This document shows positions 1 through 64,000 of a DNA stretch of 64,000 nt, one piece after another. The stretch lies in NCBI RefSeq assembly GCF_003334315.1, contig NZ_QOWR01000011.1. One strand, given 5' to 3'. The DNA is from Escherichia coli. Its GTDB lineage: Bacteria; Pseudomonadota; Gammaproteobacteria; Enterobacterales; Enterobacteriaceae. The translations under genes were made by a program, and so were the position numbers. Positions within the stretch are counted from its first letter, which is position 1, and every line of letters begins with the position of its first letter. The notes beneath the pieces are model-generated. The model was not told the origin of the DNA and ran no database searches. It saw nothing but the letters and a program-made list of their open reading frames with translations.

Positions 1-1549
<1,549 letters not shown>

Positions 1550-1554
1550 AATAA

Positions 1555-2286
<732 letters not shown>

Positions 2287-2299
2287 GCTGAAGAAATAA

Positions 2300-2983
<684 letters not shown>

Positions 2984-3457
2984 TTAACTTAAAGAGTCTG
3001 TTTCAGGACATGAAATATCCAATCCGGGCAGACGGGTAATGATTCTGCTCATCACCACACCTGCCAGCAATGCAGGAATGATGCGGACAACGAGACTGTC
3101 ACCAGAAAGAATGTTTTCAAACAACTCCGAGGAAGCCATGCCCTTAATATGTACAATAACTGCACAATAGATCTCGGTGATAACGACGCCACCTATGCCA
3201 CCAGCCAGACAACGATAATTTTTCTGTGACCCGATCTTTTCCGGCAGACAGGCGACCATCACGCCGGTTAACAATGCAGGAATAGCTCCCGTAGTAATCG
3301 ACAATAAGAGAAACAATGGAAGTACCTGTATTATTACCAAAAGAACCAGCGGTTCTTTTGCGAAGAATATGTAGAGGACAAGAAACAGAACACCAATTAA
3401 CGGTCCTAAAACCGCAAAATAAAGTCCGTGATGTATTACCCGACGTGAAACAGACAT
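2984..3457 (-). CDS. cbrB: CreB-regulated inner membrane protein CbrB
   Basis: ORF track 2984..3490; multi-pass hydrophobic protein; start trimmed to the internal Met (MSVSRR...) because a cre-tag promoter element sits at 3505-3520; exact start uncertain. Confidence 0.7.
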   Translation of the reverse strand: MSVSRRVIHHGLYFAVLGPLIGVLFLVLYIFFAKEPLVLLVIIQVLPLFLLLSITTGAIPALLTGVMVACLPEKIGSQKNYRCLAGGIGGVVITEIYCAVIVHIKGMASSELFENILSGDSLVVRIIPALLAGVVMSRIITRLPGLDISCPETDSLS

Positions 3458-3504
3458 ATCAAACACCCTTAACTTACCTTTGAGCGCCAATTTAAGCGGG
3501 GTAA

Positions 3505-3520
3505 GTGAAGGGAGTGTGAA
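3505..3520 (-). promoter_or_regulatory. cre tag (CreB binding site TTCACnnnnnnTTCAC) upstream of cbrBC
   Basis: Minus-strand reading gives TTCAC-ACTCCC-TTCAC, a perfect direct repeat with 11-bp period, immediately upstream of the cbrB start. Confidence 0.6.
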
Positions 3521-3523
3521 GAA

Positions 3524-4189
3524 CTATGCCGTAATATCCCAACCACGCGCTTTCCACAGTTCCGGTAACTGCGAAAGATGGGTAAAGGTGGTGACTTTCG
3601 GGTGAACGATCGGCTTATTGTGCGGGTCGGCGCAGAAGTAGAACACTTCCATACCTGCGTCGATACCAGATTGCGCACCGGCAACTGAGTCATCAACCAG
3701 AATGCAGTTTTCTACATTTACATTCATCGCTTTTGCCGCATGGAACATTAACGCCGGGTCTGGCTTCCAGCGCTGAATATCGTAGCCGCTGAACAGTTTA
3801 TCCGGGAAGTAGTGCAACATATTCAGCTTGCCCATAGAATGCTGCATTTTGTTATTTGGGCCGTTAGATACCACACACATTGGCGCAGTGATCGCTGACA
3901 GGAGCGCTCCAGCCCCTTCGATGGCTTCCAGTTCTGAATCGAACAGCCGAGCGACTTCTGCACGGTAAACGTGTTCAGCTTCTGTTTTCGCTAACGTAAC
4001 ACCATGTTCAAGGGAAACAATATCGATAATTTCGTACAGTTTTACACCTTTGAAACGTTTGAATACCTCTTCAGGATCGAGCGTAATACCAAATTCCTGA
4101 AACATCGTTACATATGCGCGAGAGCAAATGACTTCACTGTCGACCAGCGTACCGTCGCAGTCGAAAAATACCGCTTCTATCCGGGACAT
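3524..4189 (-). CDS. yieH: HAD-superfamily sugar-phosphate phosphatase
   Basis: 221-aa ORF; N-terminal HAD motif I (AVFFDCDGTLVDS) with catalytic Asp pair. Confidence 0.85.
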   Translation of the reverse strand: MSRIEAVFFDCDGTLVDSEVICSRAYVTMFQEFGITLDPEEVFKRFKGVKLYEIIDIVSLEHGVTLAKTEAEHVYRAEVARLFDSELEAIEGAGALLSAITAPMCVVSNGPNNKMQHSMGKLNMLHYFPDKLFSGYDIQRWKPDPALMFHAAKAMNVNVENCILVDDSVAGAQSGIDAGMEVFYFCADPHNKPIVHPKVTTFTHLSQLPELWKARGWDITA

Positions 4190-4353
4190 GCCTTTCCTTT
4201 TTAATCAGTTTAACGTTTTCGTAGAGCCGATTTGCGCAACGCAATCGTTGCCGTATAAGTAAATCCAATAAAAAAGTCTCTCACAAACGCGCCTATTGTC
4301 GCATTTTGGTATACGATAGCGACGGATTTTCCCTCCTTGTTCGGAAATAGATA

Positions 4354-5691
4354 ATGAGTCAACAACACACAACCCAGGCTTCTGGCCAGGGGATGCTGGA
4401 ACGCGTGTTTAAACTGCGCGAACATGGCACGACGGCACGGACCGAAGTGATCGCTGGTTTTACCACCTTCCTGACGATGGTTTACATCGTTTTTGTTAAC
4501 CCGCAAATTCTTGGCGTTGCTGGCATGGATACCAGCGCCGTCTTCGTCACTACCTGTCTGATTGCTGCATTCGGCAGTATTATGATGGGACTGTTTGCTA
4601 ACCTGCCAGTTGCACTGGCACCCGCTATGGGCCTGAATGCGTTCTTCGCTTTTGTCGTTGTGCAGGCGATGGGCTTGCCGTGGCAGGTCGGGATGGGCGC
4701 AATCTTCTGGGGCGCGATAGGTCTGCTGTTACTGACGATTTTCCGCGTTCGCTACTGGATGATTGCCAACATTCCGGTGAGTCTGCGTGTGGGCATCACC
4801 AGCGGTATCGGTCTGTTCATTGGTATGATGGGACTGAAGAATGCAGGTGTGATTGTCGCTAACCCGGAAACGCTGGTCAGCATCGGTAATCTGACTTCTC
4901 ACAGCGTGCTGCTGGGGATCCTCGGCTTCTTCATCATCGCCATTCTGGCCTCGCGCAACATTCACGCGGCGGTGCTGGTTTCCATCGTGGTGACAACGCT
5001 GCTGGGCTGGATGCTGGGTGATGTCCACTATAATGGCATCGTTTCTGCGCCGCCGAGCGTAATGACTGTCGTGGGTCATGTAGATTTAGCCGGTTCGTTT
5101 AACCTCGGCCTGGCAGGGGTGATTTTCTCTTTCATGCTGGTCAACCTGTTTGACTCCTCCGGTACGCTGATTGGCGTGACCGATAAAGCAGGTCTGGCGG
5201 ATGAGAAGGGTAAATTCCCGCGCATGAAGCAGGCGCTATATGTCGACAGTATCTCTTCTGTTACCGGTTCGTTTATCGGTACTTCTTCTGTTACGGCGTA
5301 TATCGAGTCTTCTTCCGGCGTTTCTGTTGGTGGTCGTACCGGTCTGACGGCAGTCGTTGTTGGTCTGCTGTTCCTGCTGGTTATCTTTCTGTCGCCGCTG
5401 GCGGGGATGGTGCCAGGCTACGCTGCAGCTGGTGCGCTGATTTACGTTGGCGTGCTGATGACTTCCAGTCTGGCACGCGTGAACTGGCAGGATCTTACTG
5501 AATCTGTTCCGGCGTTTATTACCGCCGTGATGATGCCGTTCAGCTTTTCGATTACCGAAGGTATTGCGCTGGGCTTTATCTCCTACTGCGTAATGAAAAT
5601 CGGTACCGGACGTCTGCGTGATCTAAGCCCGTGCGTAATCATCGTTGCGCTGCTGTTTATCCTGAAGATTGTGTTTATCGACGCTCACTAA
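4354..5691 (+). CDS. adeP: adenine permease (NCS2/AzgA family)
   Basis: 445-aa polytopic membrane ORF; about 70 percent identical to the adeQ product encoded at 57174..58508 in this same window. Confidence 0.9.
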   Translation: MSQQHTTQASGQGMLERVFKLREHGTTARTEVIAGFTTFLTMVYIVFVNPQILGVAGMDTSAVFVTTCLIAAFGSIMMGLFANLPVALAPAMGLNAFFAFVVVQAMGLPWQVGMGAIFWGAIGLLLLTIFRVRYWMIANIPVSLRVGITSGIGLFIGMMGLKNAGVIVANPETLVSIGNLTSHSVLLGILGFFIIAILASRNIHAAVLVSIVVTTLLGWMLGDVHYNGIVSAPPSVMTVVGHVDLAGSFNLGLAGVIFSFMLVNLFDSSGTLIGVTDKAGLADEKGKFPRMKQALYVDSISSVTGSFIGTSSVTAYIESSSGVSVGGRTGLTAVVVGLLFLLVIFLSPLAGMVPGYAAAGALIYVGVLMTSSLARVNWQDLTESVPAFITAVMMPFSFSITEGIALGFISYCVMKIGTGRLRDLSPCVIIVALLFILKIVFIDAH

Positions 5692-5711
5692 AATCGATAG
5701 CGCGTTAAAAA

Positions 5712-5745
5712 CCCGCCATGCATGATTGCTGGCGGGTTATTTATT
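5712..5745. terminator. hairpin plus T-tract between convergent adeP and chrR
   Basis: CCCGCCA...TGGCGGG stem followed by TTATTTATTT directly after the adeP stop. Confidence 0.65.
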
Positions 5746-6311
5746 TAGATCTTAACTCGCTGAATAAACTCACCAAATGCGGTCAATTGCCCGGTCAGGT
5801 GGTCCAGCGTACCCTGGTCAATCACTTCTCCGGTTTGCGGATCAACTTTGTTCTGAATCACGCCGCCCATAAATTCCGGCTTGTTCATCACCATTGCATC
5901 GAGGAAAACCAGAATCTGGCGCAGGTGATACTGACAGCGCGCGCCGCCAATCACGCCCATTGAGCTGGTCTGAATCAATACCGGTTTACCGGCCAGCGGT
6001 TGATCCGGCAGGCGGGAAAGCCAGTCGATGGCATTTTTCAGCCCACCCGGTACCGAGTAGTTATATTCCGGCGTGACGATCACCACACCGTCAGCCTGAC
6101 GGATCTGTTCCGCCAGAGCTTCAACCGTTGCTGGAAAACCGTCTTCCTGCTGTACGTCAGCGTCATACAAGGGAATGTCGGCAATGGAAGGTAACGCATT
6201 GACTTCCATGCTCGCCGGAGCAATTTTCGGCAGGGTACGTGCAACCATGCCATTAAATGAGCCTTTGCGCAGGCTCCCCAGTAACGTAACCACCTGCAAT
6301 TTTTCAGACAT
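5745..6311 (-). CDS. chrR: NAD(P)H-dependent FMN reductase / chromate-quinone reductase
   Basis: 188-aa ORF; flavodoxin-like NADPH-dependent FMN reductase signature (LLGSLRKGSFN). Confidence 0.85.
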   Translation of the reverse strand: MSEKLQVVTLLGSLRKGSFNGMVARTLPKIAPASMEVNALPSIADIPLYDADVQQEDGFPATVEALAEQIRQADGVVIVTPEYNYSVPGGLKNAIDWLSRLPDQPLAGKPVLIQTSSMGVIGGARCQYHLRQILVFLDAMVMNKPEFMGGVIQNKVDPQTGEVIDQGTLDHLTGQLTAFGEFIQRVKI

Positions 6312-6332
6312 GATGACTCCTGTGGTTGTCTA

Positions 6333-7094
6333 TCAATTTGGCGAAAAAGCCTTCACGGTAGAGAGTTGGGCAAAACGCATCATCCGGCTGGTAGGATTGT
6401 TGGCGCGGCTGTGAATATCCGGCAGGCTTTTCCAGCCGTGTTTGCCATCTAACTCCCAGACACTGAGCTTTTCAATCGTGGGCGTGACCGCCACGGACCA
6501 CACCAGCACGTCTTCCGCGTCGCATAACGCTTCTACATGATTTACATGAGCACATTTCAGGCGTCCGGCAATGGGCAGCAGCTGCAGATCGCGCGGATCG
6601 TCATTCAAAACATCACCGGTTAGTTTTAGCACGCTTCGGCGCAGCGTGATGAGCTGCGCCCGCGCTTCGTTAGGATCGTTTTGTTTACTGATCCATAGCG
6701 ATTCATTGCTGGAAAAGGTGTGGTTATCGGGCGCGTGTGGGCTATGAAACCCGCGCGTCGCACGCTGTAGTTCCATATCGAGACCACATTCACCTTCGGT
6801 TGTTAACGCCACGCCAACCATATTCCCGGCATAGGAAATAGAAAACGAAGGCAAATTTTTATCACTGAAAACCGGTTTACCTTTCGGCAGGGTGACGATT
6901 TCCGGCAATTCGCCAATGCCATACAGCATGAACATCAGTTCTGCGAGTAAACCTCTAGACGCCAGAAAACGGCTTTGACGATGAGGGGGAATGTTTCGGG
7001 CTTCTTGATGACACTGGGAGGGGAGACGAACAGAAATCAGATGTCCTTCCGTTAAAATCCCTCGGGCAAAGTGAGTCGCCATTTTTCGCTCCAT
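6333..7094 (-). CDS. yieE: putative 4'-phosphopantetheinyl transferase family protein
   Basis: 253-aa ORF in track; synteny between chrR and yidZ; start may lie a few codons downstream. Confidence 0.7.
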   Translation of the reverse strand: MERKMATHFARGILTEGHLISVRLPSQCHQEARNIPPHRQSRFLASRGLLAELMFMLYGIGELPEIVTLPKGKPVFSDKNLPSFSISYAGNMVGVALTTEGECGLDMELQRATRGFHSPHAPDNHTFSSNESLWISKQNDPNEARAQLITLRRSVLKLTGDVLNDDPRDLQLLPIAGRLKCAHVNHVEALCDAEDVLVWSVAVTPTIEKLSVWELDGKHGWKSLPDIHSRANNPTSRMMRFAQLSTVKAFSPN

Positions 7095-7238
7095 GCTTAA
7101 TGGTCCATTATGAATACAAGAGTAATCATTTACTGGAATGATGGACAGACTAAAGCGGCTAAAAGTTCGATTCAGACAAGCTTATTACAACTTTTTTACA
7201 TTTTATTGTGAAATTGGGTCGCGTTTCATACGATTCGG

Positions 7239-8198
7239 TTATGCCATCGACGCGTAAAGGTTTTTAATGGTTTCCCGTAACCAGACGATCTTCGGATTAT
7301 GGCTGTTCCGTTTATGCCACAGCAGGGTAAAAGGAACTTCCAGCTTTTTTTGCTGGCTTTCGTCAAACGGGAGAGGAAGAGCAACCAACGGCAGTTGATG
7401 GAGTTGATTGTAGTACTGACAGTAGCGCGGCGCGGTCGCCAGTAGCAGATTGTCGGGTTGCGCTGCCATAAACAGTGACTGCTCAAATTCCGGCAGGCTC
7501 ATAGCAATCGTGCGTTCGCGCCCCAGCTCCTGTAACACATTGTCCAGCGCCCAGGTGTCGCTCTGTTCCCAGCAAATGCTGATATGCGGATAACGTAAAA
7601 AGGTGTCCAGATTCCACGTTTCATGCAGTGCCGGATGATCTTTGCGTAACCAGACGCAGGGTACATCACTAAACAGCACTTCATAATCAATGGCTAACGG
7701 TAGCGAGCTTAACAGCTCCCGCGAGCGAGGATGGCTTTCGCGACCGGAAAAACCAATATCCACTTCACCACGAGTAATGGCATCTAAGGAATCGTAATCC
7801 CAGTTACGTAGTTTGATGGTCGCCTGCGGGTAACGTTGGTAGATCCGTTTCGACAGCGCATTAAGCATGATCATCATCAGCGGCGATTCCGCCGCCAACT
7901 CAAACTTCAGGCCGCGCGGTGTCTGGTGGTGCGGTTTATCCAGCAGCAGATTGCTCATTTGCATCTATTCCGCCAGATTTTGCTCCATGCTGACCATCAG
8001 CGGTGTGGGCGACAGACCCAGCGGTGAGTTCACAAAGAGCGGGTCGTCAAACCACGCTCTTAACTTTGCCAGCGACTTACTCACCGCCGAAGGTGTCACG
8101 TTTATCCGCTTCGCCGCTTTGGTTACGCTGCGCTCCTGCATCAGCAGTTGCAGACAAAGCAGCAGATTGAGATCAAGCGTGGTGATGGATTTCTTCAT
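7239..8198 (-). pseudogene. yidZ: LysR-family transcriptional regulator interrupted by an in-frame amber codon (TAG at 7965..7967)
   Basis: Track shows an 80-aa HTH ORF (7965..8207) and a 241-aa substrate-domain ORF (7239..7964) in the same frame separated only by TAG; read-through gives a 319-aa LysR regulator. Confidence 0.75.
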
Positions 8199-9348
8199 GA
8201 GCGGCAACGGGGCGTCCAGGCGCGACGAACATAATCAGCAACAGGCTCACTATGCTACAGGCAATCAGAATCCCGATCAGCATATTCCATGCGCCGATAC
8301 CAACCACCGCTGCCAGCCAAATCCACAGTGACGAACCGCAAACCTGCGCAATACCTAAGGTCGAGCTGGCTACGCCCGCGCGTAATGAAAACGGCCCTAA
8401 CGCCTGACTCATCGCCACACCAAAACCTACCGAGAAACCGGCGCAAATCAGCGTGATACCAAACAGAGAAACCGCATGGGAAGGTGAAACGGCAAGAGTG
8501 ATCCCCGCCGCCAGGAATAACACCTGCGAGGTGATCATCAACGTACGTGGCTTAAAAATTCCCAGCGCAAATGGCGTGGAGAATGAAACGGTCATGCTGA
8601 CGCCAGCGGTCAGCGCCATAATGGTGGCGTATTCACCGCGCTCAAACCCCATGATTTCCATCAGCAATACCGGTGACGTGTTGACGAAAGTGAGGATCAC
8701 CGAAACGCTGAGGGTGGTGATAACAACACGGCTGAGGAAAAAACGGTTAAGCAGCGACTCGCTATTTTCTCGTGGTTTATCCGAAGCTGCGGGGGCCGCT
8801 GGGCGCGTTTCTTTTAAAATAAACAAAGACAACATCAGTACCGCGATGCCCATCATTGCCATCGCCCAGAACAGACTCTGCCACGGGAATTTAAGCATAA
8901 TCAGATGTCCGAGCACTGGCGCTAACACCGGAATGATGCAGGTAATACCGTTGAGTAATGACAGCACTTTAGCCCGACGTCGATCATCCAGCGTGTCGCG
9001 CAAAATAGCGAACGCCACTACGTAACAACAGCCTGCGCCCAACCCCTGTAGAAATCGGCCTGCAAGAAATAACGTGCTGGTTTCAGCCAGTGAACAGAAC
9101 ACCGAGGCAATAATAAATAGCGCCGCGCCGGGTATGGCGACCGGCTTTCTCCCTGAACGATCGGCCACTTTACCGGCAAATAACATCGCAGCTGCCATCC
9201 CCGCCAGATATACGGAGAACGCAATATGCAACTGCGCTTCGCTGGCATTGAGATCGGCGGCGATGCGCGGTAAACCAACGAGGTACATATCAATCCCGGC
9301 GGGATAAAGTAAAACCAGGGCAAAACTACAAATCAAAAAGCGGGACAT
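8173..9348 (-). CDS. mdtL: MFS multidrug efflux transporter
   Basis: 391-aa 12-TM ORF; MFS signature; its 3' end overlaps the yidZ start by about 26 bp. Confidence 0.85.
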
Positions 9349-9444
9349 GGGCTAAAGCGTCCTGATAGTAAGGTGACGCAAAGCATACGTGGTGAAGGAG
9401 GATCAGGCGAGTTGCCATTTGGACATAAGTGATTTCCTGAGAGG

Positions 9445-9473
9445 CAAGAAGCCAGCGAATGGCTGGCTTCTTG
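9445..9473 (-). terminator. perfect 12-bp stem hairpin downstream of tnaB (possible operon terminator; no clear U-tract)
   Basis: CAAGAAGCCAGC-GAATG-GCTGGCTTCTTG located just 3' of the tnaB stop. Confidence 0.4.
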
Positions 9474-9479
9474 AAGGAT

Positions 9480-10727
9480 TTAGCCAAATTTAGGTAACAC
9501 GTTAAAGACGTTGCCGAACCAGCACAAAATCACGGTTATACCAAAGAGAATGACAATCGCCGGAATAAGATTGCCGCCCCAGACCGTGAACATCTGATTG
9601 GGAAACTTCTTGCGAGCTTTGATTGCAAGCACTGCGGGAATAATGACCGCCCAGATGGTGGCGCACAGCCCGGCACCGCCGATCCCGTAAATAAAGCCGT
9701 TCGGGAAGATCAGATACAACAACGCAGGTGGCAGGAAGGTTAACAGCACGGTTTTGAAACGCCCGCCGTGGGAGTTATCAATCTTAAACAGGTCCGCCAG
9801 ATAATCGAACAACCCCAGCGTGACACCAAAGAACGAACTGGCAACAGCTAAGTTAGAGAACACCAGCAGGCAAAACTCGATAATGCCGTGCTGTTTGGTG
9901 CCGAGGAACGATTTCACCAGCGAATCAACGTTGCCGCCTGAGGAGATAATCGCCTTAAAGCTTTCTCGCGGAATATTCCCCATGGTGCAATAGAGCCAGA
10001 AGAGATAAATCACCAGCGCCAGCAGCGAACCAAATACTACGCTTTTGATTAACTTATCTTTGCGTTTTCCATAGCAAATAATCAGGCTGGGAATATTGCC
10101 GTGGAAACCAAATGACGCCAGACACACCGGCAAAGCCATAAAGATATACGGGAAGTAAGACGTTCCCGCAGTGGAGCTGGTGGCGTCGCGCAGAATGGAG
10201 TAATCGACCTGGAAGAAAAAAGAACCAAACACGATCACAAAGGAGATAATCTTCAGCCCGAGGAACAATGAGGTAATACGACTGGCGGCTAACGAACTTA
10301 ACCACAATACGCTGGCAACGAAAATGGCTGTGCAGATCCCGACAATACGTGGATTAGCGTGATAACCCAAATTCATTGATATCGTTTCACTAATGATCGC
10401 ACCATTAGCAGAGATATAGGCATAAGTGAGGATATAGAGAACGAAGGCAACGGTAATACCGCTGATAATGTTCCAGGTGTTACCGATTAAATCTTTGGTG
10501 ATGGTGTTAAAACTGGAGCCGACGGGATAATTTAAATTTGCTTCTAATAACAATAACCCGGAATGAAGCATTGAAAACCAGGCAATGATAAGGATAAAGG
10601 CACCCCAGAAAAACCAGGCACCGGCAAGATCAACAGGTAAAGCAAACATACCTCCACCAATTACTGTACCTGCTATAACCATAACACCCCAAAATGCAGA
10701 GTGCTTTTTTTCAGCTTGATCAGTCAT
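9480..10727 (-). CDS. tnaB: low-affinity tryptophan permease
   Basis: 415-aa membrane ORF of the aromatic amino acid permease family immediately downstream of tnaA. Confidence 0.9.
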   Translation of the reverse strand: MTDQAEKKHSAFWGVMVIAGTVIGGGMFALPVDLAGAWFFWGAFILIIAWFSMLHSGLLLLEANLNYPVGSSFNTITKDLIGNTWNIISGITVAFVLYILTYAYISANGAIISETISMNLGYHANPRIVGICTAIFVASVLWLSSLAASRITSLFLGLKIISFVIVFGSFFFQVDYSILRDATSSTAGTSYFPYIFMALPVCLASFGFHGNIPSLIICYGKRKDKLIKSVVFGSLLALVIYLFWLYCTMGNIPRESFKAIISSGGNVDSLVKSFLGTKQHGIIEFCLLVFSNLAVASSFFGVTLGLFDYLADLFKIDNSHGGRFKTVLLTFLPPALLYLIFPNGFIYGIGGAGLCATIWAVIIPAVLAIKARKKFPNQMFTVWGGNLIPAIVILFGITVILCWFGNVFNVLPKFG

Positions 10728-10817
10728 GATGCCACCTTTAGAGGAAGGCTATTTTTGTTATTGAGGATGTAGGGTAAGAGAGTGGCTAACATCCTTATAG
10801 CCACTCTGTAGTATTAA

Positions 10818-12233
10818 TTAAACTTCTTTAAGTTTTGCGGTGAAGTGACGCAATACTTTCGGTTCGTACGTAAAGGTTAATCCTTTAATATTCGCCGCGT
10901 TCTCTTTCACATGTTTAAAGGCTTCAATAATGAAGTCCATATGTGTTTGAGTATATGTTGCGCGCGGAATGGTTAAACGCAGCAGTTCAGCCGGGCATGG
11001 CAGTTGTTTACCGGTTTTCGGATCGCGGCCTAACAGGAAAGAGCCAATTTCTACCGCACGGATACCGGCGACTTTATACAGCTCGCAGGCCAGCGCCTGT
11101 GCCGGGAACTGGTCTGCCGGGATATGCGGCAACAGTTTACCGGCATCAACGAATGCCGCGTGACCGCCCGCCTGCTGGCAGACAACGCCAATCTCTTCCA
11201 GACCATCGACCAGATACTGTACCTGCGCGATACGATAAGCCAGCCAGTCGAGATTCATGCCGTCATACAGACCTACCGCCAGACGCTCCATCGCGCCGCC
11301 TTCCAGGCCGCCATATGTCGGGAAGCCTTCCTGCACCACGCAAAGGGTTCTGCACTCGGTGTACACATCAAAGAAGCTGTCGTCTTTCATGCACAGCAGG
11401 CCGCCCATCGGCACCATCGCATCTTTCTTGGCGGACATCGCCAGCATATCGGCATATTTGTAGGTTTCGCGGGTGATCTGCTCGATGGTCCAGTCTTTGT
11501 ATTCTGCTTCACGCTGCTTGATGAAATAGGCGTTTTCAGCAAAGCGCGCGGAGTCCATTACCACCGGAATATCGTATTTCTTCGCGATGCTGTACATCGC
11601 TTTTAAGTTTGCCAGTGAAACCGGCTGACCACCTGCAGAGTTACTGGTGATGGTTGCAACGATATACGGCACGTTATTCGGACCAACTTCTTCAATACCG
11701 CGTTCTAATCCCTCAAGGTCAAAGTTGCCTTTAAAGTCGTAACGCACGCCCGTATCGAAGGCTTCTTTGATATAGACGTTACGCACGGTACAGCCGTTGA
11801 TCTGGCTATGGCCCTGCGTGGTATCAAAGAAATAGTTAGAGAACGCCACCATTTTGCTGCGATCCAGGCCTTTTTCCTGCTCGCGTTTTTTAATCAGTAC
11901 CGGAATATAGATTTGCTCTGCGCCACGGCCCTGGTGAGTCGGAATGGTGTATTGATAACCAAAGATATTTTTCACTGACTCGGCTAACGCATAGTAGCTA
12001 CGACTGCCGCTGTAGGCTTCGTCGCCGCGCATCATCGCAGCCTGCATGCTCTGCGTCACCGCCCCGGTGCCGCTGTCGGTCAGTAAATCGATAAACACAT
12101 CTTCGCTATCCAGCAGGAACGGGTTCATACCGGATTTAATAATTGCCTCTTCACGATAAGCGCGAGTGGTACGTTTTACTGGCTCAATAACACGAATGCG
12201 GAACGGTTCAGGGAGATGTTTAAAGTTTTCCAT
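10818..12233 (-). CDS. tnaA: tryptophanase (tryptophan indole-lyase, PLP-dependent)
   Basis: ORF track 10818..12248 trimmed to [28 protein letters not shown]... (471 aa); beta-eliminating lyase family. Confidence 0.95.
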
Positions 12234-12453
12234 TACATAATCCTTCATTTATTTTAATTACAGTGATCCCTGTGAATATTACATCTGCTATACCGATTAA
12301 TTCGCCAGATATATATGCAAGCACCATCATTTACTAAAACAAGTAAATAAACGAGAGATGACCTTTGCAAAAGGCAAAATTAAGATATAGCAAACAAATA
12401 GATCACATTGAATCTAATCGGTTTGGCTCTGGTGATGGCTACAGAAGGGCAAA

Positions 12454-12528
12454 TCAAGGGCGGTGATCGACAATTTTGTTGTCAATATTGAACCATTTTG
12501 AGGTCACACATATATGTAAGATATTCAT
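12454..12528 (-). CDS. tnaC: tna operon leader peptide (24 aa, MNILHICVTSKWFNIDNKIVDHRP)
   Basis: Short ORF about 220 bp upstream of tnaA encoding the canonical TnaC peptide with the critical Trp12 and C-terminal Pro24 followed by TGA. Confidence 0.9.
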   Translation of the reverse strand: MNILHICVTSKWFNIDNKIVDHRP

Positions 12529-12603
12529 AATGCACTTATCCTCGCAAGACACGAGGCTACATTATTACACTCAGAGTTTTTGTCTATTCTGAAATTGTTT
12601 AAA

Positions 12604-12619
12604 TGTGAATCGAATCACA
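12604..12619. promoter_or_regulatory. CRP (cAMP receptor protein) binding site of the tna promoter
   Basis: Perfect TGTGA-N6-TCACA (aaaTGTGAatcgaaTCACAatc) about 60 bp upstream of the expected tnaC transcription start. Confidence 0.7.
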
Positions 12620-12770
12620 ATCGTTCGGGGAGCAATATTAAATGCTTTTTTTAAAGATTATAAATTACGTAAGAATTTTAATGTTTAAAAAAAGGGTTGA
12701 GGAATAACAGGAGTGGTAACAATGAAGCGAAGCCGCATCTGACAGTCAGAATGCGGCTTCGTAAGCGCGG

Positions 12771-14135
12771 TTACTTACCAATACAGAAGCTGGAGAAAAT
12801 CCGCCCCAGCAGGTCGTCTGAAGTAAATTCCCCGGTGATTTCGCTTAAGTTCTGCTGTGCCAGACGCAACTCTTCCGCCAGCAGTTCACCTGCCCAGGCT
12901 CCCAACAGTTGCGCTTTGCCCTGTTGTAGATGTTCCGCTGCCTGTTCCAGCGCCTGTAGGTGGCGACGACGCGCCAGGAAGCCGCCTTCCATGTTGGTGT
13001 CAAAGCCCATGCTCTGTTTGAGATGGTTACGCAGCACGTCCACGCCTTCACCAGTCCTTGCCGAGAGACGAATTAACGCGTGACCGTTCACTTCACTCAT
13101 TCCCAGCGTTTCGCCGGTGATATCGGCTTTATTGCGCACCACGGTGATCGGCAGTTTCGCTGGCAGACGGGCAATAAATTCCGGCCAGATCTCTGCCGGA
13201 TCCACGGCGTCTGTTGTGGTGCCATCGACCATAAACAGCACGCGGTCGGCCTGTTCAATTTCCTGCCACGCGCGCTCGATACCAATACGTTCTACTTCGT
13301 CACTGGCTTCACGTAGCCCGGCGGTATCGATGATATGCAGCGGCATTCCGTCAATGTGGATATGCTCACGCAGCACGTCACGCGTAGTTCCGGCGATATC
13401 GGTTACGATTGCCGCTTCACGCCCCGCCAGCGCGTTTAACAGGCTCGATTTACCGGCGTTAGGACGTCCGGCAATCACCACTTTCATCCCTTCGCGCAAC
13501 AAACTACCCTGACGTGCTTCAGCACGCACTGCATCAAGATCGGCAATAACGTCATTGAGCTGGGCTTCAATTTTTCCGTCGGAGAGGAAATCGATCTCTT
13601 CATCGGGGAAATCAATTGCCGCTTCGACGTAAATGCGCAAGTGGGTGAGGGCTTCTACCAGATGATTAACCCGTGCGGAGAATGCGCCTTGCAGCGAGTT
13701 AAGTGCCGAACGGGCCGCCTGTTCCGAACTGGCGTCGATAAGATCGGCAATCGCCTCGGCCTGGGCTAAGTCAAGTTTATCGTTAAGAAACGCGCGTTCG
13801 GAAAACTCACCAGGGCGAGCAATCCGCAGGCCGGGAATGGTCAGAATGCGTTTTAACAGCAGGTCGAGGATCACCGGACCGCCATGACCTTGCAGTTCCA
13901 GCACATCTTCGCCGGTGAACGAGTTCGGGCCAGGGAACCATAGCGCAATCCCCTGATCGAGCACGCTGCCGTCGGCGTCTTTAAACGGAAGATAATCGGC
14001 GTAGCGCGGCTTAGGCAGTTTACCCAGCACGGTTTCGGCAACTTCACGGGCTTTGAAGCCGGAGATGCGCAGGATGCCAACGCCGCCACGTCCCGGAGGC
14101 GTGGCCTGGGCTACGATAGTGTCATTATCGCTCAT
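12771..14135 (-). CDS. mnmE: tRNA modification GTPase MnmE (TrmE)
   Basis: 454-aa ORF; G1 motif [11 protein letters not shown]-domain and C-terminal CIGK motif. Confidence 0.95.
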
Positions 14136-14185
14136 GATGTTCCTGTTGCTTTGTGTGGCGGATGCGCGGTGCTTATCCGCCCTAC

Positions 14186-14215
14186 GAAAAGAAAAAAGGC
14201 GGTCAACTGACCGCC
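14186..14215 (-). terminator. hairpin with U-tract between yidC and mnmE (terminator/attenuator on the minus strand)
   Basis: GGCGGTCA-ac-TGACCGCC stem preceded on the plus strand by an A-run (T-run on the minus strand). Confidence 0.55.
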
Positions 14216-14240
14216 CTTATTTTAGCGAAAACTCACCGAA

Positions 14241-15887
14241 TCAGGATTTTTTCTTCTCGCGGCTATGCAGGCCACGTTTTTCCAGACCACGGTAAATCAG
14301 CTGCTGCTGAATAATGGTTACCAGGTTGCTGACGATATAGTACAGCACCAGACCTGACGGGAACCACAGGAAGAACACGGTGAAGATGACCGGCATAAAG
14401 GTCATGATCTTCTGCTGCATCGGGTCGGTCACTGTGGTCGGCGACATCTTCTGAATGAAGAACATCGTTACGCCCATCAGGATCGGCAGGATGTAGTACG
14501 GGTCCTGTGCCGACAGGTCGTGGATCCACAGTGCAAACGGTGCCTGACGCAGTTCAACGGAACCCATCAGCATGTAGTACAACGCCAGGAAGATTGGCAT
14601 CTGGATCAGCAGCGGGAAGCAGCCGCCCAGCGGGTTAACCTTCTCAGCTTTGTACAGCGCCATCATTTCCTGGCTGATACGCTGTTTGTCATCGCCCAGA
14701 CGCTCACGCATTGCCTGAATCTTCGGCTGCAACATACGCATCTTCGCCATGGAGGTGTACTGCGCTTTGGTCAGCGGGTACATGATGCCACGAACGATAA
14801 AGGTGATGATGATAATGGAGAAGCCCCAGTTACCCACAAAGCTATGGATCCATTTCAGCAGTTTGAACAGCGGCTGAGAGATGAACCACAACCAACCGTA
14901 ATCAACGGTCAGATCCAGGTGCGGAGCAACAGCTGCCATTTTGTCCTGGATTTCCGGGCCAACCCACAGGGTGCTGTTCATCGCGCCAGTCTGACCAGGC
15001 TGAACCAATACCGGCTGAGATTTATAGCCGATAGCGGCGATGCCGTTACCCAGATTAGCGGTATAGAAGTTGTTGGTACCGTCGTTATGCGGGATCCACG
15101 CCGTCGCGAAATACTGTTGCAGCATCGCCACCCAACCACCTTTCGAAGAGATGTTCAGGTTTTCGTTATCGGCAATGGTATCGAACTTGTATTTCTCATA
15201 CTTCTCGTCAGGCGTGGAGTACGCCGCGCCACGGAAGGTGTGCAGTGCGAAGTTGCTGCTTCCGGTATCGAGATGCGGTGGCAGAGTGATGGATTGCTTC
15301 AACTGACCAAACGAGGAGATTTCCAGCGGTTTCTCGCCAGCGTTCTGCACGTTGTAGTTGACGTTGACAGCGTAATCACCACGTTTCAGGACAAACGTTT
15401 TGGTAAACGTGTTGCCTGCCGCGTCGGTATACGTCATCGGCACCTGCAGTTCGTTTTGACCTTCAGCCAGCACATAAGCGTCTTTTTCAACGTTATACAG
15501 CGGACGCGGGCCGTTAGCCGGGTTATCCGGGCCATCACGACCGGTCAGACCGCTCTGTGCCTGATAAATAAACTGCGGTGAAGTTTCCAACAGCTGGAAC
15601 GGCTGGGTAGAGTTCAGCTCTTTCGGGTAAGCAGGCAGCAGAGCTTGCTCAACATCACCACCACGGGTGTTGATGGTCAGATCAAGCACGTCGGTCTTAA
15701 CCGAGATCAGTTTCCCCTGGCCACTGGCCGGTACGCCCTGGTCGGCGGCGCTACCCGCTGCGGTGGTCGTTGTCTGCGTGGTCTGTTGGGCCTGAGGTTG
15801 CGGGTTTTTATCCTGCTCCCAGGCTTGCCAGATCATGAAAGACACGAACAGCAAAGCGATGACTAAAAGATTGCGTTGCGAATCCAT
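14241..15887 (-). CDS. yidC: membrane protein insertase YidC (Oxa1 family)
   Basis: 548-aa ORF; large periplasmic domain followed by the conserved 5-TM insertase core; conserved position next to rnpA/rpmH. Confidence 0.95.
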
Positions 15888-15889
15888 CG

Positions 15890-16147
15890 TTAGTGTTCTC
15901 TGGTATCAAATGGTCCGGGCGGGACGGGATCGTCACCACCAGGGTGTAAAGGGTGGCATTTTAATACGCGTTTCACCGTCAACCAACTGCCTTTTATCAC
16001 TCCAAACCTGCGCAATGCCTCAATTCCGTAGCTTGAACAGGTTGGAGTGAAACGACAATGCGGCCCGAGTAGCGGACTAATCAGGCGTTGATAGACCCGA
16101 ATGAGGGCTATCAGGACCCGCGAGCCAGGCGACAGTGGCGGCGCCAT
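15890..16147 (-). CDS. yidD: membrane protein insertion efficiency factor YidD
   Basis: 85-aa ORF whose 5' end overlaps the rnpA 3' end by 37 bp; conserved Cys motif (PTCSSYG). Confidence 0.85.
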
Positions 16148-16470
16148 AATTTTTCCAACGCTTCCGAGAGAGCACGGTTATCGAGGTCGGCAACCCCTTT
16201 TTTCGCCACCACCACGAAATCCATAGCCGGGAGTTCATGTTGGCGCAGACGGAAGCTTTCACGCGTCAGACGTTTAATCCGATTGCGTTCATGGGCGCGT
16301 CGAACGTTTTTCTTGGCGACTGTAAGACCGATACGGGGATGCCCCAGCGAATTCAGGCGGCCGAGAATGGTAATTTGCGGCGTGCCAGCCCGTTGTGGCT
16401 GCTGGAAGACGAATGTGAATTGACTGGGAGTTAACAAGCGTAACTCCCTGGGAAATGCGAGCTTAACCAC
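16111..16470 (-). CDS. rnpA: RNase P protein component
   Basis: 119-aa basic protein, GTG start; conserved position directly downstream of rpmH. Confidence 0.9.
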
Positions 16471-16486
16471 TCAGGGGTTAGCTTTA

Positions 16487-16639
<153 letters not shown>

Positions 16640-17015
16640 CTAAACTTGAATAAATTCAATGGCTTTATTGGATATCCGCCGAAAAATGAAACGATGGACA
16701 CCGAAGCCATGGGTGATTAAAGAGGCCGGATTGTAATAATTGTACACTCCGGAGTCAATTCTCTTTCCTTATTTACCGCGCTTTTCCGCACCTTTTCGCA
16801 GGGAAAATGTACGACCTCACACCAGTGGAAACCAGCATGGCGCGCCGGGTGGAGGATTATACGGGCTGATGGGTAAAGCGCAAGGATCGTCCTGGATCTT
16901 TATTAGATCGATTAAGCCAATTTTTGTCTATGGTCATTAAATTTTCCAATATGCGGCGTAAATCGTGCCCGCCTCGCGGCAGGATCGTTTACACTTAGCG
17001 AGTTCTGGAAAGTCC

Positions 17016-17024
17016 TGTGGATAA
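17016..17024. promoter_or_regulatory. consensus DnaA box (TGTGGATAA = TTATCCACA) in the dnaA promoter region
   Basis: Exact 9/9 match about 210 bp upstream of the dnaA GTG start; the autoregulatory box of dnaA promoters lies in this region. Confidence 0.7.
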
Positions 17025-17050
17025 ATCGGGAAAATCTGTGAGAAACAGAA

Positions 17051-17110
17051 GATCTCTTGCGCAGTTTAGGCTATGATCCGCGGTCCCGATCGTTTTGCAG
17101 GATCTTGATC
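17051..17110. promoter_or_regulatory. cluster of GATC (Dam methylation / SeqA) sites in the dnaA promoter region
   Basis: Five GATC tetranucleotides within about 60 bp (plus one at about 16983), far denser than chance. Confidence 0.6.
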
Positions 17111-17233
17111 GGGCATATAACCGCAGACAGCGGTTCGTGCGTCACCCTCAAGCAGGGTCTTTTCGACGTACGTCAACAATCATGAATGTTTCAGCCTTAG
17201 TCATTATCGACTTTTGTTCGAGTGGAGTCCGCC

Positions 17234-18637
17234 GTGTCACTTTCGCTTTGGCAGCAGTGTCTTGCCCGATTGCAGGATGAGTTACCAGCCACAGAATTCA
17301 GTATGTGGATACGCCCATTGCAGGCGGAACTGAGCGATAACACGCTGGCCCTGTACGCGCCAAACCGTTTTGTCCTCGATTGGGTACGGGACAAGTACCT
17401 TAATAATATCAATGGACTGCTAACCAGTTTCTGCGGAGCGGATGCCCCACAGCTGCGTTTTGAAGTCGGCACCAAACCGGTGACGCAAACGCCACAAGCG
17501 GCAGTGACGAGCAACGTCGCGGCCCCTGCACAGGTGGCGCAAACGCAGCCGCAACGTGCTGCGCCTTCTACGCGCTCAGGTTGGGATAACGTCCCGGCCC
17601 CGGCAGAACCGACCTATCGTTCTAACGTAAACGTCAAACACACGTTTGATAACTTCGTTGAAGGTAAATCTAACCAACTGGCGCGCGCGGCGGCTCGCCA
17701 GGTGGCGGATAACCCTGGCGGTGCCTATAACCCGTTGTTCCTTTATGGCGGCACGGGTCTGGGTAAAACTCACCTGCTGCATGCGGTGGGTAACGGCATT
17801 ATGGCGCGCAAGCCGAATGCCAAAGTGGTTTATATGCACTCCGAGCGCTTTGTTCAGGACATGGTTAAAGCCCTGCAAAACAACGCGATCGAAGAGTTTA
17901 AACGCTACTACCGTTCCGTAGATGCACTGCTGATCGACGATATTCAGTTTTTTGCTAATAAAGAACGATCTCAGGAAGAGTTTTTCCACACCTTCAACGC
18001 CCTGCTGGAAGGTAATCAACAGATCATTCTCACCTCGGATCGCTATCCGAAAGAGATCAACGGCGTTGAGGATCGTTTGAAATCCCGCTTCGGTTGGGGA
18101 CTGACTGTGGCGATCGAACCGCCAGAGCTGGAAACCCGTGTGGCGATCCTGATGAAAAAGGCCGACGAAAACGACATTCGTTTGCCGGGCGAAGTGGCGT
18201 TCTTTATCGCCAAGCGTCTACGATCTAACGTACGTGAGCTGGAAGGGGCGCTGAACCGCGTCATTGCCAATGCCAACTTTACCGGACGGGCGATCACCAT
18301 CGACTTCGTGCGTGAGGCGCTGCGCGACTTGCTGGCATTGCAGGAAAAACTGGTCACCATCGACAATATTCAGAAGACGGTGGCGGAGTACTACAAGATC
18401 AAAGTCGCGGATCTCCTTTCCAAGCGTCGATCCCGCTCGGTGGCGCGTCCGCGCCAGATGGCGATGGCGCTGGCGAAAGAGCTGACTAACCACAGTCTGC
18501 CGGAGATTGGCGATGCGTTTGGTGGCCGTGACCACACGACGGTGCTTCATGCCTGCCGTAAGATCGAGCAGTTGCGTGAAGAGAGCCACGATATCAAAGA
18601 AGATTTTTCAAATTTAATCAGAACATTGTCATCGTAA
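17234..18637 (+). CDS. dnaA: chromosomal replication initiator protein DnaA
   Basis: ORF track 17222..18637 trimmed to GTG at 17234 ([14 protein letters not shown]...); AAA+ Walker [11 protein letters not shown]; C-terminal DNA-binding domain. Confidence 0.97.
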
Positions 18638-18641
18638 ACCT

Positions 18642-19741
18642 ATGAAATTTACCGTAGAACGTGAGCATTTATTAAAACCGCTACAACAGGTGAGCGGTCC
18701 GTTAGGTGGTCGTCCTACGCTACCGATTCTCGGTAATCTGCTGTTACAGGTTGCTGACGGTACGTTGTCGCTGACCGGTACTGATCTCGAGATGGAAATG
18801 GTGGCACGTGTTGCGCTGGTTCAGCCACACGAGCCAGGAGCGACGACCGTTCCGGCGCGCAAATTCTTTGATATCTGCCGTGGTCTGCCTGAAGGCGCGG
18901 AAATTGCCGTGCAGCTGGAAGGTGAACGGATGCTGGTACGCTCCGGGCGTAGCCGTTTTTCGCTGTCTACCCTGCCAGCGGCGGATTTCCCGAACCTCGA
19001 TGACTGGCAGAGTGAAGTCGAATTTACCCTGCCGCAGGCAACGATGAAGCGTCTGATTGAAGCGACCCAGTTTTCTATGGCGCATCAGGACGTTCGCTAT
19101 TACTTAAATGGTATGCTGTTTGAAACCGAAGGTGAAGAACTGCGCACCGTGGCAACCGACGGCCACCGTCTGGCGGTCTGTTCAATGCCAATTGGTCAAT
19201 CTTTGCCAAGCCATTCGGTGATCGTACCGCGTAAAGGCGTGATTGAACTGATGCGTATGCTCGACGGCGGCGACAATCCGCTGCGCGTACAGATTGGCAG
19301 CAACAACATTCGCGCCCACGTTGGCGACTTTATCTTCACCTCCAAACTGGTGGATGGTCGCTTCCCGGATTATCGCCGCGTTCTGCCGAAGAACCCGGAC
19401 AAACATCTGGAAGCTGGCTGCGATCTGCTCAAGCAGGCGTTTGCTCGCGCGGCGATTCTCTCTAACGAGAAATTCCGCGGCGTACGTCTTTATGTCAGCG
19501 AAAACCAGCTGAAAATCACCGCCAACAACCCGGAACAGGAAGAAGCGGAAGAGATCCTCGACGTTACCTATAGCGGTGCGGAGATGGAAATCGGCTTCAA
19601 CGTCAGTTATGTGCTGGATGTTCTGAACGCGCTGAAATGCGAAAACGTCCGCATGATGCTGACCGATTCGGTTTCCAGCGTGCAGATTGAAGATGCGGCC
19701 AGCCAGAGCGCGGCTTATGTTGTCATGCCAATGAGACTGTA

Positions 19742-19742
<1 letters not shown>
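18642..19742 (+). CDS. dnaN: DNA polymerase III beta sliding clamp
   Basis: 366-aa ORF starting [21 protein letters not shown]; conserved dnaA-dnaN-recF order. Confidence 0.97.
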
Positions 19743-23258
<3,516 letters not shown>

Positions 23259-23279
23259 TGGCGCTAACCATGCGAGCGT

Positions 23280-23378
23280 GCCTGATGCGCTACGCTTATC
23301 AGGCCTACGAAAATCTTGCAATGTATTGAATTTTCATGATTTTGTAGGCCGGATAAGGCGTTCACGCCGCATCCGGCA
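23280..23378. repeat. pair of REP (repetitive extragenic palindromic) elements forming a BIME-like unit downstream of gyrB
   Basis: GCCTGATGCGCTACGCTTATCAGGCCTAC and GTAGGCCGGATAAGGCGTTCACGCCGCATCCGGCA are canonical REP palindromes. Confidence 0.7.
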
Positions 23379-23390
23379 AGAAGCTATAAG

Positions 23391-23423
23391 AAAAGGGCGG
23401 AGATCATCTCCGCCCTTTTTATT
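23391..23423 (+). terminator. rho-independent terminator after gyrB
   Basis: GGGCGGAGAT-c-ATCTCCGCCC stem followed by TTTTTATTT. Confidence 0.75.
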
Positions 23424-23497
23424 TCTGCAATCCGCAATTATCATCCCGCAAATCTATACTTTTTGGGTCAACACGTAACGCTTTACAGGTGATTATC

Positions 23498-23896
23498 ATG
23501 GGGCTTTTTGATGAAGTTGTCGGTGCCTTTCTGAAAGGCGATGCGGGGAAATATCAGGCTATTTTAAGTTGAGTTGAGGAGCAGGGCGGCATTCAGGTGC
23601 TGCTGGAAAAACTGCAAAGTGGCGGCTTAGGGGCCATTCTCTCAACCTGGCTGAGTAATCAACAGGGCAATCAATCGGTTAGTGGCGAGCAACTGGAATC
23701 GGCGCTCGGCACAAATGCGGTGTCCGATCTCGGGCAAAAACTTGGCGTGGATACCAGTACAGCTTCCAGTTTACTGGCAGAACAATTGCCGAAGATTATT
23801 GATGCGCTCTCACCGCAAGGTGAAGTGTCACCACAAGCCAATAACGATCTGCTTTCCGCAGGCATGGAACTGCTGAAAGGGAAACTCTTCCGCTAA
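23498..23896 (+). pseudogene. yidB: DUF937-family protein gene interrupted by an in-frame opal codon (TGA at 23570..23572)
   Basis: ATG at 23498 with upstream GGTGA gives MGLFDEVVGAFLKGDAGKYQAILS then TGA; the same frame continues VEEQGGIQVLLEKLQ... to 23896; read-through is exactly 132 aa. Confidence 0.7.
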
Positions 23897-24010
23897 GCAA
23901 AAAGGGAGCACGCAACGCGCGTTGCATCCCCCTTTTCCCTCGGGTGTTGTACTGATTTTTGAGCGGAATCGCGTTAGCATGGGTCAGGAACCAATCTACC
24001 TGGGGAACTC

Positions 24011-24823
24011 ATGGCTATTAAACTCATTGCTATCGATATGGATGGCACCCTTCTGCTGCCCGATCACACCATTTCACCCGCCGTTAAAAATGCGATTGCC
24101 GCAGCTCGCGCCCGTGGCGTGAATGTCGTGCTAACGACGGGTCGCCCGTATGCAGGTGTGCACAACTACCTGAAAGAGCTGCATATGGAACAGCCGGGCG
24201 ACTACTGCATTACTTATAACGGCGCGCTGGTACAGAAGGCCGCTGATGGTAGCACCGTGGCGCAAACTGCTCTCAGCTATGACGACTATCGTTTCCTGGA
24301 AAAACTCTCTCGCGAAGTCGGTTCTCATTTCCACGCCCTGGACCGCACCACGCTGTACACCGCCAACCGTGATATCAGCTACTACACGGTGCATGAATCC
24401 TTCGTTGCCACCATTCCGCTGGTGTTCTGCGAAGCGGAGAAAATGGACCCCAATACCCAGTTCCTGAAAGTGATGATGATTGATGAACCCGCCATCCTCG
24501 ACCAGGCTATCGCGCGTATTCCGCAGGAAGTGAAAGAGAAATATACCGTGCTGAAAAGTGCGCCGTACTTCCTCGAAATCCTCGATAAACGCGTTAACAA
24601 AGGTACGGGGGTGAAATCACTGGCCGACGTGTTAGGTATTAAACCGGAAGAAATCATGGCGATTGGCGATCAGGAAAACGATATCGCAATGATTGAATAT
24701 GCAGGCGTCGGTGTGGCGATGGATAACGCTATTCCTTCAGTGAAAGAAGTGGCGAACTTTGTCACCAAATCTAACCTTGAAGATGGCGTGGCGTTTGCTA
24801 TTGAGAAGTATGTGCTGAATTAA
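24011..24823 (+). CDS. yidA: HAD-superfamily (Cof-type) sugar phosphatase
   Basis: 270-aa ORF; HAD motif I IAIDMDGTLL and Cof-family C-terminal motifs. Confidence 0.9.
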   Translation: MAIKLIAIDMDGTLLLPDHTISPAVKNAIAAARARGVNVVLTTGRPYAGVHNYLKELHMEQPGDYCITYNGALVQKAADGSTVAQTALSYDDYRFLEKLSREVGSHFHALDRTTLYTANRDISYYTVHESFVATIPLVFCEAEKMDPNTQFLKVMMIDEPAILDQAIARIPQEVKEKYTVLKSAPYFLEILDKRVNKGTGVKSLADVLGIKPEEIMAIGDQENDIAMIEYAGVGVAMDNAIPSVKEVANFVTKSNLEDGVAFAIEKYVLN

Positions 24824-24830
24824 TCTGTGG

Positions 24831-24861
24831 GCGGGCAAACAGCATAAACGCGTTTGCCCGC
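24831..24861. terminator. bidirectional hairpin terminator between convergent yidA and yidX
   Basis: GCGGGCAAAC...GTTTGCCCGC 10-bp stem. Confidence 0.6.
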
Positions 24862-24868
24862 TTACTGA

Positions 24869-25525
24869 TTATTGGTTTACTGCATATACAACCAGAAATT
24901 GCAGCGGTGCAGTAATGATGTCCAGCGTAACAGTCACTGGCAGTAATGCTGCGGAAACACCATCCGGAATGCCTCTGGGTGAATAGTATTCATAAAATCG
25001 CACTTTAAATGGATGGTAGAACGCCATCACCTTTGAGTAATCCATGTTTTTATTTTTCTCATGGATTGTGCCTTTTAGGTTTTCCAGTGACCTGGTACAG
25101 TGTTGAACACCACAGGCAAAACCATAATGCGTTGCCAGTGCCTTTTCTTCTTCGTTATTCCAGTAGTAGTAAAGCGATATTGTGCCGGTAAATTTCTTTT
25201 TCCCCGCATTTAAAACAAATCTTGCGTCATCGGCAACCTGAATATTGTGCCGGTTAAGTGCTGGATCATTGAGCATCTTAACGATGTCATCGGCACCATC
25301 AGTGATAAGGTAATCCAGCGATTCCCCTACAAAAACATAGCCTTTTGTTCCATTACTATCTTTTGCCTGCGATAGCCCAGTGATGGTGTCTGACTGCGAT
25401 TGATACTTTCCTGAACTACCCTTTGCGGTATGGGAAACCAGAGCATACGAGATACAGCCTGAAAGCATCAGCGCCAGTGGGAATAAACCGGCAGCCTTAA
25501 AAAATCCCTTAAAATTCAACTTCAT
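24869..25525 (-). CDS. yidX: putative lipoprotein
   Basis: ORF track 24869..25642 trimmed to Met at 25525 ([24 protein letters not shown]): lipoprotein signal peptide with lipobox LSGC; 218 aa. Confidence 0.7.
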
Positions 25526-25662
25526 GATTAATCCTTTAAACGAGTAGCTAAGCCGTTGAAAGCATACTCTTCTTTCCCTCCTGTTTAGCGCCTGATATCC
25601 CTTTTCAGATTTCTGCCCGACGCATGTCATTTTTTTATGCATTGTTCTTTTTGTGATCTAAA

Positions 25663-25737
25663 TTGTAGTACAACAATATAAGTTTGTACTACATTACACG
25701 CACGGCAAACGCGAACGTCATCACGCTGGTACTACAA
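25663..25737. promoter_or_regulatory. repeated TTGTA(G/C)TACA operator-like motifs in the dgo promoter (candidate DgoR operator)
   Basis: TTGTAGTACA, its inverted copy TTGTACTACA and a third partial copy GTACTACAA lie within about 75 bp upstream of dgoR. Confidence 0.55.
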
Positions 25738-25802
25738 AGTTGCCGCGTTATGCATCGATCGGGGTAAAGTAGAGAAGAACATACAGAGCACAAGGACTCT
25801 CC

Positions 25803-26492
25803 ATGACTCTCAATAAAACCGATCGCATTGTCATTACGCTGGGTAAACAGATCGTTCACGGCAAATACGTGCCAGGCTCGCCGCTTCCGGCTGAGGCGGA
25901 ACTCTGTGAGGAGTTTGCAACCTCGCGCAACATCATCCGTGAGGTGTTCCGTTCGCTGATGGCGAAGCGGCTGATTGAAATGAAACGTTATCGCGGGGCG
26001 TTTGTGGCACCGCGTAACCAGTGGAATTACCTCGACACTGACGTACTGCAATGGGTGCTGGAAAATGACTACGACCCACGGCTTATCAGTGCCATGAGCG
26101 AAGTGCGAAATCTGGTGGAACCGGCGATTGCCCGTTGGGCAGCAGAGCGCGCGACTTCCAGCGATCTGGCGCAGATTGAATCGGCGCTGAACGAGATGAT
26201 TGCCAACAATCAGGACCGCGAAGCGTTTAACGAAGCGGATATTCGCTACCACGAGGCGGTGCTGCAGTCGGTGCATAACCCGGTGTTACAGCAACTTAGC
26301 ATTGCGATCAGTTCGCTGCAGCGGGCGGTTTTTGAACGAACCTGGATGGGCGATGAGGCCAACATGCCGCAAACGCTCCAGGAACATAAGGCGCTGTTCG
26401 ATGCGATACGACATCAGGACGGCGATGCGGCAGAGCAGGCGGCGCTTACCATGATCGCCAGCTCGACACGAAGGTTAAAGGAAATCACATGA
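25803..26492 (+). CDS. dgoR: GntR/FadR-family repressor of the D-galactonate operon
   Basis: 229-aa ORF; N-terminal winged HTH; first gene of dgoRKADT. Confidence 0.9.
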   Translation: MTLNKTDRIVITLGKQIVHGKYVPGSPLPAEAELCEEFATSRNIIREVFRSLMAKRLIEMKRYRGAFVAPRNQWNYLDTDVLQWVLENDYDPRLISAMSEVRNLVEPAIARWAAERATSSDLAQIESALNEMIANNQDREAFNEADIRYHEAVLQSVHNPVLQQLSIAISSLQRAVFERTWMGDEANMPQTLQEHKALFDAIRHQDGDAAEQAALTMIASSTRRLKEIT

Positions 26493-27367
26493 CAGCTCGC
26501 TACATCGCAATTGACTGGGGATCGACCAATCTGCGCGCCTGGCTTTATCAGGGCGACCACTGCCTGGAGAGCAGGCAATCAGAAGCAGGCGTCACGCGCC
26601 TGAACGGAAAATCTCCGGCTGCGGTGTTAGCAGAAGTCACGACCGACTGGCGTGAAGAGAAAACGCCAGTGGTAATGGCAGGAATGGTTGGCAGCAACGT
26701 CGGCTGGAAAGTTGCACCGTATTTATCTGTTCCTGCCTGTTTTTCGTCTATTGGCGAACAATTAACGTCAGTTGGCGACAATATCTGGATTATTCCCGGA
26801 TTATGCGTCTCTCATGACGATAACCACAATGTGATGCGCGGCGAAGAAACACAATTGATCGGCGCGCGAACTCTGGCTCCTTCCTCTCTTTATGTTATGC
26901 CCGGTACGCATTGCAAATGGGTGCAGGCCGATAGCCAGCAAATCAACGATTTTCGCACCGTGATGACCGGTGAATTACATCATTTACTGTTAAATCACTC
27001 ATTGATTGGCGCAGGTTTGCCGCCGCAGGAAAACTCTGCCGATGCCTTCGCGGCTGGCCTTGAGCGCGGCCTTAATGCGCCCGCCATATTGCCGCAGCTT
27101 TTTGAAGTTCGCGCCTCGCATGTGCTGGGAACACTTCCCCGCGAACAGGTCAGCGAATTTCTCTCTGGTTTGTTGATTGGCGCAGAGGTTGCCAGTATGC
27201 GCGACTATGTGACCCATCAACACGCCATCACCCTTGTCGCCGGAACATCGCTGACCGCGCGCTACCAGCAAGCCTTTCAGGCGATGGGTTGCGACGTGAC
27301 GGCGGTGGCGGGCGACACGGCATTTCAGGCTGGTATAAGGAGCATCGCTCATGCAGTGGCAAACTAA
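26489..27367 (+). CDS. dgoK: 2-dehydro-3-deoxygalactonokinase
   Basis: 292-aa ORF; overlaps dgoR stop (ATGA) and dgoA start. Confidence 0.9.
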   Translation: MTARYIAIDWGSTNLRAWLYQGDHCLESRQSEAGVTRLNGKSPAAVLAEVTTDWREEKTPVVMAGMVGSNVGWKVAPYLSVPACFSSIGEQLTSVGDNIWIIPGLCVSHDDNHNVMRGEETQLIGARTLAPSSLYVMPGTHCKWVQADSQQINDFRTVMTGELHHLLLNHSLIGAGLPPQENSADAFAAGLERGLNAPAILPQLFEVRASHVLGTLPREQVSEFLSGLLIGAEVASMRDYVTHQHAITLVAGTSLTARYQQAFQAMGCDVTAVAGDTAFQAGIRSIAHAVAN

Positions 27368-27968
27368 ACTTCCGCTGATCGCCATTTTGCGCGGCATTAA
27401 GCCCGACGAGGCGCTGGCGCATGTTGGCGCGGTGATTGACGCCGGGTTCGACGCGGTTGAAATCCCGCTGAATTCCCCACAATGGGAGCAAAGCATTCCC
27501 GCCATCGTTGATGCGTATGGCGACAAGGCGTTGATTGGCGCAGGTACGGTACTGAAACCTGAACAGGTCGATGCGCTCGCCAGGATGGGCTGTCAGCTCA
27601 TCGTTACGCCCAATATCCATAGTGAAGTGATCCGCCGTGCGGTGGGCTACGGCATGACCGTCTGCCCCGGCTGCGCGACGGCGACCGAAGCCTTTACCGC
27701 GCTCGAAGCGGGCGCGCAGGCGCTGAAAATATTTCCGTCATCGGCTTTTGGTCCGCAATACATCAAAGCGTTAAAAGCGGTATTGCCATCGGACATCGCA
27801 GTCTTTGCCGTTGGCGGCGTGACGCCAGAAAACCTGGCGCAGTGGATAGACGCAGGTTGTGCTGGGGCGGGCTTAGGCAGCGATCTCTATCGCGCCGGGC
27901 AGTCCGTAGAACGCACCGCGCAGCAGGCAGCAGCATTTGTTAAGGCGTATCGAGAGGCAGTGCAATGA
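27351..27968 (+). CDS. dgoA: 2-dehydro-3-deoxy-6-phosphogalactonate aldolase
   Basis: 205-aa ORF, KDPG/KHG aldolase family; 17-bp overlap with dgoK. Confidence 0.9.
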
Positions 27969-29113
27969 AAATCACCAAAATTACCACGTATCGTTTACCT
28001 CCCCGCTGGATGTTCCTGAAAATTGAAACCGATGAAGGCGTGGTCGGCTGGGGCGAGCCAGTGATTGAAGGCCGCGCCCGCACGGTGGAAGCGGCAGTTC
28101 ACGAGCTGAGCGACTATTTGATTGGTCAGGATCCATCGCGCATCAACGACTTATGGCAAGTGATGTATCGCGCCGGATTTTATCGTGGCGGTCCAATCCT
28201 GATGAGCGCCATCGCCGGGATCGACCAGGCGTTATGGGATATCAAAGGCAAAGTGCTGAATGCGCCGGTCTGGCAACTGATGGGCGGCCTGGTTCGCGAC
28301 AAAATTAAAGCCTACAGTTGGGTCGGCGGCGATCGTCCGGCGGATGTTATCGACGGCATTAAAACGCTACGCGAAATCGGCTTCGATACCTTTAAACTGA
28401 ACGGTTGTGAAGAACTGGGGCTAATTGATAACTCCCGCGCGGTAGATGCGGCAGTCAACACCGTGGCACAAATTCGTGAAGCTTTTGGCAATCAGATTGA
28501 GTTTGGTCTTGATTTCCACGGTCGCGTCAGCGCGCCGATGGCGAAAGTGCTGATTAAAGAACTGGAGCCGTATCGCCCACTGTTTATTGAAGAGCCGGTG
28601 CTGGCAGAACAAGCCGAATACTACCCGAAACTGGCGGCACAAACGCATATTCCGCTGGCGGCGGGTGAGCGCATGTTCTCACGCTTCGATTTTAAACGCG
28701 TGCTGGAGGCGGGCGGTATTTCGATTCTGCAACCGGATCTCTCCCACGCGGGCGGTATTACCGAATGCTACAAAATTGCCGGAATGGCAGAAGCCTATGA
28801 TGTGACCCTTGCGCCGCACTGTCCGCTCGGACCGATTGCACTGGCGGCTTGTCTGCATATCGACTTTGTTTCCTATAACGCGGTACTTCAGGAACAAAGT
28901 ATGGGCATTCATTACAACAAAGGCGCGGAGTTACTCGACTTTGTGAAAAACAAAGAAGACTTCAGCATGGTTGGCGGCTTCTTTAAACCGTTAACGAAAC
29001 CGGGCTTAGGCGTGGAAATCGACGAAGCTAAAGTTATTGAGTTCAGTAAAAATGCCCCGGACTGGCGTAATCCGCTCTGGCGTCATGAAGATAACAGCGT
29101 AGCAGAGTGGTAA
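27965..29113 (+). CDS. dgoD: D-galactonate dehydratase (enolase superfamily)
   Basis: 382-aa ORF; mandelate racemase / muconate lactonizing enzyme family signature. Confidence 0.92.
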
Positions 29114-29232
29114 TTCCTGCCACGTAAGCCCCTCATCGGGCACTAAAACAGCAATACAAAAATATAACCCTCTGTAAATTACAGGGCATGGTGAGCGGCT
29201 TCGCTATGCCCAAAATCTGGAGAAAGCTCGCT

Positions 29233-30525
29233 ATGGATATCCCCGTTAATGCAGCAAAGCCGGGGCGTCGGCGTTATCTGACGCTGGTGATGATCTTTAT
29301 TACGGTGGTCATTTGTTATGTTGACCGCGCTAACCTGGCCGTGGCTTCCGCCCATATTCAGGAAGAGTTCGGCATTACGAAAGCGGAAATGGGCTATGTA
29401 TTTTCGGCCTTCGCCTGGCTTTATACGCTATGCCAGATCCCCGGCGGTTGGTTTTTAGATCGCGTAGGTTCTCGCGTGACTTATTTTATTGCGATATTTG
29501 GTTGGTCAGTGGCGACTTTATTCCAGGGCTTTGCCACGGGATTAATGTCATTAATTGGTCTGCGTGCGATAACCGGTATTTTCGAAGCGCCCGCTTTCCC
29601 GACCAATAACCGGATGGTGACCAGCTGGTTCCCGGAACATGAACGCGCTTCCGCCGTTGGTTTTTATACGTCTGGTCAGTTTGTCGGTCTGGCGTTTTTG
29701 ACTCCGCTGCTGATCTGGATTCAGGAGATGTTGAGCTGGCACTGGGTGTTCATTGTCACTGGTGGTATCGGCATTATCTGGTCGCTGATTTGGTTTAAGG
29801 TTTATCAGCCGCCGCGCCTGACCAAAGGTATCAGCAAAGCTGAACTGGATTACATTCGTGATGGCGGCGGTCTGGTGGATGGTGATGCGCCGGTGAAAAA
29901 AGAGGCACGTCAGCCGTTAACAGCCAAAGACTGGAAGCTGGTGTTCCATCGTAAACTGATCGGCGTTTATCTTGGGCAATTTGCGGTGGCTTCTACACTG
30001 TGGTTTTTCTTAACCTGGTTCCCGAACTATTTAACCCAGGAAAAAGGAATCACGGCGCTGAAAGCAGGCTTTATGACCACGGTGCCATTCCTCGCGGCGT
30101 TTGTCGGCGTCCTGCTCTCTGGCTGGGTCGCGGATCTGCTGGTACGTAAGGGCTTTTCACTGGGCTTTGCGCGTAAAACGCCGATTATCTGCGGCTTGCT
30201 GATCTCCACCTGCATTATGGGCGCTAACTACACTAACGATCCGATGATGATTATGTGCCTGATGGCGCTGGCATTCTTCGGTAACGGTTTTGCTTCGATT
30301 ACCTGGTCGCTGGTCTCTTCTCTGGCACCGATGCGCCTGATTGGTTTAACCGGCGGCGTGTTTAACTTCGCCGGTGGTCTGGGCGGCATCACCGTTCCGC
30401 TGGTGGTGGGGTACCTGGCGCAGGGTTACGGTTTCGCACCTGCACTGGTTTATATCTCCGCCGTCGCGTTGATTGGCGCGCTCTCTTACATCCTGCTGGT
30501 GGGCGATGTGAAGCGCGTTGGCTAA
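29233..30525 (+). CDS. dgoT: D-galactonate:H+ symporter (MFS, anion:cation symporter family)
   Basis: ORF track 29188..30525 trimmed to [16 protein letters not shown] (430 aa); 12-TM MFS. Confidence 0.9.
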
Positions 30526-31586
30526 TCTTTCAACTGTGGAATATGCGCCATACCACTGCGCATAATCCACTTTCTTAAAGCCGGTGCGGTCAGGCATCGG
30601 CTTTTTACTATCTTGCCGAAGAGTTTTAAACGCAGTTTGCGGGTGGCGCGCCAGTAAGCGGTATTGAGCTTCTCTGGCTGCTTCAGTAACACCGCACGCA
30701 GAATGTCTGCGCTATCCAGCGCATAGCTAATCCCCTCCAGCGAACTGGCGCTGATAAATCCTGCCGCTTCGCCAATCAGAAAGGCGTTGTCCTTACCGCA
30801 GACAAAATCCTGCCAGCGTGAGGGAAACAGCACCGTGCATTTTTCGCTTTTCACCGCCTTACCAAACTGGAACTGAAAGGCGCTCATTTTCTCTTTCAGC
30901 GTCGTGAAACGCGTCTGACCGTCTTTCATTGGATAAGCACCGCCAAAGATAAAATAACCGTCTTTGCTGATACTCCATGAATAACAGTTAGTTATCGAAT
31001 TATCAAAGATGCAGGAGTAGAACGGCACCGGATGTTTCTCCGCGAACCACTGCTGGATAGCGACATATTTACGGATTTGATGATCCGGGTAGAGATGTCG
31101 CCGCACCATCGAGTTTGCGCCATCGGCACCGACCAGATAGCGGGCGGTAATATGTTGCTCCCAGCCGTCTGCACGAAAAATGACATGCCATTTATCATCC
31201 TCACGCCAGATTTTTCGGCACAGGCTATCGTGATAAACCTCAACGCTGGTGGGGATCAGCGATTTCATCCACAAGTCGAAAGCATGGCGATTAATATTGA
31301 TATAGCTTCGCTGGTAGTTACGCGTGAGCGATGCGGCGACGTCGACAGTTTTGACGCTGAAAATCTGCGGGTTGGCGATCACATCGACAGGAAGCGTCAG
31401 TCCATCGCGAATAAAAGATCGCTGCGCGTCCGGTGCCAGCAGACCGCCGCAAGGTTTGCTGAAACCTTCAGTACCACACTGGTGCTTTTTATCCAGCGCG
31501 ATCACCTGCATTTTGCCTGCTAATTTTCGCGCCAACGCCGATCCTGCCGGGCCGATGCCAATAATCGCCACGTCGAAATGTTCCAT
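30522..31586 (-). CDS. cbrA: CreB-regulated FAD-dependent oxidoreductase (geranylgeranyl reductase-like)
   Basis: ORF track 30522..31607 trimmed to [22 protein letters not shown] (354 aa); Rossmann GxGxxG FAD-binding motif at the N-terminus. Confidence 0.85.
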
Positions 31587-31632
31587 CTTTTCACTCACAT
31601 TCATCACGATGGCAAAAGACTATTGTCTGAAA

Positions 31633-31648
31633 GTGAAGTCCTTGTGAA
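31633..31648 (-). promoter_or_regulatory. cre tag (CreB binding site) upstream of cbrA
   Basis: Minus-strand reading TTCAC-AAGGAC-TTCAC, a perfect direct repeat about 50 bp upstream of the cbrA start. Confidence 0.6.
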
Positions 31649-31650
31649 GT

Positions 31651-32901
31651 ATGATGGCGGGACCCGTTTTGTATCAGGACCGCGCCATGAAACAGATAAC
31701 CTTTGCTCCCCGTAATCACCTGCTCACCAATACCAATACCTGGACGCCCGACAGCCAGTGGCTGGTATTTGACGTGCGTCCTTCTGGCGCGTCGTTTACC
31801 GGAGAGAGCATTGAGCGTGTGAATATCCATACCGGCGAGGTCGAGGTTATCTATCGCGCGTCACAGGGCGCACACGTCGGCGTGGTGACCGTTCATCCGA
31901 AGTCAGAGAAGTATGTCTTCATCCACGGCCCGGAAAATCCTGATGAAACATGGCATTACGACTTCCATCATCGGCGCGGAGTGATTGTTGAAGGCGGCAA
32001 GATGAGTAACCTTGATGCGATGGATATTACCGCGCCGTATACGCCTGGAGCGCTGCGCGGCGGCAGCCATGTGCATGTCTTTAGCCCGAACGGTGAAAGG
32101 GTGAGCTTTACCTATAACGACCATGTAATGCATCAACTCGATCCGGCGCTGGATTTGCGAAACGTCGGTGTTGCTGCACCGTTTGGCCCGGTCAATGTAC
32201 AAAAGCAGCATCCGCGTGAGTACAGCGGTAGCCACTGGTGCGTGCTGGTGAGTAAAACCACGCCCACGCCGCAGCCAGGCAGTGATGAAATCAATCGTGC
32301 TTATGAAGAAGGATGGGTAGGAAATCACACGCTGGCGTTTATTGGCGACACACTTTCGCCAAAGGGCGAGAAAGTGCCGGAGCTGTTTATCGTTGAGTTA
32401 CCGCAAGATGAAGCTGGCTGGAAAGCGGCAGGTGATGCGCCGTTAAGTGGAACGGAAACCACCCTGCCCGCGCCACCGCGCGGCGTCGTGCAGCGACGTT
32501 TAACCTTTACCCACCATCGGGCTTATCCGGGGTTAGTCAACGTCCCGCGCCACTGGGTGCGCTGTAATCCGCAGGGTACGCAAATCGCGTTTTTAATGCG
32601 TGATGATAACGGCATTGTGCAACTATGGCTTATCTCGCCACAGGGCGGCGAGCCGCGCCAGTTAACCCATAACAAAACGGATATTCAGTCTGCATTTAAC
32701 TGGCATCCATCAGGAGAATGGTTGGGCTTTGTGCTGGATAATCGAATTGCTTGTGCCCATGCGCAAAGCGGCGAGGTTGAGTATTTAACCGAAAACCACG
32801 CCAATCCGCCTTCTGCGGATGCCGTGGTCTTCTCACCGGATGGTCAATGGCTGGCGTGGATGGAAGGTGGCCAGCTGTGGATCACCGAAACTGATCGCTA
32901 A
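31651..32901 (+). CDS. yidR: uncharacterised protein YidR
   Basis: 416-aa ORF in track; start uncertain (ATG at 31651/31654 or RBS-supported ATG at 31687). Confidence 0.7.
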   Translation: MMAGPVLYQDRAMKQITFAPRNHLLTNTNTWTPDSQWLVFDVRPSGASFTGESIERVNIHTGEVEVIYRASQGAHVGVVTVHPKSEKYVFIHGPENPDETWHYDFHHRRGVIVEGGKMSNLDAMDITAPYTPGALRGGSHVHVFSPNGERVSFTYNDHVMHQLDPALDLRNVGVAAPFGPVNVQKQHPREYSGSHWCVLVSKTTPTPQPGSDEINRAYEEGWVGNHTLAFIGDTLSPKGEKVPELFIVELPQDEAGWKAAGDAPLSGTETTLPAPPRGVVQRRLTFTHHRAYPGLVNVPRHWVRCNPQGTQIAFLMRDDNGIVQLWLISPQGGEPRQLTHNKTDIQSAFNWHPSGEWLGFVLDNRIACAHAQSGEVEYLTENHANPPSADAVVFSPDGQWLAWMEGGQLWITETDR

Positions 32902-32902
32902 A

Positions 32903-33235
32903 TCAGTTATCAGGCATTCTGGCCGGTGGAATAACCGCATTGGTGGCTTGCGCGTTGGCTTCGCTTTTTTCAACGCGTGAGCGCACCGAGCTGTCTTTGC
33001 GGAACACATCCCACGGCAGTAAAAGCGTGTCCATCACAGCGGTAAACGGCATATCGAGAATCGCCAGCGACTTAGTGCCCCAGTTGGTTTCATCGTCGCC
33101 AATCATGGTGGCGCTGGCGCGGGTGCCGGGATACGTTCCTTCTTTCCCCCCGGTATGGGACATCACGCTGGAGCATCCTCCGAGTAATGTCATTCCGCTG
33201 CATATCATGAACGCTAACAACACATTTCTTATCAT
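32903..33235 (-). CDS. yidQ: small lipoprotein (DUF1375 family)
   Basis: ORF track trimmed to MIRNVLLAFMICSGMTLLGGCSSV (110 aa); lipobox LGGC. Confidence 0.7.
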   Translation of the reverse strand: MIRNVLLAFMICSGMTLLGGCSSVMSHTGGKEGTYPGTRASATMIGDDETNWGTKSLAILDMPFTAVMDTLLLPWDVFRKDSSVRSRVEKSEANAQATNAVIPPARMPDN

Positions 33236-33409
33236 AATAAATTCATCTGTTGATCGTGGGTGTTGGCCTGATGAGTTATAGCGATCCCTTGCTGAAAATA
33301 ACATCATCATTACGTCGCTCTGTGGCGGCAATCGCACTTTAACGTTTCGTGCTGCCCCCTCAGTCTATGCAATAGACCATAAACTGCAAAAAAAAGTCCG
33401 CTGATAAGG

Positions 33410-33438
33410 CTTGAAAAGTTCATTTCCAGACCCATTTT
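33410..33438 (+). promoter_or_regulatory. sigma-32 heat-shock promoter of ibpAB
   Basis: -35 CTTGAAA and -10 CCCATTTT separated by 14 bp, matching the sigma-32 consensus CTTGAAA-N13-14-CCCCATnT. Confidence 0.7.
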
Positions 33439-33446
33439 TACATCGT

Positions 33447-33540
33447 AGCCGATGAGGACGCGCCTGATGGGTGTTCTGGCTACCTGACCTGTCCATTGTG
33501 GAAGGTCTTACATTCTCGCTGATTTCAGGAGCTATTGATT
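33447..33540 (+). promoter_or_regulatory. ibpA 5' UTR (about 95 nt; candidate ROSE-like RNA thermometer)
   Basis: Long structured leader between the sigma-32 promoter and the ibpA RBS; thermometer function is established knowledge, the fold was not computed. Confidence 0.45.
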
Positions 33541-33954
33541 ATGCGTAACTTTGATTTATCCCCGCTTTACCGTTCTGCTATTGGATTTGACCGTTTGTTT
33601 AACCACTTAGAAAACAACCAGAGCCAGAGTAATGGCGGCTACCCTCCGTATAACGTTGAACTGGTAGACGAAAACCATTACCGCATTGCTATCGCTGTGG
33701 CTGGTTTTGCTGAGAGCGAACTGGAAATTACCGCCCAGGATAATCTGCTGGTGGTGAAAGGTGCTCACGCCGACGAACAAAAAGAGCGCACCTATCTGTA
33801 CCAGGGCATCGCTGAACGCAACTTTGAACGCAAATTCCAGTTAGCTGAGAACATTCATGTTCGTGGGGCTAACCTGGTAAATGGTTTGCTGTATATCGAT
33901 CTCGAACGCGTGATTCCGGAAGCGAAAAAACCGCGCCGTATCGAAATCAACTAA
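33541..33954 (+). CDS. ibpA: small heat shock protein IbpA (alpha-crystallin family)
   Basis: 137-aa ORF starting [21 protein letters not shown]; alpha-crystallin domain. Confidence 0.95.
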
Positions 33955-34065
33955 TTCCCTAAGGCCGCCTGGCGCGGCCTGACATCTCCATGCTCGCCGT
34001 CAGGGAGCATATGCGAATCTTCGGATTTGCAGGTACTTACTCGCTTCTTAGAAGGAGAAATGACT

Positions 34066-34494
34066 ATGCGTAACTTCGATTTATCCCCACTGATGCGTCA
34101 ATGGATCGGTTTTGACAAACTGGCCAACGCACTGCAAAACGCCGGTGAAAGCCAGAGCTTCCCGCCGTACAACATTGAGAAAAGCGACGATAACCACTAC
34201 CGCATTACCCTTGCGCTGGCAGGTTTCCGTCAGGAAGATTTAGAGATTCAACTGGAAGGTACGCGCCTGAGCGTAAAAGGCACGCCGGAGCAGCCAAAAG
34301 AAGAGAAAAAATGGCTGCATCAAGGGCTTATGAATCAGCCATTTAGCCTGAGCTTTACGCTGGCTGAAAATATGGAAGTCTCTGGCGCAACCTTCGTAAA
34401 CGGTTTACTGCATATTGATTTAATTCGTAATGAGCCTGAACCCATCGCAGCGCAGCGTATCGCTATCAGCGAACGTCCCGCGTTAAATAGCTAA
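34066..34494 (+). CDS. ibpB: small heat shock protein IbpB
   Basis: 142-aa paralogue of ibpA starting [21 protein letters not shown]. Confidence 0.95.
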
Positions 34495-34509
34495 CTAGCT
34501 ATTCTCTTT

Positions 34510-34537
34510 GCCCCGCCATTCTGGTGGGGCTTTTTTT
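34510..34537 (+). terminator. rho-independent terminator after ibpB
   Basis: GCCCCGCCA...TGGTGGGGC stem followed by TTTTTTT. Confidence 0.75.
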
Positions 34538-34689
34538 GTCTTACTTACTCAACAATGCGTTAAATTTCGACTGTTTAAGATATTTCGGCACGTTCTTTCC
34601 CGTGATAATGTGCGCTATAAGGCAAATCTGCTTCACCGATTCAGCCATAATCCGTAGCAATTAAAATGTTATCTCAAGAGAAATGGACG

Positions 34690-36351
34690 ATGAGTGATAT
34701 AGCATTAACGGTCAGTATTCTGGCTTTGGTGGCAGTCGTCGGTTTGTTTATCGGCAACGTCAAATTTCGCGGCATAGGATTAGGTATTGGCGGCGTGCTG
34801 TTTGGTGGGATCATCGTCGGCCATTTTGTTTCTCAGGCGGGGATGACATTAAGTAGCGATATGCTGCATGTTATTCAGGAATTTGGCCTGATCCTGTTCG
34901 TTTATACCATCGGGATTCAGGTAGGGCCGGGCTTCTTTGCCTCATTGCGCGTCTCCGGATTACGCCTCAACCTGTTTGCTGTTCTGATCGTCATCATCGG
35001 TGGTCTGGTTACCGCCATCCTGCATAAACTGTTTGATATTCCACTGCCGGTAGTGCTGGGGATTTTCTCCGGTGCGGTTACCAATACGCCAGCGCTGGGG
35101 GCAGGGCAGCAGATTTTGCGCGACCTGGGTACACCAATGGAAATGGTCGATCAGATGGGGATGAGTTACGCGATGGCGTATCCATTCGGCATTTGCGGGA
35201 TTTTGTTCACCATGTGGATGTTGCGGGTTATTTTCCGCGTCAATGTCGAGACAGAAGCTCAGCAGCACGAGTCTTCACGCACCAATGGCGGCGCGCTGAT
35301 CAAGACTATCAATATTCGCGTTGAGAACCCTAACCTGCATGATTTAGCCATTAAAGATGTACCGATTCTCAACGGCGACAAAATTATCTGCTCGCGTCTG
35401 AAACGCGAAGAAACCCTAAAAGTTCCTTCGCCAGATACCATTATCCAACTGGGCGATTTGCTGCATCTGGTGGGTCAGCCAGCGGATTTACATAATGCGC
35501 AACTGGTGATTGGTCAGGAGGTCGATACCTCGCTGTCTACGAAAGGCACTGATTTGCGCGTCGAGCGTGTGGTGGTCACCAATGAAAACGTGCTCGGAAA
35601 ACGTATTCGCGACCTGCACTTTAAAGAACGCTATGACGTTGTTATCTCGCGCCTGAACCGTGCCGGGGTCGAACTGGTCGCCAGTGGCGATATCAGCCTG
35701 CAGTTCGGCGATATCCTCAATCTGGTGGGGCGTCCGTCCGCAATTGATGCCGTTGCCAATGTGCTGGGGAATGCGCAGCAAAAACTGCAACAGGTTCAGA
35801 TGCTGCCAGTGTTTATTGGCATCGGGCTTGGCGTATTGTTAGGTTCTATTCCCGTCTTTGTGCCTGGGTTCCCGGCCGCGTTGAAACTGGGGCTGGCGGG
35901 CGGTCCGCTGATTATGGCGTTGATCCTCGGGCGTATCGGCAGTATCGGCAAGCTGTACTGGTTTATGCCGCCAAGCGCCAACCTCGCGCTGCGGGAACTG
36001 GGGATCGTGCTGTTCCTCTCGGTCGTTGGTCTGAAATCTGGTGGGGATTTTGTGAATACCCTGGTCAATGGCGAAGGGCTAAGCTGGATTGGTTATGGTG
36101 CCCTGATCACCGCCGTTCCGCTGATTACTGTTGGCATTCTGGCGCGGATGTTAGCCAAAATGAATTACCTGACCATGTGCGGGATGCTGGCAGGTTCCAT
36201 GACCGATCCTCCGGCGCTGGCGTTTGCTAATAATCTTCATCCAACCAGTGGTGCGGCGGCGCTCTCTTACGCCACTGTCTATCCGTTAGTGATGTTTCTG
36301 CGAATTATCACCCCCCAATTACTGGCGGTGCTCTTCTGGAGTATCGGTTAA
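34690..36351 (+). CDS. yidE: putative transporter of the aspartate:alanine exchanger (AAE) family with two TrkA-C domains
   Basis: ORF track trimmed to [22 protein letters not shown] (553 aa); two membrane domains flanking cytoplasmic TrkA-C repeats. Confidence 0.85.
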
Positions 36352-37064
36352 CTCTTTTCCGGGTGGAGTCGCCGTAAATGGTACTCCACCTGGTATTCGC
36401 TGGCATTTCTGAACATCACTGAATAATTCAAAAACTCCCCGCTCTCGCTATATGACAACGAGGTGATCCGCAGCAGTGGCGTGTGTTCCGCTACCTTCAT
36501 TTGCCGCGCCAGCAGTCTATCGGCGAGCACTGGCGTCAGGCTTTCATAATTACCGCCAATCAAAATCCCGCACTCTTGTTCAATATATTCAAACTTCGAC
36601 CCTTCCAGATGTTGCAGCGAAAGATTACGGAACAGTTTTACCGGCATATAGCTGTCTTCCAGCATCAGCGGTTTCCCTTCCACAAAACGAACGCGACGGG
36701 AGAAGTAGATCTGCTCGTTGATTTGAATCCGTAACTGGCTGGCAATGGCCGGAGGCGCAGGCATGATTTCAAAAATCAGCACCTGGCTGGTGACCGTTTT
36801 TCCCTGCCGTTTTAACACCTCCACCAGTCCGGTCAGGCTGGCGGTTTGATGCAGCACATCTTTGCGCACCAGGTAAGTGCCGCTGCCGTGGCGGCGGACC
36901 ACCAGCCCCCACGCTACCAGCAGGTCAATCGCTTTACGGATGGTCATCCGGGATACTGCAAATTCTTCCGCCAACTTTTTTTCACCGGGAAGAAGGCTGT
37001 TTAGCGTGAAATCTGCGGAATTAAGTCGAATTCTTAACCGCTCCGCAATGCTTTTGTAGATCAT
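36348..37064 (-). CDS. yidP: GntR/HutC-family transcriptional regulator
   Basis: ORF track trimmed to [19 protein letters not shown] (238 aa); HTH motif [23 protein letters not shown] effector domain. Confidence 0.8.
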
Positions 37065-37359
37065 CTCTAGATCTCTTTTTTGCCTGCAAGCCCGGGTAAT
37101 GCGCCCACAAGTTCTGCTTAATCGATTGAAAAAACATCTTTTTTTTAAAGATGTGTTCGATGCTGTGTACCAGTGCTCACAGATGTCTACTTTTTCGCGA
37201 AAACGTAGATCTCTACCGCCCAACGAAAAGCATGAAAGCGATCACGAATCCCATTGGGTCGTCATGTTCTGTCGATCGCATCTTCCTATCCTCGCTCCAG
37301 GCCTGCCGCATAACCAATCAGGCTTCCTACTTACAGAATTGAGAAAAGAGGATGTGGAA

Positions 37360-40680
<3,321 letters not shown>

Positions 40681-40846
40681 TTTAATATCCCTCCGGCGAA
40701 TTATGCTCACAACCTGAACTTAACAGAAAACAATCCGTTCAGGGATACGACGTTTGTATTTTAAGAATCTGACTGCCTGACCCGACGCATTTTACCTCTC
40801 CCTATATTCATGCGTCCGGGACATAAACATAAATAAGGGCTATGAG

Positions 40847-42562
40847 ATGAATTCGTTACAAATCTTGAGTTTTGTCGGTTTTACGCTGCTGGTGGCGGTG
40901 ATCACCTGGTGGAAGGTCCGCAAAACAGATACCGGATCGCAACAAGGCTATTTTCTTGCCGGACGTTCACTAAAAGCGCCGGTTATTGCCGCTTCGTTAA
41001 TGCTAACCAACCTTTCCACGGAACAACTGGTCGGCCTTTCCGGGCAGGCCTACAAAAGCGGCATGTCGGTGATGGGCTGGGAAGTGACTTCAGCGGTGAC
41101 GCTGATCTTCCTCGCGCTAATCTTTTTACCGCGCTATCTGAAGCGCGGCATTGCCACCATCCCCGATTTTCTGGAGGAACGTTATGATAAAACGACGCGT
41201 ATTATCATCGACTTCTGCTTCCTAATTGCCACCGGCGTCTGCTTTCTGCCGATTGTTCTCTACTCCGGCGCGTTGGCGCTCAACAGCCTGTTTCACGTCG
41301 GGGAATCGCTACAGATTTCTCACGGTGCGGCTATCTGGCTACTGGTAATTTTGCTTGGTCTGGCGGGAATTTTGTATGCGGTGATCGGCGGACTGCGCGC
41401 AATGGCAGTGGCGGACTCCATCAACGGTATTGGGCTGGTTATCGGCGGGTTGATGGTGCCGGTATTTGGCCTGATCGCGATGGGCAAGGGCAGCTTTATG
41501 CAGGGCATTGAGCAACTCACCACCGTTCACGCCGAGAAATTAAACTCAATCGGTGGCCCGACCGTTCCCTTGCCGATTGGCGCGGCATTTACCGGTTTGA
41601 TTCTGGTGAACACCTTTTACTGGTGTACAAATCAGGGCATCGTGCAACGCACGCTGGCGTCAAAAAGCCTGGCGGAAGGGCAAAAGGGGGCGCTGTTAAC
41701 GGCGGTGCTGAAAATGCTCGACCCGCTGGTACTGGTGCTGCCAGGGTTGATTGCGTTTCATCTGTATCAGGATTTACCGAAAGCCGACATGGCCTACCCG
41801 ACGCTGGTCAATAACGTTCTGCCAGTGCCAATGGTGGGTTTCTTCGGCGCGGTGTTATTTGGTGCGGTGATCAGTACCTTCAACGGCTTTCTGAATAGCG
41901 CCAGTACGTTATTCAGTATGGGTATTTACCGTCGCATCATTAACCAGAATGCCGAGCCGCAGCAGCTGGTCACCGTCGGGCGCAAATTTGGTTTCTTTAT
42001 CGCTATCGTTTCGGTGCTGGTCGCGCCGTGGATCGCCAACGCGCCGCAGGGGCTGTATAGCTGGATGAAACAGCTCAACGGCATTTACAACGTGCCGCTG
42101 GTTACCATCATCATTATGGGCTTTTTCTTCCCGCGCATCCCGGCGCTGGCGGCAAAAGTAGCGATGGGGATTGGCATAATCAGCTACATCACCATCAACT
42201 ACCTGGTGAAGTTCGACTTCCATTTCCTCTATGTGCTGGCCTGTACGTTCTGCATCAACGTGGTCGTGATGCTGGTGATCGGTTTTATCAAACCGCGCGC
42301 CACGCCGTTCACCTTCAAAGATGCGTTTGCGGTGGACATGAAACCGTGGAAAAACGTCAAGATCGCGTCAATTGGCATCCTGTTCGCGATGATTGGCGTC
42401 TATGCCGGGCTGGCTGAATTCGGCGGCTACGGTACGCGCTGGTTAGCGATGATCAGTTATTTCATTGCCGCCGTAGTGATTGTCTACCTGATTTTTGACA
42501 GCTGGCGGCATCGTCACGACCCAGCCGTAACCTTTACTCCCGACGGGAAGGATAGCCTATGA
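40847..42562 (+). CDS. yidK: sodium:solute symporter (SSS family) transporter
   Basis: 571-aa polytopic ORF; SSS family signature; start of yidJ overlaps its stop. Confidence 0.85.
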   Translation: MNSLQILSFVGFTLLVAVITWWKVRKTDTGSQQGYFLAGRSLKAPVIAASLMLTNLSTEQLVGLSGQAYKSGMSVMGWEVTSAVTLIFLALIFLPRYLKRGIATIPDFLEERYDKTTRIIIDFCFLIATGVCFLPIVLYSGALALNSLFHVGESLQISHGAAIWLLVILLGLAGILYAVIGGLRAMAVADSINGIGLVIGGLMVPVFGLIAMGKGSFMQGIEQLTTVHAEKLNSIGGPTVPLPIGAAFTGLILVNTFYWCTNQGIVQRTLASKSLAEGQKGALLTAVLKMLDPLVLVLPGLIAFHLYQDLPKADMAYPTLVNNVLPVPMVGFFGAVLFGAVISTFNGFLNSASTLFSMGIYRRIINQNAEPQQLVTVGRKFGFFIAIVSVLVAPWIANAPQGLYSWMKQLNGIYNVPLVTIIIMGFFFPRIPALAAKVAMGIGIISYITINYLVKFDFHFLYVLACTFCINVVVMLVIGFIKPRATPFTFKDAFAVDMKPWKNVKIASIGILFAMIGVYAGLAEFGGYGTRWLAMISYFIAAVVIVYLIFDSWRHRHDPAVTFTPDGKDSL

Positions 42563-44052
42563 AACGCCCCAATTTTCTGTTCGTCATGACCGATACCCAG
42601 GCCACCAATATGGTCGGTTGCTATAGCGGTAAACCGCTGAATACGCAAAATATTGATAGTCTGGCGGCGGAAGGTATTCGCTTTAATTCCGCCTACACCT
42701 GTTCACCGGTTTGTACGCCTGCACGGGCCGGACTATTTACCGGTATCTACGCTAACCAGTCCGGCCCGTGGACCAACAACGTCGCGCCAGGCAAAAACAT
42801 CTCCACTATGGGGCGCTACTTTAAGGATGCCGGCTATCACACCTGTTACATCGGCAAATGGCATCTCGACGGTCATGACTATTTCGGCACTGGCGAGTGT
42901 CCGCCGGAGTGGGACGCTGATTACTGGTTCGATGGGGCGAACTATCTTAGCGAACTGACGGAAAAAGAGATTAGCCTGTGGCGCAATGGCCTAAACAGCG
43001 TCGAAGATTTACAGGCGAACCATATCGACGAAACCTTCACCTGGGCGCATCGTATCAGCAATCGGGCGGTGGATTTTCTGCAACAGCCTGCGCGCGCAGA
43101 CGAGCCTTTCCTGATGGTGGTTTCGTATGATGAGCCGCATCACCCGTTCACCTGTCCGGTGGAGTATTTAGAGAAATACGCTGATTTTTACTACGAGCTG
43201 GGCGAGAAAGCACAGGATGACCTGGCTAACAAACCGGAACATCACCGCTTATGGGCGCAGGCGATGCCATCGCCAGTCGGTGATGACGGGCTTTATCACC
43301 ATCCGCTCTATTTTGCCTGTAATGACTTTGTTGATGACCAAATCGGACGGGTCATCAATGCCTTAACGCCAGAGCAACGTGAAAATACGTGGGTTATTTA
43401 TACCTCCGATCACGGCGAAATGATGGGCGCACATAAGCTGATCAGTAAAGGGGCGGCGATGTATGACGACATCACCCGCATTCCGCTGATCATCCGTTCG
43501 CCGCAAGGGGAGCGGCGACAGGTCGATACGCCAGTCAGTCATATCGATTTACTGCCGACAATGATGGCGCTGGCAGATATTGAAAAACCAGAGATTCTGC
43601 CGGGGGAAAATATCCTTGCCGTGAAAGAGCCACGCGGCGTGATGGTGGAATTTAACCGCTACGAGATTGAGCATGACAGCTTTGGCGGTTTTATTCCGGT
43701 GCGTTGCTGGGTGACGGATGACTTTAAACTGGTACTCAACCTCTTCACCAGTGATGAACTTTACGATCGCCGTAATGACCCAAATGAAATGCATAACCTG
43801 ATCGATGATATCCGTTTTGCAGACGTTCGCAGCAAAATGCATGACGCCTTATTGGATTACATGGACAAAATTCGCGATCCGTTCCGCAGTTACCAATGGA
43901 GTCTGCGTCCGTGGCGTAAAGATGCACGGCCGCGCTGGATGGGGGCGTTTCGTCCACGTCCACAAGATGGCTATTCGCCAGTTGTACGCGACTATGACAC
44001 CGGCCTACCGACACAAGGGGTGAAGGTGGAGGAGAAAAAACAGAAGTTCTGA
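42559..44052 (+). CDS. yidJ: sulfatase (Cys-type, formylglycine-dependent family)
   Basis: 497-aa ORF; sulfatase active-site motif CSPVCTPARAGLFTG near the N-terminus. Confidence 0.88.
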   Translation: MKRPNFLFVMTDTQATNMVGCYSGKPLNTQNIDSLAAEGIRFNSAYTCSPVCTPARAGLFTGIYANQSGPWTNNVAPGKNISTMGRYFKDAGYHTCYIGKWHLDGHDYFGTGECPPEWDADYWFDGANYLSELTEKEISLWRNGLNSVEDLQANHIDETFTWAHRISNRAVDFLQQPARADEPFLMVVSYDEPHHPFTCPVEYLEKYADFYYELGEKAQDDLANKPEHHRLWAQAMPSPVGDDGLYHHPLYFACNDFVDDQIGRVINALTPEQRENTWVIYTSDHGEMMGAHKLISKGAAMYDDITRIPLIIRSPQGERRQVDTPVSHIDLLPTMMALADIEKPEILPGENILAVKEPRGVMVEFNRYEIEHDSFGGFIPVRCWVTDDFKLVLNLFTSDELYDRRNDPNEMHNLIDDIRFADVRSKMHDALLDYMDKIRDPFRSYQWSLRPWRKDARPRWMGAFRPRPQDGYSPVVRDYDTGLPTQGVKVEEKKQKF

Positions 44053-44098
44053 CGATAATGTCCGCTGATGATCACCCGGCGGGCATTATTCAGGCTGC

Positions 44099-44548
44099 TT
44101 AAACCAGTGAACCGCCGGTCAGGAAGGAAAAGATAAGGAATATCAGCAAAATGCTGCACACGATGCCGATACCAAAAAGCAAGGTATGGAAAGCCAGCGT
44201 CCCGCCGCCAAAAACCAGCGCGCCGCGAATGCCCCAGCGATTTTCCTTACGCATACCGCCAATAAATGCGCAAAGTAGCGCAGCAATGGCCAGTGCGATA
44301 CCGCTTTGATTGAGGATTTTATCGACATCTACGTCCTCTTTTTTCTCCACGGTGGTAATTTTTTCGCCTTTTATTCCGGCGAGAAGACCTCTTTTAATTT
44401 CAGCCGTTTTGTCCGCCACGATGCTTTCAAACGTTGGCGGTGGTGCGGAGAAAGGGCCGAATGAAAAGTGGATAATCCCCATCATTAAAGCGATGGCACC
44501 GAACAGCATGCCCAATGAACTGATTTTATTTTGAGCTATGATACCCAT
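44099..44548 (-). CDS. yidI: inner membrane protein YidI
   Basis: ORF track trimmed to MGIIAQNKISSLGMLFGAIALMMG (149 aa), with AGGAGG-like RBS upstream. Confidence 0.7.
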   Translation of the reverse strand: MGIIAQNKISSLGMLFGAIALMMGIIHFSFGPFSAPPPTFESIVADKTAEIKRGLLAGIKGEKITTVEKKEDVDVDKILNQSGIALAIAALLCAFIGGMRKENRWGIRGALVFGGGTLAFHTLLFGIGIVCSILLIFLIFSFLTGGSLV

Positions 44549-44655
44549 CTGACCTCCTTGTAGCGGATGGCAAAAGCATATCAGGAAACGGGCGGACGAA
44601 ATTCTTAAAAAAACCGCTAAAGGTAGAGCGTTAGTGAAATTGCAAAGGAGCAACA

Positions 44656-45003
44656 ATGAAAATTTCCCGCCTCGGAGAAGCGCCTGATTACCGCTTCTCG
44701 CTGGCTAATGAGCGTACTTTTCTGGCGTGGATCCGTACTGCACTAGGATTTCTGGCGGCGGGGGTTGGGCTTGATCAACTTGCGCCAGATTTCGCCACGC
44801 CCGTCATTCGCGAACTGCTGGCGTTGTTGTTGTGTCTGTTTTCCGGCGGGTTAGCGATGTATGGCTACTTGCGCTGGTTACGCAATGAAAAAGCGATGCG
44901 TCTGAAAGAGGACCTGCCCTACACCAACAGCTTATTAATCATTAGCTTAATATTGATGGTCGTGGCGGTGATCGTTATGGGACTGGTGTTGTATGCCGGA
45001 TAG
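44656..45003 (+). CDS. yidH: DUF202-family inner membrane protein
   Basis: 115-aa ORF with two predicted TM helices; overlaps yidG start. Confidence 0.7.
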   Translation: MKISRLGEAPDYRFSLANERTFLAWIRTALGFLAAGVGLDQLAPDFATPVIRELLALLLCLFSGGLAMYGYLRWLRNEKAMRLKEDLPYTNSLLIISLILMVVAVIVMGLVLYAG

Positions 45004-45355
45004 CCGCAAAGCCAGACGCATTGCCGACCCAGGACTGCAGCCGGAGCGCACATCACTGGCGTGGTTTCGTACCATGCTGGGCTACGGCGCGTTGATGGCG
45101 TTGGCTATCAAACACAACTGGCACCAGGCGGGCATGTTATTCTGGATTTCGATTGGCATTCTCGCCATCGTGGCGCTGATCCTCTGGCACTACACCCGTA
45201 ATCGCAATTTAATGGATGTCACGAATAGCGATTTTTCCCAATTTCACGTAGTCCGTGACAAATTTTTGATCTCCCTCGCGGTGTTATCTCTCGCAATACT
45301 GTTTGCTGTAACGCATATACATCAACTTATCGTATTTATTGAGAGAGTCGCATGA
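44993..45355 (+). CDS. yidG: inner membrane protein YidG
   Basis: 120-aa ORF, overlapping yidH and yidF. Confidence 0.7.
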   Translation: MPDSRKARRIADPGLQPERTSLAWFRTMLGYGALMALAIKHNWHQAGMLFWISIGILAIVALILWHYTRNRNLMDVTNSDFSQFHVVRDKFLISLAVLSLAILFAVTHIHQLIVFIERVA

Positions 45356-45849
45356 CAGGAAGTCAGGTCATTGATGCTGAAGAGGACAGGCATAAACTGG
45401 TTGTAGAGTACAAGGATGCTCTGCAACCTGCCGATTTTTATCACAATTTCAAACAGCGGGGCATCCGCTCCGTACAGCTCATTCCCTATCTTGAATTTGA
45501 TGACCGGGGCGATCTGACGGCCGCTTCGGTGACAGCAGAGCTGTGGGGGAAATTTTTAATTGCCCTGTTCGAGTGTTGGGTGCGGGCAGATATCAGTCGT
45601 ATCTCGATTGAGCTTTTTGACGCCACCTTACAAAAATGGTGTGGCAGCGAAAACCCGCAACCGCGCTGTGACTGCCAGGCGTGCGACTGGCATCGCCTGT
45701 GCCCGCACGCTCGGCAGGAGACGCCAGACAGCGTGCTTTGTGCGGGCTATCAGGCGTTTTATTCTTACTCCGCACCGCATATGCGGGTGATGCGTGATCT
45801 GATAAAGCAGCATCGTTCTCCCATGGAGCTGATGACGATGCTGCGGTGA
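45352..45849 (+). CDS. yidF: short anaerobic sulfatase-maturase-like protein lacking a radical-SAM core
   Basis: 165-aa ORF; region FLIALFECWVRADISRISIELFDATL and Cys cluster CDCQACDWHRLCPH resemble the C-terminal domain of AslB-type maturases; no CxxxCxxC motif present. Confidence 0.7.
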   Translation: MTGSQVIDAEEDRHKLVVEYKDALQPADFYHNFKQRGIRSVQLIPYLEFDDRGDLTAASVTAELWGKFLIALFECWVRADISRISIELFDATLQKWCGSENPQPRCDCQACDWHRLCPHARQETPDSVLCAGYQAFYSYSAPHMRVMRDLIKQHRSPMELMTMLR

Positions 45850-45856
45850 CGTGCGC

Positions 45857-47041
45857 TTAAACGGGCTGCCCCTGATGCGACATCCGCGTCGCCAGCGGCA
45901 GCCAGCACAGCACGATCAACAATCCCATTAAGGTCATCAACAACCCCAGGCTGCCCTGACCGGTTTGCGGCAACATCGCAGAGAGCGACGCCAGCACGCC
46001 GGAACCAATGTTTTGCAGACCGCCGACCAGCGCGCCAGCCGTGCCCGCCAGGAAGGGGAACGGCTCCATCGCGCCGCTGGTCGCCAGCGGAAACAGCATC
46101 CCGGCACCGAAAAAGAACAGCGCGGCGGGAACGAGCAGCGTCCAGACATTCATCACGCCAAACCAGTCGGGGATCCACATCAGCAAGCCAGCCAGCAGGC
46201 AGCAGATAACCGACTGCCACATTAACGTGGAGAAGCGTTTATTGGGACGTCCGGCAAACCATGCGCCAAAAAACGCTGCCGGAATCGGCAGAATAAACAA
46301 AATACTGACCGTCATACTGCTCAGCCCTAACACCGCGCCCATCAGCACGCCGGAGCAGGCTTCAAAGGCGGCAATCCCGGCCAGACCGCCAATCAGCATC
46401 AGCAAATAACAGTTAAAACCGCTGTTACCGAAAAGCGTTTTATAACTGGTAAGCAGGCGCGTGCGCGGTGCATCGACCGGACGCGTTTCCGGCATCCAGC
46501 GGGCCATACTGAAGGTCACACCAGCACAAAGAACCAACAAAAAGAGATAACAGGCGCGCCAGTTCCACATCGTATCCAGCAGACCGCCGATTAGCGGTGC
46601 GAGCAACGGACTGACGAGAATCCCCATGTTTAACAGGCTGTTAGCATGGCGCAACTGTGTCCGTTCATATAAATCTCGCGGTAAAGTACGCGCCATTACG
46701 CCGCCAACGCCGGTGCCCATCCCCTGCATCGCGCTGGCGGCAATCAACACCGTCAAACTGGAGGTCGTGACCGCGACCAGCGTTGCCAGCATAAAAATGG
46801 ACATTCCGACGAGGATCACCGGTCGGCGGCCCACGCGGTCGGAAATCGGGCCATAAAACAGCTGTGAGACACCGTAAGTCAGCAGATAAGCGCCCATTAC
46901 GCTCTGCACCGCCCCTTCACGGACGTTGAGATCGCGCGCCATATCGGCAATAGCTGGAATATAAATGGTTTGCGCCATCTGACCGACGGCCACGAGTAAT
47001 ACCAACATCAATAACAAATTGACGTTTCTTTGCCTTTTCAT
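45857..47041 (-). CDS. emrD: MFS multidrug efflux transporter EmrD
   Basis: ORF track trimmed to MKRQRNVNLLLMLVLLVAVGQMAQ (394 aa). Confidence 0.9.
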   Translation of the reverse strand: MKRQRNVNLLLMLVLLVAVGQMAQTIYIPAIADMARDLNVREGAVQSVMGAYLLTYGVSQLFYGPISDRVGRRPVILVGMSIFMLATLVAVTTSSLTVLIAASAMQGMGTGVGGVMARTLPRDLYERTQLRHANSLLNMGILVSPLLAPLIGGLLDTMWNWRACYLFLLVLCAGVTFSMARWMPETRPVDAPRTRLLTSYKTLFGNSGFNCYLLMLIGGLAGIAAFEACSGVLMGAVLGLSSMTVSILFILPIPAAFFGAWFAGRPNKRFSTLMWQSVICCLLAGLLMWIPDWFGVMNVWTLLVPAALFFFGAGMLFPLATSGAMEPFPFLAGTAGALVGGLQNIGSGVLASLSAMLPQTGQGSLGLLMTLMGLLIVLCWLPLATRMSHQGQPV

Positions 47042-47214
47042 TATCACGGATGCTTTTATAAAAATAATTAGAATAAGTCACTACGCATTCCCATAAATGC
47101 GGGAGAGGAATCTATCACATTGATGAATGTTAGCCAGATATACGCCAGGAATGGGGAATTGTTTAGCGGCAGAATATGTAAACAAAAGCGGCAATAAATG
47201 TTGCCGGGAGAGAT

Positions 47215-47255
47215 GGTAGGGCGGATAAGATGCGTCAGCATCGCATCCGACACCA
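47215..47255. repeat. REP-like palindromic element between emrD and tisB
   Basis: GGCGGATAAGATGCGTCAGCATCGCATCCGACACC resembles the REP consensus. Confidence 0.5.
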
Positions 47256-47266
47256 ACCCGCACGCT

Positions 47267-47298
47267 AAATATAAAAGGGGAGCGGTTTCCCGCTCCCC
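47267..47298 (-). terminator. rho-independent terminator of the tisAB transcript
   Basis: GGGGAGCGG-tttc-CCGCTCCCC stem; on the minus strand it is followed by a U-tract (plus-strand AAATATAAAA). Confidence 0.7.
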
Positions 47299-47320
47299 TT
47301 TGGTGCGACTTGAATCTGAA

Positions 47321-47410
47321 TTACTTCAGGTATTTCAGAACAGCATCAAGCAGTTGCAGTGCTGCAACAATGAGTTTGAGGATAAGAATGGCGATATCCA
47401 CCAGGTTCAT
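47321..47410 (-). CDS. tisB: type I toxin TisB (29-aa membrane peptide MNLVDIAILILKLIVAALQLLDAVLKYLK)
   Basis: Hand-translated 30-codon ORF below track cut-off, with AGGAG RBS; exact TisB peptide. Confidence 0.9.
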   Translation of the reverse strand: MNLVDIAILILKLIVAALQLLDAVLKYLK

Positions 47411-47512
47411 ACGCGTCTCCTGTGGTTCAGGAGCACTGCCAGCTGACGTACCTTTCCGCTGCCTGTTGCCAGCTGTTGTGCACGCGGTATCTCAAGGAGA
47501 AACGTTGTGCTT

Positions 47513-47533
47513 GTTGACATAACACAGTGTGCT
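47513..47533 (-). promoter_or_regulatory. IstR-1 target site within the tisAB 5' UTR
   Basis: 21-nt segment GTTGACATAACACAGTGTGCT is a direct repeat (20/21) of 47771..47791; because the two copies are transcribed from opposite strands the RNAs are complementary. Confidence 0.6.
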
Positions 47534-47646
47534 CACGCGGGGTTAAGGCGCTGACGGCACCACCCGTTTCAGCCAGGACTTAGTGCGCCGGGTAACGATG
47601 CGGCCCCCGCATAACACATTGCGTACAGTGATATTATAGAAGTTTA

Positions 47647-47662
47647 CTGTATAAATAAACAG
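47647..47662. promoter_or_regulatory. LexA box (SOS box) controlling the tisAB promoter
   Basis: taCTGTataaataaACAGta matches CTGT-N8-ACAG with AT-rich spacer; overlaps a minus-strand TATAAT -10 element. Confidence 0.75.
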
Positions 47663-47770
47663 TAATATTTGGACAAAACGCAAACTGTGATCGATACTCA
47701 ACTATGCACTAAATACGTCAAAATTCGTGCCGAAATTGCGCGTTCTGCGCGGAACACGTATACTTTCAGT

Positions 47771-47846
47771 GTTGACATAATACAGTGTGCTTTGCGGTTA
47801 CCAGCCGCAGGCGACTGACGAAACCTCGCTCCGGCGGGGTTTTTTG
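47771..47846 (+). ncRNA. istR: IstR-1 antitoxin small RNA (about 75 nt); the longer IstR-2 probably starts about 65 nt upstream
   Basis: TATACT -10 element just upstream; the 5' end carries the 21-nt repeat complementary to the tisAB leader; ends at a GC-rich hairpin plus GGGGTTTTTT. Confidence 0.55.
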
Positions 47847-47974
47847 TTATCTGCAATTCAGTACAAAACGTGATCAACCCCTCAATTTTCCCTTGCTGAA
47901 AAATTTTCCATTGTCTCCCCTGTAAAGCTGTGCTTGTATAAATATTGTTAAACACAAAACCAACAAGGTCCCCA

Positions 47975-48073
47975 ATGACTACTTCCATGCTCAACGCAAA
48001 ACTACTACCAACTGCGCCATCCGCCGCAGTGGTCGTCGTGCGTGTGGTGGTGGTCGTCGGCAATGCGCCGTAG
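47975..48073 (+). CDS. ivbL: ilvB operon leader peptide (32 aa, MTTSMLNAKLLPTAPSAAVVVVRVVVVVGNAP)
   Basis: Hand-translated short ORF rich in consecutive Val and Leu codons, upstream of ilvB. Confidence 0.85.
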   Translation: MTTSMLNAKLLPTAPSAAVVVVRVVVVVGNAP

Positions 48074-48096
48074 GGACTGGAACAACACACGATTCC

Positions 48097-48134
48097 AAAA
48101 CCCCGCCGGCGCAAACCGGGCGGGGTTTTTCGTT
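48097..48134 (+). terminator. ilvB attenuator terminator
   Basis: CCCCGCC-ggcgcaaacc-GGGCGGGG stem followed by TTTTTCGTTT between ivbL and ilvB. Confidence 0.75.
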
Positions 48135-48178
48135 TAAGCACCTCCCGGAAAGTCGGCCCAGAAGAAAAGGACTGGAGC

Positions 48179-49867
48179 ATGGCAAGTTCGGGCACAACAT
48201 CGACGCGTAAGCGCTTTACCGGCGCAGAATTTATCGTTCATTTCCTGGAACAGCAGGGCATTAAGATTGTGACAGGCATTCCGGGCGGTTCTATCCTGCC
48301 TGTTTACGATGCCTTAAGCCAAAGCACGCAAATCCGCCATATTCTGGCCCGTCATGAACAGGGCGCGGGCTTTATCGCTCAGGGAATGGCGCGCACCGAC
48401 GGTAAACCGGCGGTCTGTATGGCCTGTAGCGGACCGGGTGCGACTAACCTGGTGACCGCCATTGCCGATGCGCGGCTGGACTCCATCCCGCTGATTTGCA
48501 TCACTGGTCAGGTTCCCGCCTCGATGATCGGCACCGACGCCTTCCAGGAAGTGGACACCTACGGCATCTCTATCCCCATCACCAAACACAACTATCTGGT
48601 CAGACATATCGAAGAACTCCCGCAGGTCATGAGCGATGCCTTCCGCATTGCGCAATCAGGCCGCCCAGGCCCGGTGTGGATAGACATTCCTAAGGATGTG
48701 CAAACGGCAGTTTTTGAGATTGAAACACAGCCCGCTATGGCAGAAAAAGCCGCCGCCCCCGCCTTTAGCGAAGAAAGCATTCGTGACGCAGCGGCGATGA
48801 TTAACGCTGCCAAACGCCCGGTGCTTTATCTGGGCGGCGGTGTGATCAATGCGCCCGCACGGGTGCGTGAACTGGCGGAGAAAGCGCAACTGCCTACCAC
48901 CATGACTTTAATGGCGCTGGGCATGTTGCCAAAAGCGCATCCGTTGTCGCTGGGTATGCTGGGGATGCACGGCGTGCGCAGCACCAACTATATTTTGCAG
49001 GAGGCGGATTTGTTGATAGTGCTCGGTGCGCGTTTTGATGACCGGGCGATTGGCAAAACCGAGCAGTTCTGTCCGAATGCCAAAATCATTCATGTCGATA
49101 TCGACCGTGCAGAGCTGGGTAAAATCAAGCAGCCGCACGTGGCGATTCAGGCGGATGTTGATGACGTGCTGGCGCAGTTGATCCCGCTGGTGGAAGCGCA
49201 ACCGCGTGCAGAGTGGCACCAGTTGGTAGCGGATTTGCAGCGTGAGTTTCCGTGTCCAATCCCGAAAGCGTGCGATCCGTTAAGCCATTACGGCCTGATC
49301 AACGCCGTTGCCGCCTGTGTCGATGACAATGCAATTATCACCACCGACGTTGGTCAGCATCAGATGTGGACCGCGCAAGCTTATCCGCTCAATCGCCCAC
49401 GCCAGTGGCTGACCTCCGGTGGGCTGGGCACGATGGGTTTTGGCCTGCCTGCGGCGATTGGCGCTGCGCTGGCGAACCCGGATCGCAAAGTGTTGTGTTT
49501 CTCCGGCGACGGCAGCCTGATGATGAATATTCAGGAGATGGCGACCGCCAGTGAAAATCAGCTGGATGTCAAAATCATTCTGATGAACAACGAAGCGCTG
49601 GGGCTGGTGCATCAGCAACAGAGTCTGTTCTACGAGCAAGGCGTTTTTGCCGCCACCTATCCGGGCAAAATCAACTTTATGCAGATTGCCGCCGGATTCG
49701 GCCTCGAAACCTGTGATTTGAATAACGAAGCCGATCCGCAGGCTTCATTGCAGGAAATCATCAATCGCCCTGGCCCGGCGCTGATCCATGTGCGCATTGA
49801 TGCCGAAGAAAAAGTTTACCCGATGGTGCCGCCAGGTGCGGCGAATACTGAAATGGTGGGGGAATAA
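48179..49867 (+). CDS. ilvB: acetolactate synthase I large subunit (TPP-dependent)
   Basis: 562-aa ORF; TPP-binding motif (GDGS...N) in the C-terminal domain. Confidence 0.95.
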   Translation: MASSGTTSTRKRFTGAEFIVHFLEQQGIKIVTGIPGGSILPVYDALSQSTQIRHILARHEQGAGFIAQGMARTDGKPAVCMACSGPGATNLVTAIADARLDSIPLICITGQVPASMIGTDAFQEVDTYGISIPITKHNYLVRHIEELPQVMSDAFRIAQSGRPGPVWIDIPKDVQTAVFEIETQPAMAEKAAAPAFSEESIRDAAAMINAAKRPVLYLGGGVINAPARVRELAEKAQLPTTMTLMALGMLPKAHPLSLGMLGMHGVRSTNYILQEADLLIVLGARFDDRAIGKTEQFCPNAKIIHVDIDRAELGKIKQPHVAIQADVDDVLAQLIPLVEAQPRAEWHQLVADLQREFPCPIPKACDPLSHYGLINAVAACVDDNAIITTDVGQHQMWTAQAYPLNRPRQWLTSGGLGTMGFGLPAAIGAALANPDRKVLCFSGDGSLMMNIQEMATASENQLDVKIILMNNEALGLVHQQQSLFYEQGVFAATYPGKINFMQIAAGFGLETCDLNNEADPQASLQEIINRPGPALIHVRIDAEEKVYPMVPPGAANTEMVGE

Positions 49868-49870
49868 GCC

Positions 49871-50161
49871 ATGCAAAACACAACTCATGACAACGTAATT
49901 CTGGAGCTCACCGTTCGCAACCATCCGGGCGTAATGACCCACGTTTGTGGCCTTTTTGCCCGCCGCGCTTTTAACGTTGAAGGCATTCTTTGTCTGCCGA
50001 TTCAGGACAGCGACAAAAGCCATATCTGGCTACTGGTCAATGACGACCAGCGTCTGGAGCAGATGATAAGCCAAATCGATAAGCTGGAAGATGTCGTGAA
50101 AGTGCAGCGTAATCAGTCCGATCCGACGATGTTTAACAAGATCGCGGTGTTTTTTCAGTAA
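49871..50161 (+). CDS. ilvN: acetolactate synthase I small (regulatory, ACT domain) subunit
   Basis: 96-aa ORF immediately downstream of ilvB. Confidence 0.9.
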
Positions 50162-50183
50162 CCGCTCAAGGCTTGAACAACAT

Positions 50184-50218
50184 CGCGCTTATCGTTAAGG
50201 TAAGCGCGTATTTTTTTT
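50184..50218 (+). terminator. rho-independent terminator after ilvN
   Basis: CGCGCTTA...TAAGCGCG stem followed by TTTTTTTT. Confidence 0.7.
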
Positions 50219-50236
50219 ACCCGCCAGGACAAGACC

Positions 50237-50827
50237 ATGATCACCGTTGCCCTTATAGACGATCACCTCATCGTCCGCTCCGGCTTTGCGCAGCTGCTGG
50301 GGCTGGAACCTGATTTGCAGGTAGTTGCCGAGTTTGGTTCGGGGCGCGAGGCGCTGGCGGGGCTGCCGGGGCGCGGTGTGCAGGTGTGTATTTGCGATAT
50401 CTCCATGCCCGATATCTCCGGTCTGGAGCTGCTAAGCCAGCTGCCGAAAGGTATGGCGACGATTATGCTCTCCGTTCACGACAGTCCTGCGCTGGTTGAG
50501 CAGGCGCTTAACGCGGGGGCACGCGGCTTTCTTTCCAAACGCTGTAGCCCGGATGAACTCATTGCTGCGGTGCATACGGTTGCCACGGGCGGCTGTTATC
50601 TGACGCCGGATATTGCCATTAAACTGGCATCCGGTCGTCAGGACCCGCTAACCAAACGTGAACGCCAGGTGGCGGAAAAACTGGCGCAAGGAATGGCGGT
50701 GAAAGAGATTGCCGCCGAACTGGGCTTGTCACCGAAAACGGTACACGTCCATCGCGCCAATCTGATGGAAAAACTGGGCGTCAGTAACGACGTAGAGCTG
50801 GCGCGCCGCATGTTTGATGGCTGGTGA
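50237..50827 (+). CDS. uhpA: response regulator UhpA (NarL/FixJ family)
   Basis: 196-aa ORF; receiver domain with phospho-acceptor Asp ([10 protein letters not shown]) and LuxR-type HTH. Confidence 0.9.
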
Positions 50828-52329
50828 TGAAGACGTTGTTCTCCCGCTTAATTACCGTTATTGCCTGCTTTTTTATCTTCTCTGCCGCATGGTTTTGCCT
50901 GTGGAGTATCAGCCTGCATCTGGTTGAGCGCCCTGATATGGCGGTGCTGTTATTTCCGTTTGGTCTGCGTCTGGGGCTAATGCTGCAATGCCCGCGCGGA
51001 TACTGGCCCGTATTGCTGGGCGCGGAGTGGCTGCTGATTTACTGGCTAACGCAGGCGGTCGGTTTAACCCATTTTCCGTTATTGATGATCGGTAGTTTAC
51101 TGACGTTACTGCCCGTAGCGCTGATCTCGCGCTATCGCCATCAGCGTGACTGGCGCACCTTGCTGTTACAGGGGGCGGCGTTAACGGCGGCGGCGTTGTT
51201 GCAGTCGCTGCCCTGGCTTTGGCACGGCAAAGAGTCGTGGAATGCGCTGTTGCTGACTTTAACTGGCGGCCTGACGCTGGCCCCGATATGTCTGGTGTTC
51301 TGGCACTATCTCGCCAATAACACCTGGCTGCCGCTCGGTCCGTCACTGGTTTCTCAGCCAATCAACTGGCGCGGGCGACATCTGGTCTGGTACTTGCTGC
51401 TGTTTGTTATCAGTCTCTGGCTCCAGTTGGGATTGCCGGACGAACTGTCGCGCTTTACGCCATTCTGTCTGGCGCTGCCGATTATCGCGCTGGCCTGGCA
51501 CTATGGTTGGCAAGGGGCGCTGATTGCGACGTTGATGAACGCCATCGCGCTGATCGCCAGTCAAACCTGGCGCGATCATCCGGTGGATTTATTGCTCTCG
51601 CTGCTGGTGCAAAGTCTGACAGGGTTGTTGCTTGGCGCTGGCATCCAGCGGTTGCGTGAACTTAACCAGTCGCTGCAAAAGGAACTGGCGCGCAATCAGC
51701 ATCTGGCTGAACGGTTGCTGGAAACCGAAGAGAGCGTGCGCCGTGATGTGGCGCGTGAGCTGCATGATGATATCGGTCAGACCATCACTGCTATTCGTAC
51801 TCAGGCGGGCATTGTTCAGCGGCTGGCGGCAGATAACGCCAGCGTGAAGCAGAGCGGGCAGCTCATCGAACAACTATCGCTGGGCGTTTACGACGCGGTG
51901 CGCCGTTTGTTGGGTCGGTTACGTCCGCGCCAGTTGGATGATCTCACCCTGGAGCAGGCCATCCGCTCACTGATGCGGGAAATGGAGCTGGAAGGGCGCG
52001 GTATTGTCAGCCATCTCGAATGGCGAATCGATGAATCAGCGTTAAGCGAAAACCAGCGCGTGACGCTGTTTCGTGTCTGCCAGGAAGGGCTGAACAACAT
52101 TGTGAAACATGCTGATGCCAGCGCGGTCACCCTGCAAGGCTGGCAGCAGGATGAACGGTTGATGCTGGTTATTGAAGACGATGGCAGCGGTTTGCCGCCG
52201 GGTTCCGGGCAACAAGGTTTTGGCCTCACCGGAATGCGCGAGCGCGTAACGGCGCTGGGTGGCACATTACACATTTCCTGTCTGCACGGCACGCGTGTCA
52301 GCGTTTCTCTACCTCAACGCTATGTCTAA
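50827..52329 (+). CDS. uhpB: sensor histidine kinase UhpB
   Basis: 500-aa ORF; N-terminal membrane domain; H-box ELHDDIGQ; start overlaps uhpA stop. Confidence 0.9.
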
Positions 52330-52338
52330 GGTTTGATG

Positions 52339-53658
52339 ATGTTGCCGTTTCTGAAAGCGCCTGCCGATGCGCCATTAATGACTGATAAATATGAAATTGA
52401 TGCCCGCTATCGCTACTGGCGTCGGCATATTCTGCTGACCATCTGGCTGGGTTACGCGCTGTTTTACTTCACGCGGAAAAGTTTTAACGCCGCCGTACCA
52501 GAAATCCTTGCTAACGGCGTGCTCAGCCGTAGCGATATCGGCCTGTTAGCGACCCTGTTTTACATTACCTATGGCGTGTCGAAGTTTGTCTCCGGCATTG
52601 TCAGCGATCGCTCAAATGCCCGTTATTTTATGGGGATAGGGCTTATCGCCACGGGCATTATCAACATTCTGTTTGGCTTCTCGACGTCGCTATGGGCGTT
52701 TGCCGTGCTCTGGGTGCTGAACGCCTTTTTCCAGGGCTGGGGTTCACCGGTGTGTGCGCGTCTGTTAACGGCCTGGTATTCACGTACCGAGCGCGGCGGT
52801 TGGTGGGCATTATGGAACACGGCGCATAACGTCGGCGGCGCACTCATTCCCATTGTGATGGCAGCGGCTGCGCTGCATTACGGCTGGCGTGCCGGGATGA
52901 TGATTGCTGGTTGTATGGCGATAGTCGTGGGGATTTTTCTCTGCTGGCGGCTACGCGATCGCCCGCAGGCGTTAGGTTTACCGGCGGTCGGTGAATGGCG
53001 ACACGACGCGCTGGAAATTGCTCAACAACAAGAAGGGGCAGGGTTGACGCGTAAAGAGATCCTCACCAAATATGTGTTGCTGAATCCGTATATCTGGCTG
53101 CTTTCGTTTTGCTATGTGCTGGTCTATGTGGTCCGGGCGGCGATCAACGACTGGGGCAATTTGTATATGTCCGAGACACTGGGCGTCGATCTGGTCACGG
53201 CGAATACGGCAGTGACGATGTTTGAACTGGGCGGATTTATCGGTGCGCTGGTAGCCGGTTGGGGCTCGGACAAATTGTTTAACGGCAACCGAGGGCCGAT
53301 GAATTTGATTTTCGCCGCCGGAATTTTGCTTTCAGTCGGCTCCCTGTGGCTGATGCCATTTGCCAGCTACGTGATGCAGGCAACCTGCTTCTTCACCATT
53401 GGTTTTTTTGTCTTTGGCCCACAGATGTTAATCGGTATGGCGGCGGCAGAGTGTTCCCACAAAGAGGCGGCAGGGGCGGCGACGGGGTTTGTCGGCTTGT
53501 TTGCTTATCTGGGGGCGTCGCTTGCTGGTTGGCCGCTGGCGAAAGTACTCGATACCTGGCACTGGAGCGGATTTTTTGTGGTTATCTCTATCGCCGCCGG
53601 GATTTCCGCACTGCTGTTACTGCCCTTTTTGAACGCCCAGACACCGCGCGAAGCGTGA
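52339..53658 (+). CDS. uhpC: glucose-6-phosphate sensor/transporter-like MFS protein UhpC
   Basis: 439-aa ORF, paralogous to UhpT (organophosphate:Pi antiporter family). Confidence 0.88.
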   Translation: MLPFLKAPADAPLMTDKYEIDARYRYWRRHILLTIWLGYALFYFTRKSFNAAVPEILANGVLSRSDIGLLATLFYITYGVSKFVSGIVSDRSNARYFMGIGLIATGIINILFGFSTSLWAFAVLWVLNAFFQGWGSPVCARLLTAWYSRTERGGWWALWNTAHNVGGALIPIVMAAAALHYGWRAGMMIAGCMAIVVGIFLCWRLRDRPQALGLPAVGEWRHDALEIAQQQEGAGLTRKEILTKYVLLNPYIWLLSFCYVLVYVVRAAINDWGNLYMSETLGVDLVTANTAVTMFELGGFIGALVAGWGSDKLFNGNRGPMNLIFAAGILLSVGSLWLMPFASYVMQATCFFTIGFFVFGPQMLIGMAAAECSHKEAAGAATGFVGLFAYLGASLAGWPLAKVLDTWHWSGFFVVISIAAGISALLLLPFLNAQTPREA

Positions 53659-53699
53659 TGCATCTCACCTTTTCACTTCATATCCGGCAAAACTAAGAA

Positions 53700-53765
53700 A
53701 TTTTCCAGGTTTTGCCTGGACGCTATCTCAGGCCTGATTTGCTGCTGATTTTTACAATGCATGCC
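53700..53765 (+). promoter_or_regulatory. uhpT promoter region with candidate UhpA binding repeats
   Basis: Inverted CCAGG/CCTGG repeats (ttCCAGGttttgCCTGGa, CAGGCCTG) upstream of a TACAAT -10 element; assignment by position, not verified. Confidence 0.45.
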
Positions 53766-53795
53766 TCACGCAGGTATTCATTTCAGGAGTAACCC

Positions 53796-55187
53796 ATGCT
53801 GGCTTTCTTAAACCAGGTTCGCAAGCCGACCCTGGACCTTCCGCTCGAAGTGCGGCGCAAAATGTGGTTCAAACCGTTCATGCAATCCTACCTGGTGGTC
53901 TTTATCGGCTACCTGACGATGTACCTGATTCGCAAGAACTTTAACATCGCGCAGAACGATATGATTTCGACCTACGGGTTGAGCATGACGCAGCTGGGGA
54001 TGATCGGCCTGGGTTTCTCCATCACTTATGGCGTGGGTAAAACGCTGGTTTCCTACTACGCCGACGGCAAAAACACCAAACAATTCCTGCCGTTCATGCT
54101 GATCCTCTCTGCTATTTGTATGCTGGGCTTCAGTGCCAGTATGGGCAGCGGCTCGGTTAGCCTGTTCCTGATGATTGCCTTCTACGCCTTAAGCGGCTTT
54201 TTCCAGAGTACCGGCGGTTCGTGCAGTTACTCCACCATCACCAAATGGACGCCGCGTCGTAAACGCGGGACATTCCTCGGTTTCTGGAATATTTCTCACA
54301 ACCTTGGCGGTGCAGGCGCAGCAGGTGTGGCGCTGTTCGGGGCAAATTACCTGTTCGATGGCCATGTCATCGGCATGTTTATCTTCCCGTCGATTATCGC
54401 GCTGATTGTCGGTTTTATCGGCCTGCGTTACGGCAGCGACTCCCCGGAATCTTATGGCCTCGGCAAAGCTGAAGAACTGTTCGGCGAGGAGATCAGCGAA
54501 GAGGACAAAGAGACAGAATCTACCGATATGACCAAGTGGCAGATCTTTGTTGAGTATGTGCTGAAAAACAAAGTGATCTGGCTGCTGTGCTTCGCCAACA
54601 TTTTCCTCTATGTGGTACGTATTGGTATCGACCAGTGGTCAACCGTATACGCGTTCCAGGAACTGAAACTCTCTAAAGCGGTGGCGATTCAGGGCTTTAC
54701 GCTGTTTGAAGCTGGTGCGCTGGTCGGTACGCTGCTGTGGGGCTGGCTCTCTGACCTGGCGAACGGTCGCCGTGGCCTGGTGGCCTGCATCGCGCTGGCG
54801 CTGATTATCGCCACGCTCGGTGTGTATCAACATGCCAGTAACGAATATATCTATCTGGCTTCTCTCTTTGCGTTGGGTTTCCTGGTCTTTGGCCCGCAAT
54901 TGTTGATTGGTGTGGCTGCTGTTGGCTTTGTACCTAAAAAAGCGATTGGCGCTGCCGATGGTATTAAAGGCACCTTTGCTTACCTGATTGGTGACAGCTT
55001 TGCCAAGTTAGGTCTGGGAATGATTGCCGATGGGACGCCGGTATTCGGCCTTACCGGCTGGGCAGGCACCTTCGCCGCGCTGGATATCGCCGCGATTGGT
55101 TGTATCTGCCTGATGGCGATAGTGGCGGTAATGGAAGAACGCAAAATCCGCCGCGAGAAAAAAATTCAGCAGTTGACAGTGGCATAA
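53796..55187 (+). CDS. uhpT: hexose-6-phosphate:phosphate antiporter UhpT
   Basis: 463-aa MFS ORF (organophosphate:Pi antiporter family). Confidence 0.92.
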
Positions 55188-55205
55188 ACGTAACTGGTGA
55201 CTTTT

Positions 55206-55232
55206 GCCCGGCATGACGCCGGGCTTTTTTTA
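55206..55232. terminator. bidirectional rho-independent terminator between convergent uhpT and ade
   Basis: GCCCGGC-atgac-GCCGGGC stem followed by TTTTTTT. Confidence 0.75.
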
Positions 55233-56999
55233 TTATTCCGTGACTTCCAGCGTAGTGAAGGCAAACTTCTCGCCATCAAATAGCCCCTGACTGGTTAGTT
55301 TTAGCGCGGGGATCACTGGCAGAGAAAGAAACGCCATCTGAATAAACGGCTCATCGGGTAACGGACCGCATTCACGGGCGGCGGCTTTCAAGGCGTCAAT
55401 TTGTTCCGCCAGCGACTGCGCCGTGTCGGTGCTCATCAGCCCGGCAATGGGTAACGGCAGATGACTTTGTACCTGGCCGTTACGTACCACGCACAGCCCG
55501 CCGCCATCCTGAATCACCTGATTGACCGCCAGCGCCATCTCTTCGGCACTGCGACCGATCACCACAATATTATGGCTGTCATGGCTGACCGTCGCAGCCA
55601 GCGCACCTTCATTCAGTCCAAAGCCGCCAAGCAAACCACAAGCCGGAGCCAGCCGTTGCCCGTAACGCTCAAGTACGGCAATAAAGCTCACATCATCGCG
55701 ATCAAAACCATTTTCGCTGTAGACGCTGGAGTGGGAGTGCGTAATCAATTCGTTATGGATGACGTCAATGACCCGATAGCGTTTTCCGGGCGTAAATTGC
55801 AGGGCAAAGTCGCTGGCGGAAACTGGCTGGCGGGCAATGGTGTTGCCATATGGCGGAGCGGATTGTGCCAGTCTCGCCGACTCTTCCGCCTGTAAGGTTT
55901 GCGCATCAATCGGCTCGCCTTTCACCAGTACCTGCTGCACCGTGACCTTACGCGCATCGCTCAACAGGACGATATCGGCCTGCTTGCCGGGTGCCAGTAA
56001 GCCGAGGTGATTCAGACCAAAGTGGCGCGCCGTCGACCAGCTGGCGACGCGATATGCCACATGCAGCGGCACATTGTGTTGTTCGATCAGGCGGCGAATT
56101 AAGGCATCGATGTGTCCTTCATGGGCGATCTCCCACGGGTTACGGTCATCGGTACAGAGCATGCATTGCGGGCTGTTAAATTCGTTGATCAACGGTGCCA
56201 GCGCGTTGAGATTGCGGGCAGCGGACCCTTCGCGGATCATCAACGACATGCCGAGTTGTAATTTCCGGCGTCCTTCTTCCAGCTGATAACTTTCGTGGCA
56301 GTTTTCAATACCCGCAGTAATATAGGCGTTAAGTTCTTTACCACCCAAACCCGGGCAGTGACCGTCCAGCGTCAGGTGGCGAAATGCATCCAGTTTATCG
56401 AGCAGCGCATTCTGCCCGCTAATTACGCCAGGGTAGTCCATCATTTCTGCAAGGCCGGTAACCTGCGGATGGTCCCGCCAGGCGAGCATCTGTTCAAGGG
56501 TAAAACTGGCACCGTTAACATCGCAGCCTTCCAGGGCGGGTACGCAAGAGCTGACCTGTAAGTACTGGTTTTGCCTTGCCTGTTCGGCACAGCGGGCAAA
56601 CCAGGCGAATCCGGCTTCTCCCATCACGTTGACGATTTCATGAGGGTCGCAAATAACGGTCGTCAGGCCGCGCGGCAGGGTAGCGGTTTCAAAAGTGACC
56701 GGCGTCATCATGCTGGATTCAATATGCAGGTGAGCATCAATAAACCCTGGCACCGCCGTTGCGCCGCGAGCATCAATCCGCTGCAAAGCCGGAGCATCAG
56801 CGTATTCTGCGCCAACACCGGCAATGTAACGTCCTTTAATCACAATTGGGCCGGAAATTTCTCCGCCATTGATCAGGTCGAGAATAGAGACATTATCAAT
56901 AATATAATCGGCAACAGCGTCGCCACGGGAAACGGCTAACAATTCCTGGTATTCAGCCCGGCTAATGTGATGAAATTTATGGTTAATAGAATTATTCAT
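55233..56999 (-). CDS. ade: adenine deaminase
   Basis: 588-aa ORF; amidohydrolase metal-binding motif ([15 protein letters not shown]). Confidence 0.9.
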
Positions 57000-57095
57000 A
57001 TTTTTCTCATTTTGATTTTATCAATTTGATTATTATTTATCATAAAGAAACGTCGCGAGATTATTAAAGAATATCCATTAATGTGCAATTGAAAT

Positions 57096-57109
57096 GTGAT
57101 AATTATCAC
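57096..57109. promoter_or_regulatory. perfect 14-bp palindrome GTGATAATTATCAC (CRP-like / Fur-like operator candidate) in the ade-adeQ divergent region
   Basis: Reads TGTGA-N6-TCACT on one strand; sits about 65 bp upstream of the adeQ start in a very AT-rich intergenic region. Confidence 0.4.
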
Positions 57110-57173
57110 TGAACCGTTGTTGTCATTTGTTTTACAAAAGCAAGGGATTAAATCTCCTCCAATGGACAAAAAA

Positions 57174-58508
57174 ATGAATAATGACAATACCGATTACGTG
57201 AGTAATGAATCAGGGACGCTTTCGCGATTATTTAAACTACCTCAGCATGGGACCACCGTCCGCACAGAATTGATTGCGGGGATGACCACTTTTTTAACCA
57301 TGGTGTACATCGTTTTTGTGAACCCGCAAATCCTCGGCGCGGCACAAATGGACCCGAAAGTGGTGTTTGTTACCACCTGTTTGATTGCCGGTATCGGCAG
57401 TATTGCGATGGGGATATTTGCTAACTTACCCGTGGCGCTGGCTCCGGCAATGGGGCTGAACGCCTTCTTTGCCTTCGTGGTCGTGGGGGCGATGGGCATC
57501 TCCTGGCAGACCGGGATGGGCGCAATATTCTGGGGCGCAGTTGGACTATTTTTGCTCACGCTGTTTCGTATCCGGTACTGGATGATCTCCAACATTCCCT
57601 TAAGTTTACGTATTGGTATCACCAGCGGAATTGGATTATTTATCGCCTTAATGGGATTAAAAAATACTGGCGTTATTGTCGCCAATAAAGACACGCTGGT
57701 GATGATTGGCGATTTAAGTTCTCACGGCGTGTTGTTAGGTATTTTAGGGTTTTTTATTATAACCGTGTTGTCATCACGTCATTTTCATGCCGCGGTGCTG
57801 GTTTCTATTGTGGTGACGTCTTGCTGTGGATTATTTTTCGGTGATGTTCATTTTAGCGGCGTCTATTCCATTCCGCCTGATATTAGCGGCGTCATTGGTG
57901 AAGTAGATTTGAGCGGCGCGTTAACACTTGAACTCGCCGGTATCATTTTCTCCTTTATGCTGATCAACCTATTTGATTCATCAGGAACATTAATTGGTGT
58001 AACTGATAAAGCGGGCTTAATAGATAGTAACGGTAAATTCCCCAATATGAATAAGGCGCTGTATGTTGATAGCGTCAGTTCGGTGGCGGGGGCGTTTATC
58101 GGCACCTCGTCTGTTACTGCCTATATTGAAAGTACTTCTGGTGTGGCAGTCGGTGGTCGCACGGGGCTGACTGCGGTTGTGGTTGGCGTTATGTTCCTGT
58201 TAGTTATGTTCTTCTCACCGCTGGTGGCGATGGTTCCTCCTTACGCAACCGCCGGAGCGTTAATCTTTGTTGGCGTGCTGATGACTTCGAGCCTGGCGCG
58301 CGTTAACTGGGATGATTTTACCGAATCGGTGCCTGCGTTTATTACCACGGTGATGATGCCCTTTACTTTCTCGATCACCGAAGGGATTGCACTCGGCTTT
58401 ATGTCGTACTGCATCATGAAAGTGTGCACCGGGCGCTGGCGCGATCTGAACCTGTGTGTGGTGGTGGTCGCAGCTCTGTTTGCACTGAAGATTATTCTGG
58501 TGGATTAG
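57174..58508 (+). CDS. adeQ: adenine permease (NCS2/AzgA family), paralogue of adeP
   Basis: ORF track 57096..58508 trimmed to MNNDNTDYVSNESGTLSRLF (444 aa). Confidence 0.85.
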   Translation: MNNDNTDYVSNESGTLSRLFKLPQHGTTVRTELIAGMTTFLTMVYIVFVNPQILGAAQMDPKVVFVTTCLIAGIGSIAMGIFANLPVALAPAMGLNAFFAFVVVGAMGISWQTGMGAIFWGAVGLFLLTLFRIRYWMISNIPLSLRIGITSGIGLFIALMGLKNTGVIVANKDTLVMIGDLSSHGVLLGILGFFIITVLSSRHFHAAVLVSIVVTSCCGLFFGDVHFSGVYSIPPDISGVIGEVDLSGALTLELAGIIFSFMLINLFDSSGTLIGVTDKAGLIDSNGKFPNMNKALYVDSVSSVAGAFIGTSSVTAYIESTSGVAVGGRTGLTAVVVGVMFLLVMFFSPLVAMVPPYATAGALIFVGVLMTSSLARVNWDDFTESVPAFITTVMMPFTFSITEGIALGFMSYCIMKVCTGRWRDLNLCVVVVAALFALKIILVD

Positions 58509-58560
58509 TAACTGGCGAGGGTTTCCAGATATCATGAGTTCTGATTACGCAGGAGAACTC

Positions 58561-59013
58561 ATGATCTGGATAATGCTCGCCACGCTGGCGGTAGTGTTTG
58601 TGGTTGGTTTTCGGGTGCTGACATCCGGGGCCAGAAAAGCGATTCGCCGTCTCAGCGATCGGCTGAATATCGATGTCGTACCCGTGGAGTCGATGGTCGA
58701 TCAAATGGGAAAGTCAGCCGGTGACGAATTTTTACGTTATTTGCATCGCCCGGATGAGTCGCACCTGCAAAACGCCGCGCAGGTGTTGCTCATCTGGCAA
58801 ATTGTCATTGTCGATGGTAGCGAACAGAACCTGCTGCAATGGCATCGGATTTTACAAAAAGCCCGTCTTGCCGCGCCGATTACCGATGCTCAGGTCAGGC
58901 TGGCGCTGGGTTTTCTGCGCGAAACCGAACCTGAAATGCAGGATATTAATGCTTTTCAGATGCGCTATAACGCGTTCTTTCAGCCTGCCGAGGGCGTTCA
59001 CTGGCTGCATTAA
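58561..59013 (+). CDS. yicN: uncharacterised protein YicN
   Basis: ORF track trimmed to MIWIMLATLAVVFVVGFRVL (150 aa), N-terminal TM helix. Confidence 0.7.
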   Translation: MIWIMLATLAVVFVVGFRVLTSGARKAIRRLSDRLNIDVVPVESMVDQMGKSAGDEFLRYLHRPDESHLQNAAQVLLIWQIVIVDGSEQNLLQWHRILQKARLAAPITDAQVRLALGFLRETEPEMQDINAFQMRYNAFFQPAEGVHWLH

Positions 59014-59021
59014 AACCGCTT

Positions 59022-59087
59022 CGTCTTATCAGCCTACAGACCGCGCCTGACCTGTCGGGTGGATAAGACGTTCACGCCGCATCCGGT
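59022..59087. repeat. REP element(s) between yicN and nepI
   Basis: GGATAAGACGTTCACGCCGCATCCGG matches the REP consensus core. Confidence 0.6.
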
Positions 59088-59223
59088 AATCTTTGCCCTG
59101 TTCCGTTTCGATCTTAACTCCAGCTCAAGCAACACCGTAAAAGTTGCAAAAACGTTAAATGCGTCACACATTTCAATGTTAAAGTGGTCGGCTTTTCCCC
59201 TGAAACATGCCACGGGTAACACC

Positions 59224-60414
59224 ATGAGTGAATTTATTGCCGAAAACCGCGGCGCGGATGCCATCACCCGACCGAACTGGTCAGCCGTTTTCTCGGTGGC
59301 GTTTTGTGTCGCCTGTCTGATTATCGTTGAGTTTTTGCCCGTCAGTTTGTTGACGCCAATGGCCCAGGATTTAGGCATTTCGGAAGGGGTTGCCGGGCAA
59401 TCGGTGACCGTGACCGCCTTTGTGGCAATGTTTGCCAGTTTGTTTATTACCCAGACAATTCAGGCTACTGACCGCCGCTACGTTGTTATTTTGTTTGCCG
59501 TTTTGCTGACGCTCTCCTGCTTGCTGGTTTCCTTTGCTAACTCATTCAGTTTGCTTTTAATCGGTCGTGCCTGTCTGGGGCTGGCGCTGGGCGGGTTCTG
59601 GGCGATGTCGGCGTCGCTGACCATGCGTCTGGTGCCGCCGCGTACGGTGCCGAAGGCGCTGTCGGTGATCTTCGGCGCGGTTTCTATTGCGCTGGTGATT
59701 GCCGCGCCGTTGGGCAGTTTTTTAGGCGAGCTTATCGGTTGGCGCAATGTCTTTAATGCGGCGGCGGTGATGGGCGTGCTGTGTATTTTCTGGATTATCA
59801 AATCATTGCCTTCACTGCCAGGCGAACCCTCGCATCAGAAACAAAATACTTTCCGCTTATTACAACGTCCGGGTGTGATGGCAGGGATGATCGCCATCTT
59901 CATGTCTTTCGCCGGGCAGTTTGCTTTCTTCACGTATATTCGCCCGGTGTATATGAACCTGGCGGGATTCGGCGTGGATGGCTTAACGCTGGTGCTGTTG
60001 AGTTTTGGTATCGCCAGCTTTATTGGTACGTCGCTTTCGTCGTTCATTCTTAAACGTTCGGTAAAACTGGCCTTAGCAGGCGCGCCGTTAATACTGGCTG
60101 TGAGTGCGTTGGTACTGACGTTGTGGGGAAGCGATAAAATCGTTGCTACCGGCGTGGCGATTATCTGGGGGCTAACTTTTGCATTGGTTCCCGTCGGCTG
60201 GTCAACGTGGATCACCCGCTCGCTGGCCGATCAGGCAGAAAAAGCCGGGTCTATTCAGGTGGCGGTTATTCAGCTTGCTAATACCTGTGGCGCGGCAATC
60301 GGCGGTTATGCGCTGGATAATATTGGTCTGACTTCGCCGTTGATGTTGTCCGGCACATTGATGTTGCTGACTGCATTGTTGGTTACTGCAAAGGTGAAAA
60401 TGAAGAAATCCTGA
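59224..60414 (+). CDS. nepI: purine ribonucleoside efflux pump (MFS)
   Basis: ORF track 59059..60414 trimmed to [23 protein letters not shown] (396 aa); the upstream in-frame extension runs through the REP element. Confidence 0.85.
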
Positions 60415-60454
60415 TATCAGGTAAAGAAGCGTTGGTCAGTAGTTGTTGCTGTTC

Positions 60455-60748
60455 TTACATATCCGGGCATTCTACCTTACCCAACGCTTCCCAATAATTG
60501 CTCTGATTATTACGTTCCATCGCCACGATGGCCTCGCGTATATGTTGTTTATTGTTTTCATCTGACAACATTAACTTTTCCCACGCTTCATCTGATAATG
60601 ACGCCTGTGGCGTGCAAATTTTACGTAAATCTTGTAATACCGTGGTTTTCTCTTTTGCGGACTGCAGTGAGCTAAAAGGCGACTCGGCGTATACGATGCC
60701 TGGCATAGCGAAAAAAGTGAAAATAAGCAGTAGTGTCGTTGGTTTCAT
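60455..60748 (-). CDS. yicS: small secreted protein YicS
   Basis: 97-aa ORF with N-terminal signal peptide (MKPTTLLLIFTFFAMPGIVYA). Confidence 0.7.
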   Translation of the reverse strand: MKPTTLLLIFTFFAMPGIVYAESPFSSLQSAKEKTTVLQDLRKICTPQASLSDEAWEKLMLSDENNKQHIREAIVAMERNNQSNYWEALGKVECPDM

Positions 60749-60969
60749 GGATTCAACCTTTTACAAATGTGTATCGAATGAAGCATAAGTGTAGTTTGCT
60801 TTCATCGCTCTCATCATGCTGTACGAAACGCGCTTGCGTGGTCAGTAAGAAGTGCCAGACTTTATATTCCACTTTTATTCCTTTTTATTCTTATCGATAG
60901 CGTTTCGTTTTTTAAACCGCAGCGACCTTACCGCTATAGTCAGGTAATCATTAATAAAAGGATAAAAAA

Positions 60970-61788
60970 ATGAAACTGACAACACATCATCTACGGACAG
61001 GGGCCGCATTATTGCTGGCCGGAATTCTGCTGGCAGGTTGCGACCAGAGTAGCAGCGATGCAAAACACATTAAAGTTGGCGTTATAAATGGCGCAGAACA
61101 AGATGTCGCGGAAGTCGCTAAAAAGGTGGCAAAAGAGAAATATGGCCTCGATGTTGAACTGGTAGGATTTAGCGGTTCGTTGCTACCGAACGATGCGACA
61201 AATCATGGCGAACTTGATGCGAATGTCTTCCAGCATCGACCCTTTCTTGAACAAGATAATCAGGCGCATGGTTATAAACTGGTAGCGGTGGGAAATACGT
61301 TTGTCTTCCCTATGGCGGGTTATTCCAAAAAAATCAAAACCGTGGCGCAAATAAAAGAAGGCGCGACAGTGGCGATCCCCAACGACCCGACCAACCTTGG
61401 TCGCGCACTTTTACTGTTGCAAAAAGAGAAGCTAATTACTCTGAAAGAGGGAAAAGGGTTATTACCTACCGCGCTGGATATAACCGATAATCCTCGTCAT
61501 TTGCAGATTATGGAACTCGAGGGGGCGCAGCTCCCGCGCGTACTGGATGATCCCAAAGTTGATGTAGCGATTATCAGCACCACTTACATTCAGCAGACCG
61601 GGCTTTCTCCGGTGCACGACAGCGTATTTATTGAAGATAAGAATTCGCCGTATGTGAATATTTTGGTGGCACGGGAAGATAATAAGAATGCAGAAAACGT
61701 GAAGGAATTTCTGCAATCTTATCAATCACCCGAAGTCGCTAAAGCGGCAGAAACCATTTTTAACGGTGGCGCGGTGCCTGGCTGGTAA
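60970..61788 (+). CDS. nlpA: lipoprotein-28 (MetQ/NlpA-family methionine-binding lipoprotein)
   Basis: 272-aa ORF; lipoprotein signal with lipobox LAGC. Confidence 0.9.
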   Translation: MKLTTHHLRTGAALLLAGILLAGCDQSSSDAKHIKVGVINGAEQDVAEVAKKVAKEKYGLDVELVGFSGSLLPNDATNHGELDANVFQHRPFLEQDNQAHGYKLVAVGNTFVFPMAGYSKKIKTVAQIKEGATVAIPNDPTNLGRALLLLQKEKLITLKEGKGLLPTALDITDNPRHLQIMELEGAQLPRVLDDPKVDVAIISTTYIQQTGLSPVHDSVFIEDKNSPYVNILVAREDNKNAENVKEFLQSYQSPEVAKAAETIFNGGAVPGW

Positions 61789-61791
61789 TTC

Positions 61792-62715
61792 TCACTTATG
61801 CCGCGCCGGACGATTTATTTTTCTGGCGCGGCGACGGGAATCCATTGAAATCAAAATCACCGATGACAGAATCAGCAGCGTTCCCAGCCAGTCCGGTAAT
61901 GTGAACGTGATCCCCAGCAACAGCAAAGAGAGTAGCGCGCTACTTAATGGTTCTGCACAGCTCAAAATGCTGGCTTTTGGACCGCCAATTAATTGTGCTC
62001 CTTTCAGGTACAGACTAAATGTCAGGGACGTACCAATGACCACCAAATAAAAAAACGCCAGAATCAAACTGCCGTTAACGACAAAGTTTGTTCCTTGTCT
62101 GGCATAAAAAGGCAACAGAATCAGACCGCCAATCAGCATACTCCAGCCGACGACTGGTAACGTGCCATAGCGGGCAATTAGCGTTGAGGGATAGGTGGTA
62201 TAGAATGCAGCAGCAAATGCCGAGGCAATGCCCCAGAACAACGCGGCAGGAGAGATCGATAATGACGTCGGATTACCGTGTGTCACCAATAAAAAAGTCC
62301 CGACCAGCGATGTCAAAATAGCGCAGAAAACCAGAATGCCCGGGCGCGATTTACGCACCAGTGAGAACCAGGCGACGATAATCGTCGGTGAGAGGAATTG
62401 CAGCACCGTTGCCGTGGCTGCGTTCGATTTTTCGATGGTTAGCAAAAAAGTGAGCTGTACAGTTAGCGCGCCAACCACGGAAAAAATCAGCAGGCTAATG
62501 GCATCTTTATGATTGTTAATAATAGAAAAGATTTTATCGCCATGAACAAATGACAGCGTCAGTAGAATCAAACCGGCGAATATCAAACGCGTCATAGTCA
62601 AAAACTGCGACGACATCTGGCTTTGCTCCATGATGTATTGCGCGCAGACCCCTGAACTTCCCCACAACACGGCGGCAATCAGAACGTTCAGCATCCCCTT
62701 TCTGGTGGAACCCAT
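61792..62715 (-). CDS. yicL: EamA/DMT-superfamily transporter
   Basis: 307-aa 10-TM ORF with duplicated EamA domains. Confidence 0.8.
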
Positions 62716-62825
62716 TTTTCCCTCTGCATACTGTTTTGTCGTTTATGTATGCAGGCATGATAGCAAAAATGGCGAGGATGGCTCTGTTTGCGCCACGCCG
62801 ATTTTTCTTAGCCCAGACTGGTGAG

Positions 62826-63796
62826 CTAAATATCTTTAATAAACAGCAGGCAAATCATCGCAATACCCAACATCCCTATCGCCAGCCAGAACAACGCATG
62901 GTAGCTCCAGATTTCAACCATAATTCCGTCAACAGAGCCGGCGATAATCCAGCCGACGCGTGAAGTATTTGCATATAACGTTGTCGCAGAGCCTATTTTT
63001 TCAGGCATCAAGTCCTGAAAATAAAGCATGCCGATACCACAGAGAATACCAAGGAAGATGGCATTAAGAATTTGCAATTCCAGCTCAACCGCCGGAGTCG
63101 TCGCCATGAGTACGCTGGCGTAAAAACACATTCCACTCACGATAGCAATGAGCATTAATAGTCGCTTGCCAATACGTTTCATGTAATAGCCTGCGATTAA
63201 CATCATCGGAATTTCCAGACCGGCAGCGATACCAATCATTTCTCCAGCCAGTTTATCGGTTAGATGCAGTTCATCAATAATAAATAGCGGCATATTTATC
63301 ATGTAGAGATTATTCGCCGCCCACATCATTGAACAGACCACAAAAAGTAGCCGCGTATCCCGCTTCCTGTGGGTGGAGGGTAAAATTTCTACGGGTTGGG
63401 TAACGACAGGAATATTTCTTTGTATTGATGGCAAAAACAACCAGACTATCAGTCCGCAAACAACAAATGCGATGGCAGCGGTGAGATACATCACTTTAAA
63501 ACTAAATCCCATTGCCAGTTCATAAGCGAGCGGTGGCCCGATAACCCAGGCAAGCGAGATCTGAGCACGTAAAAATGTACTGAACATGACCGTCTCACGG
63601 CCTGTTCTGTCGGCGTGTTCACGGGCGAGGGCGAACATTTGCGGGTTTGCGGTGGAAGCAAAACTACTCAGAAGTACGCCCGTTGAGAGGAGAATGAAGT
63701 AGTTGCGATTCCACGCAAAAAGCGTGCAGGCCAGCACTCCAAATAAGCAACATAGCAGAATCAGTAATTTACGGTCGCCTTGTTTATCGGAGTGCC
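62826..63796 (-). pseudogene. setC: sugar efflux transporter SetC gene, truncated at its 5' end by an IS1 insertion
   Basis: Minus-strand frame stays open with SET-family sequence (...SDKQGDRKLLILLCCLFGVLACTLFAWNRNYF...) right up to 63796, where the IS1 terminal repeat begins; the SetC N-terminus is missing from the window. Confidence 0.8.
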
Positions 63797-64000
63797 GGTG
63801 ATGCTGCCAACTTACTGATTTAGTGTATGATGGTGTTTTTGAGGTGCTCCAGTGGCTTCTGTTTCTATCAGCTGTCCCTCCTGTTCAGCTACTGACGGGG
63901 TGGTGCGTAACGGCAAAAGCACCGCCGGACATCAGCGCTATCTCTGCTCTCACTGCCGTAAAACATGGCAACTGCAGTTCACTTACACCGCTTCTCAACC
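63797..64000 (+). mobile_element. IS1 insertion sequence, first 204 bp (terminal inverted repeat plus start of insA); continues beyond window
   Basis: Starts GGTGATGCTGCCAACTTACTGATTTAGTGTATGATGGTG..., the IS1 terminal inverted repeat, and runs into the insA frame. Confidence 0.9.
63852..64000 (+). CDS. insA: IS1 InsA (transposition repressor / N-terminal transposase part), partial
   Basis: GTG start 55 bp into IS1; translation (M)[48 protein letters not shown] carries the InsA zinc-finger Cys motifs. Confidence 0.85.

Follow-up and report, generated by a model that had tools for sequence, protein, structure and literature searches.

In LysR-family regulators, the DNA-binding domains dimerise through a linker helix, and tetramer assembly and effector response depend on the effector domain. 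The nearest solved structures to YidZ are full-length LysR regulators, e.g. 2esn and 1utb/1uth. In Escherichia coli K-12, YidZ has 118 binding sites, and deletion of the gene alters 74 genes, the acid-stress genes gadA, gadBC and hdeAB being down and some sugar-transport genes up (PMC8464067). The K-12 deletion is viable (PMC8464067), and yidZ is therefore dispensable. In the literature on yidZ no report of the W78 TAG allele was found.

The DNA analysed here is a 64-kb stretch (64,000 nucleotides) of an E. coli genome, referred to as the window. Its yidZ lies at the same locus and in the same synteny (tnaB, mdtL, yidZ, yieE, yieF) as K-12 yidZ (b3711), and the length of the product on read-through is likewise 319 aa. 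The two proteins differ only by R118Q, E193Q and a stop at residue 78. Codon 78 is TGG in K-12, whereas it is TAG in the window, which thus has no full-length coding sequence for the regulator. The features of the locus are the following.

7239..8198, minus strand: yidZ, a LysR-type regulator gene with 319 codons and a terminal stop, broken at codon 78 (959/960 nt identity to the intact yidZ of CP53; Pfam)
7965..7967, minus strand: amber TAG at codon 78 (ancestor TGG, Trp); the substitution at 7966 reads C to T on the plus strand (G to A in the gene)
7965..8198, minus strand: N-terminal open reading frame, 77 aa plus TAG, covering the winged-HTH domain and roughly the N-terminal third of the interdomain linker (PF00126 on the 77-aa product in public contigs)
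7239..7964, minus strand: C-terminal open reading frame, 241 aa from Met79, with the effector-binding domain and without the DNA-binding domain (PF03466 on the 239-aa product)
7969..7974, minus strand: Shine-Dalgarno-like GGCGGA, a putative reinitiation signal, 4 nt 5' of ATG79 and 10 nt 5' of ATG81
8173..9348, minus strand: mdtL, the upstream gene, intact, overlapping the yidZ start by 26 nt (open reading frame list and annotation)

The plus strand reads 'cta' at 7965-7967, i.e. TAG on the minus strand, and minus-strand translation of 7239-8198 gives 77 aa (MKKSITT...NLAE), a stop and, in the same frame, 241 aa (MQMSNLL...YASMA) followed by the terminal TAA. In the list of open reading frames the gene appears as two pieces, 7965..8207 and 7239..7964, both on the minus strand. 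The ATG of Met79 directly adjoins the TAG; gene callers choose Met81 at 7958, which results in a product of 239 aa. A reading made earlier from the letters and open reading frames only (the sequence-only reading) had described HTH and substrate-binding frames in one register separated only by the TAG at 7965-7967, and the translation and the list confirm both its coordinates and its description. It had further predicted a 319-aa LysR protein on read-through, which indeed agrees with YidZ from the nearest relatives at every residue but 78. An intact protein of only about 241 aa, named there as evidence against a disrupted gene, does not apply, as the intact protein has 319 aa.

In a megablast search with window positions 7100-8400, 5,424 of the 5,426 complete E. 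coli genomes were matched, with a top identity of 99.9 %, and the features annotated in the matched region were yidZ and mdtL. Orthology to yidZ is supported by sequence and by synteny, the gene lying 3' of and overlapping mdtL and 5' of yieE. A chance pair of open reading frames can be excluded because the 960-nt gene is identical to an annotated intact yidZ at 959 of 960 positions. In the intact protein, Pfam places an N-terminal DNA-binding domain, HTH_1 (PF00126), at residues 10-66 (E = 1.7e-13) and LysR_substrate (PF03466) at residues 101-313 (E = 1.8e-16), and the stop at codon 78 therefore falls in the interdomain linker. No single open reading frame of the window contains both the HTH and the effector domain. 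Judged from its sequence, the locus is a YidZ orthologue by descent and no longer encodes an intact LysR-type regulator. Since mdtL is intact and shares 26 nt with the start of yidZ, translational coupling of yidZ to mdtL is probable. A scan of 6200-9700 for promoters and terminators gave no more hits than shuffled sequence, and no terminator-like hairpin was found between yidZ and yieE.

The ancestral codon is evident from the closest relatives. Over 1301 nt the window and CP53 show a single mismatch, at position 7966, where A on the gene strand of the window stands against G in CP53, changing codon 78 from TGG to TAG; the intact yidZ product of CP53 is WP_001460148.1 with 319 aa. Codon 78 is TGG also in S171-1, BL12, Z1324SEC0014, RCAD0514 and K-12. 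The window thus carries an in-frame stop where the intact orthologues, including the closest relatives, have a sense codon, as is characteristic of a nonsense pseudogene. To assess rarity, a 55-nt query centred on 7966 was used, in which every 28-nt megablast seed was forced to cover the mutated base. With the local haplotype of the window, TAG at codon 78 was found in 0/5,426 complete E. coli genomes, and on the other common local haplotype (GAG...AAC) it was likewise absent from all 5,426. The same 55-nt query with TGG matched 2,197 genomes, and the test with the TAG query therefore works. The sequence-only reading had proposed TGG as the ancestral codon, and this is what the nearest relatives, K-12 MG1655 and the 2,197 genomes sharing the local 55-mer have. 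The alignment to reference yidZ that it called for has now been made, and reference orthologues with a stop at this codon, which would have spoken against it, did not occur (0/5,426 genomes).

The window is near-clonal with S171-1, BL12 and RCAD0514, with about 10 SNPs in 64 kb. Within the first 25 kb, S171-1 and the window differ at four positions, 88, 911, 1339 and 7966; six more SNPs lie in the other 39 kb, where the only indels are IS1 insertions in S171-1. Position 7966 is hence the sole difference from S171-1 between 1.4 and 25 kb, in support of the recent pseudogene that had been suggested from the letters. Among 59 annotated CDS checked in the window, three had internal stops or frameshifts, and only yidZ is disrupted privately, the disruptions of yidB and of a glvG-like gene being present in the relatives too. 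The remaining SNPs against the compared relatives are ordinary: two non-synonymous (bglH, yieL) and three synonymous. These alignments identify the yidZ stop as a young, strain-specific mutation on a near-clonal background. The yidB gene of the same window offers a comparison, since there too a Trp codon became a stop (TGA, codon 25) via a single G-to-A change, with the rest of the gene intact. The yidB stop, in contrast, is common to the relatives, where the gene is annotated as a pseudogene, and it is therefore older than the yidZ stop, which is private to the clone.

The best explanation is that a genuine and recent G-to-A transition in the source clone replaced the tryptophan codon 78 (TGG) of yidZ by an amber codon. 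Translation would then stop after 77 residues, within the linker between the winged-HTH and the effector-binding domains, and no full-length LysR-type regulator would be made, so that yidZ would be a young loss-of-function allele and a nascent pseudogene. We consider it highly probable that the recent G-to-A change at Trp78 truncates yidZ in this way. The mutation is present in the window, it is unique among the complete genomes and it is young. Loss of YidZ function is most likely, given the domain architecture, because the stop separates the HTH domain (10-66) from the effector domain (101-313). Ending about 11 residues into the interdomain stretch 67-100, the 77-aa fragment is without most of the linker and without any of the effector domain.

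Stops at W78 are not confined to this clone. In public contigs they occur on at least four to five backgrounds, three with TAG (A, B and C) and two others with TGA. Haplotype A is the window's own. On haplotype B, a K-12-like yidZ (contigs L009 and L010), the TAG lies between B-specific SNPs 2 and 16 nt away, and an independent mutation would therefore be the parsimonious reading. These contigs could not be explained as K-12 laboratory derivatives: their yidZ haplotype is that of K-12, yet they show 82-170 differences from K-12 in 20 kb. Background C carries TAG in L021 and L024, the latter occurring in 17 samples, and TGA at codon 78 is found on L019 and L029, which represent the two further backgrounds. 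Other yidZ lesions nearby in public contigs are E72 TAG, Q80 TAA and a 4-bp deletion, and W183 TAG and W216 TAG occur on several backgrounds. These public yidZ nulls, W78 TGA included, resemble the present allele in being independent truncations, seen in isolates and metagenomes, and differ from it in position or background, the window allele being TAG on the A-type haplotype.

The 77-aa prefix was present on 16 contigs, compared to 0-7 for the other Trp stops of yidZ, and prefixes ending at neighbouring codons that are not one step from a stop were present on 0-1 contigs. As a baseline, Trp-to-stop prefixes were tested in mdtL, yieE, yieF, tnaB, yieH and cbrC, and all ten of the ten tested were present, on 17 to at least 1000 contigs each. 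A hotspot or selection at W78 was therefore rejected, the neighbours' 17 to at least 1000 contigs standing against 16 for yidZ W78; the frequency of the yidZ W78 stop is at or below the background for dispensable genes. A deamination hotspot at a Dcm 5-methylcytosine was also rejected, as the mutated C lies in CATCCATTC (plus strand), which is not CCWGG. In very large collections, a recurrent nonsense allele on several backgrounds should thus be taken as the background expectation and not as a sign of selection. The yidZ W78 stop is an ordinary strain-specific gene inactivation.

A change of one base that is present in none of the 5,426 complete genomes could in principle be a sequencing or assembly error in a strain that truly has TGG. 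Such an error is extremely improbable, as the same base is found in Logan contigs from public read sets. One of them, from SRR1122540, is identical to the window over 18,198/18,198 positions, among them those of the TAG and of three private SNPs (88, 911 and 1339), and it occurs in three samples, which might be re-sequencings of one isolate; a common origin of this kind would exclude a base-calling error, not a mutation acquired in culture. The identical allele is thus present on a contig from public reads, and the 18.2-kb identity including the private SNPs makes a random base-calling or assembly error unlikely. The exact 77-aa and 239/241-aa products also occur in public assemblies, and neither indels nor further private gene disruptions, which could have pointed to a poor assembly, are present in the window. 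The TAG base call is probably not an error.

If the stop is real, the gene might still retain a function, either as two pieces or through decoding of the amber codon. Termination at UAG followed by reinitiation at Met79 or Met81 would yield an HTH peptide of 77 aa and, separately, a protein of about 240 aa comprising the effector domain. Either or both might have some activity, such as DNA binding that no longer depends on the effector. No gap separates TAG from ATG, both pieces are predicted by gene callers in public contigs, and the SD-like GGCGGA upstream has an anti-SD duplex energy of -4.8 kcal/mol, better than the -3.0 of the native yidZ start, which overlaps the end of mdtL. About 19 % of the positions in the region reach -4 or better. 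It is thus possible that reinitiation at ATG79 or ATG81 could give a separate effector-domain protein of 241 or 239 aa. Residual function of such a split gene is nevertheless very unlikely: the 77-aa fragment stops about 11 residues into the stretch 67-100, which corresponds to the dimerisation linker helix, the effector domain alone would be unable to bind DNA, and the allele shows no sign of being favoured, being absent from the 5,426 complete genomes and no commoner than the Trp-to-stop alleles of neighbouring genes. Less probable still is a regulator in two pieces, the HTH peptide and the effector domain existing separately, with the recurrence of W78 stops on several backgrounds reflecting selection for the split or, in the gut, for regulator loss. 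The least probable of the explanations considered is that a suppressor tRNA or natural read-through restores full-length YidZ and keeps the gene functional. Amber suppression was the alternative named in the sequence-only reading, and no result obtained here favours it. UAG followed by A is a comparatively leaky context in the suppression literature, but background read-through is in general about 1 % or less, and to our knowledge amber suppressors are rare in natural isolates. A suppressor tRNA encoded in the window can be dismissed, since the 64 kb contain no tRNA gene. Codon 78 is TGG in the orthologues and a stop in 0/5,426 complete genomes; the stop is conserved in no orthologue and is therefore not a programmed recoding site.

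With a truncated and most likely inactive yidZ, a mild regulatory phenotype is the most that would be expected, and the strain may differ slightly in its acid-stress responses (gadA, gadBC, hdeAB). Beyond annotation the significance of the allele is slight, and its main practical use lies in correct annotation: in this clone the locus is best annotated as one yidZ pseudogene containing an internal stop, in place of two separate genes named 'LysR family regulator, partial' (77 aa) and 'YidZ' (239 aa).

Some further observations were made on the public contigs. Six contigs from different samples (L012-L017) break off within codon 78, at its first or second base (window 7966-7967), and two of them are 100 % identical to K-12. 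Similar contig ends were found at yidZ W183 (L037, L041, L043) and W216 (L034, L035). The ends at codon 78 are likely due to branching of the assembly graph caused by TGG/TAG or TGG/TGA mixtures within samples. An 84-aa prefix of TnaB (protein P0124), as would result from a stop at Trp85, was matched by at least 1000 public contigs, including chromosome-sized ones, and may point to a tnaB truncation that is common in E. coli. The tnaB of the window (9480-10727, minus strand) is intact.

Of the four sites at which S171-1 and the window differ within the first 25 kb, three (88, 911 and 1339) cluster in bglH and yieL (bglH Gly vs Asp, yieL Asp178 vs Tyr and one synonymous), and all three variants are carried by the SRR1122540 contig. 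Their clustering suggests a small recombination patch and not point mutations. Two insertions present in relatives are missing from the window, namely the IS1 between tnaC and mnmE in S171-1 (L002 12653-13420) and the IS903B inside tnaA in Z1324SEC0014 (L004 12183-13237).

The yidB gene (window 23498-23896, plus strand) has its in-frame TGA of codon 25 at 23570-23572 (AILS*VEEQ) and is annotated with an 'internal stop' in S171-1, BL12, Z1324SEC0014 and RCAD0514, being an older, clade-wide pseudogene. The glvG-like CDS (38976-39790, plus strand), located 3' of a PTS IIB gene, is frameshifted in the window and annotated as 'frameshifted' in the relatives. The end of the window (about 63797-64000) lies inside the left end of an IS1 element, which, according to the annotation of the relatives, truncates a sugar efflux transporter gene (62825-63796); the layout is the same in S171-1 and RCAD0514.

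Follow-up and report, generated by a model that had tools for sequence, protein, structure and literature searches.

The sequence upstream of tnaA in this stretch of E. coli DNA is the regulatory leader of the tnaCAB operon in its K-12 allele, an element that is already known. To judge from its features, the leader almost certainly works as a two-signal control of tnaCAB, in which CRP would supply one signal and TnaC together with Rho the other, and nothing in the sequence argues against its explanation as a tnaCAB leader. The whole stretch of DNA that we analysed, 64,000 nucleotides in length, is referred to as the window. The basis of our account is split: the sequence features, the identity to K-12, the conservation and the intactness of the genes derive from the present analysis, and stalling, Rho loading, pausing and activation by CRP derive from published work on K-12, whose sequence is identical.

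Every element of the operon (CRP core, promoter, tnaC, spacer, tnaA and tnaB) is carried on the minus strand. An earlier note on this DNA had placed the tna leader at 12249-12620; all the elements it listed do lie inside that region, but they have to be read on the minus strand. In the 5' to 3' direction of that strand, the stop codon of mnmE is followed by an AT-rich stretch, the CRP palindrome, a weak promoter region, tnaC, the spacer, tnaA and tnaB. The genes and the segments between them are:

12454-12528, minus strand: tnaC, 24 codons plus a TGA stop, encoding MNILHICVTSKWFNIDNKIVDHRP (translation; K-12 annotation at the same place)
12234-12453, minus strand: untranslated spacer between tnaC and tnaA, 220 nt, with the tnaA Shine-Dalgarno sequence AGGA at its 3' end (annotation; stop-to-ATG distance)
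10818-12233, minus strand: tnaA, tryptophanase, 471 aa, intact, Lys270 present (translation; TIGR02617)
10779-10807, minus strand: perfect 10-bp hairpin AGAGTGGCTA/TAGCCACTCT in the tnaA-tnaB intergenic segment (hairpin search)
9480-10727, minus strand: tnaB, low-affinity tryptophan permease, 415 aa, intact (translation; NF007235)

All three products are identified by NCBIfam equivalog models. TnaC scores 44.3 bits against TIGR02616 (tnaC_leader; cut-off 23.55, E = 1e-11), TnaA 1010 bits against TIGR02617 (cut-off 825.8) and TnaB 925 bits against NF007235 (cut-off 497). Upon translation, tnaA and tnaB run without a stop or frameshift and both proteins equal those of the K-12 record, which bears out the claim of an intact locus. 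Lys270 of TnaA is the residue that binds PLP. The two genes are separated by a gap of 90 nt. From the tnaC stop to the annotated tnaA ATG at 12233 the distance is exactly 220 nt, where a spacer of about that size had been proposed. The left edge of 12249 chosen in the earlier note reflects a mechanical open reading frame: an in-frame ATG at 12248, 15 nt 5' of the annotated start, extends tnaA to 476 aa, but the annotated start, as in K-12, is 12233. This upstream ATG (12234-12248) overlaps the tnaA Shine-Dalgarno sequence AAGGA and is kept in all seven aligned E. coli. At the other end of the region, a perfect 11-bp hairpin, CGAAGCCGCAT/ATGCGGCTTCG, lies at 12728-12761 directly 3' of mnmE, with no T-run after it.

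How close is this locus to the one in which tna regulation was worked out? Alignment with a characterised tnaC leader, proposed earlier as a check, gave base-for-base identity to E. coli K-12 over 561 bp, from 12760 to 12200 (100%). Of the 5,426 complete E. coli genomes, 5,420 have a match to the leader, in each case a chromosomal one; both tnaC and tnaA are annotated on every leader-covering record among the matches listed. Around the match, the K-12 gene order is rpmH-rnpA-yidD-yidC-mnmE-tnaC-tnaA-tnaB-mdtL, and the window is collinear with the K-12 record over 8,561 bp, from mdtL to rpmH. Over this distance the two differ at three single bases, one each in yidC, tnaA and tnaB, all of them synonymous, so that the YidC, TnaA and TnaB protein sequences are those of the K-12 record. 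Several strains other than K-12 are 100% identical across the 3.4-kb operon. Given these strains and the three synonymous differences, the source is K-12-like and not necessarily K-12 itself. With the K-12 tnaCAB leader the window thus shares the 561-bp region, the CRP site, TnaC, TnaA and TnaB, the 220-nt spacer, mnmE upstream and mdtL downstream; inside the leader nothing differs.

Outside the operon, four further RNA elements pass the Rfam gathering thresholds in the window:

47716-47845, plus strand: istR (150 bits)
17744-17824, minus strand: AsdA, antisense RNA of dnaA (102 bits)
33475-33547, plus strand: ROSE_2 RNA thermometer (100 bits)
23301-23343, minus strand: ES036 sRNA (45 bits)

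The window closes with ~200 bases (63795-64000) that match the end of IS1 at 100% identity, the terminal repeat GGTGATGCTGCCAACTTACTGATTTAGTGTATGA starting near 63797; a copy of IS1 thus continues beyond the window.

Translation of tnaC gives MNILHICVTSKWFNIDNKIVDHRP followed directly by the stop codon, confirming the 24 codons, the Trp12 and the Pro-TGA ending described before. Arrest induced by tryptophan needs W12, D16, I19 and P24 of TnaC (PMC10941005; PMC3902921), and Trp12, Asp16, Ile19 and Pro24, all four critical residues, are carried by the peptide of the window. Its sequence is identical to the TnaC chain present in the structures of stalled ribosomes 6I0Y (chain 7) and 4UY8. The Pro codon is the last before the stop, CCT TGA at 12459-12454.

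Upstream of tnaC, two elements would govern initiation of transcription:

12604-12619, minus strand: core of the CRP site, TGTGATTCGATTCACA (pattern TGTGA-N6-TCACA)
12552-12569, minus strand: core promoter, with the -10 candidates TGTAAT (12569-12564) and AATAAT (12566-12561) and a transcription start at 12552 (hexamer scores; PMC2760140)

The palindrome TGTGAATCGAATCACA at 12604-12619 is the sole match to TGTGA-N6-TCACA in the 64 kb, where 0.03 matches are expected; 3 of 100 shuffled sequences contained one. The site had been called perfect, which holds for both core pentamers but not for the full 22-bp consensus, of which it matches 15 of 22 positions. Its centre, at 12611.5, lies 83.5 nt 5' of the tnaC ATG. 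The transcription start of tnaC is placed 24 nt 5' of the start codon, a known value (Deeley 1982) that was also mapped in a later study (PMC2760140), and this start falls on position 12552 of the window. Relative to it the CRP centre is at -59.5, where -61.5 would be canonical for Class I; this difference of 2 nt means either that the start has been mapped with an error of that size or that the site deviates a little from the usual spacing. A CRP ChIP-exo study uses tnaC to illustrate Class I CRP promoters (PMC5957442), and the position of the site in the window is consistent with a Class I CRP-dependent promoter.

The remainder of the promoter is poor. Both overlapping -10 candidates (12569-12561) match TATAAT at five of six positions, and from these scores we infer where the -10 hexamer would lie; the -35 region matches badly. 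A scan with the sigma-70 consensus returned no promoter on the minus strand. This is as expected if the promoter is weak and depends on its activator, and we read the empty scan in that way, not as the absence of a promoter.

Three features within or next to the tnaC-tnaA spacer bear on events after initiation:

12421-12470, minus strand: C-rich, G-poor, rut-like stretch covering the last five sense codons of tnaC, the stop and some 33-35 nt beyond (composition)
12454-12462, minus strand: boxA-like CGCCCTTGA, overlapping Arg23, Pro24 and the stop, that is, codons 23 and 24 plus the stop codon (similarity; presumed placement)
12402-12429, minus strand: complementarity to Spot 42 (nt 44-65), a reported site of this post-transcriptional repressor (local duplex prediction)

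A search of the spacer for Rho utilisation sequence had been suggested, and it yielded a C-rich, G-poor patch that is limited to the 3' end of tnaC and the first ~35 nt of the spacer; the spacer as a whole holds 35 C, 39 G, 83 T and 63 A and is not C-rich. Within the patch, the 40 nt from 12470 to 12431 contain 16 C and 6 G, positions 12469-12420 contain 20 C and 8 G, and the 56 nt from 12470 to 12415 contain 13 YC dimers. Its excess of C over G is reached by 0.9-1.5% of equally long segments on both strands of the 64 kb. Published work places the rut site just downstream of tnaC (PMC8429421; PMC12360218), and by composition we regard the patch as a putative rut site adjacent to the tnaC stop. 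Its placement is the one that the mechanism demands, since the 5' part of the patch would be hidden under a ribosome that is stalled at the stop codon. RNA polymerase pausing and Rho-dependent termination in the spacer have been described (PMC3902921), and binding of ribosomal protein L4 to the tna spacer has been reported (PMC7858274).

At the stop codon of tnaC, CGCCCTTGA agrees with the boxA consensus CGCTCTTTA at seven of nine positions. A boxA element reportedly acts in the tna leader, to judge from the title of a study by Konan and Yanofsky from 2000. Its exact placement at 12454-12462 is presumed here from the sequence similarity. For Spot 42, whose sequence was verified against E. coli genomes, the single-stranded segment pairs with 12429-12402 at a predicted -22 kcal/mol, a value matched by 8 of 1000 shuffled sequences and by 11 of 350 tiles of the window; when the full-length Spot 42 duplex with the leader was computed, 54 of 300 shuffles did as well.

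Could the tna leader instead operate in the manner of the trp operon, with translation of the leader selecting between alternative hairpins and an intrinsic terminator? Such an attenuator would likewise present, ahead of an operon connected with tryptophan, a short leader reading frame with a Trp codon in it. Yet tnaC has a single Trp codon and no tandem regulatory codons, and the scan of the minus strand between tnaC and tnaA found no intrinsic terminator-like site, that is, no hairpin followed by a U-run. The fold of the spacer RNA is not unusual either, being no stabler than that of shuffled sequences (z = -1.48; 16 of 200 shuffles fold as well). Rfam returned no leader family, whether the region was searched at a permissive E-value or the whole window at gathering thresholds; this silence means that no family exists for the leader and is no evidence against the element. 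The lack of an intrinsic terminator, of an unusual fold and of an Rfam match fits Rho-dependent attenuation and not attenuation by hairpins, and Rho dependence has been demonstrated for the identical sequence (PMC8429421, PMC12360218, PMC3902921). We rejected the trp-type hairpin attenuator on the single Trp codon, the absent terminator and the absent Rfam leader match, and its probability is close to nil.

For attenuation by TnaC and Rho, the following sequence of events is proposed. cAMP-CRP bound at 12604-12619 would recruit RNA polymerase to the weak promoter in a Class I arrangement, with transcription starting at about 12552; activation by cAMP-CRP would place the operon under catabolite repression. 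TnaC would be translated from the beginning of the transcript as the RNA emerges. When tryptophan is low, release factor would cleave TnaC-tRNAPro at the UGA codon and the ribosome would leave. Its departure would expose the C-rich, G-poor rut RNA that begins in the last codons of tnaC. Rho could then load on rut, catch up with polymerase paused in the 220-nt spacer and terminate transcription before tnaA. When tryptophan is high, it would be bound in the exit tunnel beside Trp12 and Asp16, and release at Pro24, the hydrolysis of TnaC-tRNAPro, would be blocked. The earlier proposal that tryptophan-induced stalling blocks Rho termination is supported, as the sequence is that of E. coli K-12, where experiments established both the stalling of TnaC by tryptophan and the dependence of attenuation on Rho (PMC8429421, PMC12360218, PMC3902921), and the residues W12, D16, I19 and P24 are in place. 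For K-12, induction by tryptophan is reported to reach about 30-40-fold (Table 1 of PMC10941005).

Variation among E. coli strains was followed in an alignment of the window with six divergent E. coli leaders of 94.7-97.3% identity. One TnaC protein accession is common to all seven strains: tnaC varies at five positions, all synonymous third positions, and no amino acid is changed. All of the aligned strains retain a spacer of 220 nt. Also invariant in the seven are the CRP core and the final ~70 nt 5' of tnaA, and the rut patch varies at a single G/A position.

To look beyond the species, we scanned one genome per species with a DNA pattern for K-W-F-N-I-D followed by seven codons and Pro, and filtered the matches for a short open reading frame that continues for no more than two residues past the Pro; whether a TnaA homologue lies downstream was noted as a separate item. 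The filter removed about 35 matches, which sat inside long unrelated open reading frames or lacked tnaA (Niastella, Longitalea, actinobacterial MAGs and others). After filtering, 55 leaders besides that of the window remain, and they fall into two architectures. The Escherichia type, with 32 leaders including the window, occurs in Escherichia, Citrobacter, Kluyvera, Leclercia, Klebsiella, Pantoea, Serratia oryzae, Buttiauxella, Pluralibacter and Cedecea, and the Proteus type, with 24, in Proteus, Providencia, Xenorhabdus and Moellerella. Leaders of the Escherichia type have 24-25 residues and end in Pro-stop (32 of 32), whereas those of the Proteus type have 32-34 residues and continue for one or two codons after the Pro. 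The spacer measures about 220-275 nt in the former and about 90-110 nt in the latter, and the distance from a CRP-like site to the ATG is 80-84 nt (core with at most one mismatch, 32 of 32) against about 140 nt. The 50 nt of RNA across the stop average 17 C and 6 G in the Escherichia type and are G-poor in the Proteus type; the downstream TnaA is 88-99% and about 53% identical to that of E. coli, respectively.

In the leader type of Proteus vulgaris, the KWFNID core, the Pro 12 residues past the Trp, the G-poor RNA after the reading frame and the downstream tnaA are shared with the window, but extra codons follow the Pro, for example Glu-Lys or Lys-Lys. Tryptophan is said to block elongation rather than termination in this type, going by the title of Cruz-Vera et al. 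from 2009. Leader reading frames of Xenorhabdus can be extended by upstream in-frame ATGs. A more distant parallel is provided by speFL and other Rho-dependent attenuators controlled by an upstream open reading frame, in which a ligand-dependent ribosome stall on the leader reading frame also hides rut (PMC12360218); speFL differs from the tna leader in its peptide, its ligand (ornithine) and its operon, and has no sequence relationship to it.

The features singled out in the earlier note are thus conserved across species, with the exception of the identity of the stop codon. The downstream tnaA is conserved alongside the 32 Pro-stop leaders in many genera of Enterobacterales. Among these leaders, 22 stop with TAA, five with TGA and five with TAG; the Pro-stop ending stands, but TGA is replaced by TAA or TAG in natural E. 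coli alleles and in other genera.

Are the short reading frame and the palindrome perhaps chance features of an AT-rich intergenic region? Short open reading frames are indeed common, and the list for this DNA holds dozens of 20-40 codons nearby. A CRP pattern that is expected 0.03 times per window, a TnaC match of E = 1e-11 to a curated equivalog model and substitutions in tnaC that are all synonymous among E. coli strains speak against coincidence, as does the recurrence of the peptide core, the Pro-stop and the CRP position beside tnaA in dozens of species. The conservation data refute a chance reading frame, and we give that idea no credence at all.

Within E. coli, the alignment brings out a second kind of variation in the tnaCAB leader. 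The tnaC stop is TGA in five of the seven aligned strains and TAA in two, BLR(DE3) being one of the latter. Exact 45-mer matches in complete E. coli genomes number 3,589 (~66%) for the TGA allele and 1,750 (~32%) for the TAA allele, whose 45-mer includes a G>A change four bases past the stop. The -10 region (12561-12570) also exists in two alleles, GTGTAATAAT in the window and K-12 and GTATTATACT in five of the six other strains, and in the sampled strains the stop-codon polymorphism is linked to a different -10 region. The leader of E. coli B and BL21-type strains agrees with the window in its TnaC peptide, its 220-nt spacer, its CRP core and its rut patch, but has a TAA stop in tnaC, the G>A four bases after it and GTATTATACT in place of the GTGTAATAAT of the window.

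UGA is read only by RF2, and UAA by both RF1 and RF2. Stalling blocks the action of release factor and the two stop codons differ in release factor use, so the alleles could differ in their setting. Both polymorphisms, that of the stop codon and that of the -10 region, might adjust how strongly the operon is expressed at its basal level and how sensitively it responds to tryptophan, a point that arises from the comparison set and not from the window. That the alleles set lineage-specific basal levels and tryptophan thresholds of indole production is a tentative idea, which we consider rather doubtful; if it is true, the window carries the 'UGA / K-12 -10' setting.

Larger rearrangements are found in other genomes. 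Roughly 790 E. coli genomes match the window only from the CRP core (12619/12620) onwards, and a gene for a type III effector of the ShET2/EspL2 family, frameshifted in the O157:H7 record, lies upstream in place of the mnmE-proximal sequence. Given this starting point, the variable segment abuts the CRP site and leaves it undisturbed. Strain E70 has an IS1 in the tnaC-tnaA spacer (1991-2688 of the E70 locus; about 12285-12294 of the window), as have S171-1 and EC20-72C-1. In AH62, an IS1-linked deletion (IS1 at 4050-4747 of the AH62 locus) has taken out everything from the promoter to the first codons of tnaA, including tnaC and the spacer, so that 12221-12726 of the window are missing. By insertion of IS1 into the tna leader and by deletion linked to it, natural strains probably come to change or lose their production of indole.

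Might the locus of the window, too, be silent, or altered, in spite of its intact sequence? A defect in trans, for instance in crp, cya or rho, would suffice, as would a change in regulation that lies beyond the leader, and the strain would then not need to be indole-positive. Expression cannot be read from sequence alone, and E70, with IS1 in its spacer, and AH62, with its IS1-linked deletion, exemplify E. coli that have inactivated the locus. Against this, the copy of the operon in the 64-kb window is free of IS elements and deletions, its leader has the K-12 sequence, and its TnaA and TnaB proteins do not differ from their K-12 counterparts; a silent locus is very unlikely, though the trans-acting genes lie outside the window. 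With genes that are intact and agree with K-12, an indole-positive strain is a reasonable prediction.

For the organism, the finding means that the strain is expected to form indole from tryptophan when glucose is absent. Its value is one of annotation: an intact tryptophanase operon in a K-12-like E. coli, with regulation predicted to be normal. Within its family the tna leader serves as the type example, here in the type organism, and no new biology is added by its presence in the window. It is a classic model of small-molecule sensing by a nascent peptide and of Rho-dependent attenuation, and has found use as a tryptophan biosensor.

Follow-up and report, generated by a model that had tools for sequence, protein, structure and literature searches.

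REP/BIME palindromic repeats at intergenic sites in the dnaA-gyrB to nepI region of an Escherichia coli chromosome

The intergenic palindromes found in a 64-kb stretch of E. coli DNA (hereafter the window) almost certainly belong to the REP/BIME family of enterobacterial repeats. The window represents the dnaA-gyrB to nepI region of the chromosome in reverse orientation and is 99.6% identical to K-12 MG1655. REP/BIME palindromic repeats are well known and common in E. coli intergenic regions, and the present results leave the understanding of REP biology as it stands. The first-pass annotation had placed canonical REPs at three intergenic sites, namely gyrB-yidB, tisB-emrD and yicN-nepI. REP-family sequence was recovered at all three with model scores far above chance, and the gene contexts agreed with the K-12 annotation.

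Because the K-12 RefSeq annotation used had no repeat_region features, we assembled a training set of 39 K-12 REPs from 400 kb (8 x 50 kb) outside the window, which also gives the copy density in K-12 (39 REPs in 400 kb), and built from it an HMM and a covariance model (CM R1). The stem of the family showed G-C to U-A covariation at two positions. Both models detected five significant REPs in the window. With CM R1 these stood at E <= 8e-5 (60, 41, 36.7, 30.5 and 23.9 bits), and the next unrelated match followed after a clear gap at E = 0.25. That level of score, including the match at 53711-53736, was dismissed as noise. Scores from nhmmer with the K-12 REP HMM were 46.8, 27.9, 25.3 and 27.7 bits (the four REPs claimed previously) and 11.9 bits (the REP at 14154-14187). 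After dinucleotide shuffling of the window (50 replicates), no nhmmer match reached 25 bits and the top score was 15.5 bits. The features are as follows.

23277-23310, plus strand: z1-type REP, left arm of a BIME-1, in the gyrB 3' UTR (CM 41 bits, E = 7.7e-10; nhmmer 27.9 bits)
23309-23343, no strand: L linker of the BIME-1, 35 nt, whose core TGCAATNTATTGAATT is invariant in four independent BIME-1 copies
23342-23380, minus strand: y-type REP, right arm of the BIME-1 (CM 60 bits, E = 2e-15; nhmmer 46.8 bits)
23390-23420, plus strand: intrinsic terminator of gyrB, hairpin and T-run, outside the BIME (-23.3 kcal/mol, z = -7.05)
47214-47254, minus strand: single variant REP, tisB-emrD (CM 36.7 bits, E = 1.4e-8; nhmmer 25.3 bits)
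14154-14187, plus strand: short REP, yidC-mnmE (CM 30.5 bits, E = 9.7e-7; nhmmer 11.9 bits, E = 0.01)
59022-59038, plus strand: 3' half of a z-type REP, CGTCTTATCAGCCTACA, yicN-nepI (nhmmer 6.5 bits, E = 0.49, sub-threshold)
59052-59087, minus strand: decayed y-type REP, yicN-nepI (CM 23.9 bits, E = 8e-5, three non-canonical pairs; nhmmer 27.7 bits, local)

All five REPs detected by CM R1 sit between annotated genes. A GTAG tetranucleotide is conserved 5' to the hairpin foot in enterobacterial REPs (PMC3333891), and GTAG or its reverse complement CTAC was found at 23305-23308, 23344-23347, 47216-47219 and 14182-14185. The four intact REPs folded into hairpins that all contain an internal loop, at -14.3 to -20.9 kcal/mol and z-scores of -2.7 to -4.9. 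With the gyrB-yidB query, the median number of matching places per genome was at least 40, and most of the 5426 genomes reached that number. Rfam holds no REP family as such; ES036, at the BIME-1 linker, was its only match in the window, and naRNA4 (BIME-2) was matched in the K-12 training loci. No RAYT gene is present in the window.

The gyrB-yidB interval carries an intact canonical BIME-1 between the stop codon and the terminator of gyrB. A BIME-1 consists of a z1 REP, an L linker with an IHF site and a y REP (Bachellier et al., via Ton-Hoang et al. 2012, PMC3333891). Both arms matched their consensus without mismatch, z1 at 23280-23308 on the plus strand and y at 23344-23377 on the minus strand, and neither was matched in 100 shuffles, which bears out the earlier description of a REP pair after gyrB. 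The z1 stem begins 21 nt past the stop codon (23256-23258), and CTAC is at 23305-23308; the RNA hairpin is of -14.8 kcal/mol (z = -3.5), and the sequence is identical to the REP query GCCTGATGCGCTACGCTTATCAGGCCTACG of PMC11208160. The y hairpin, with GTAG at 23344-23347 on the plus strand, is of -20.9 kcal/mol (z = -4.7) and has a 2x2 internal mismatch. In the linker, ATTCAATACATTG at 23319-23331 on the minus strand differs at one position from the IHF consensus WATCAANNNNTTR and is a candidate IHF site by consensus match. When aligned with three other K-12 BIME-1 copies, linker included, the element showed 91% mean column identity.

The gyrB terminator at 23390-23420 places the BIME-1 within the transcribed 3' UTR. 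A simple terminator scan missed this hairpin, probably because the stem is extended greedily until fewer than 3 nt are left for the loop; direct folding shows it clearly. E. albertii carries the same BIME-1, indicating orthology, and the terminator is kept both in that species and in the BIME-less allele L010. A strong intrinsic terminator follows the BIME, so that 3'-end protection by the BIME would be mostly redundant. In addition, about 13% of E. coli genomes are without the BIME at this site and retain the terminator, which argues against an essential role.

The tisB-emrD interval holds one intact variant REP, flanked by the tisB terminator (47274-47301, minus strand) and by the ysdE / emrD promoter region. 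It has a GTCGGAT...ATCCGCC stem, an interior of z2 length and GTAG at 47216-47219 on the plus strand, and its hairpin is of -19.2 kcal/mol (z = -4.9). Similar GTCGGAT variants occur elsewhere in K-12, for example at L009:17917. One intact short REP is present between yidC and mnmE, bounded on one side by the terminator of yidC (14195-14218) and on the other by the start codon of mnmE (around 14134, minus strand). Its GGCGGAT...ATCCGCC stem is followed by CTAC; it is 81% identical to the z1 copy at gyrB-yidB, folds at -14.3 kcal/mol (z = -2.7) and was found in 5425 of the 5426 genomes. The three sites listed by the first-pass annotation are thus real, but this fourth one in the window, which lies outside the coordinate range of that list, was missing from it.

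At yicN-nepI the elements are degenerate. In the y-type REP at 59052-59087, GTCG stands in place of GTAG (59054-59057), and the stem has lost its three outer pairs; the sequence is still 86% identical to the y copy at gyrB-yidB, but it did not fold as a REP hairpin (-10.3 kcal/mol, z = -0.57). The GTCG form is common to the window and K-12. The O157:H7 allele retains GTAG and scored 34.1 bits, and it is this stronger allele that indicates descent of the yicN-nepI element from a REP. The half REP at 59022-59038 begins 8 nt past the yicN stop codon. Matches as strong occurred 0.74 times per shuffled window, and it is credible as the left remnant of a decayed BIME only because it stands head-to-head with the y REP, 16 nt away. 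In the RNA fold it pairs with the y remnant (-24.6 kcal/mol, z = -1.98). Lacking GTAG and a hairpin of its own, the yicN-nepI BIME is, judging from its sequence, probably inert as a REP in this strain. The label "canonical" therefore holds at gyrB-yidB and has to be given up for the variant at tisB-emrD and the degenerate site at yicN-nepI. Formal scoring, which the first-pass annotation had named as the way to refute its reading, recovered every REP that had been claimed, except that the half REP stayed at 6.5 bits.

One could take these palindromes for ordinary hairpins, for instance intrinsic terminators or operator sites, whose likeness to REPs is accidental. They are indeed G+C-rich, terminator-like stem-loops at gene ends, and the yicN-nepI site with its half REP is weak. 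However, a T-run is absent from every one of them, and separate terminator hairpins adjoin the gyrB-yidB, tisB-emrD and yidC-mnmE elements. Scores of 23.9 to 60 bits were obtained with models trained elsewhere, none of the 50 shuffles went beyond 15.5 bits, and the better-preserved O157 allele speaks for decay from a REP. The formal scoring refutes chance resemblance for all elements apart from the half REP, and this explanation is extremely improbable.

A second question concerns the open reading frames that start within the REPs. A 66-aa ORF with a GTG start (23278..23478) spans both REPs with their linker and continues across the gyrB terminator and the DNA upstream of yidB. At yicN-nepI, a GTG at 59059, inside the y REP, opens a 451-aa ORF (59059..60414) in place of the 396-aa NepI, that is, an N-terminal extension of 55 codons. 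Both frames are open, and in one RefSeq genome an additional "hypothetical protein" is annotated where the gyrB-yidB query matches. Nevertheless, the 66-aa ORF and the 55-aa extension both lacked an NCBIfam match, whereas all 396 positions of the NepI equivalog model (1-396) aligned with the short form, and the K-12 annotation contains neither of the two. The start of the 66-aa ORF is lost in BIME-less genomes, and a toxin-antitoxin (TA) cassette breaks the putative extension in about 32% of genomes while nepI itself remains intact. It is thus hardly conceivable that these frames are real coding sequence; the REPs cause two spurious ORF calls, just as had been proposed. The main value of recognising these REPs is practical, in preventing such mis-annotation.

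The linker region also matched a small-RNA family. Rfam RF02751 ES036 (CssrF) scored 44.8 bits there, above its gathering threshold of 37.6 bits, as would be expected if 23301-23343 on the minus strand were a genuine small-RNA gene. However, the same model also matched L005:16219-16261 and L003:10138-10179, which are two of the three BIME-1 linkers from K-12 in alignment A2, and a further sequence, L005:23365-23407, adjoining a y REP. Hence the family stands for a dispersed repeat linker, and membership means "BIME-1 linker" rather than a distinct, locus-specific sRNA gene. Neither strand of 23200-23520 showed a promoter-like site, and a literature search on ES036/CssrF returned nothing relevant. 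A small-RNA gene at this position is very unlikely, and we regard the segment as the linker of the BIME-1.

The functions that the window copies may have are suggested by the biology of the family (PMC3333891 and PMC12306157). REPs are imperfect palindromes of 30-40 nt in intergenic space, mostly at the 3' ends of genes, with GTAG at the foot. A REP-associated tyrosine transposase (TnpA-REP/RAYT) would spread and maintain them by recognising, on single-stranded DNA, GTAG together with the mismatched hairpin. After insertion, REPs would be transcribed together with the upstream gene, and the hairpins could then block 3'->5' exonucleases, serve as attenuators or, when located within ~15 nt of a stop codon, act as translation brakes; the BIME-1 linker would bind IHF. 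By analogy with the family, RNA stabilisation, IHF binding and RAYT processing may apply to the copies described here.

The REP sites are evolutionarily labile. All three sites listed previously vary among strains, through loss of the BIME, insertion of IS621 or TA indels abutting the REPs, and the presence of REPs explains differences between E. coli strains in these intergenic regions. In strain Res13-Lact-EA06-22, IS621 is inserted in the gyrB-yidB z1 REP, with the junctions at ATCAGGCCT on one side and CTAC on the other. The bridge-RNA recombinase of IS621 is now used for genome engineering. Two presence/absence polymorphisms in the window, both of them TA loci, have a breakpoint 1-6 nt from a REP foot: the tisB/istR type I locus (window 47208-47897) and a RelE/ParE type II cassette which replaces 59089-59129 in O157:H7 and in about one-third of genomes. 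REPs might be the places at which small accessory cassettes recombine or integrate. A search at the far junctions of both indels found no second REP or direct repeats. We consider REP- or RAYT-mediated capture and loss of TA modules unlikely; the alternative is a coincidence of breakpoints in permissive intergenic DNA.

Compared with known systems, the gyrB-yidB element is a BIME-1 (RIB/RIP element) in every structural respect: exact z1 and y arms in inverse orientation, GTAG/CTAC ends facing a 35-nt linker, a single copy, and an IHF-like motif in the conserved linker. The tisB-emrD and yidC-mnmE copies resemble the solitary y/z REPs, which account for 84 of 584 in K-12 (PMC3333891), in being solitary, extragenic, GTAG-footed imperfect hairpins. 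They differ in their stems, GTCGGAT or GGCGGAT paired with ATCCGCC instead of the consensus GCCGGAT/GCCTGAT, and the yidC-mnmE copy combines an interior of z1 length with a y-type (G-C) stem. The yicN-nepI site is similar to a BIME-2 or atypical BIME (y and z2 with short linkers), since a y-type REP and the 3' half of a z-type REP lie head-to-head, with a short linker of 16 nt between them. Unlike a BIME-2, it is truncated and decayed, without tandem repetition; its y copy has GTCG and three broken stem pairs, and the 5' half of its z copy is replaced by the end of yicN. Finally, the z1 REP at gyrB-yidB contains ATCAGGCCTAC, the natural target of IS621 with its CT core (PMC11208160), a member of the IS110 family of bridge-RNA recombinases (Choi 2003; Durrant 2024). 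The site is unoccupied in the window itself, whereas the sequenced strain described above carries IS621 exactly there with the CT core on both sides, making this z1 REP a natural landing pad for the element.

We collected 39 REPs with three consensus seeds from eight 50-kb K-12 stretches away from the window region and made an nhmmer profile from them. A covariance model (R1) was trained on 34 REPs, comprising 31 non-redundant copies and three weaker copies from a second nhmmer round. Compensatory changes were found at three pairs of the consensus REP hairpin, one with G-C<->U-A (14 sequences), another with C-G<->U-A (4 sequences), and another with G-C<->A-U (13 sequences). The unfiltered R1 scan of the window gave five REP matches, as follows.

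14154-14187, plus strand: REP between yidC and mnmE; R1 30.5 bits, nhmmer 11.9 bits
23277-23310, plus strand: z1 REP of site 1 (gyrB-yidB); R1 41 bits, nhmmer 27.9 bits
23342-23380, minus strand: y REP of site 1; R1 60 bits, nhmmer 46.8 bits
47214-47254, minus strand: REP of site 2 (tisB-emrD); R1 36.7 bits, nhmmer 25.3 bits
59052-59087, minus strand: y REP of site 3 (yicN-nepI); R1 23.9 bits, nhmmer 27.7 bits

The best R1 match on other window sequence had E = 0.25, and with nhmmer the best score over 50 dinucleotide-shuffled copies of the window was 15.5 bits, with none reaching 25. The first-pass annotation had placed canonical REPs at sites 1 to 3. The scores of both models bear out REP sequence at all three, whereas the term canonical fits site 1 and not sites 2 and 3. 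Site 3 had been drawn from about 59022; its y REP was recovered, whereas the left piece (59022-59038) scored only 6.5 bits (E = 0.49). The REP at 14154-14187 is a fourth site, upstream of the range covered by that annotation.

Window 15963-63796 matched K-12 MG1655 (NC_000913.3, 3,885,000..3,837,167, reverse orientation) without gaps at 99.6% identity, and the gene names assigned earlier agreed with the annotated K-12 genes. The K-12 RefSeq record is without repeat_region features, and therefore offers no curated REP coordinates for comparison. The genes flanking the three sites are as follows.

End at 23258: gyrB, with yidB next (K-12 annotation)
45857-47047, minus strand: emrD, flanking site 2
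47321-47410, minus strand: tisB, flanking site 2
58534-59013: yicN, flanking site 3, with nepI on the other side

The gap-free alignment stops at 63796, in or near setC, and the final 200 nt (63796-64000) may differ from K-12. Two pairs of 300-nt direct repeats of ~70% identity (4390-4689/57213-57512 and 5068-5367/57891-58190) share a spacing of 52,823 nt and probably represent a paralogous transporter gene pair, with adeQ at the second position. Expected Rfam matches were also obtained.

17744-17824: AsdA, antisense of dnaA, 102 bits
33475-33547: ROSE_2 thermometer upstream of ibpA, 100 bits
47716-47845: istR, 150 bits

Site 1 has the textbook structure of a BIME-1. The published z1 consensus GCCTGATGCGCTACGCTTATCAGGCCTAC matched 23280-23308 (plus strand) and the y consensus GCCGGATGCGGCGTGAACGCCTTATCCGGCCTAC matched 23344-23377 (minus strand), both with 0 mismatches, and searches with the two in 100 dinucleotide shuffles gave zero matches. 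A 35-nt L linker (23309-23343) separates the z1 REP from the inverted y REP, and the CTAC and GTAG ends point towards this linker. Among the REP query sequences of Durrant et al. 2024 (PMC11208160), one has the same sequence as the z1 copy. Mean column identity to three independent K-12 BIME-1 copies (fepA-entD, katE-chbG, yqeA-yqeB) was 91%, linker included, and all four share the linker core TGCAATNTATTGAATT. Within this core, ATTCAATACATTG (23319-23331, minus strand) matches the IHF consensus WATCAANNNNTTR with 1 mismatch. Hairpin potential and position within a transcription unit were both evident. The REPs folded separately with z = -3.5 (z1) and -4.7 (y), and in the whole element the z1 arm can pair with the y arm (-42.6 kcal/mol, z = -5.5). 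The gyrB stop codon precedes the BIME and a strong intrinsic terminator follows it (23390-23420; -23.3 kcal/mol, z = -7 by RNA folding; then TTTTTATTT), which places the BIME in the gyrB 3' UTR. A simple terminator scan missed this terminator despite its clear fold.

The Rfam model ES036/CssrF matched 23301-23343 (minus strand, 44.8 bits), which takes in the site 1 linker. This model also matched two of the three aligned K-12 BIME-1 linkers (L003 10138-10179 and L005 16219-16261, in K-12 training stretches), as well as a stretch adjoining a y REP (L005 23365-23407). Recurrence at several BIME-1 linkers indicates a repeat-derived family, and 23301-23343 was therefore rejected as a locus-specific sRNA gene. 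Another Rfam family, naRNA4/CssrE, matched a BIME-2 (L007 42395-42472); both "sRNA" families amount to models of repeat elements.

The site 2 REP is solitary; its stem is GTCGGAT/ATCCGCC, its interior has z2 length, and it folds well (-19.2 kcal/mol, z = -4.9). The tisB terminator (47274-47301, minus strand) is immediately upstream of this REP, and ysdE and the emrD promoter region are downstream. At site 3, the y REP shares 86% identity with the site 1 y copy. GTAG is changed to GTCG, the stem base has three non-canonical pairs, and the REP hairpin is lost (fold z = -0.57). The element is probably inert as a REP, its RAYT recognition features being gone. K-12 has the same decayed form, whereas in the O157:H7 allele GTAG and the inner stem are intact (34.1 bits). 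The half z-REP at 59022-59038 starts 8 nt past the yicN stop codon, and pairing between it and the y remnant is possible (-24.6 kcal/mol, z = -1.98); the sole reason it is credible is its head-to-head position with a significant REP 16 nt away. Nearby, the yicN stop is TAA in the window and TGA in K-12 (window 59011-59019), and a C/T difference occurs at 59019, 7 nt downstream of the stop and three bases before the half REP.

Two ORFs had been attributed to these repeats. The 66-aa ORF 23278..23478 starts at a GTG in the z1 REP and runs through the linker, y REP, and gyrB terminator; the 451-aa ORF 59059..60414 has its GTG start within the site 3 y REP. An NCBIfam search with the 66-aa product and the 55-aa NepI extension matched no model. 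K-12 NepI has 396 aa and starts at window 59224, and the NepI equivalog profile aligned over 1-396 of 396 with this short form. Both REP-derived ORFs are thus spurious, as had been proposed.

The REP sites were evolutionarily labile. A BIME-less gyrB-yidB allele appears to be present in ~13% of 5426 complete E. coli genomes, a value deduced from 4626 genomes with at least 80% of a 501-nt query versus 5325 with at least 80% of a 701-nt query. This allele has an unrelated ~36-nt stretch instead of the BIME and retains the terminator. Since E. albertii has an orthologous BIME-1 ahead of the same terminator, the BIME-less form probably arose by secondary loss. The gyrB BIME is most likely near-neutral, because its distance from the stop codon is 21 nt, a strong terminator follows it, and many strains do without it. 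In strain Res13-Lact-EA06-22, IS621, an IS110-family bridge-RNA recombinase element, occupies 1694-3076 of locus L011 (NZ_CP062910.1) within the z1 REP (...ATCAGGCCT/IS621/CTACG), corresponding to window 23306/23307. The insertion falls exactly on the known IS621 target (ATCAGGCCT/AC, CT core), and the natural target ATCAGGCCTAC with its CT core (PMC11208160) is matched precisely; the z1 REP serves as an IS621 target in nature. REPs were found in 11 of 120 Enterobacterales gyrB 3' flanks (including loci L019, L100, L130, L038, L071, L084, L049, L074), and the other 109 had none. Salmonella arizonae, several Citrobacter, Pluralibacter, and Superficieibacter have tail-to-tail pairs, opposite to the window, and four flanks (both Pseudocitrobacter, C. 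youngae, Citrobacter Res13) have a single significant REP. These arrangements suggest that the same gyrB 3' UTR was colonised independently by REPs.

The mnmE ATG start codon is ~19 nt downstream of the fourth-site REP, which has the yidC terminator (14195-14218) on its other side. This REP is essentially fixed in E. coli (5425 of 5426 genomes); the sole genome without it is a divergent environmental isolate (NZ_OZ197100.1). Site 2 has three alleles.

Allele 1: REP, as in the window
Allele 2: ~180-nt inverted-repeat element in place of the REP (NZ_CP051219.1, about 461-640 of locus L014)
Allele 3: tisB/istR (window 47208-47897) missing, relic REP only (locus L015)

The ~180-nt element, with arms CCCTCTCCCCAAAGGGG...CCCCTTTGGGGAGAGGG, has a full copy in 1499 genomes; the median number of places per genome, partial or complete, is 3. 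It probably represents a further family of small dispersed repeats.

Roughly a sixth to a fifth of complete E. coli genomes lack the tisB/istR type I toxin-antitoxin locus and have 157 nt with a decayed REP-like relic instead (L015 6258-6415); on the left side, 6 nt separate the breakpoint from the REP. In ~32% of E. coli genomes, a RelE/ParE-family toxin and HTH antitoxin cassette replaces 59089-59129 of site 3. In O157:H7 FRIK804 this cassette (~840 bp, L013 6340-7179) lies between the yicN-side REP and nepI. At its left end it joins the flanking DNA 1 nt beyond the REP; at the right junction there is neither a REP nor a direct repeat. It is quite improbable that the REPs were the actual exchange points of these two indels, the one slightly unconventional reading. 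Coincidence is more likely, because intergenic DNA tolerates indels and is where REPs live.

TnpA-REP recognises REPs in single-stranded DNA via GTAG and the mismatched stem. In RNA, REPs can protect upstream mRNA from 3' exonucleases, attenuate transcription, and, within ~15 nt of a stop codon, impede terminating ribosomes; BIME-1 linkers bind IHF (PMC3333891, PMC12306157). By analogy with this literature, TnpA-REP recognition, the RNA roles, and linker IHF binding may apply to the window REPs. No unusual trait was found in the sequence, arrangement, or context of these REPs; the elements are already known and belong to one of the longest-known bacterial repeat families.

What the first reader, a model, noticed from the sequence alone, without database searches (positions are those of the whole stretch)
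23498..23896. In-frame opal codon in yidB after 24 codons
The ATG at 23498 is followed by MGLFDEVVGAFLKGDAGKYQAILS and then TGA at 23570-23572. The same frame continues uninterrupted to 23896, and read-through is exactly 132 aa. This looks like a TGG to TGA nonsense mutation in a conserved DUF937 protein.
Basis: partly seen in the sequence, partly recalled or inferred. Interest (0 to 1): 0.5.

Follow-up and report, generated by a model that had tools for sequence, protein, structure and literature searches.

The report
Known nonsense allele of E. coli yidB
A single G-to-A change turns the invariant tryptophan codon 25 of the small, function-unknown E. coli gene yidB into a stop codon; it is a real, lineage-wide variant that public annotation already marks as a pseudogene, so it is ordinary.

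Summary
ATG 23498 opens 24 codons, TGA lies at 23570-23572, and the same frame runs on to TAA 23894-23896 (132 codons if read through). The window is the E. coli gyrB-yidB-yidA region. The closest intact alleles (UMNK88 and five others) differ from the window's yidB at one base, 23572 (G instead of A), so the lesion is TGG(Trp25) to TGA. Trp25 is invariant in 38 homologues, and the N-terminal 24 residues are among the best-conserved parts of the protein. It is not a sequencing error: the allele occurs in at least 85 of 5,426 complete E. coli genomes, and RefSeq annotates it as 'yidB, pseudogene, internal stop'. A second, independent nonsense allele (Trp51 TGG to TAG) sits on nearly the same haplotype in 31 more genomes. 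There is no SECIS-like structure and no conservation of the stop. The most likely outcome is a 24-residue peptide with loss of YidB. Two minor products are possible: a few percent of wild-type protein from Trp-tRNA readthrough of UGA, and a weak restart at ATT 23591 or GTG 23597 that would lack helices 1-2. YidB function is unknown and a K-12 deletion is viable. Verdict: already known, low interest.

The parts
23498..23896 (+). yidB pseudogene: 132 codons plus TAA stop (23894-23896), interrupted at codon 25
   Evidence: RefSeq annotates identical DNA as 'yidB, YidB family protein, pseudogene, internal stop'.
23570..23572 (+). Premature opal stop (TGA) at codon 25. The mutated base is 23572, A here and G in intact alleles.
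   Evidence: it is the only difference from intact yidB in six close relatives. W25 is invariant in 38 homologues.
23487..23492 (+). Shine-Dalgarno-like AGGTGA of the native start, 5 nt before ATG 23498
   Evidence: Sequence. Duplex with the 16S 3' end is -3.8 kcal/mol, with the paired stretch ending 6 nt before the ATG. Function is inferred.
23498..23569 (+). The 24 codons still translated from the native start (MGLFDEVVGAFLKGDAGKYQAILS), covering predicted helix 1 and most of helix 2
   Evidence: It scores 44.5 bits on positions 1-24 of NF008509.
23575..23581 (+). Strong SD-like TGAGGAG inside the coding sequence (codons 26-28), just after the stop. It lies 8 nt before ATT 23591 and 14 nt before GTG 23597.
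   Evidence: duplex -8.3 to -8.5 kcal/mol; about 3% of random 22-mers from the window reach -7 or better. It is also present in wild-type alleles, so it is not an adaptation.
23591..23593 (+). In-frame ATT (Ile32), a possible rare-codon restart site with good SD spacing
   Evidence: Inference only.
23597..23896 (+). 99-codon GTG-start ORF that gene callers report in carriers. It would lack predicted helices 1-2.
   Evidence: The exact protein is deposited (AUY89592.1 and others) and was seen on at least 1000 contigs. It scores 206.4 bits, below the 243 cutoff.
23648..23650 (+). Codon 51 (TGG, Trp), intact in the window. It is the site of the second, independent nonsense allele (TAG) in relatives.
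   Evidence: L003, EC-107. The probe finds it in 31 of 5,426 genomes.
23904..23936 (.). G+C-rich palindrome (GCAACGCGCGTTGC core) followed by CCTTTT, after the yidB stop. Terminator-like.
   Evidence: Sequence. The pattern scan called it only on the minus strand. On the plus strand the T-run is only 4, so its function is uncertain.

Best explanation
This is a lineage-specific nonsense polymorphism: a single G-to-A transition at 23572 changed Trp25 (TGG) of yidB to an opal stop. Ribosomes that start at ATG 23498 terminate after 24 codons, so carriers make little or no full-length YidB. The gene is a recent pseudogene, either null or strongly hypomorphic. The rest of the ORF is still open only because too little time has passed for further decay. 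The allele is carried by a widespread group of E. coli, one member of which is ST542, found in pigs, poultry, frogs, water and humans. It is most likely neutral or nearly so. Shown here: the mutation, its polarity, its frequency, the conservation of the lost segment and the existing pseudogene annotation. Inferred: the loss of protein and the lack of a fitness cost.
For: A single-base difference separates the window from six intact close relatives. UMNK88 differs at only 8 positions in 24 kb. W25 is invariant and residues 1-26 are highly conserved in 38 homologues. The 1Z67 crystal structure covers residues 1-132 and matches the model at TM 0.81; in the model W25 lies in helix 2. The allele is in 85 of 5,426 complete genomes, against 3,451 with TGG in the same context. 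PGAP annotates an 'internal stop' pseudogene. An independent W51* allele in 31 genomes on nearly the same haplotype shows that loss of yidB is tolerated repeatedly. One carrier has picked up a further missense change, F11L. A K-12 yidB deletion is viable, and its vesicle output was 0.82 times wild type (PMC12287860).
Against: No protein or ribosome data exist for a carrier strain. UGA is the leakiest stop codon in E. coli, and this one is followed by G, which one study found favours readthrough (PMC11126739), so the allele may not be a complete null. Both nonsense alleles have reached appreciable frequency, which could also reflect selection rather than neutrality. About 1,890 genomes matched neither probe, so the frequencies are lower bounds.
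Confidence: 0.85

Rival explanations
1. Leaky hypomorph. Trp-tRNA(CCA) misreads UGA in competition with RF2 and inserts Trp, which is the ancestral residue. Carriers would then still make authentic wild-type YidB at a few percent of normal, and that might be enough for function.
For: UGA readthrough reporters in K-12 give about 2% at 37 C and 4% at 25 C, through competition between Trp-tRNATrp and RF2 (PMC10570021). [quoted passage not shown] Here +4 is G. Salmonella pseudogenes give low-level full-length protein (PMC9122581).
Against: The 5 nt upstream of the stop (TAAGT) are A/T-rich, and that study found upstream T lowers readthrough. The K-12 rates are attributed partly to its inefficient RF2 allele (PMC11126739), and this strain's prfB lies outside the window. 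The stop is not conserved in any orthologue. The parallel W51* allele is TAG, and the same study ranks TAG below TGA for readthrough, so the lineage tolerates stronger knock-outs too.
Confidence: 0.15
2. Adaptive gene loss. Inactivating yidB is advantageous in this lineage, which would explain two independent Trp-to-stop knock-outs that each reached dozens of genomes.
For: Two independent nonsense alleles (W25* in 85 genomes, W51* in 31) lie on haplotypes that differ at about 7 sites in 24 kb. In the sample of near-identical 24-kb haplotypes, a large share carry one allele or the other.
Against: Two events in one gene across 5,426 genomes are not unusual, since bacterial genomes carry many pseudogenes (PMC9122581). 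Clonal expansion and hitch-hiking explain the frequencies equally well. No yidB phenotype is known. No test of selection was possible with these tools.
Confidence: 0.1
3. Restart product. After termination at UGA, ribosomes re-initiate at in-frame ATT 23591 or GTG 23597, using the strong internal SD-like TGAGGAG. The result would be a 99-101 aa protein that keeps YidB function.
For: TGAGGAG pairs with the 16S 3' end at -8.3 to -8.5 kcal/mol, 8 nt before the ATT and 14 nt before the GTG. Gene callers routinely output the 99-aa ORF.
Against: ATT is a poor start codon, and 14 nt is well beyond the usual SD spacing (general knowledge of bacterial initiation). The product would lack predicted helices 1-2, including 4 invariant (M1, D5, Q20, W25) and 11 nearly invariant residues. 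It scores 206 bits, below the 243 family cutoff. No orthologue starts there.
Confidence: 0.05
4. Sequencing or assembly error, or programmed recoding with selenocysteine at UGA.
For: None beyond the presence of an in-frame TGA.
Against: Eighty-five independent complete assemblies share the base. The 76 nt from the stop onward fold no better than shuffled sequence (z = -0.03). No Rfam family, SECIS included, matches over the stop even at E up to 10. The ancestral residue is Trp, not Cys or Sec, in 38 of 38 homologues.
Confidence: 0.01

Closest known systems
E. coli K-12 YidB (b3698; NCBIfam NF008509 / PRK11426; Pfam PF20159 YidB-like), with the crystal structure of the Shigella flexneri orthologue S4005 (PDB 1Z67, 'homeodomain-like protein of unknown function')
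   Same: Same locus between gyrB and yidA. The 132 codons are identical to the common intact allele WP_000522208.1 except codon 25. With W25 restored it matches the equivalog end to end at 288.5 bits and 1Z67 at E 3.9e-77. The predicted fold matches 1Z67 at TM 0.81.
   Different: Codon 25 is TGA instead of TGG, so the reading frame is interrupted. Neither real product (24 aa, or 99 aa from the GTG) reaches the family cutoff.
RefSeq/PGAP 'yidB pseudogene, internal stop' entries, such as EAH50_RS02160 in strain CP53 and BWI86_RS02190 in 13C1065T
   Same: Identical DNA over the gene and its flanks, and the same stop. This is the same allele, already recorded.
   Different: Nothing, except that some GenBank submissions annotate the 99-aa GTG ORF as a protein instead (AUY89592.1 and others).
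The W51* (TGG to TAG) yidB allele of strains such as EC-107, PK8241 and NCTC9080
   Same: Same gene and nearly the same haplotype (7 differences in 24 kb). It is also a G-to-A change at an invariant Trp codon and is also annotated 'internal stop'.
   Different: It arose independently at a different codon, is amber rather than opal, and is found in 31 rather than 85 genomes. The window does not carry it.
Bacterial 'pseudo-pseudogenes': low-level readthrough of in-frame stops (Salmonella, PMC9122581; E. coli reporters, PMC11126739 and PMC10570021)
   Same: An in-frame UGA in an otherwise intact, presumably transcribed gene. Near-cognate Trp insertion would restore the wild-type sequence.
   Different: No expression data exist for this locus, so the resemblance is by analogy only.

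Membership tests
YidB family (NCBIfam NF008509 equivalog / Pfam PF20159) | Full-length match to the equivalog HMM above the curated cutoff (243 bits) | tested here: not met
   With W restored at 25 the score is 288.5 bits over 1-132. The products actually encoded score 206.4 bits (99 aa) and 44.5 bits (24 aa), both below the cutoff. The locus is therefore a yidB gene by descent but does not encode a family-grade protein.
YidB family (NCBIfam NF008509 equivalog / Pfam PF20159) | Orthologous position between gyrB and yidA | tested here: met
   ORFs in the window and the RefSeq feature tables of identical or near-identical DNA.
YidB family (NCBIfam NF008509 equivalog / Pfam PF20159) | All-helical fold of PDB 1Z67 | tested here: met
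The AF2 model (pLDDT 70) matches 1Z67 with TM 0.81-0.84.
Pseudogene by nonsense mutation | Sense codon at the site in orthologues, and a single-base difference from the nearest intact allele | tested here: met
   W25 is present in 38 of 38 homologues. Base 23572 is the only yidB difference from six intact relatives.
Pseudogene by nonsense mutation | Loss of the full-length protein in vivo | not testable with these tools
   This needs a western blot, mass spectrometry or ribosome profiling in a carrier strain.
Selenoprotein gene (UGA decoded as Sec) | SECIS stem-loop immediately 3' of the UGA, and Cys or Sec at the homologous position in relatives | tested here: not met
   The downstream fold is no better than shuffled sequence (z -0.03). 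There is no Rfam hit over the stop. Relatives have Trp at that position.
Programmed stop-codon readthrough | The stop codon and a stimulatory context are conserved among orthologues | tested here: not met
   The stop is confined to one E. coli lineage, 85 of 5,426 genomes. All other homologues have TGG/W.

The most novel reading that the evidence does not exclude
yidB is being lost repeatedly, and perhaps adaptively, in one successful livestock- and human-associated E. coli lineage. Two independent G-to-A knock-outs hit its only two, invariant, Trp codons. The opal allele would act as a leaky, possibly temperature-dependent hypomorph, because UGA readthrough inserts the original Trp.
Probability: 0.1. 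Interest if true: 0.35.

Novelty: already known. Interest (0 to 1): 0.1.

Why it matters
It matters little. The allele is already in RefSeq as a pseudogene and affects a small protein of unknown function whose deletion is tolerated. It has three modest uses. Natural knock-outs (W25* and W51*) exist in well-sampled lineages and could be compared with intact sister strains to look for a YidB phenotype. The UGA allele is a natural reporter for Trp-inserting readthrough. And it is an annotation caution: some GenBank submissions list a 99-aa 'protein' at this locus, once under the name 'radical SAM domain-containing protein'.

Tried and rejected
Sequencing error was rejected because 85 complete assemblies share the base.

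Selenocysteine or structured recoding was rejected: the RNA fold from the stop onward has z = -0.03, and an Rfam scan at E up to 10 found nothing over the stop.

A suppressor tRNA nearby was ruled out for this region because the window holds no tRNA genes. trpT and prfB lie elsewhere, so they could not be checked.

The idea that orthologues start at the downstream GTG was rejected by alignments A1 and A2.

The promoter and terminator scan of 23200-24100 gave no plus-strand promoter call for yidB and only minus-strand terminator calls at the 23904-23936 palindrome, so it said nothing firm about transcription or polarity on yidA.

The literature search for yidB function gave only incidental mentions. 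PMC12287860 reports upregulation under enrofloxacin and no vesicle phenotype for the deletion. PMC10080781 probably means ydiB.

I tried to name the lineage from the literature and got one data point: carrier GSH8M-2 is ST542. I did not try to type the other carriers.

I could not count all yidB pseudogene alleles across the 5,426 genomes. The search table does not show pseudogene flags, and each allele needs its own probe.

Full report
**What is in the sequence.** Reading 23300-24100 and translating 23498-23899 confirms the finding exactly. ATG at 23498 is followed by MGLFDEVVGAFLKGDAGKYQAILS and then TGA at 23570-23572. The same frame stays open to TAA at 23894-23896, which gives 132 codons if the TGA is read through. 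The ORF listing also reports the 99-aa GTG ORF at 23597-23896. The neighbours are gyrB (ending 23258) upstream and a 270-aa HAD phosphatase (yidA, 24011-24823) downstream, then yidX and dgoR. This is the E. coli gyrB-yidB-yidA-yidX-dgoR arrangement, confirmed by the RefSeq feature tables of matching genomes.

**Identity of the gene.** With W at position 25, the protein matches the NCBIfam equivalog NF008509 (PRK11426) over 1-132 of 132 positions at 288.5 bits, against a cutoff of 243. It also matches Pfam YidB PF20159 (E 1.2e-17). DUF937 (PF06078) is only a weak secondary hit (E 0.003). The Shigella flexneri orthologue S4005 has a solved structure, 1Z67, which aligns over all 132 residues (E 3.9e-77). 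An AlphaFold2 model built from 38 homologues (pLDDT 70) matches 1Z67 with TM 0.81. It has helices at residues 3-11, 15-28, 32-52, 63-70, 72-82, 86-104 and 118-130. W25 therefore lies in helix 2 and W51 at the end of helix 3.

**The lesion is one base.** I fetched 24 kb around yidB from close relatives. UMNK88 differs from the window at 8 positions in 24,001, and within yidB only at 23572, where it has G and the window has A. Five more near-identical genomes with intact yidB (E275a, EH10-18-47, MB22, 25-07233, 2023CK-01509) show the same single difference.

**The lost segment is conserved.** In alignments of 13 and 38 homologues from about ten enterobacterial genera, every full-length protein starts at the same MGLFD motif. 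M1, D5, Q20 and W25 are invariant. G2, L3, F4, G9, G14, A16, Y19, A21, I22, L23 and V26 are at least 90% conserved.

**It is not an error, and it is already recorded.** A 561-bp query around the gene finds at least 40 complete genomes that are 100% identical. A 33-base probe centred on the variant base can only hit its own allele, because megablast needs an exact 28-mer. It finds TGA in 85 of 5,426 complete genomes and TGG in the same context in 3,451, including K-12 MG1655. About 1,890 genomes matched neither probe, presumably because of nearby SNPs, so 1.6% is a lower bound. Carriers come from pigs, poultry, ducks, frogs, river water, wastewater and humans on several continents. One of them, GSH8M-2, is ST542 (PMC6662510). 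RefSeq/PGAP annotates the locus in carriers as 'yidB, YidB family protein, pseudogene, internal stop'. Some GenBank submissions instead annotate the 99-aa GTG ORF. That exact protein is on record (AUY89592.1, BBJ89468.1 and others) on at least 1,000 contigs, and one source names it 'radical SAM domain-containing protein', which is a misnomer.

**An unexpected addition: a second allele.** EC-107 is equally close to the window (7 differences in 24 kb) and is also annotated 'internal stop'. It has G at 23572, however, and A at 23649, which turns Trp51 (TGG) into TAG. A probe for this allele finds 31 genomes. At three other polymorphic sites (29898, 29907, 29937) EC-107 groups with the intact UMNK88, while carrier 13C1065T groups with the window. 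The two stops are therefore independent events on sister haplotypes. Together they disable yidB in at least 116 of 5,426 genomes (2.1%). Carrier 13C1065T has added a missense change, F11L, upstream of the stop. This fits relaxed constraint, although one substitution proves nothing.

**What the allele most likely does.** The native start has an AGGTGA Shine-Dalgarno sequence 5 nt upstream, so ribosomes should load and then terminate after 24 codons. Three minor routes to protein were considered.

- **Readthrough.** In K-12 reporters UGA is read through at about 2% (37 C) to 4% (25 C), through competition between Trp-tRNATrp and RF2 (PMC10570021). Premature TGA is 'almost always replaced by tryptophan', G at +4 favours readthrough, and T-rich upstream sequence disfavours it (PMC11126739). 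Here +4 is G and the upstream pentamer is TAAGT, so the context is mixed. Any readthrough product would be authentic wild-type YidB. The K-12 rates are attributed partly to its weak RF2 allele, and this strain's prfB is outside the window.
- **Restart.** A strong SD-like TGAGGAG at 23575-23581 (duplex -8.3 kcal/mol; about 3% of random 22-mers reach -7 or better) lies 8 nt before in-frame ATT 23591 and 14 nt before GTG 23597. It is ordinary coding sequence (V26 E27 E28) that wild-type alleles also have. ATT is a poor initiator and 14 nt is a poor spacing. The product would lack helices 1-2 and scores below the family cutoff (206 vs 243 bits).
- **Selenocysteine or structured recoding.** This is excluded. 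The fold from the stop onward is no better than shuffled sequence (z = -0.03), there is no Rfam match over the stop, and the homologous residue is Trp throughout.

**Function and consequence.** YidB has no established function. 1Z67 is titled 'homeodomain-like protein of unknown function'. The only experimental mentions I found are induction by sub-MIC enrofloxacin in MG1655 and a viable deletion mutant whose vesicle output was 0.82 times wild type (PMC12287860). Two independent natural knock-outs in successful lineages agree with dispensability. Whether the loss is neutral or advantageous cannot be decided with these tools.

**Verdict.** This is a real, lineage-wide TGG-to-TGA nonsense polymorphism in yidB that public annotation already records as a pseudogene. 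It is ordinary, so interest is low. The only mildly notable points are the parallel W51* allele and the fact that UGA readthrough would restore the wild-type residue.

Noticed in passing
window 23648-23650; L003 (EC-107) 11649-11651: A second, independent yidB nonsense allele (Trp51 TGG to TAG, base 23649 G to A) occurs in close relatives, on a haplotype 7 SNPs away in 24 kb. A probe finds it in 31 of 5,426 complete genomes. The window itself has TGG here.
   Followed up: yes
window 23301-23421: The gyrB-yidB spacer holds REP/BIME-type palindromes. Rfam ES036 (CssrF) scores 44.8 bits, above its 37.6 gathering score, at 23301-23343 (-). naRNA4 scores 47.1 bits, below its 59.5 gathering score, at 23347-23421 (+). 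A hairpin with a T-run (about 23392-23425) looks like the gyrB terminator.
   Followed up: no
window 23575-23581: A strong internal Shine-Dalgarno-like TGAGGAG (-8.3 kcal/mol against the 16S 3' end) lies inside yidB codons 26-28, 8 nt before in-frame ATT 23591. It is present in wild-type alleles too.
   Followed up: partly
L004 (13C1065T) 1-234 and position 11531 (= window 23530): This carrier strain also has tnaA annotated as a pseudogene with an internal stop. It carries an extra F11L change in yidB upstream of the TGA.
   Followed up: no
L010 (strain 25-07233), yidB CDS 102-542: PGAP calls a 441-nt yidB that starts 14 codons upstream at ATA (WP_463725820.1), although the upstream DNA is identical to the window's and to genomes annotated with the 399-nt gene. 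This is an annotation oddity.
   Followed up: partly
window 23597-23896 (protein P0121): The exact 99-aa GTG-start remnant is deposited in GenBank and UniRef as a protein and was seen on at least 1,000 contigs. One source names it 'radical SAM domain-containing protein', which nothing in the sequence supports.
   Followed up: partly
literature (PMC10080781, PMC12287860): PMC10080781 lists 'yidB' with aroD as a rate-limiting shikimate-pathway enzyme, which is probably a slip for ydiB. PMC12287860 says YidB is predicted to have hydrolase/phosphatase activity, which probably confuses it with its neighbour YidA (HAD phosphatase). Neither statement is evidence for YidB function.
   Followed up: no

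Follow-up and report, generated by a model that had tools for sequence, protein, structure and literature searches.

The interval at positions 25526-25802 of the window, by which we mean the whole 64,000-nucleotide stretch of Escherichia coli DNA analysed here, is the entire intergenic region between yidX and dgoR, and is non-coding as judged from the sequence and the list of open reading frames (ORFs). On one side it is bounded by the divergent yidX coding sequence (24869-25525, minus strand, 218 aa), whose start codon occupies 25523-25525 and which RefSeq names yidX or YidX family protein. On the other side lies dgoR (25803-26492, plus strand, ATG at 25803), which encodes a repressor of the GntR/FadR family and is the first gene of dgoRKADT. 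Both genes were assigned from ORFs and from annotation, in the case of yidX the RefSeq annotation of matching E. coli records. Nearly all complete E. coli genomes match an 801-bp stretch around the interval, many of them with 100% identity, and the matching genomes have yidX and dgoR annotated at the same place. The ORFs downstream of dgoR match galactonate dehydratase, KDPGal aldolase and the D-galactonate transporter.

The DgoR protein encoded in the window has both domains that define the GntR/FadR subfamily, an N-terminal GntR winged helix-turn-helix (PF00392, 7e-14, residues 7-68) and a C-terminal all-helical FCD domain (PF07729, 3e-27, residues 98-218). The deposited DgoR structure, PDB 7C7E, matches it over the full length. 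The region is the already characterised control region of the E. coli D-galactonate operon, dgoRKADT. Of the 5426 complete E. coli genomes, about 400 lack any match to the 131-bp dgo control region. In E. coli ET350, IS150 interrupts yidX, the dgo operon is absent and cbrA follows directly.

Palindromes, promoters and the CRP site upstream of dgoR

Reading of the sequence together with a pattern search revealed three 11-bp palindromes of the form TTGTA-N-TACAA in the interval. Site 1 (25663-25673; TTGTAGTACAA) is a perfect palindrome with a central G, site 2 (25684-25694; TTGTACTACAT) has one mismatch, at its last base, and site 3 (25727-25737; TGGTACTACAA), a predicted DgoR-type site, has one mismatch, at base 2. 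The 10-mer forms of the first two, TTGTAGTACA and TTGTACTACA, occupy 25663-25672 and 25684-25693, respectively, and the perfect-palindrome version of site 3 reads TTGTACTACAA. Measured from centre to centre, site 2 lies 21 bp from site 1, and site 3 lies 43 bp from site 2. The original prediction, made from the sequence alone, had described three TTGTA(G/C)TACA-type copies in front of dgoR with the third one partial, and the pattern search and the simulations described below bear it out. The distances it gave, 20 and 45 bp, are replaced by 21 and 43 bp. Its description of the second copy as an inverted form of the first holds only for the central base, which is G in site 1 and C in site 2; each copy is itself a palindrome.

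Operators of the GntR/FadR subfamily are A/T-rich palindromes with TKGT and ACMA boxes and three nucleotides between GT and AC. Site 1 (TTGT-AGT-ACAA) and site 3 (TGGT-ACT-ACAA) fit this consensus completely, and site 2 (TTGT-ACT-ACAT) is off it at the last base only.

The 64-kb window contains five 11-mers that differ from TTGTANTACAA at no more than one base, where 1.4 would be expected, and three of the five fall within 75 bp in this interval. None of 1000 first-order Markov simulations placed three matches within 80 bp and only three placed two, and a Poisson estimate of such a cluster in the whole window is ~1.5e-6. The two other matches (14572-14582 and 57127-57137; ATGTAGTACAA and TTGTTTTACAA) were considered as further DgoR targets and rejected, as they lie inside long ORFs (548 aa on the minus strand and 470 aa, respectively) and their count is at chance level. 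Single near-matches of this kind inside genes are what might be said for the three motifs being a chance cluster with no regulatory meaning. Against that explanation stand the simulations, the conservation of the positions in about 80 species and the direct binding and genetic data published on sites 1 and 2, by which it is already refuted, and we give it practically no credence.

Sites 1 and 2 are IR1 and IR2, the DgoR operators described in the literature. The published IR1 oligonucleotide, CTAAATTGTAGTACAACAATAT, is identical to positions 25658-25679 of the window. As related in the accessible parts of later papers, DgoR dimers bind two closely spaced inverted repeats over the dgo promoter, of which IR1 is perfect and IR2 carries one mismatch (Singh et al. 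2019, cited in PMC11705089 and PMC12288454). D-galactonate alters the conformation of DgoR and releases it from DNA, as electrophoretic mobility shift assays have shown; binding and its release by D-galactonate have been reported for fragments with IR1 and IR2. The accessible text on Sort-Seq at this promoter (Belliveau et al. 2018, PMC6003448) reports, for -140 to -110 from the ATG, a repressor footprint that depends on DgoR and is gone both in a dgoR deletion strain and in galactonate. It further reports that affinity purification with DNA covering -145 to -110, followed by mass spectrometry, recovered DgoR, and describes the operon as autorepressed (PMC6003448). On window coordinates this footprint corresponds to 25663-25693, and sites 1 and 2 together span -140 to -109. 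Reg-Seq reproduced the CRP site, mentioned an upstream and a right DgoR site and treated the promoter as one with no undiscovered sites. We found no evidence against the IR1, IR2 and CRP part of this arrangement in the sequence comparison or in the published data.

The original prediction had proposed a GntR/FadR-type dimer operator array for an autoregulated DgoR, to be checked against published DgoR mapping. As far as that mapping is accessible, the footprint falls on sites 1 and 2, and for these two copies the proposal is upheld by the match to IR1 and IR2, the footprint, the affinity capture and the Pfam and 7C7E matches of the protein; the third copy is a predicted member of the array only.

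A class II CRP site (TGTGATCTAAATTGTA) occupies 25652-25667. The left half is a perfect match, and the TTGTA that forms the right half doubles as the left half of site 1. Compared with the CRP consensus TGTGA-N6-TCACA, the site has seven of the ten specified bases, the right half being weak, and its TGTGATC is conserved in at least 95% of 82 sequences. In class II CRP-dependent promoters the CRP site is centred near -41.5 and overlaps the -35 element. Here the centre, at 25659.5, would lie at -41.5 to -42.5 relative to the start of the galactonate-inducible promoter P1, as deduced from the -10 hexamer. According to the accessible Sort-Seq text (Belliveau et al. 2018, PMC6003448), a class II CRP site is present whose TGTGA half lies between -160 and -140 and whose weak right half overlaps the expected -35. 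The TGTGA mapped in that study is at 25652-25656 of the window, so the weak CRP-like half-site that had been predicted to overlap the first palindrome is real and functional, and corresponds to this site.

The -10 hexamer of P1, TACATT (25690-25695, plus strand), overlaps operator 2 and is named as the wild-type -10, within -120 to -100, in the accessible text of Belliveau et al. (PMC6003448). Given the published -10 and a standard 17-bp spacer, the -35 hexamer would be AGTACA at 25667-25672 on the plus strand, and transcription from P1 would start at about 25701-25702. With this placement IR1 would cover the P1 -35 and the right half of the CRP site, and IR2 would cover five of the six bases of TACATT.

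For cells grown on glucose, the same Sort-Seq text places a second RNA polymerase site at -30 to -70 relative to the ATG (PMC6003448). We identified a conserved block, GGTAAAGTAG (25762-25771, plus strand; conservation 0.93), that is nearly invariant in about 80 species and holds TAAAGT at 25765-25770. This hexamer is probably the -10 of a downstream basal promoter, P2, equivalent to the Sort-Seq polymerase site. A conserved TTG/TG (25740-25742), 2 bp beyond the end of site 3, may be the P2 -35. A simple sigma-70 consensus scan of 25400-25950 found no promoter, because the published promoters are too weak for such a scan.

A Dam site, GATC (25655-25658), lies inside the TGTGATC of the CRP half-site and is conserved across genera. 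In Salmonella, a hemimethylated GATC at -147 upstream of dgoR has been described, together with ON/OFF heterogeneity that depends on Dam and CRP. The adenine of the GATC in the window is also at -147 from the ATG, and by analogy such Dam- and CRP-dependent heterogeneity of dgoR may occur in E. coli as well.

Conservation across enterobacteria and the third palindrome

We compared the dgoR loci of 80 species (Enterobacteriaceae and a few Erwiniaceae), together with divergent E. coli strains, and aligned 82 distinct dgoR upstream sequences, taking conservation as the mean majority fraction per column. Sites 1, 2 and 3 were found at about -140, -119 and -76 from the ATG in almost all of the roughly 80 loci scanned. 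Their mean conservation is 0.99, 0.95 and 0.91, respectively, against 0.59 and 0.56 for the spacers between them, and all three are conserved above the surrounding non-coding DNA of orthologous promoters, as is expected of functional sites. Conservation in orthologous promoters had been set beforehand as the test on which the original prediction could fail; all three motifs are conserved there, and the prediction withstood it. Further conserved blocks in the alignment are TTTTTGTGATCTAAA, the block holding TAAAGT, and AAGGA (25792-25796, plus strand; conservation 0.91), recognised from the sequence as the Shine-Dalgarno element of dgoR.

The three sites differ in how closely they keep to the palindrome. 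Site 1 is perfect in about 75 of the 82 orthologous promoters. Site 2 is perfect in one locus only, and nearly all of the roughly 80 loci have it at 21 bp from site 1. Site 3 is perfect in none of the 82, has one or two mismatches in 78 of them, and forms an island of conservation between poorly conserved flanks (0.56 and 0.70). Of the 82 sequences, 73 place it 43 bp from site 2 and the others 42 or 44 bp, with one outlier at 40 bp. Escherichia, Salmonella, Citrobacter and Klebsiella carry the mismatch at base 2; in Enterobacter, Kosakonia, Buttiauxella, Cedecea and others it is at base 8. The bases of site 3 that are conserved (T1, G3, T4, A5, C9, A10 and A11) are those of the DgoR motif.

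A few further observations were made in the alignment and in individual genomes. In Shigella flexneri the equivalent of site 1 is TTGTAGCGCAA (Suvorova 2015, S1), with two changes in what is otherwise a near-invariant operator and the strongest of the three. The soil isolate E. coli VCSW7 (L083:170-355) has a 7-bp deletion between sites 2 and 3 that shortens their spacing from 43 to 36 bp and breaks the helical phase, with all three sites intact. A TTGT at 25642-25645 is present in 80-95% of the 82 sequences, and the ATTG at this element is invariant in an alignment of eight sequences. It precedes the TTGT of site 1 by exactly 21 bp, is in phase with sites 1 and 2, and has the look of a single half-site or of an element resembling a -35. 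Between yidX and dgoR there are two copies of the octamer TTATGCAT (25635-25642 and 25748-25755), a repeat that is probably due to chance, as the downstream copy is unconserved outside Escherichia.

An RNA-level cause for the conservation of site 3 was considered and rejected. There is no Rfam match at E<=1, 20 aligned leader sequences yield no consensus structure, and the E. coli leader folds no better than its shuffles (z -0.55).

Role of site 3 and proposed mode of regulation

Site 3 has been predicted before. Suvorova, Korostelev and Gelfand (2015, PLoS One, S1 file) listed three predicted DgoR sites in E. coli, one of which, CACGCTGGTACTACAAAGTTG, is site 3, and also three sites in E. fergusonii, Enterobacter 638, Cronobacter, Klebsiella, Shigella, Salmonella and Serratia. 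We found no binding or mutational evidence for site 3 in the accessible literature, in which the mutagenesis scans report two DgoR sites, and a literature search for genomic SELEX or ChIP-exo data on DgoR returned incidental mentions only. From its position, site 3 would lie at about +26 to +36 from the deduced P1 start. The spacings of 21 and 43 bp, corresponding to two and about four helical turns, would place all three sites on one face of the DNA.

A bolder reading, which we hold to be possible but less likely than not, is that selection maintains site 3 as a functional but sub-optimal DgoR operator, in helical phase with IR1 and IR2. This reading draws on the finding that the site is never perfect, carries one or two mismatches nearly everywhere, and has its mismatch swapped between base 2 and base 8 from one lineage to another.

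Alternatively, site 3 may be conserved for a cause other than DgoR, as part of the upstream or -35 region of P2 or as the site of another regulator. DgoR would then act through IR1 and IR2 alone, and the likeness of site 3 to the DgoR motif would be due to descent or coincidence only. The experimental papers describe two DgoR sites only, the accessible Sort-Seq text (PMC6003448) mentions no repressor feature at -76 to -66, where site 3 lies, and the candidate P2 -35 begins just past its end; moreover, the mismatch of site 3 in most species is at A8, in the AC dinucleotide that is important in the GntR/FadR consensus. The pattern of conservation argues the other way. Conservation in site 3 falls exactly on the columns of the DgoR palindrome, and the central base varies as in a dimer site. 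A one-mismatch match to the DgoR motif is expected at only ~2e-5 per bp, yet about 78 of the 82 sequences have retained one at a constant distance, and independent comparative genomics assigned the site to DgoR (Suvorova 2015). We regard a cause unrelated to DgoR as rather unlikely.

A stronger role for site 3 can also be imagined, in which it cooperates with IR1 and IR2 through protein contacts or a small DNA loop and full repression of P1 needs three phased sites. The spacings are close to whole helical turns, to within 1 bp in nearly all species, and a site at +26 to +36 would, by the deduced geometry, be too far downstream to block initiation by itself. The related FadR-family repressor LldR is reported to act via two operators, with looping that depends on their angular orientation. 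However, the published description is of a dimeric DgoR, one dimer each occupying IR1 and IR2, and no tetramer or looping has been reported for it. A 43-bp loop would be very short, the deletion in VCSW7 breaks the phase on which such cooperation would depend, and neither Reg-Seq nor the accessible Sort-Seq text (PMC6003448) reports a mutational signal at site 3. Cooperation of this kind appears improbable to us.

In the mechanism that we propose, DgoR dimers occupy IR1 (25663-25673) and IR2 (25684-25694) when D-galactonate is absent, as the literature shows. Since IR1 lies over the -35 and the right half of the CRP site and IR2 over the -10, bound DgoR would be expected to exclude both RNA polymerase and CRP from P1. 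D-galactonate acts as the inducer, changing the conformation of DgoR so that the DNA is released, and cAMP-CRP on TGTGATCTAAATTGTA then activates P1 by a class II mechanism; both steps have also been shown in the literature. Since the operon begins with dgoR, the repressor also regulates its own synthesis. To this we would add site 3 as a conserved, deliberately imperfect DgoR site, which most likely serves as a weak auxiliary operator, strengthening repression or damping P2. It cannot be a strong block on P2, since the accessible Sort-Seq text shows P2 visibly active in glucose with DgoR bound (PMC6003448). Taken as a whole, we hold this explanation of dgoRKADT control, by DgoR at IR1 and IR2 and by CRP, with site 3 as a proposed auxiliary operator, with high confidence.

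Every element described here is already published or predicted, so this analysis adds little; the small details of site 3 are the only new part. The dgo region is a textbook-style repressor/activator switch that was correctly recognised from its sequence. Site 3 has persisted throughout the evolution of the Enterobacteriaceae, yet it went unremarked in two mutagenesis studies with base resolution. If it is functional, it would be a second layer of control missed by mutagenesis scans, and might tune the basal promoter that supplies DgoR or tighten repression of the inducible one. Establishing its role would sharpen the picture of a system that serves as a model in quantitative work on promoters and on GntR/FadR allostery, and would leave the general picture unchanged.

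Comparison with known systems

The nearest known system is the E. coli dgoRKADT control region itself, as far as its published descriptions are accessible (Singh et al. 2019; Belliveau et al. 2018, PMC6003448), and the locus in the window is this very locus. The IR1 oligonucleotide, the footprint, the -10 TACATT and the CRP TGTGA can all be placed on window coordinates. There is no difference at sites 1 and 2 or at the CRP site, and the third site is unmentioned in the accessible experimental papers. The predicted DgoR regulon of Suvorova 2015 contains the same three E. coli sites. That study covered few genomes and included no analysis of spacing or strength, whereas the comparison made here covers about 80 species and reveals the fixed 21- and 43-bp spacings and a site 3 that is never perfect.

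Among related regulators, LldR at lldPRD resembles DgoR at dgo in being a FadR-subfamily repressor for a sugar or organic acid, with palindromic operators of the TKGT-N3-ACMA type. The LldR operators O1 and O2 flank the lldPRD promoter, one of them downstream of the promoter elements, and phasing-dependent repression has been reported. In contrast, DgoR has two adjacent operators directly on the -35 and -10, its downstream site is predicted only, and a loop or a dual role would be hypothetical for DgoR. NanR, also of the GntR/FadR family, is similar to the dgo system in that, according to the accessible text of PMC8012715, several dimers of a sugar-acid repressor assemble on a three-unit promoter array. 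The two arrays differ in layout: the (GGTATA)3 units of NanR are abutting tandem direct repeats (PMC8012715, accessible text), whereas those of dgo are separate palindromes 21 and 43 bp apart.

Follow-up and report, generated by a model that had tools for sequence, protein, structure and literature searches.

Thermometers and operators at small heat-shock genes

ROSE-like RNA thermometers are defined by a 3'-proximal hairpin in which the sequence U(U/C)GCU lies opposite the Shine-Dalgarno (SD) sequence and leaves a G bulged (PMC3669281). The classical elements of alpha-proteobacteria, such as that of Bradyrhizobium hspA (Rfam family RF00435), are located upstream of small heat-shock genes and consist of several hairpins, of which the first has a GCC-N4-GG apex and the last contains U(U/C)GCU, paired to the SD with the G bulged. 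In Escherichia coli, a ROSE-like thermometer was described in the leader of ibpA (ROSE_2; Waldminghaus et al. 2009, RNA Biol 6:455), and an ibpA-bgaB fusion showed 4-fold induction by temperature (PMC3669281). A further thermometer was described for E. coli ibpB, where a hairpin at the 3' end of the leader masks the SD and where the leader is also subject to repression by IbpA (Gaubig, Waldminghaus and Narberhaus 2011, Microbiology 157:66). The passages of later papers that cite Waldminghaus 2009 and Gaubig 2011 describe ibpA and ibpB as both controlled by a 5'-UTR RNA thermometer. Both 5' UTRs also act as operators, through which IbpA represses ibpA and ibpB translation, and transcription of ibpAB is stated in the literature to depend on sigma-32.

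Here we analyse the corresponding part of a 64,000-nucleotide stretch of E. coli DNA, hereafter called the window. The part concerned is the E. coli yidQ / ibpA / ibpB region and contains this well-studied small heat-shock operon. We put at roughly 95% the probability that it is the ibpAB operon with its known layered control, comprising a sigma-32 promoter, two ROSE-type thermometers, and feedback by IbpA. The ibpA leader is the element of Waldminghaus et al. and does not differ from it. The ibpB leader has the same locus, the same proposed function and the same masking of the SD by a 3' hairpin as the known ibpB thermometer, and shares its repression by IbpA. The features of alpha-proteobacterial ROSE elements listed above are shared too, but neither E. 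coli leader is similar enough in sequence to reach the threshold of the RF00435 model, and the ibpB copy is situated between cistrons, not at a 5' end.

The locus and its genes

Of 5426 complete E. coli genomes, 5420 had a single match to a query of the 830 bases from 33236 to 34065, in every case on the chromosome, and in 4956 of the 5420 the identity was at least 99%. E. coli chromosomes that are 100% identical to the query carry RefSeq annotations of ibpA, ibpB and a ROSE element, and we converted the annotation of these identical copies into window coordinates. The first-pass annotation had called this stretch the ibpAB heat-shock locus, and RefSeq has ibpA, ibpB and the ROSE element at exactly these positions. 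Every element that it listed was confirmed in the sequence, with small refinements of coordinates only.

The span runs from the first base past yidQ, which is annotated by RefSeq on the minus strand at 32903-33235, to the last base before ibpB. The ibpA coding sequence (33541-33954, plus strand) encodes a small heat-shock protein of 137 amino acids; its ATG is at 33541 and its stop codon ends at 33954. In the RefSeq annotation, ibpB (34066-34494, plus strand) encodes 142 amino acids, and yidE follows from 34690. The ibpB ATG at 34066 is kept across species, whereas an ATG slightly upstream, at 34060, is not. The operon ends in an intrinsic terminator (34510-34537, plus strand) whose stem at 34510-34530 has 9 base pairs, 7 of them G-C, and is followed by a run of T. 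Sub-threshold matches to small RNAs at 34404-34538 (Hrs1, anti-hemB, PrrF and GcvB) were rejected as candidates, as they reflect merely this terminator hairpin.

The sigma-32 promoter and the DNA upstream of it

A sigma-32 promoter can be read directly from the plus strand upstream of ibpA. Its -35 element, CTTGAAA (33410-33416), includes the whole of the sigma-32 consensus CTTGAA, and its -10 element, CCCATTTT (33431-33438), has ACCCAT in place of the consensus CCCCAT. The two are separated by a 14-nt spacer, so that the promoter as a whole, CTTGAAA-N14-CCCATTTT, occupies 33410-33438. At the consensus promoter dnaK P1 the arrangement is CTTGAA-N14-CCCCAT, and the ibpA promoter (CTTGAA-N14-ACCCAT) has the same spacing, agreeing with this type at 6 of 6 positions of the -35 and at 5 of 6 of the -10, where the first C is replaced by A. 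The pattern CTTGAAA-N12-16-CCCAT occurs once in the 64-kb window, both strands counted together, compared with 0.05 occurrences expected from dinucleotide shuffles.

Conservation was assessed in approximately 76 species of Enterobacteriaceae, which yielded 76 distinct upstream sequences. CTTGAAA is invariant in 75 of these, variation of the -10 element is limited to C(C/A/T)CA(T/C)TTT, and the spacing is fixed. Column identity is 0.90 in the -35 and 0.88 in the -10 element, versus 0.38 to 0.44 in the promoter spacer and the flanks. The first-pass annotation regarded this as an unusually good sigma-32 promoter, and the claim is borne out by a match that is near consensus, differs from dnaK P1 by one mismatch and is kept across genera. 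Judged by its letters, "near-consensus" is a fair description of the ibpA promoter.

About 175 bp of the span (33236-33409) lie upstream of the promoter and were absent from the first-pass annotation. This DNA contains conserved blocks that may represent a divergent promoter of yidQ; a literature search on the regulation of yidQ found nothing relevant. We considered a structured RNA in the conserved blocks at 33238-33360 and rejected it, as RNAalifold assigns them -2.6 kcal/mol on one strand and -0.35 kcal/mol on the other, and there is zero covariation. A sigma-54 promoter in the upstream block TGGCGGCAATCGCA was likewise discarded by eye, the distance between GG and GC being 10 nt and not 12.

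The ibpA leader

The ibpA 5' leader (33445-33540, plus strand) is approximately 96 nt long, its start having been placed by the position of the -10 element (about 7 nt past it) and by the published length. A review quotes 96 nt, and the figure of roughly 95 nt in the first-pass annotation is in agreement. Three hairpins are predicted in this leader, upstream of a gene of the alpha-crystallin-type small heat-shock family; ROSE elements have two to four. Stem-loop 1 (33445-33483, plus strand; -18.5 kcal/mol at 37 °C) has the apex CGC-G-CC UGAU GG GUG with a bulged G, and contains a YGCC-N4-GGG motif that about 71 of 77 species share. Stem-loop 2 (33486-33507, plus strand; -9.0 kcal/mol at 37 °C) contains an invariant CCUGUCC.

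Stem-loop 3 (33515-33531, plus strand) holds the SD and is the weakest element of the leader, at -4.6 kcal/mol at 37 °C. In this hairpin the anti-SD sequence CUC-G-CUG (33515-33521) lies opposite the SD sequence CAGGAG (33526-33531), and the structure line of the Rfam family leaves the G unpaired. The 17-nt hairpin, CTCGCTGATTTCAGGAG, is unchanged in 69 of 77 species and unchanged or nearly so in all 77. The weakness of the SD hairpin relative to the rest of the leader fits the published phrase "stable and unstable structural elements".

The Rfam model of ROSE_2 (RF01832) matches 33475-33547 on the plus strand, which is the same span that RefSeq annotates as ROSE. The match scores 100.4 bits against a gathering threshold of 65 (E = 2.6e-23) and covers model positions 1-73 of 73; by covariance-model score, the ibpA leader is a member of ROSE_2. 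The model spans only the 3' 73 nt of the region, and most of stem-loop 1 lies outside it.

The ibpB leader

Between ibpA and ibpB is a spacer of 111 nt (33955-34065, plus strand) that forms the ROSE-like leader of ibpB and contains four hairpins. Hairpin 1 (H1; 33962-33980, plus strand; -13.9 kcal/mol) pairs GGCCGC with GCGGCC, starts 7 nt past the ibpA stop codon and is followed by no U-tract; within it lies the GC-rich inverted repeat GGCCGCCTGGCGCGGCC, at 33963-33979. Hairpin 2 (H2; 33990-34010, plus strand; -10.9 kcal/mol) has the form AUGCUC-G-CC GUCA GG GAGCAU with a bulged G, and its YGCC-N4/5-GGGR motif is present in 77 of 77 species. Hairpin 3 (H3; 34012-34031, plus strand; -9.2 kcal/mol) is variable in sequence with its pairing kept, and is missing from the 92- to 94-nt spacers of the Citrobacter type. 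Hairpin 4 (H4; 34040-34057, plus strand; -5.1 kcal/mol) is the weakest element of the leader and holds the SD, the anti-SD sequence CUC-G-CUUC (34040-34047) pairing with GAAGGAG (34051-34057).

A scan of one genome per species provided 80 ibpAB loci, with IbpB proteins that are 81 to 100% identical. Both genes are complete in 78 loci, and in every one of these ibpA and ibpB are neighbours, separated by a long spacer (92 to 237 nt). The sequence CU(C/U)GCUUC-NNN-GAAGGAG is found at 77 of 77 loci, while its loop, the flank upstream of it and the stretch from the SD to the ATG vary. The ibpB leader carries the defining ROSE features in all 77 species. We also considered GCCGUCAGGG of H2 as a new invariant motif. 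This candidate was abandoned, since its loop letters vary over the 77 loci, where only GCC..GGG is fixed, and since this hairpin also belongs to the classical ROSE consensus.

The four-hairpin consensus was derived from an alignment of 42 spacers of 100 to 120 nt, from 42 species. Standard pairs occupy 97.7% of the cells of this structure, versus 40 to 57% when the 3' partners are slid by 1 to 3 columns. Compensatory double changes occur at 10 of 25 pairs, and the covariation score is 0.296, compared with 0.152 in shuffled alignments, of which none in 500 reached the observed value. H1 to H3 have 95 to 98% of their cells paired. The lower of these figures belongs to H1, where 3 pairs show compensatory changes; in H3 such changes affect all 4 of the scored pairs. 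H4 is paired in 100% of cells, with the G unpaired in the consensus fold, and the sole substitution in it, U for C, results in a G-U pair. The four-hairpin structure is thus backed by covariation and is not due to chance.

The first-pass annotation had described a structured 110-nt spacer with GC-rich inverted repeats. Its length (111 nt) and its structure are as described, but the repeat that was stressed, H1, does not occlude the SD, which is masked by H4 at the far end of the spacer.

Relationship between the two leaders

The ibpB thermometer falls outside every curated RNA family. A search of 1.7 kb against Rfam gave no match on the ibpB spacer at E <= 1. When the spacer was searched alone, the top three of 4227 Rfam families were the three ROSE families, none of which reached its gathering score: ROSE scored 19.3 bits (threshold 45), ROSE_3 18.5 bits (43) and ROSE_2 15.2 bits (65).

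We then used a covariance model built from the alignment of ibpB leaders. This model found all 80 ibpB leaders, at 59 to 129 bits, and its only other consistent matches were the ibpA leaders belonging to these loci, with scores of up to 31 bits (E = 2.6e-6). Within the window, the ibpA leader is the sole other match of the model below an E-value of 1 (15.2 bits, E = 0.021). In the resulting alignment H2 corresponds to the apex of stem-loop 1, H3 to stem-loop 2 and H4 to stem-loop 3; H1 is unmatched, and the ibpA leader has no counterpart of it. The classical ROSE model, RF00435, places its own first hairpin, with GCC-N4-GG, on H2.

On these sequence comparisons, the ibpB leader is a diverged ROSE element and a paralogue of the ibpA leader, and its origin would most simply be a copy of the ibpA leader that was duplicated along with the gene. 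A broader proposal is that the ibpB leaders form an Enterobacteriaceae-wide ROSE subfamily that is missed by Rfam and arose with the ibpA/ibpB duplication, and that the bulged-G hairpin shared by the leaders (YGCC-N4-GGGR; stem-loop 1 and H2) is also the determinant by which IbpA oligomers recognise both mRNAs. Taken with all of its parts, we think this proposal distinctly unlikely.

Folding at different temperatures

Minimum free energy structures and pairing probabilities were calculated from 20 to 50 °C for the leaders in full and for their hairpins in isolation. On going from 30 to 42 °C, the SD in its full-length context loses little pairing probability (0.61 to 0.55 for ibpA, 0.85 to 0.84 for ibpB), and each SD hairpin on its own is predicted to remain folded until about 55 °C. 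In each leader the SD hairpin is nonetheless the least stable, at -4.6 and -5.1 kcal/mol versus -9 to -18.5 kcal/mol for the other hairpins. We also ranked 41 annotated neighbouring genes by SD pairing, using for all of them positions -14 to -6 in 100 nt of upstream context. By this uniform measure ibpA is 32nd and ibpB 7th.

The first-pass annotation had suggested folding the leaders at 30 and 42 °C, and would have taken an unstructured leader or an unpaired SD as evidence against a thermometer. Its expectation was correct in that both leaders are structured and carry the SD within the last hairpin, but the calculation does not separate them from ordinary genes. By this measure a bona fide thermometer comes close to being refuted. 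The folding result is uninformative, and not contrary to a thermometer, because ROSE elements sense temperature through non-canonical pairs that are outside the energy model. The nearest-neighbour model is also blind to competition by the ribosome. Folding at two temperatures combined with a check of SD pairing can thus neither confirm nor refute an RNA thermometer. Since a textbook thermometer ranks 32nd of 41 by SD pairing, scans for such elements should instead use covariance models and comparative data.

Discussion

Under the layered control that we favour, heat or misfolded protein would stabilise sigma-32 (RpoH), which would raise the level of a bicistronic mRNA from the promoter at 33410-33438. 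The ibpA leader would fold into two stable 5' hairpins and then a weak 3' one, whose SD is paired imperfectly around the bulged G. At low temperature the SD hairpin would block the 30S subunit, and warming would open it and allow initiation. The 111-nt spacer would serve as a second ROSE-like thermometer, with H1 as an extra GC-rich hairpin just past the ibpA stop codon. IbpA oligomers would repress both cistrons via the same leaders until they are titrated by protein aggregates. For temperature-dependent translation, sigma-32 dependence and IbpA binding this scheme relies on the literature, and the identities and structures were computed here. Control of both genes by RNA thermometers, as proposed in the first-pass annotation, is upheld by the ROSE_2 score for ibpA, by the ROSE features in 77 of 77 species for ibpB, and by the published view.

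The weight of the thermometer within this scheme could be smaller than we suppose if the leaders were mainly protein operators, with IbpA oligomers as repressors, aggregates that sequester IbpA as the signal, and melting as a secondary matter. IbpA has been found to repress via the ibpA and ibpB 5' UTRs in published reporter and cell-free experiments, in which weakening any of stem-loops 1 to 3 relieved repression. The small melting predicted at 42 °C points the same way, as does the conservation of the stable hairpins beyond what their helices need, namely GCC..GGG in H2 and stem-loop 1 and CCUGUCC in stem-loop 2. However, operator function does not exclude a thermometer, the same papers coupling both mechanisms, and ROSE elements with the same GCC-N4-GG hairpin occur in alpha-proteobacteria, where autoregulation of the IbpA type is not known to occur. 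We therefore regard a mainly operator role as rather unlikely. A question of its own is raised by H1, which, instead of being part of a thermometer, might attenuate transcription, or stabilise a 3' end and so uncouple the mRNA levels of ibpA and ibpB. The most stable hairpin of the spacer, H1 begins 7 nt downstream of the ibpA stop codon, is kept with compensatory changes, and has neither a role in SD pairing nor a counterpart in the ibpA leader. The ibpAB transcript is also reportedly processed into monocistronic RNAs, which we count in favour of such a role. Against attenuation, an intrinsic terminator at H1 was rejected, as its stem is followed by UGACAUCUCC, which contains no U-tract, and a terminator scan is silent on H1 and reports only the stem at 34510-34530. 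On the whole we give this account of H1 a chance only a little short of even. We infer that H1 lies outside the sensor, as a 3'-end protector or a processing landmark of the ibpA mRNA.

It is also conceivable that ibpB has a sigma-54 promoter of its own inside the ibpA coding sequence, in which case the spacer would be the 5' leader of a monocistronic ibpB mRNA. The candidate, TGGTAAATGGTTTGCTGT (33875-33892), is of the -24/-12 type, with GG and GC 12 nt apart. Zhao et al. 2010 list the same site, with ibpB as their positive control for sigma-54 ChIP, and the coordinates they give, -185 to -168, agree exactly with it when numbered from the earlier ibpB start, 34060. Genome-wide sigma-54 ChIP-seq, however, gave only background signal at ibpB, and the promoter was called misannotated there; the conservation of the site is unusable as evidence, as it lies within a coding sequence that is conserved already. 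We consider this promoter improbable. Finally, the structures and motifs could be chance features of an ordinary intergenic region, as might be thought from the thermodynamic SD pairing, which is unremarkable next to that of neighbouring genes. The E-value of 2.6e-23 for ROSE_2, covariation above both the shuffled and the slid controls, an anti-SD sequence that stays the same in 77 of 77 species next to a variable loop and flanks, and a promoter pattern expected 0.05 times per window together refute this explanation, and we attach practically no probability to it. The ibpAB operon with two ROSE-type thermometers under sigma-32 and IbpA remains our preferred reading.

The promoter, the thermometers and the IbpA loop were already known from roughly three decades of experimental characterisation. 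What we add is modest: covariation across 80 species in the four-hairpin leader of ibpB, the absence of this leader from the curated families, and evidence for the paralogy of the two leaders. Although its structure is conserved in all 80 of the species sampled, Rfam does not detect the ibpB thermometer at its curated thresholds. With a dedicated family, or with a widened seed alignment for ROSE_2, genome annotation could capture it.

Variation among ibpB leaders

The ibpA-ibpB intergenic spacer, which forms the ibpB leader and is 111 nucleotides long in E. coli (33955-34065), sorts into length classes across Enterobacteriaceae loci, and hairpins 1, 2 and 4 (33962-33980, 33990-34010 and 34040-34057 in E. 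coli) are present in every class. Citrobacter-type spacers (L008-L016, L020, L024 and L025 in our one-genome-per-species set of ibpAB loci) are 92 to 94 nucleotides long and lack hairpin 3 (34012-34031). Those of the Enterobacter type, found in Enterobacter, Lelliottia and Leclercia (L040, L041, L048, L051, L056, L064, L071, L075, L079 and L080), are ~136 nucleotides long, and in them an additional hairpin, GCACA-N9-TGTGC, separates hairpins 3 and 4; their hairpin 2 loop has 5 nucleotides rather than 4. At the Citrobacter sp. Awk 4 locus (L068, 2261-2509), the spacer measures 237 nucleotides and matches the covariance model built from aligned ibpB leaders twice, with 71.5 and 40.8 bits. This leader appears, as judged by the model, to be a tandem duplication.

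For the E. coli spacer, folding predictions at 45°C or higher switch to a minimum-energy structure in which UCUCC (33984-33988), upstream of hairpin 2, pairs with GGAGA (34054-34058) of the Shine-Dalgarno sequence. If real, UCUCC would be a second, long-range anti-Shine-Dalgarno element. UCUCC varies even within Escherichia, so the switch is probably a prediction artefact.

Start site and overlapping annotations of ibpB

The ibpB start region, ATGACTATG (34060-34068), offers two in-frame ATG codons. That at 34060 lies 2 nucleotides past the Shine-Dalgarno sequence and is not kept in other genera. The codon at 34066 is 8 nucleotides from the Shine-Dalgarno sequence and is conserved everywhere in the species comparison, which supports the current annotation of a 142-amino acid protein starting at 34066. 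The coordinates published for a sigma-54 promoter of ibpB (-185 to -168) match only when numbering begins at the older ibpB start, 34060. This site, TGGTAAATGGTTTGCTGT (33875-33892), lies inside the ibpA coding sequence; one sigma-54 ChIP study took it as a positive control (PMC2831329), and a genome-wide study saw no signal above background there and termed it misannotated (PMC4591121).

Below-threshold Rfam matches at 34404-34538 to the unrelated sRNA families Hrs1, anti-hemB, PrrF, ncS54 and GcvB all stack on the ibpB terminator hairpin. We rejected an sRNA here, as the matches mirror a generic terminator shape.

Conserved blocks between yidQ and ibpA

Upstream of the sigma-32 promoter, the region 33262-33400 contains several near-invariant blocks among the 75 to 78 Enterobacteriaceae species compared: GTTATAGCG (33275-33283), C(T/A)CTGTGGCGG..ATCGCA (33318-33337), CAGTCTA (33361-33367) and AAACTGCAAAAAAA (33381-33394). 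No covarying RNA structure was detected at these blocks on either strand. In minus-strand orientation, the CAGTCTA and AAACTGCAAAAAAA blocks correspond to TTGCA(G/C)-N16/17-TA(G/C)ACT, found in 73 of 78 sequences, and this arrangement is a candidate promoter for divergent transcription of yidQ. A simple promoter scan did not detect it, and a literature search turned up nothing on yidQ regulation. If the assignment is correct, yidQ would have a leader of ~120 nucleotides enclosing the blocks at 33275-33283 and 33318-33337.

Follow-up and report, generated by a model that had tools for sequence, protein, structure and literature searches.

YidF of this Escherichia coli locus is the remnant of an anaerobic sulfatase maturase (anSME) that has lost its radical-SAM domain. 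Purifying selection acting on the protein preserves it, and it is not a pseudogene in neutral decay. Since that domain is gone, YidF cannot itself form formylglycine; as judged from its sequence, it is incapable of radical-SAM chemistry and hence of converting Cys52 of the neighboring sulfatase YidJ. The sequence of the 165-aa protein therefore marks it as neither a radical SAM protein nor the YidJ-maturing enzyme, the role given to it in older annotation, and in work on sulfatase maturation in E. coli yidF is not to be counted as a maturase. Because YidF is not a maturase yet is conserved by selection, it probably has another role, and we think it likely that this catalytically dead maturase relic has been retained as a small protein that may bind a [4Fe-4S] cluster.

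The yid locus and the sulfatase YidJ

The locus, located within the 64-kb stretch of DNA that was analyzed as a whole (the window), is of the E. coli K-12 type (yidL-yidK-yidJ-yidI-yidH-yidG-yidF-emrD), with the following features:

yidL: 39787..40680, minus strand; AraC-family regulator, divergent from yidK (AraC-family matches and RefSeq annotation)
yidK: 40847..42562, plus strand; solute:sodium symporter, its stop overlapping the yidJ start
yidJ: 42559..44052, plus strand; Cys-type S1 sulfatase, 497 aa
YidJ signature C52-T-P-A-R: ~42712-42726, plus strand; residues 52-56
yidI: 44099..44548, minus strand; small membrane-protein gene between yidJ and yidH, on the opposite strand
yidH: 44656..45003, plus strand; DUF202 membrane protein, 115 aa, with an 11-nt overlap with yidG
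yidG: 44993..45355, plus strand; second DUF202 membrane protein, 120 aa, its stop overlapping the yidF start (ATGA)
yidF: 45352..45849, plus strand; 165-aa relic of the locus's anSME

The RefSeq name of the 165-aa YidF is "radical SAM protein," and yidI is lacking in ST131 and in most of the related loci. YidK scored 853 bits against NF007790 (cut-off 401), and an AraC regulator, an SSS transporter, and a cytoplasmic sulfatase together make a sulfated-sugar island plausible.

A sequence-only reading of this DNA had taken YidJ for a Cys-type sulfatase, and a single signature, CTPAR, was indeed found. PF00884 is recorded on an 87%-identical YidJ orthologue, and YidJ itself matched arylsulfatase and choline-sulfatase models with E values of 1e-59 to 1e-64, below their equivalog cut-offs. 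No obvious signal peptide was seen in the YidJ sequence, and the protein is probably cytoplasmic. The gene was found in 5132 of 5426 E. coli genomes, and CTPAR was unchanged in the 13 orthologues compared. The earlier suggestion that the sulfatase may be non-functional is unsupported, as YidJ is conserved, and purifying selection on it is as strong alongside a short YidF (dN/dS 0.046 in Escherichia; 0.043 in Superficieibacter) as alongside a full-length one (0.034-0.058). Maturation in trans, the other option then raised, fits this unchanged constraint and the invariant signature better, and YidJ is therefore probably matured in trans. Candidates would be the paralogues AslB and YdeM or a further E. 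coli system that has been reported for Cys-type sulfatases. PMC6315715 states, with reference to Benjdia et al. 2007, that Cys-type sulfatases are matured in E. coli; the title of that paper, as cited, describes this maturation as independent of aslB and ydeM. With the constraint on YidJ unchanged, which enzyme matures it becomes a concrete question, one that ties in with such a "third" maturation system.

Deleted and retained parts of the maturase in YidF

As had been noted, yidF lies three genes downstream of yidJ, with the CTPAR gene 1.3 kb upstream. Homology of YidF to anSMEs was borne out by a profile search (TIGR03942, E 5e-21), by sequence similarity to anSMEcpe (4K36), and by tblastn against syntenic full-length orthologues (E 2e-36). 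An AlphaFold2 model (pLDDT 81.7, pTM 0.80), built from an alignment that included full-length relatives and of low confidence in the cysteine region (residues 101-125), had 4K36-39 (anSMEcpe) as its top PDB matches in Foldseek. The score against TIGR03942, 75.1 bits, is below the equivalog cut-off of 349.45, and a Pfam search of YidF returned neither Radical_SAM (PF04055) nor SPASM (PF13186). Its cysteines (75, 97, 106, 108, 111, 117, and 130) form no CxxxCxxC motif, and with both the domain match and the motif missing, YidF derives from a maturase but has no radical-SAM domain, as first read.

Residues 1-125 of seven full-length maturases were not found by tblastn in any frame of the window (all E > 0.1), and no complete radical-SAM ORF was recoverable upstream in this genome. 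The maturase N-terminal half had been described as either absent or replaced by yidH and yidG; it is absent, and replacement is contradicted by synteny, in which both genes stand beside complete anSMEs. It had also been held that YidF resembles only the C-terminal auxiliary-cluster domain of maturases. Derivation from an anSME and the missing motif hold, although "only" does not: some 90 residues out of 165 (11-100) match the final third of the radical-SAM barrel (positions 160-245 of the 363-position model), with YidF aligning to anSME positions ~160-245 and ~314-370. Half of the auxiliary (SPASM) domain is missing too, its Aux I cysteines gone and its Aux II cysteines kept.

Alignment with YidF of C. 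youngae ATCC 29220, with ligand numbering mapped to anSMEcpe via PMC5715301, showed that the E. coli protein equals the full-length enzyme after in-frame loss of three segments (142, 59, and 4 aa), the start codon being preserved:

Deletion 1 junction: 45378..45379, plus strand; full-length residues 10-151 lost (142 aa), including the C15/C19/C22 radical-SAM motif
Retained barrel third: 45382..45648, plus strand; YidF residues ~11-99, anSME positions ~160-245, pLDDT 86-96
Deletion 2 junction: 45648..45649, plus strand; full-length residues 242-300 lost (59 aa), including three Aux I cysteines
Deletion 3: 45702/45703, plus strand; 4-aa gap HGDC, the fourth Aux I ligand
Aux II motif C108-x2-C111-x5-C117 ... 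C130: 45673..45741, plus strand; retained
C-terminal helices, residues 131-165 (...PHMRVMRDLIKQHRSPMELMTMLR): 45742..45846, plus strand; most conserved part of YidF, with invariant columns

In full-length numbering, the deleted cysteines are C15/C19/C22 (radical-SAM cluster) and C246/C252/C267/C322 (Aux I), and those kept are C309/C312/C318/C335 (Aux II), which are C108/C111/C117/C130 in E. coli. Three in-frame excisions have taken out all ligands of two Fe-S clusters and kept all those of the third. We take the substrate-binding and catalytic-base regions of anSME (4K38/4K39) to fall in the deleted parts as well. C108, C111, and C130 were each present in 32 of 32 short forms, invariant though the surrounding segment is fast-evolving, and C117 was present in 28 of 32, with substitution in one Citrobacter clade.

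Deletion edges vary between genera, giving a graded series of sizes, and intermediates (P0243, P0248, L025, and L046) combine the SPASM deletion and a broken motif with a kept barrel. Short forms of Leclercia and Silvania nest with the full-length form of Leclercia sp. 29361 (bootstrap 74), with a 5-aa gap in common, and reduction of YidF arose at least twice. The gene can be dispensed with in some lineages that retain yidHG, being wholly missing in Enterobacter kobei and one Salmonella enterica genome; its ORF is cut down in some strains (95 aa in the E. albertii type strain and 63 aa in Leclercia NCTC13032), and several yidF clusters are frameshifted. Repeated excision in separate lineages, with a product under selection, suggests that a module made up of Aux II and the C-terminal part of SPASM enzymes can stand by itself and still be useful.

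The yidHG unit, selection, and possible roles of YidF

yidH and yidG were immediately upstream in all 62 enterobacterial loci analyzed. What follows them in 30 of the 62 is a complete 369-381-aa anSME, starting at the same yidG-overlapping ATG (MTGC...), with CNLxCRYC at residues 15-22, Pfam Radical_SAM and SPASM domains (PF04055 in C. youngae, E 1e-18), and scores of 464-479 bits that pass the TIGR03942 cut-off of 349. Since they precede complete maturases in these 30 loci, yidH and yidG are older than the truncation of yidF; they are ancestral neighbors, not substitutes for the lost maturase half. Precomputed annotation places PF02656 (DUF202) on orthologues of YidH and YidG and on identical or near-identical proteins, and no NCBIfam model matched either. 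YidH is extremely conserved (dN/dS 0.004-0.06), and amino acid identity between E. coli and Citrobacter is 83-97% for YidG and YidH, compared with ~50% for YidF. yidHGF persists without yidLKJ in many genera; the conserved unit is yidH-yidG(-yidF), and yidLKJ is accessory. Attention thus shifts to the very strongly conserved DUF202 pair YidH/YidG.

The ancestral operon would have been yidH-yidG-yidF with a genuine anaerobic sulfatase maturase, often preceded by yidL-yidK-yidJ. Three in-frame losses in the lineage leading to Escherichia then removed the SAM-binding core with its CX3CX2C motif and all Aux I ligands, leaving the original start codon, the last barrel third, the four Aux II cysteines, and the C-terminal helices. 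YidF probably persists as a compact protein, translationally coupled to YidG and binding one [4Fe-4S] cluster, in a role that we infer to be independent of YidJ. Two hints of expression exist for the predicted protein, namely, an interaction of yidF mRNA with GcvB in RIL-seq (PMC9299463) and a table note in which YidF overexpression boosts D-serine resistance.

A further reading, possible though rather unlikely, is that the short YidF is a new stand-alone single-cluster Fe-S protein acting with YidH and YidG in a non-sulfatase process or, alternatively, a part of the third maturation route. It would consist of the Aux II half of SPASM plus a barrel fragment, repeatedly carved from a maturase. 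D-amino-acid tolerance or export is a weak lead as to the process: dsdA/dsdX/dsdC-like genes adjoin yidF in Citrobacter, Enterobacter, and C. koseri, the table note on D-serine resistance concerns such tolerance, and a D-alanine export screen picked up YidH and YidG, although YidH did not pass the transport assay.

That yidF is a dead pseudogene fragment in a decaying sulfatase island, its ORF open by chance and without selected function, would agree with the absence of every catalytic element, with evolution faster than that of all its neighbors, and with the genus-dependent edges, graded sizes, losses, and broken variants described above. However, short yidF does not follow the neutral pattern of a dN/dS ratio near 1 with accumulating stops and frameshifts. 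Pairwise NG86 estimates, with dS partly saturated, gave dN/dS of 0.10-0.31 for short forms against 0.09-0.11 for full-length forms over the same columns, a roughly twofold relaxation; for E. coli versus other Escherichia species, the ratio was 0.12-0.30 (Fisher p 5e-19 to 7e-5). The tail has a dN/dS of 0.06-0.09 (dS 0.5-0.7), and the value of 0.06 within Escherichia, at an ordinary dS of 0.52, places the constraint on the protein and not on the DNA. Stops would arise from 4.0% of yidF point substitutions, so that a lineage with 0.29 neutral substitutions per site would escape a stop with a probability of ~0.003, and the neutral expectation of at least 5.8 stops per lineage was not seen in 30-odd lineages. 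Intact 160-186-aa ORFs occur in Escherichia, Citrobacter, Salmonella arizonae/diarizonae, Superficieibacter, Klebsiella, Raoultella, and Silvania. With three invariant cysteines, deletions all in frame, and an intact start codon also against it, we regard the pseudogene explanation as improbable.

It is quite improbable that YidF still serves YidJ by a means other than radical chemistry, either as an Fe-S electron-transfer or docking subunit for AslB or YdeM or as part of a third Cys-type route. The retained Aux II cluster is the proposed electron conduit to the surface in anSMEcpe (PMC5715301), YidJ is still constrained in lineages with short YidF, and the aslB- and ydeM-independence stated in the title of Benjdia et al. 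would suit such a service. Nonetheless, 20 of the 28 scorable short-form loci have no yidJ (among them those of the Citrobacter freundii complex, Klebsiella, Raoultella, and Silvania), and purifying selection still acts on the short forms there. A split or rebuilt maturase whose N-terminal half is replaced or supplied by YidH/YidG is extremely improbable: the three genes are contiguous, with overlapping junctions, and are found together, but YidH and YidG are three-helix DUF202 membrane proteins without likeness to any maturase region, also stand upstream of complete 370-aa maturases, and contain no CxxxCxxC, the sole such string in 44600-45900 lying in an out-of-frame, stop-closed translation.

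Comparison with known systems

The likeness of YidF to anSMEs (AtsB, AslB, ChuR, and anSMEcpe; TIGR03942, PDB 4K36-4K39) is one of common ancestry and of a sulfatase locus. YidF shares their CX2CX5C...C Aux II ligands and C-terminal helices, and in other genera the syntenic orthologues belong fully to the family, whereas YidF has no radical-SAM core, no CX3CX2C, and no Aux I ligands, at 165 versus ~370 aa. AslB and YdeM, which we take to be full-length anSME homologues beside the aslA and ydeN sulfatase genes in E. coli, belong to the same family and show the same sulfatase-maturase pairing; both lie outside the window and are reported as full-length, and YidF alone is a remnant.

In Twitch-domain radical-SAM enzymes, as in YidF, SPASM is naturally reduced to one auxiliary-cluster site. 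Twitch domains, however, retain the opening half with the Aux I site, have no CX2CX5CX3C, and are fused to an active radical-SAM core (PMC5715301), and YidF is their mirror image, the Aux II half without that core. Pseudoenzymes likewise lack catalytic residues or cofactor sites while keeping fold elements under purifying selection, although typical ones retain a whole fold with point substitutions, whereas in-frame excision here removed more than half of the protein, and did so repeatedly among related lineages.

Layout of the locus and anatomy of YidF

The window segment is E. coli K-12-type chromosome, in which the genes of the sulfatase locus are arranged as follows.

Genes of the sulfatase locus, in window coordinates
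yidL, minus strand: AraC family
yidK: sodium:solute symporter
yidJ, 42559-44052: sulfatase
yidI, minus strand: after yidJ and before yidH in gene order
yidH, 44656-45003: overlaps yidG by 11 nt
yidG, 44993-45355: its stop and the start of yidF overlap in ATGA
yidF, 45352-45849: 165-aa protein YidF
emrD: convergent with yidF

A purine run (GAGAG) lies just before the ATGA overlap of yidG and yidF, a layout usual for translational coupling. A consensus promoter scan of 43900-46100 returned no site resembling a sigma-70 promoter; the terminator-like hairpins in it were all weak, and the scan is thus uninformative on operon structure. The sole Rfam match, outside the sulfatase locus, was the Hfq-binding antitoxin RNA istR (RF01400, 150 bits; 47716-47845) between emrD and ilvB, near which RefSeq annotates the tisB toxin and ysdE small ORFs. 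Upstream of yidL, the glv PTS/6-phospho-alpha-glucosidase region (37099-39790) is degraded, its GH4-like frame being split into 38976-39614 and 39578-39790 and flagged by RefSeq as frameshifted; in two related genomes (loci L006 and L084) the PTS EIICB and GH4 pair at the matching position is intact.

YidF matched the anaerobic sulfatase maturase (anSME) equivalog model TIGR03942 in two separate stretches (E 5e-21), scoring 75 bits against a cut-off of 349. By sequence alignment, YidF 27-95 corresponds to residues 175-246, and YidF 105-152 to residues 314-370, of anSMEcpe, the maturase of known structure. Pfam searches of YidF gave neither Radical_SAM nor SPASM, just TolB_like at E 1.8, and CxxxCxxC is absent from the protein. 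The sequence-only reading of YidF as a maturase derivative without the radical-SAM motif is therefore borne out by the TIGR03942 match and by the missing motif and Pfam domain. The maturase N-terminus search it had proposed, widened here to the whole 64-kb window (tblastn of seven full-length maturases, word size 2, E <= 10), left residues 1-125 unmatched in every frame and gave only noise outside yidF, which was the sole window match and covered residues ~126/158 to 370. A lone CxxxCxxC string, found by regular expression in six frames of 44600-45900, lies out of frame inside yidH and ends at a stop, and was set aside as chance. The description of YidF as only an auxiliary-cluster domain needs correction: more than half of the protein represents the final third of the radical-SAM barrel, and of the auxiliary domain only half is left. 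Of the defining features of an anSME that could be checked, none is present in YidF: it has no motif, no Radical_SAM domain, no complete SPASM domain and no equivalog-level score. YidF descends from the family yet should not count as a member. In thousands of genomes, PGAP names the 165-aa YidF (45352-45849 here) 'radical SAM protein' without such a domain, a label that is a propagated misannotation.

E. coli YidF shares 48% identity over 165 residues with its full-length syntenic orthologue in C. youngae ATCC 29220 (L057 6530-7642), relative to which three segments are missing, all in-frame.

Segments missing from E. coli YidF, in C. youngae numbering
Deletion 1, residues 10-151 (142 aa): carries C15, C19 and C22, the radical-SAM cluster ligands
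Deletion 2, residues 242-300 (59 aa): carries C246, C252 and C267
Deletion 3, residues 319-322 (HGDC): carries C322

The two auxiliary clusters of anSMEcpe are bound by Cys255/261/276/330 (Aux I) and Cys317/320/326/348 (Aux II) (PMC5715301). Judged by spacing, C246/C252/C267/C322 of the full-length form are the Aux I ligands, and the retained C108/C111/C117/C130 of YidF correspond to the Aux II ligands of anSMEcpe. Two clusters have thereby lost all of their ligands in YidF and the third, Aux II, retains all. AlphaFold2, given an alignment of 56 sequences that included full-length relatives, predicts a compact fold (pLDDT 81.7, pTM 0.80) whose only weak parts, 101-107 and 121-125, fall among the cysteines; in the PDB the model comes closest to the anSMEcpe entries (E 6e-6, TM 0.61).

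Full-length orthologues and the course of reduction

Short YidF is not confined to K-12. A search of 5.8 billion proteins recovered forms of 164-178 aa, those of E. albertii and E. marmotae at 82-85% identity and those of Citrobacter, Klebsiella, Leclercia and Superficieibacter at 42-52%, together with a few longer relatives carrying SPASM. The locus of one such longer relative, L003 from a metagenome-assembled genome (MAG), has the order araC, SSS transporter, sulfatase (87% identical to YidJ), DUF202, DUF202 and maturase gene. The split in this maturase gene comes from 'nn' characters in the assembly, ruling out a true frameshift; read through, the protein is 374 aa long and starts MTGCHVMAKPASSRCNLRCRYCFY, the same start as E. 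coli MTGSQV, with its ATG overlapping the yidG stop.

Scanning GTDB representatives, one genome per species, yielded 77 loci, and the 62 enterobacterial loci were analysed. All 62 have yidH and yidG directly upstream of yidF. A 350-381-aa gene is present in 30 of the 62 (Citrobacter werkmanii, braakii, sedlakii and youngae ATCC 29220, Kluyvera, Kosakonia, Trabulsiella, Atlantibacter, Pluralibacter and Leclercia sp. 29361), with the CNLxCRYC motif in all but L043, where it is broken (360 aa). The full-length forms score 464-479 bits, above the anSME equivalog cut-off, and carry Pfam Radical_SAM and SPASM. The other 32 loci have a reduced gene, mostly of 160-186 aa and including four intermediates of 192-249 aa, in Escherichia, the Citrobacter freundii complex, Salmonella enterica arizonae and diarizonae, Superficieibacter, Klebsiella, Raoultella, Silvania, Leclercia adecarboxylata and Kluyvera sichuanensis. 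Because yidH and yidG also precede the full-length anSME, they are older than the truncation and replaced nothing; of the earlier suggestion that the maturase N-terminal half was absent or replaced by these two genes, the absence stands on the tblastn result and the replacement falls.

The stable unit is yidHGF. The yidLKJ genes accompany 19 of 29 full-length versus 8 of 28 short-form loci (Fisher p 0.008, kinship ignored), and yidHG is kept with yidF entirely absent in Enterobacter kobei and one Salmonella enterica genome. Six Kosakonia-type loci (L039, L040, L059, L064, L066 and L069; five Kosakonia species and one MAG) have a full-length, apparently intact anSME after yidH-yidG and no yidJ, yidK or yidL at the locus, so that the substrate of this anSME must be a sulfatase encoded elsewhere or something else. 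The best 120 of >7700 matches to YidH were all enteric. As a separate observation, yidH-yidG (44656-45355 here; L004-L086) is present at all enterobacterial loci seen, whether or not yidF and yidJ accompany it, YidH having a dN/dS of 0.004-0.06 and 83-99% amino-acid identity across genera; the pair seems to be the true core of this locus.

YidF was reduced in at least two independent events. In a neighbour-joining (NJ) tree on 162 shared columns, short forms of Leclercia, Silvania and the database protein P0106 cluster inside the full-length clade with the complete gene of Leclercia sp. 29361 (bootstrap 74) and have in common its lineage-specific 5-aa gap, and the Escherichia, Citrobacter and Salmonella short forms are placed elsewhere. 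The edges of the N-terminal deletion are nested within the Leclercia/Silvania clade and differ between clades. Among intermediates, two database proteins of ~311-315 aa (P0243 and P0248) retain the barrel but neither the CX3CX2C cysteines nor the Aux I segment, that of C. amalonaticus ku-bf3 keeps the CX3CX2C string and little else of the core, and that of Pluralibacter is 249 aa long. Inactivation would likely have come first, with the dead core trimmed afterwards.

Selection on YidF and YidJ

Selection keeps yidF, which is not a dead gene. Pairwise Nei-Gojobori (NG86) dN/dS, calculated within clades of common deletions, was 0.16 in Escherichia, 0.18-0.22 in Citrobacter, 0.10 in Salmonella, 0.28 in Klebsiella/Raoultella, 0.31 in Silvania/Leclercia and 0.22 in Superficieibacter, compared with 0.09-0.11 for full-length yidF over the same columns. 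Between E. coli and four other Escherichia lineages, synonymous changes exceed non-synonymous ones (Fisher p ~1e-17 to 5e-19). About 4% of possible yidF point substitutions create a stop; at the neutral divergence within Escherichia ~6 stops per lineage would be expected (probability of none ~0.003), and around thirty lineages nonetheless keep an open ORF. C108, C111 and C130 are present in 32/32 short forms and C117 in 28/32, and these Aux II cysteines sit in the fastest-evolving segment of YidF. Constraint on the short forms is relaxed about twofold and their branches are long, which fits loss of the enzymatic function and retention of a lesser one.

The C-terminal 35 residues have a dN/dS of 0.06-0.09 at a dS of 0.5-0.7, which argues that the protein is constrained there, not a DNA element. 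A DNA-level element, such as an antisense gene or a terminator used jointly with emrD, was rejected as the source of the invariant tail, since dS is normal there and conservation of the tail is just as strong in Citrobacter, which lacks an adjacent emrD. The frame ends early in the E. albertii type strain (L021 4259-4546; 95 aa) and in Leclercia adecarboxylata NCTC13032 (L063 6968-7159; 63 aa), through real decay or sequencing error; conspecifics or clade-mates of both carry intact yidF.

YidJ, previously proposed as a Cys-type sulfatase, proved to have a single sulfatase signature (C52-T-P-A-R) and matched arylsulfatase and choline-sulfatase models at E 1e-59 to 1e-64. Its N-terminus (MKRPNFLFVMTD...) has no signal peptide, and CTPAR is invariant among the orthologues compared. 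In lineages with short YidF its dN/dS is 0.046 (Escherichia) and 0.043 (Superficieibacter), and 0.034-0.058 in those with full-length YidF. Since YidJ is unrelaxed where its cognate maturase has been gutted, maturation in trans is favoured. Conversion of the cysteine of Cys-type sulfatases has been reported in E. coli (PMC6315715), and a 2007 title by Benjdia and colleagues ascribes it to a third maturation system, reportedly seen in aslB and ydeM mutants. Among 5426 complete E. coli genomes, yidJ is present in 5132 and yidHGF-emrD in 5421, of which ~1700 miss the yidI segment. In ST131 (L001 5458-6952, NZ_CP103710.1) yidI is absent and yidJ is annotated as two overlapping CDS, suggesting a frameshift, and strain RM9513 has an IS1 insertion at yidJ.

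Possible function and relation to known systems

YidF can bind neither SAM nor the radical-SAM cluster, is without Aux I and is not a maturase. With moderate confidence, we infer that it survives as a small protein, translated in coupling with yidG, having a YidJ-independent role and probably one [4Fe-4S] cluster, still held at the Aux II site. In Citrobacter, Enterobacter kobei and C. koseri, yidF or yidG is directly followed by a dsdA-like PALP gene (dsdA/dsdX/dsdC-like neighbours at L004/L005 8544-12389, L084 4708-6027 and L086 5823-8426), and this in turn by a GntP permease in Citrobacter and C. koseri, with a LysR regulator also in Citrobacter. YidF overexpression raises D-serine resistance according to a table note (PMC12363166), and a D-alanine exporter screen recovered YidH and YidG, YidH then being without transport effect (PMC10299036). 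These D-amino-acid leads are weak and may be either coincidence or a functional thread.

The shortness of E. coli yidF is evident from any database. Its truncation is undiscussed in the literature searched, in which string matches were mostly unrelated and one was a typo for ydiF, and neither the full-length orthologues in the same slot nor the ligand-precise excision, recurrent reduction and continued selection on the remnant were found in the searchable literature. A search of 1.84 billion representative proteins returned only anSME relatives and fragments (407 matches at E <= 1e-3, 12 of them at E <= 1e-30); a few other truncated forms in unrelated lineages may be ordinary fragments. Compared with anSME, YidF is of the same descent and lacks all the defining features open to testing. 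In a Twitch domain the Aux I half of SPASM is retained and the CX2CX5CX3C motif is lacking (PMC5715301); YidF is its mirror image, with the CX2CX5C...C half kept and the catalytic core absent.
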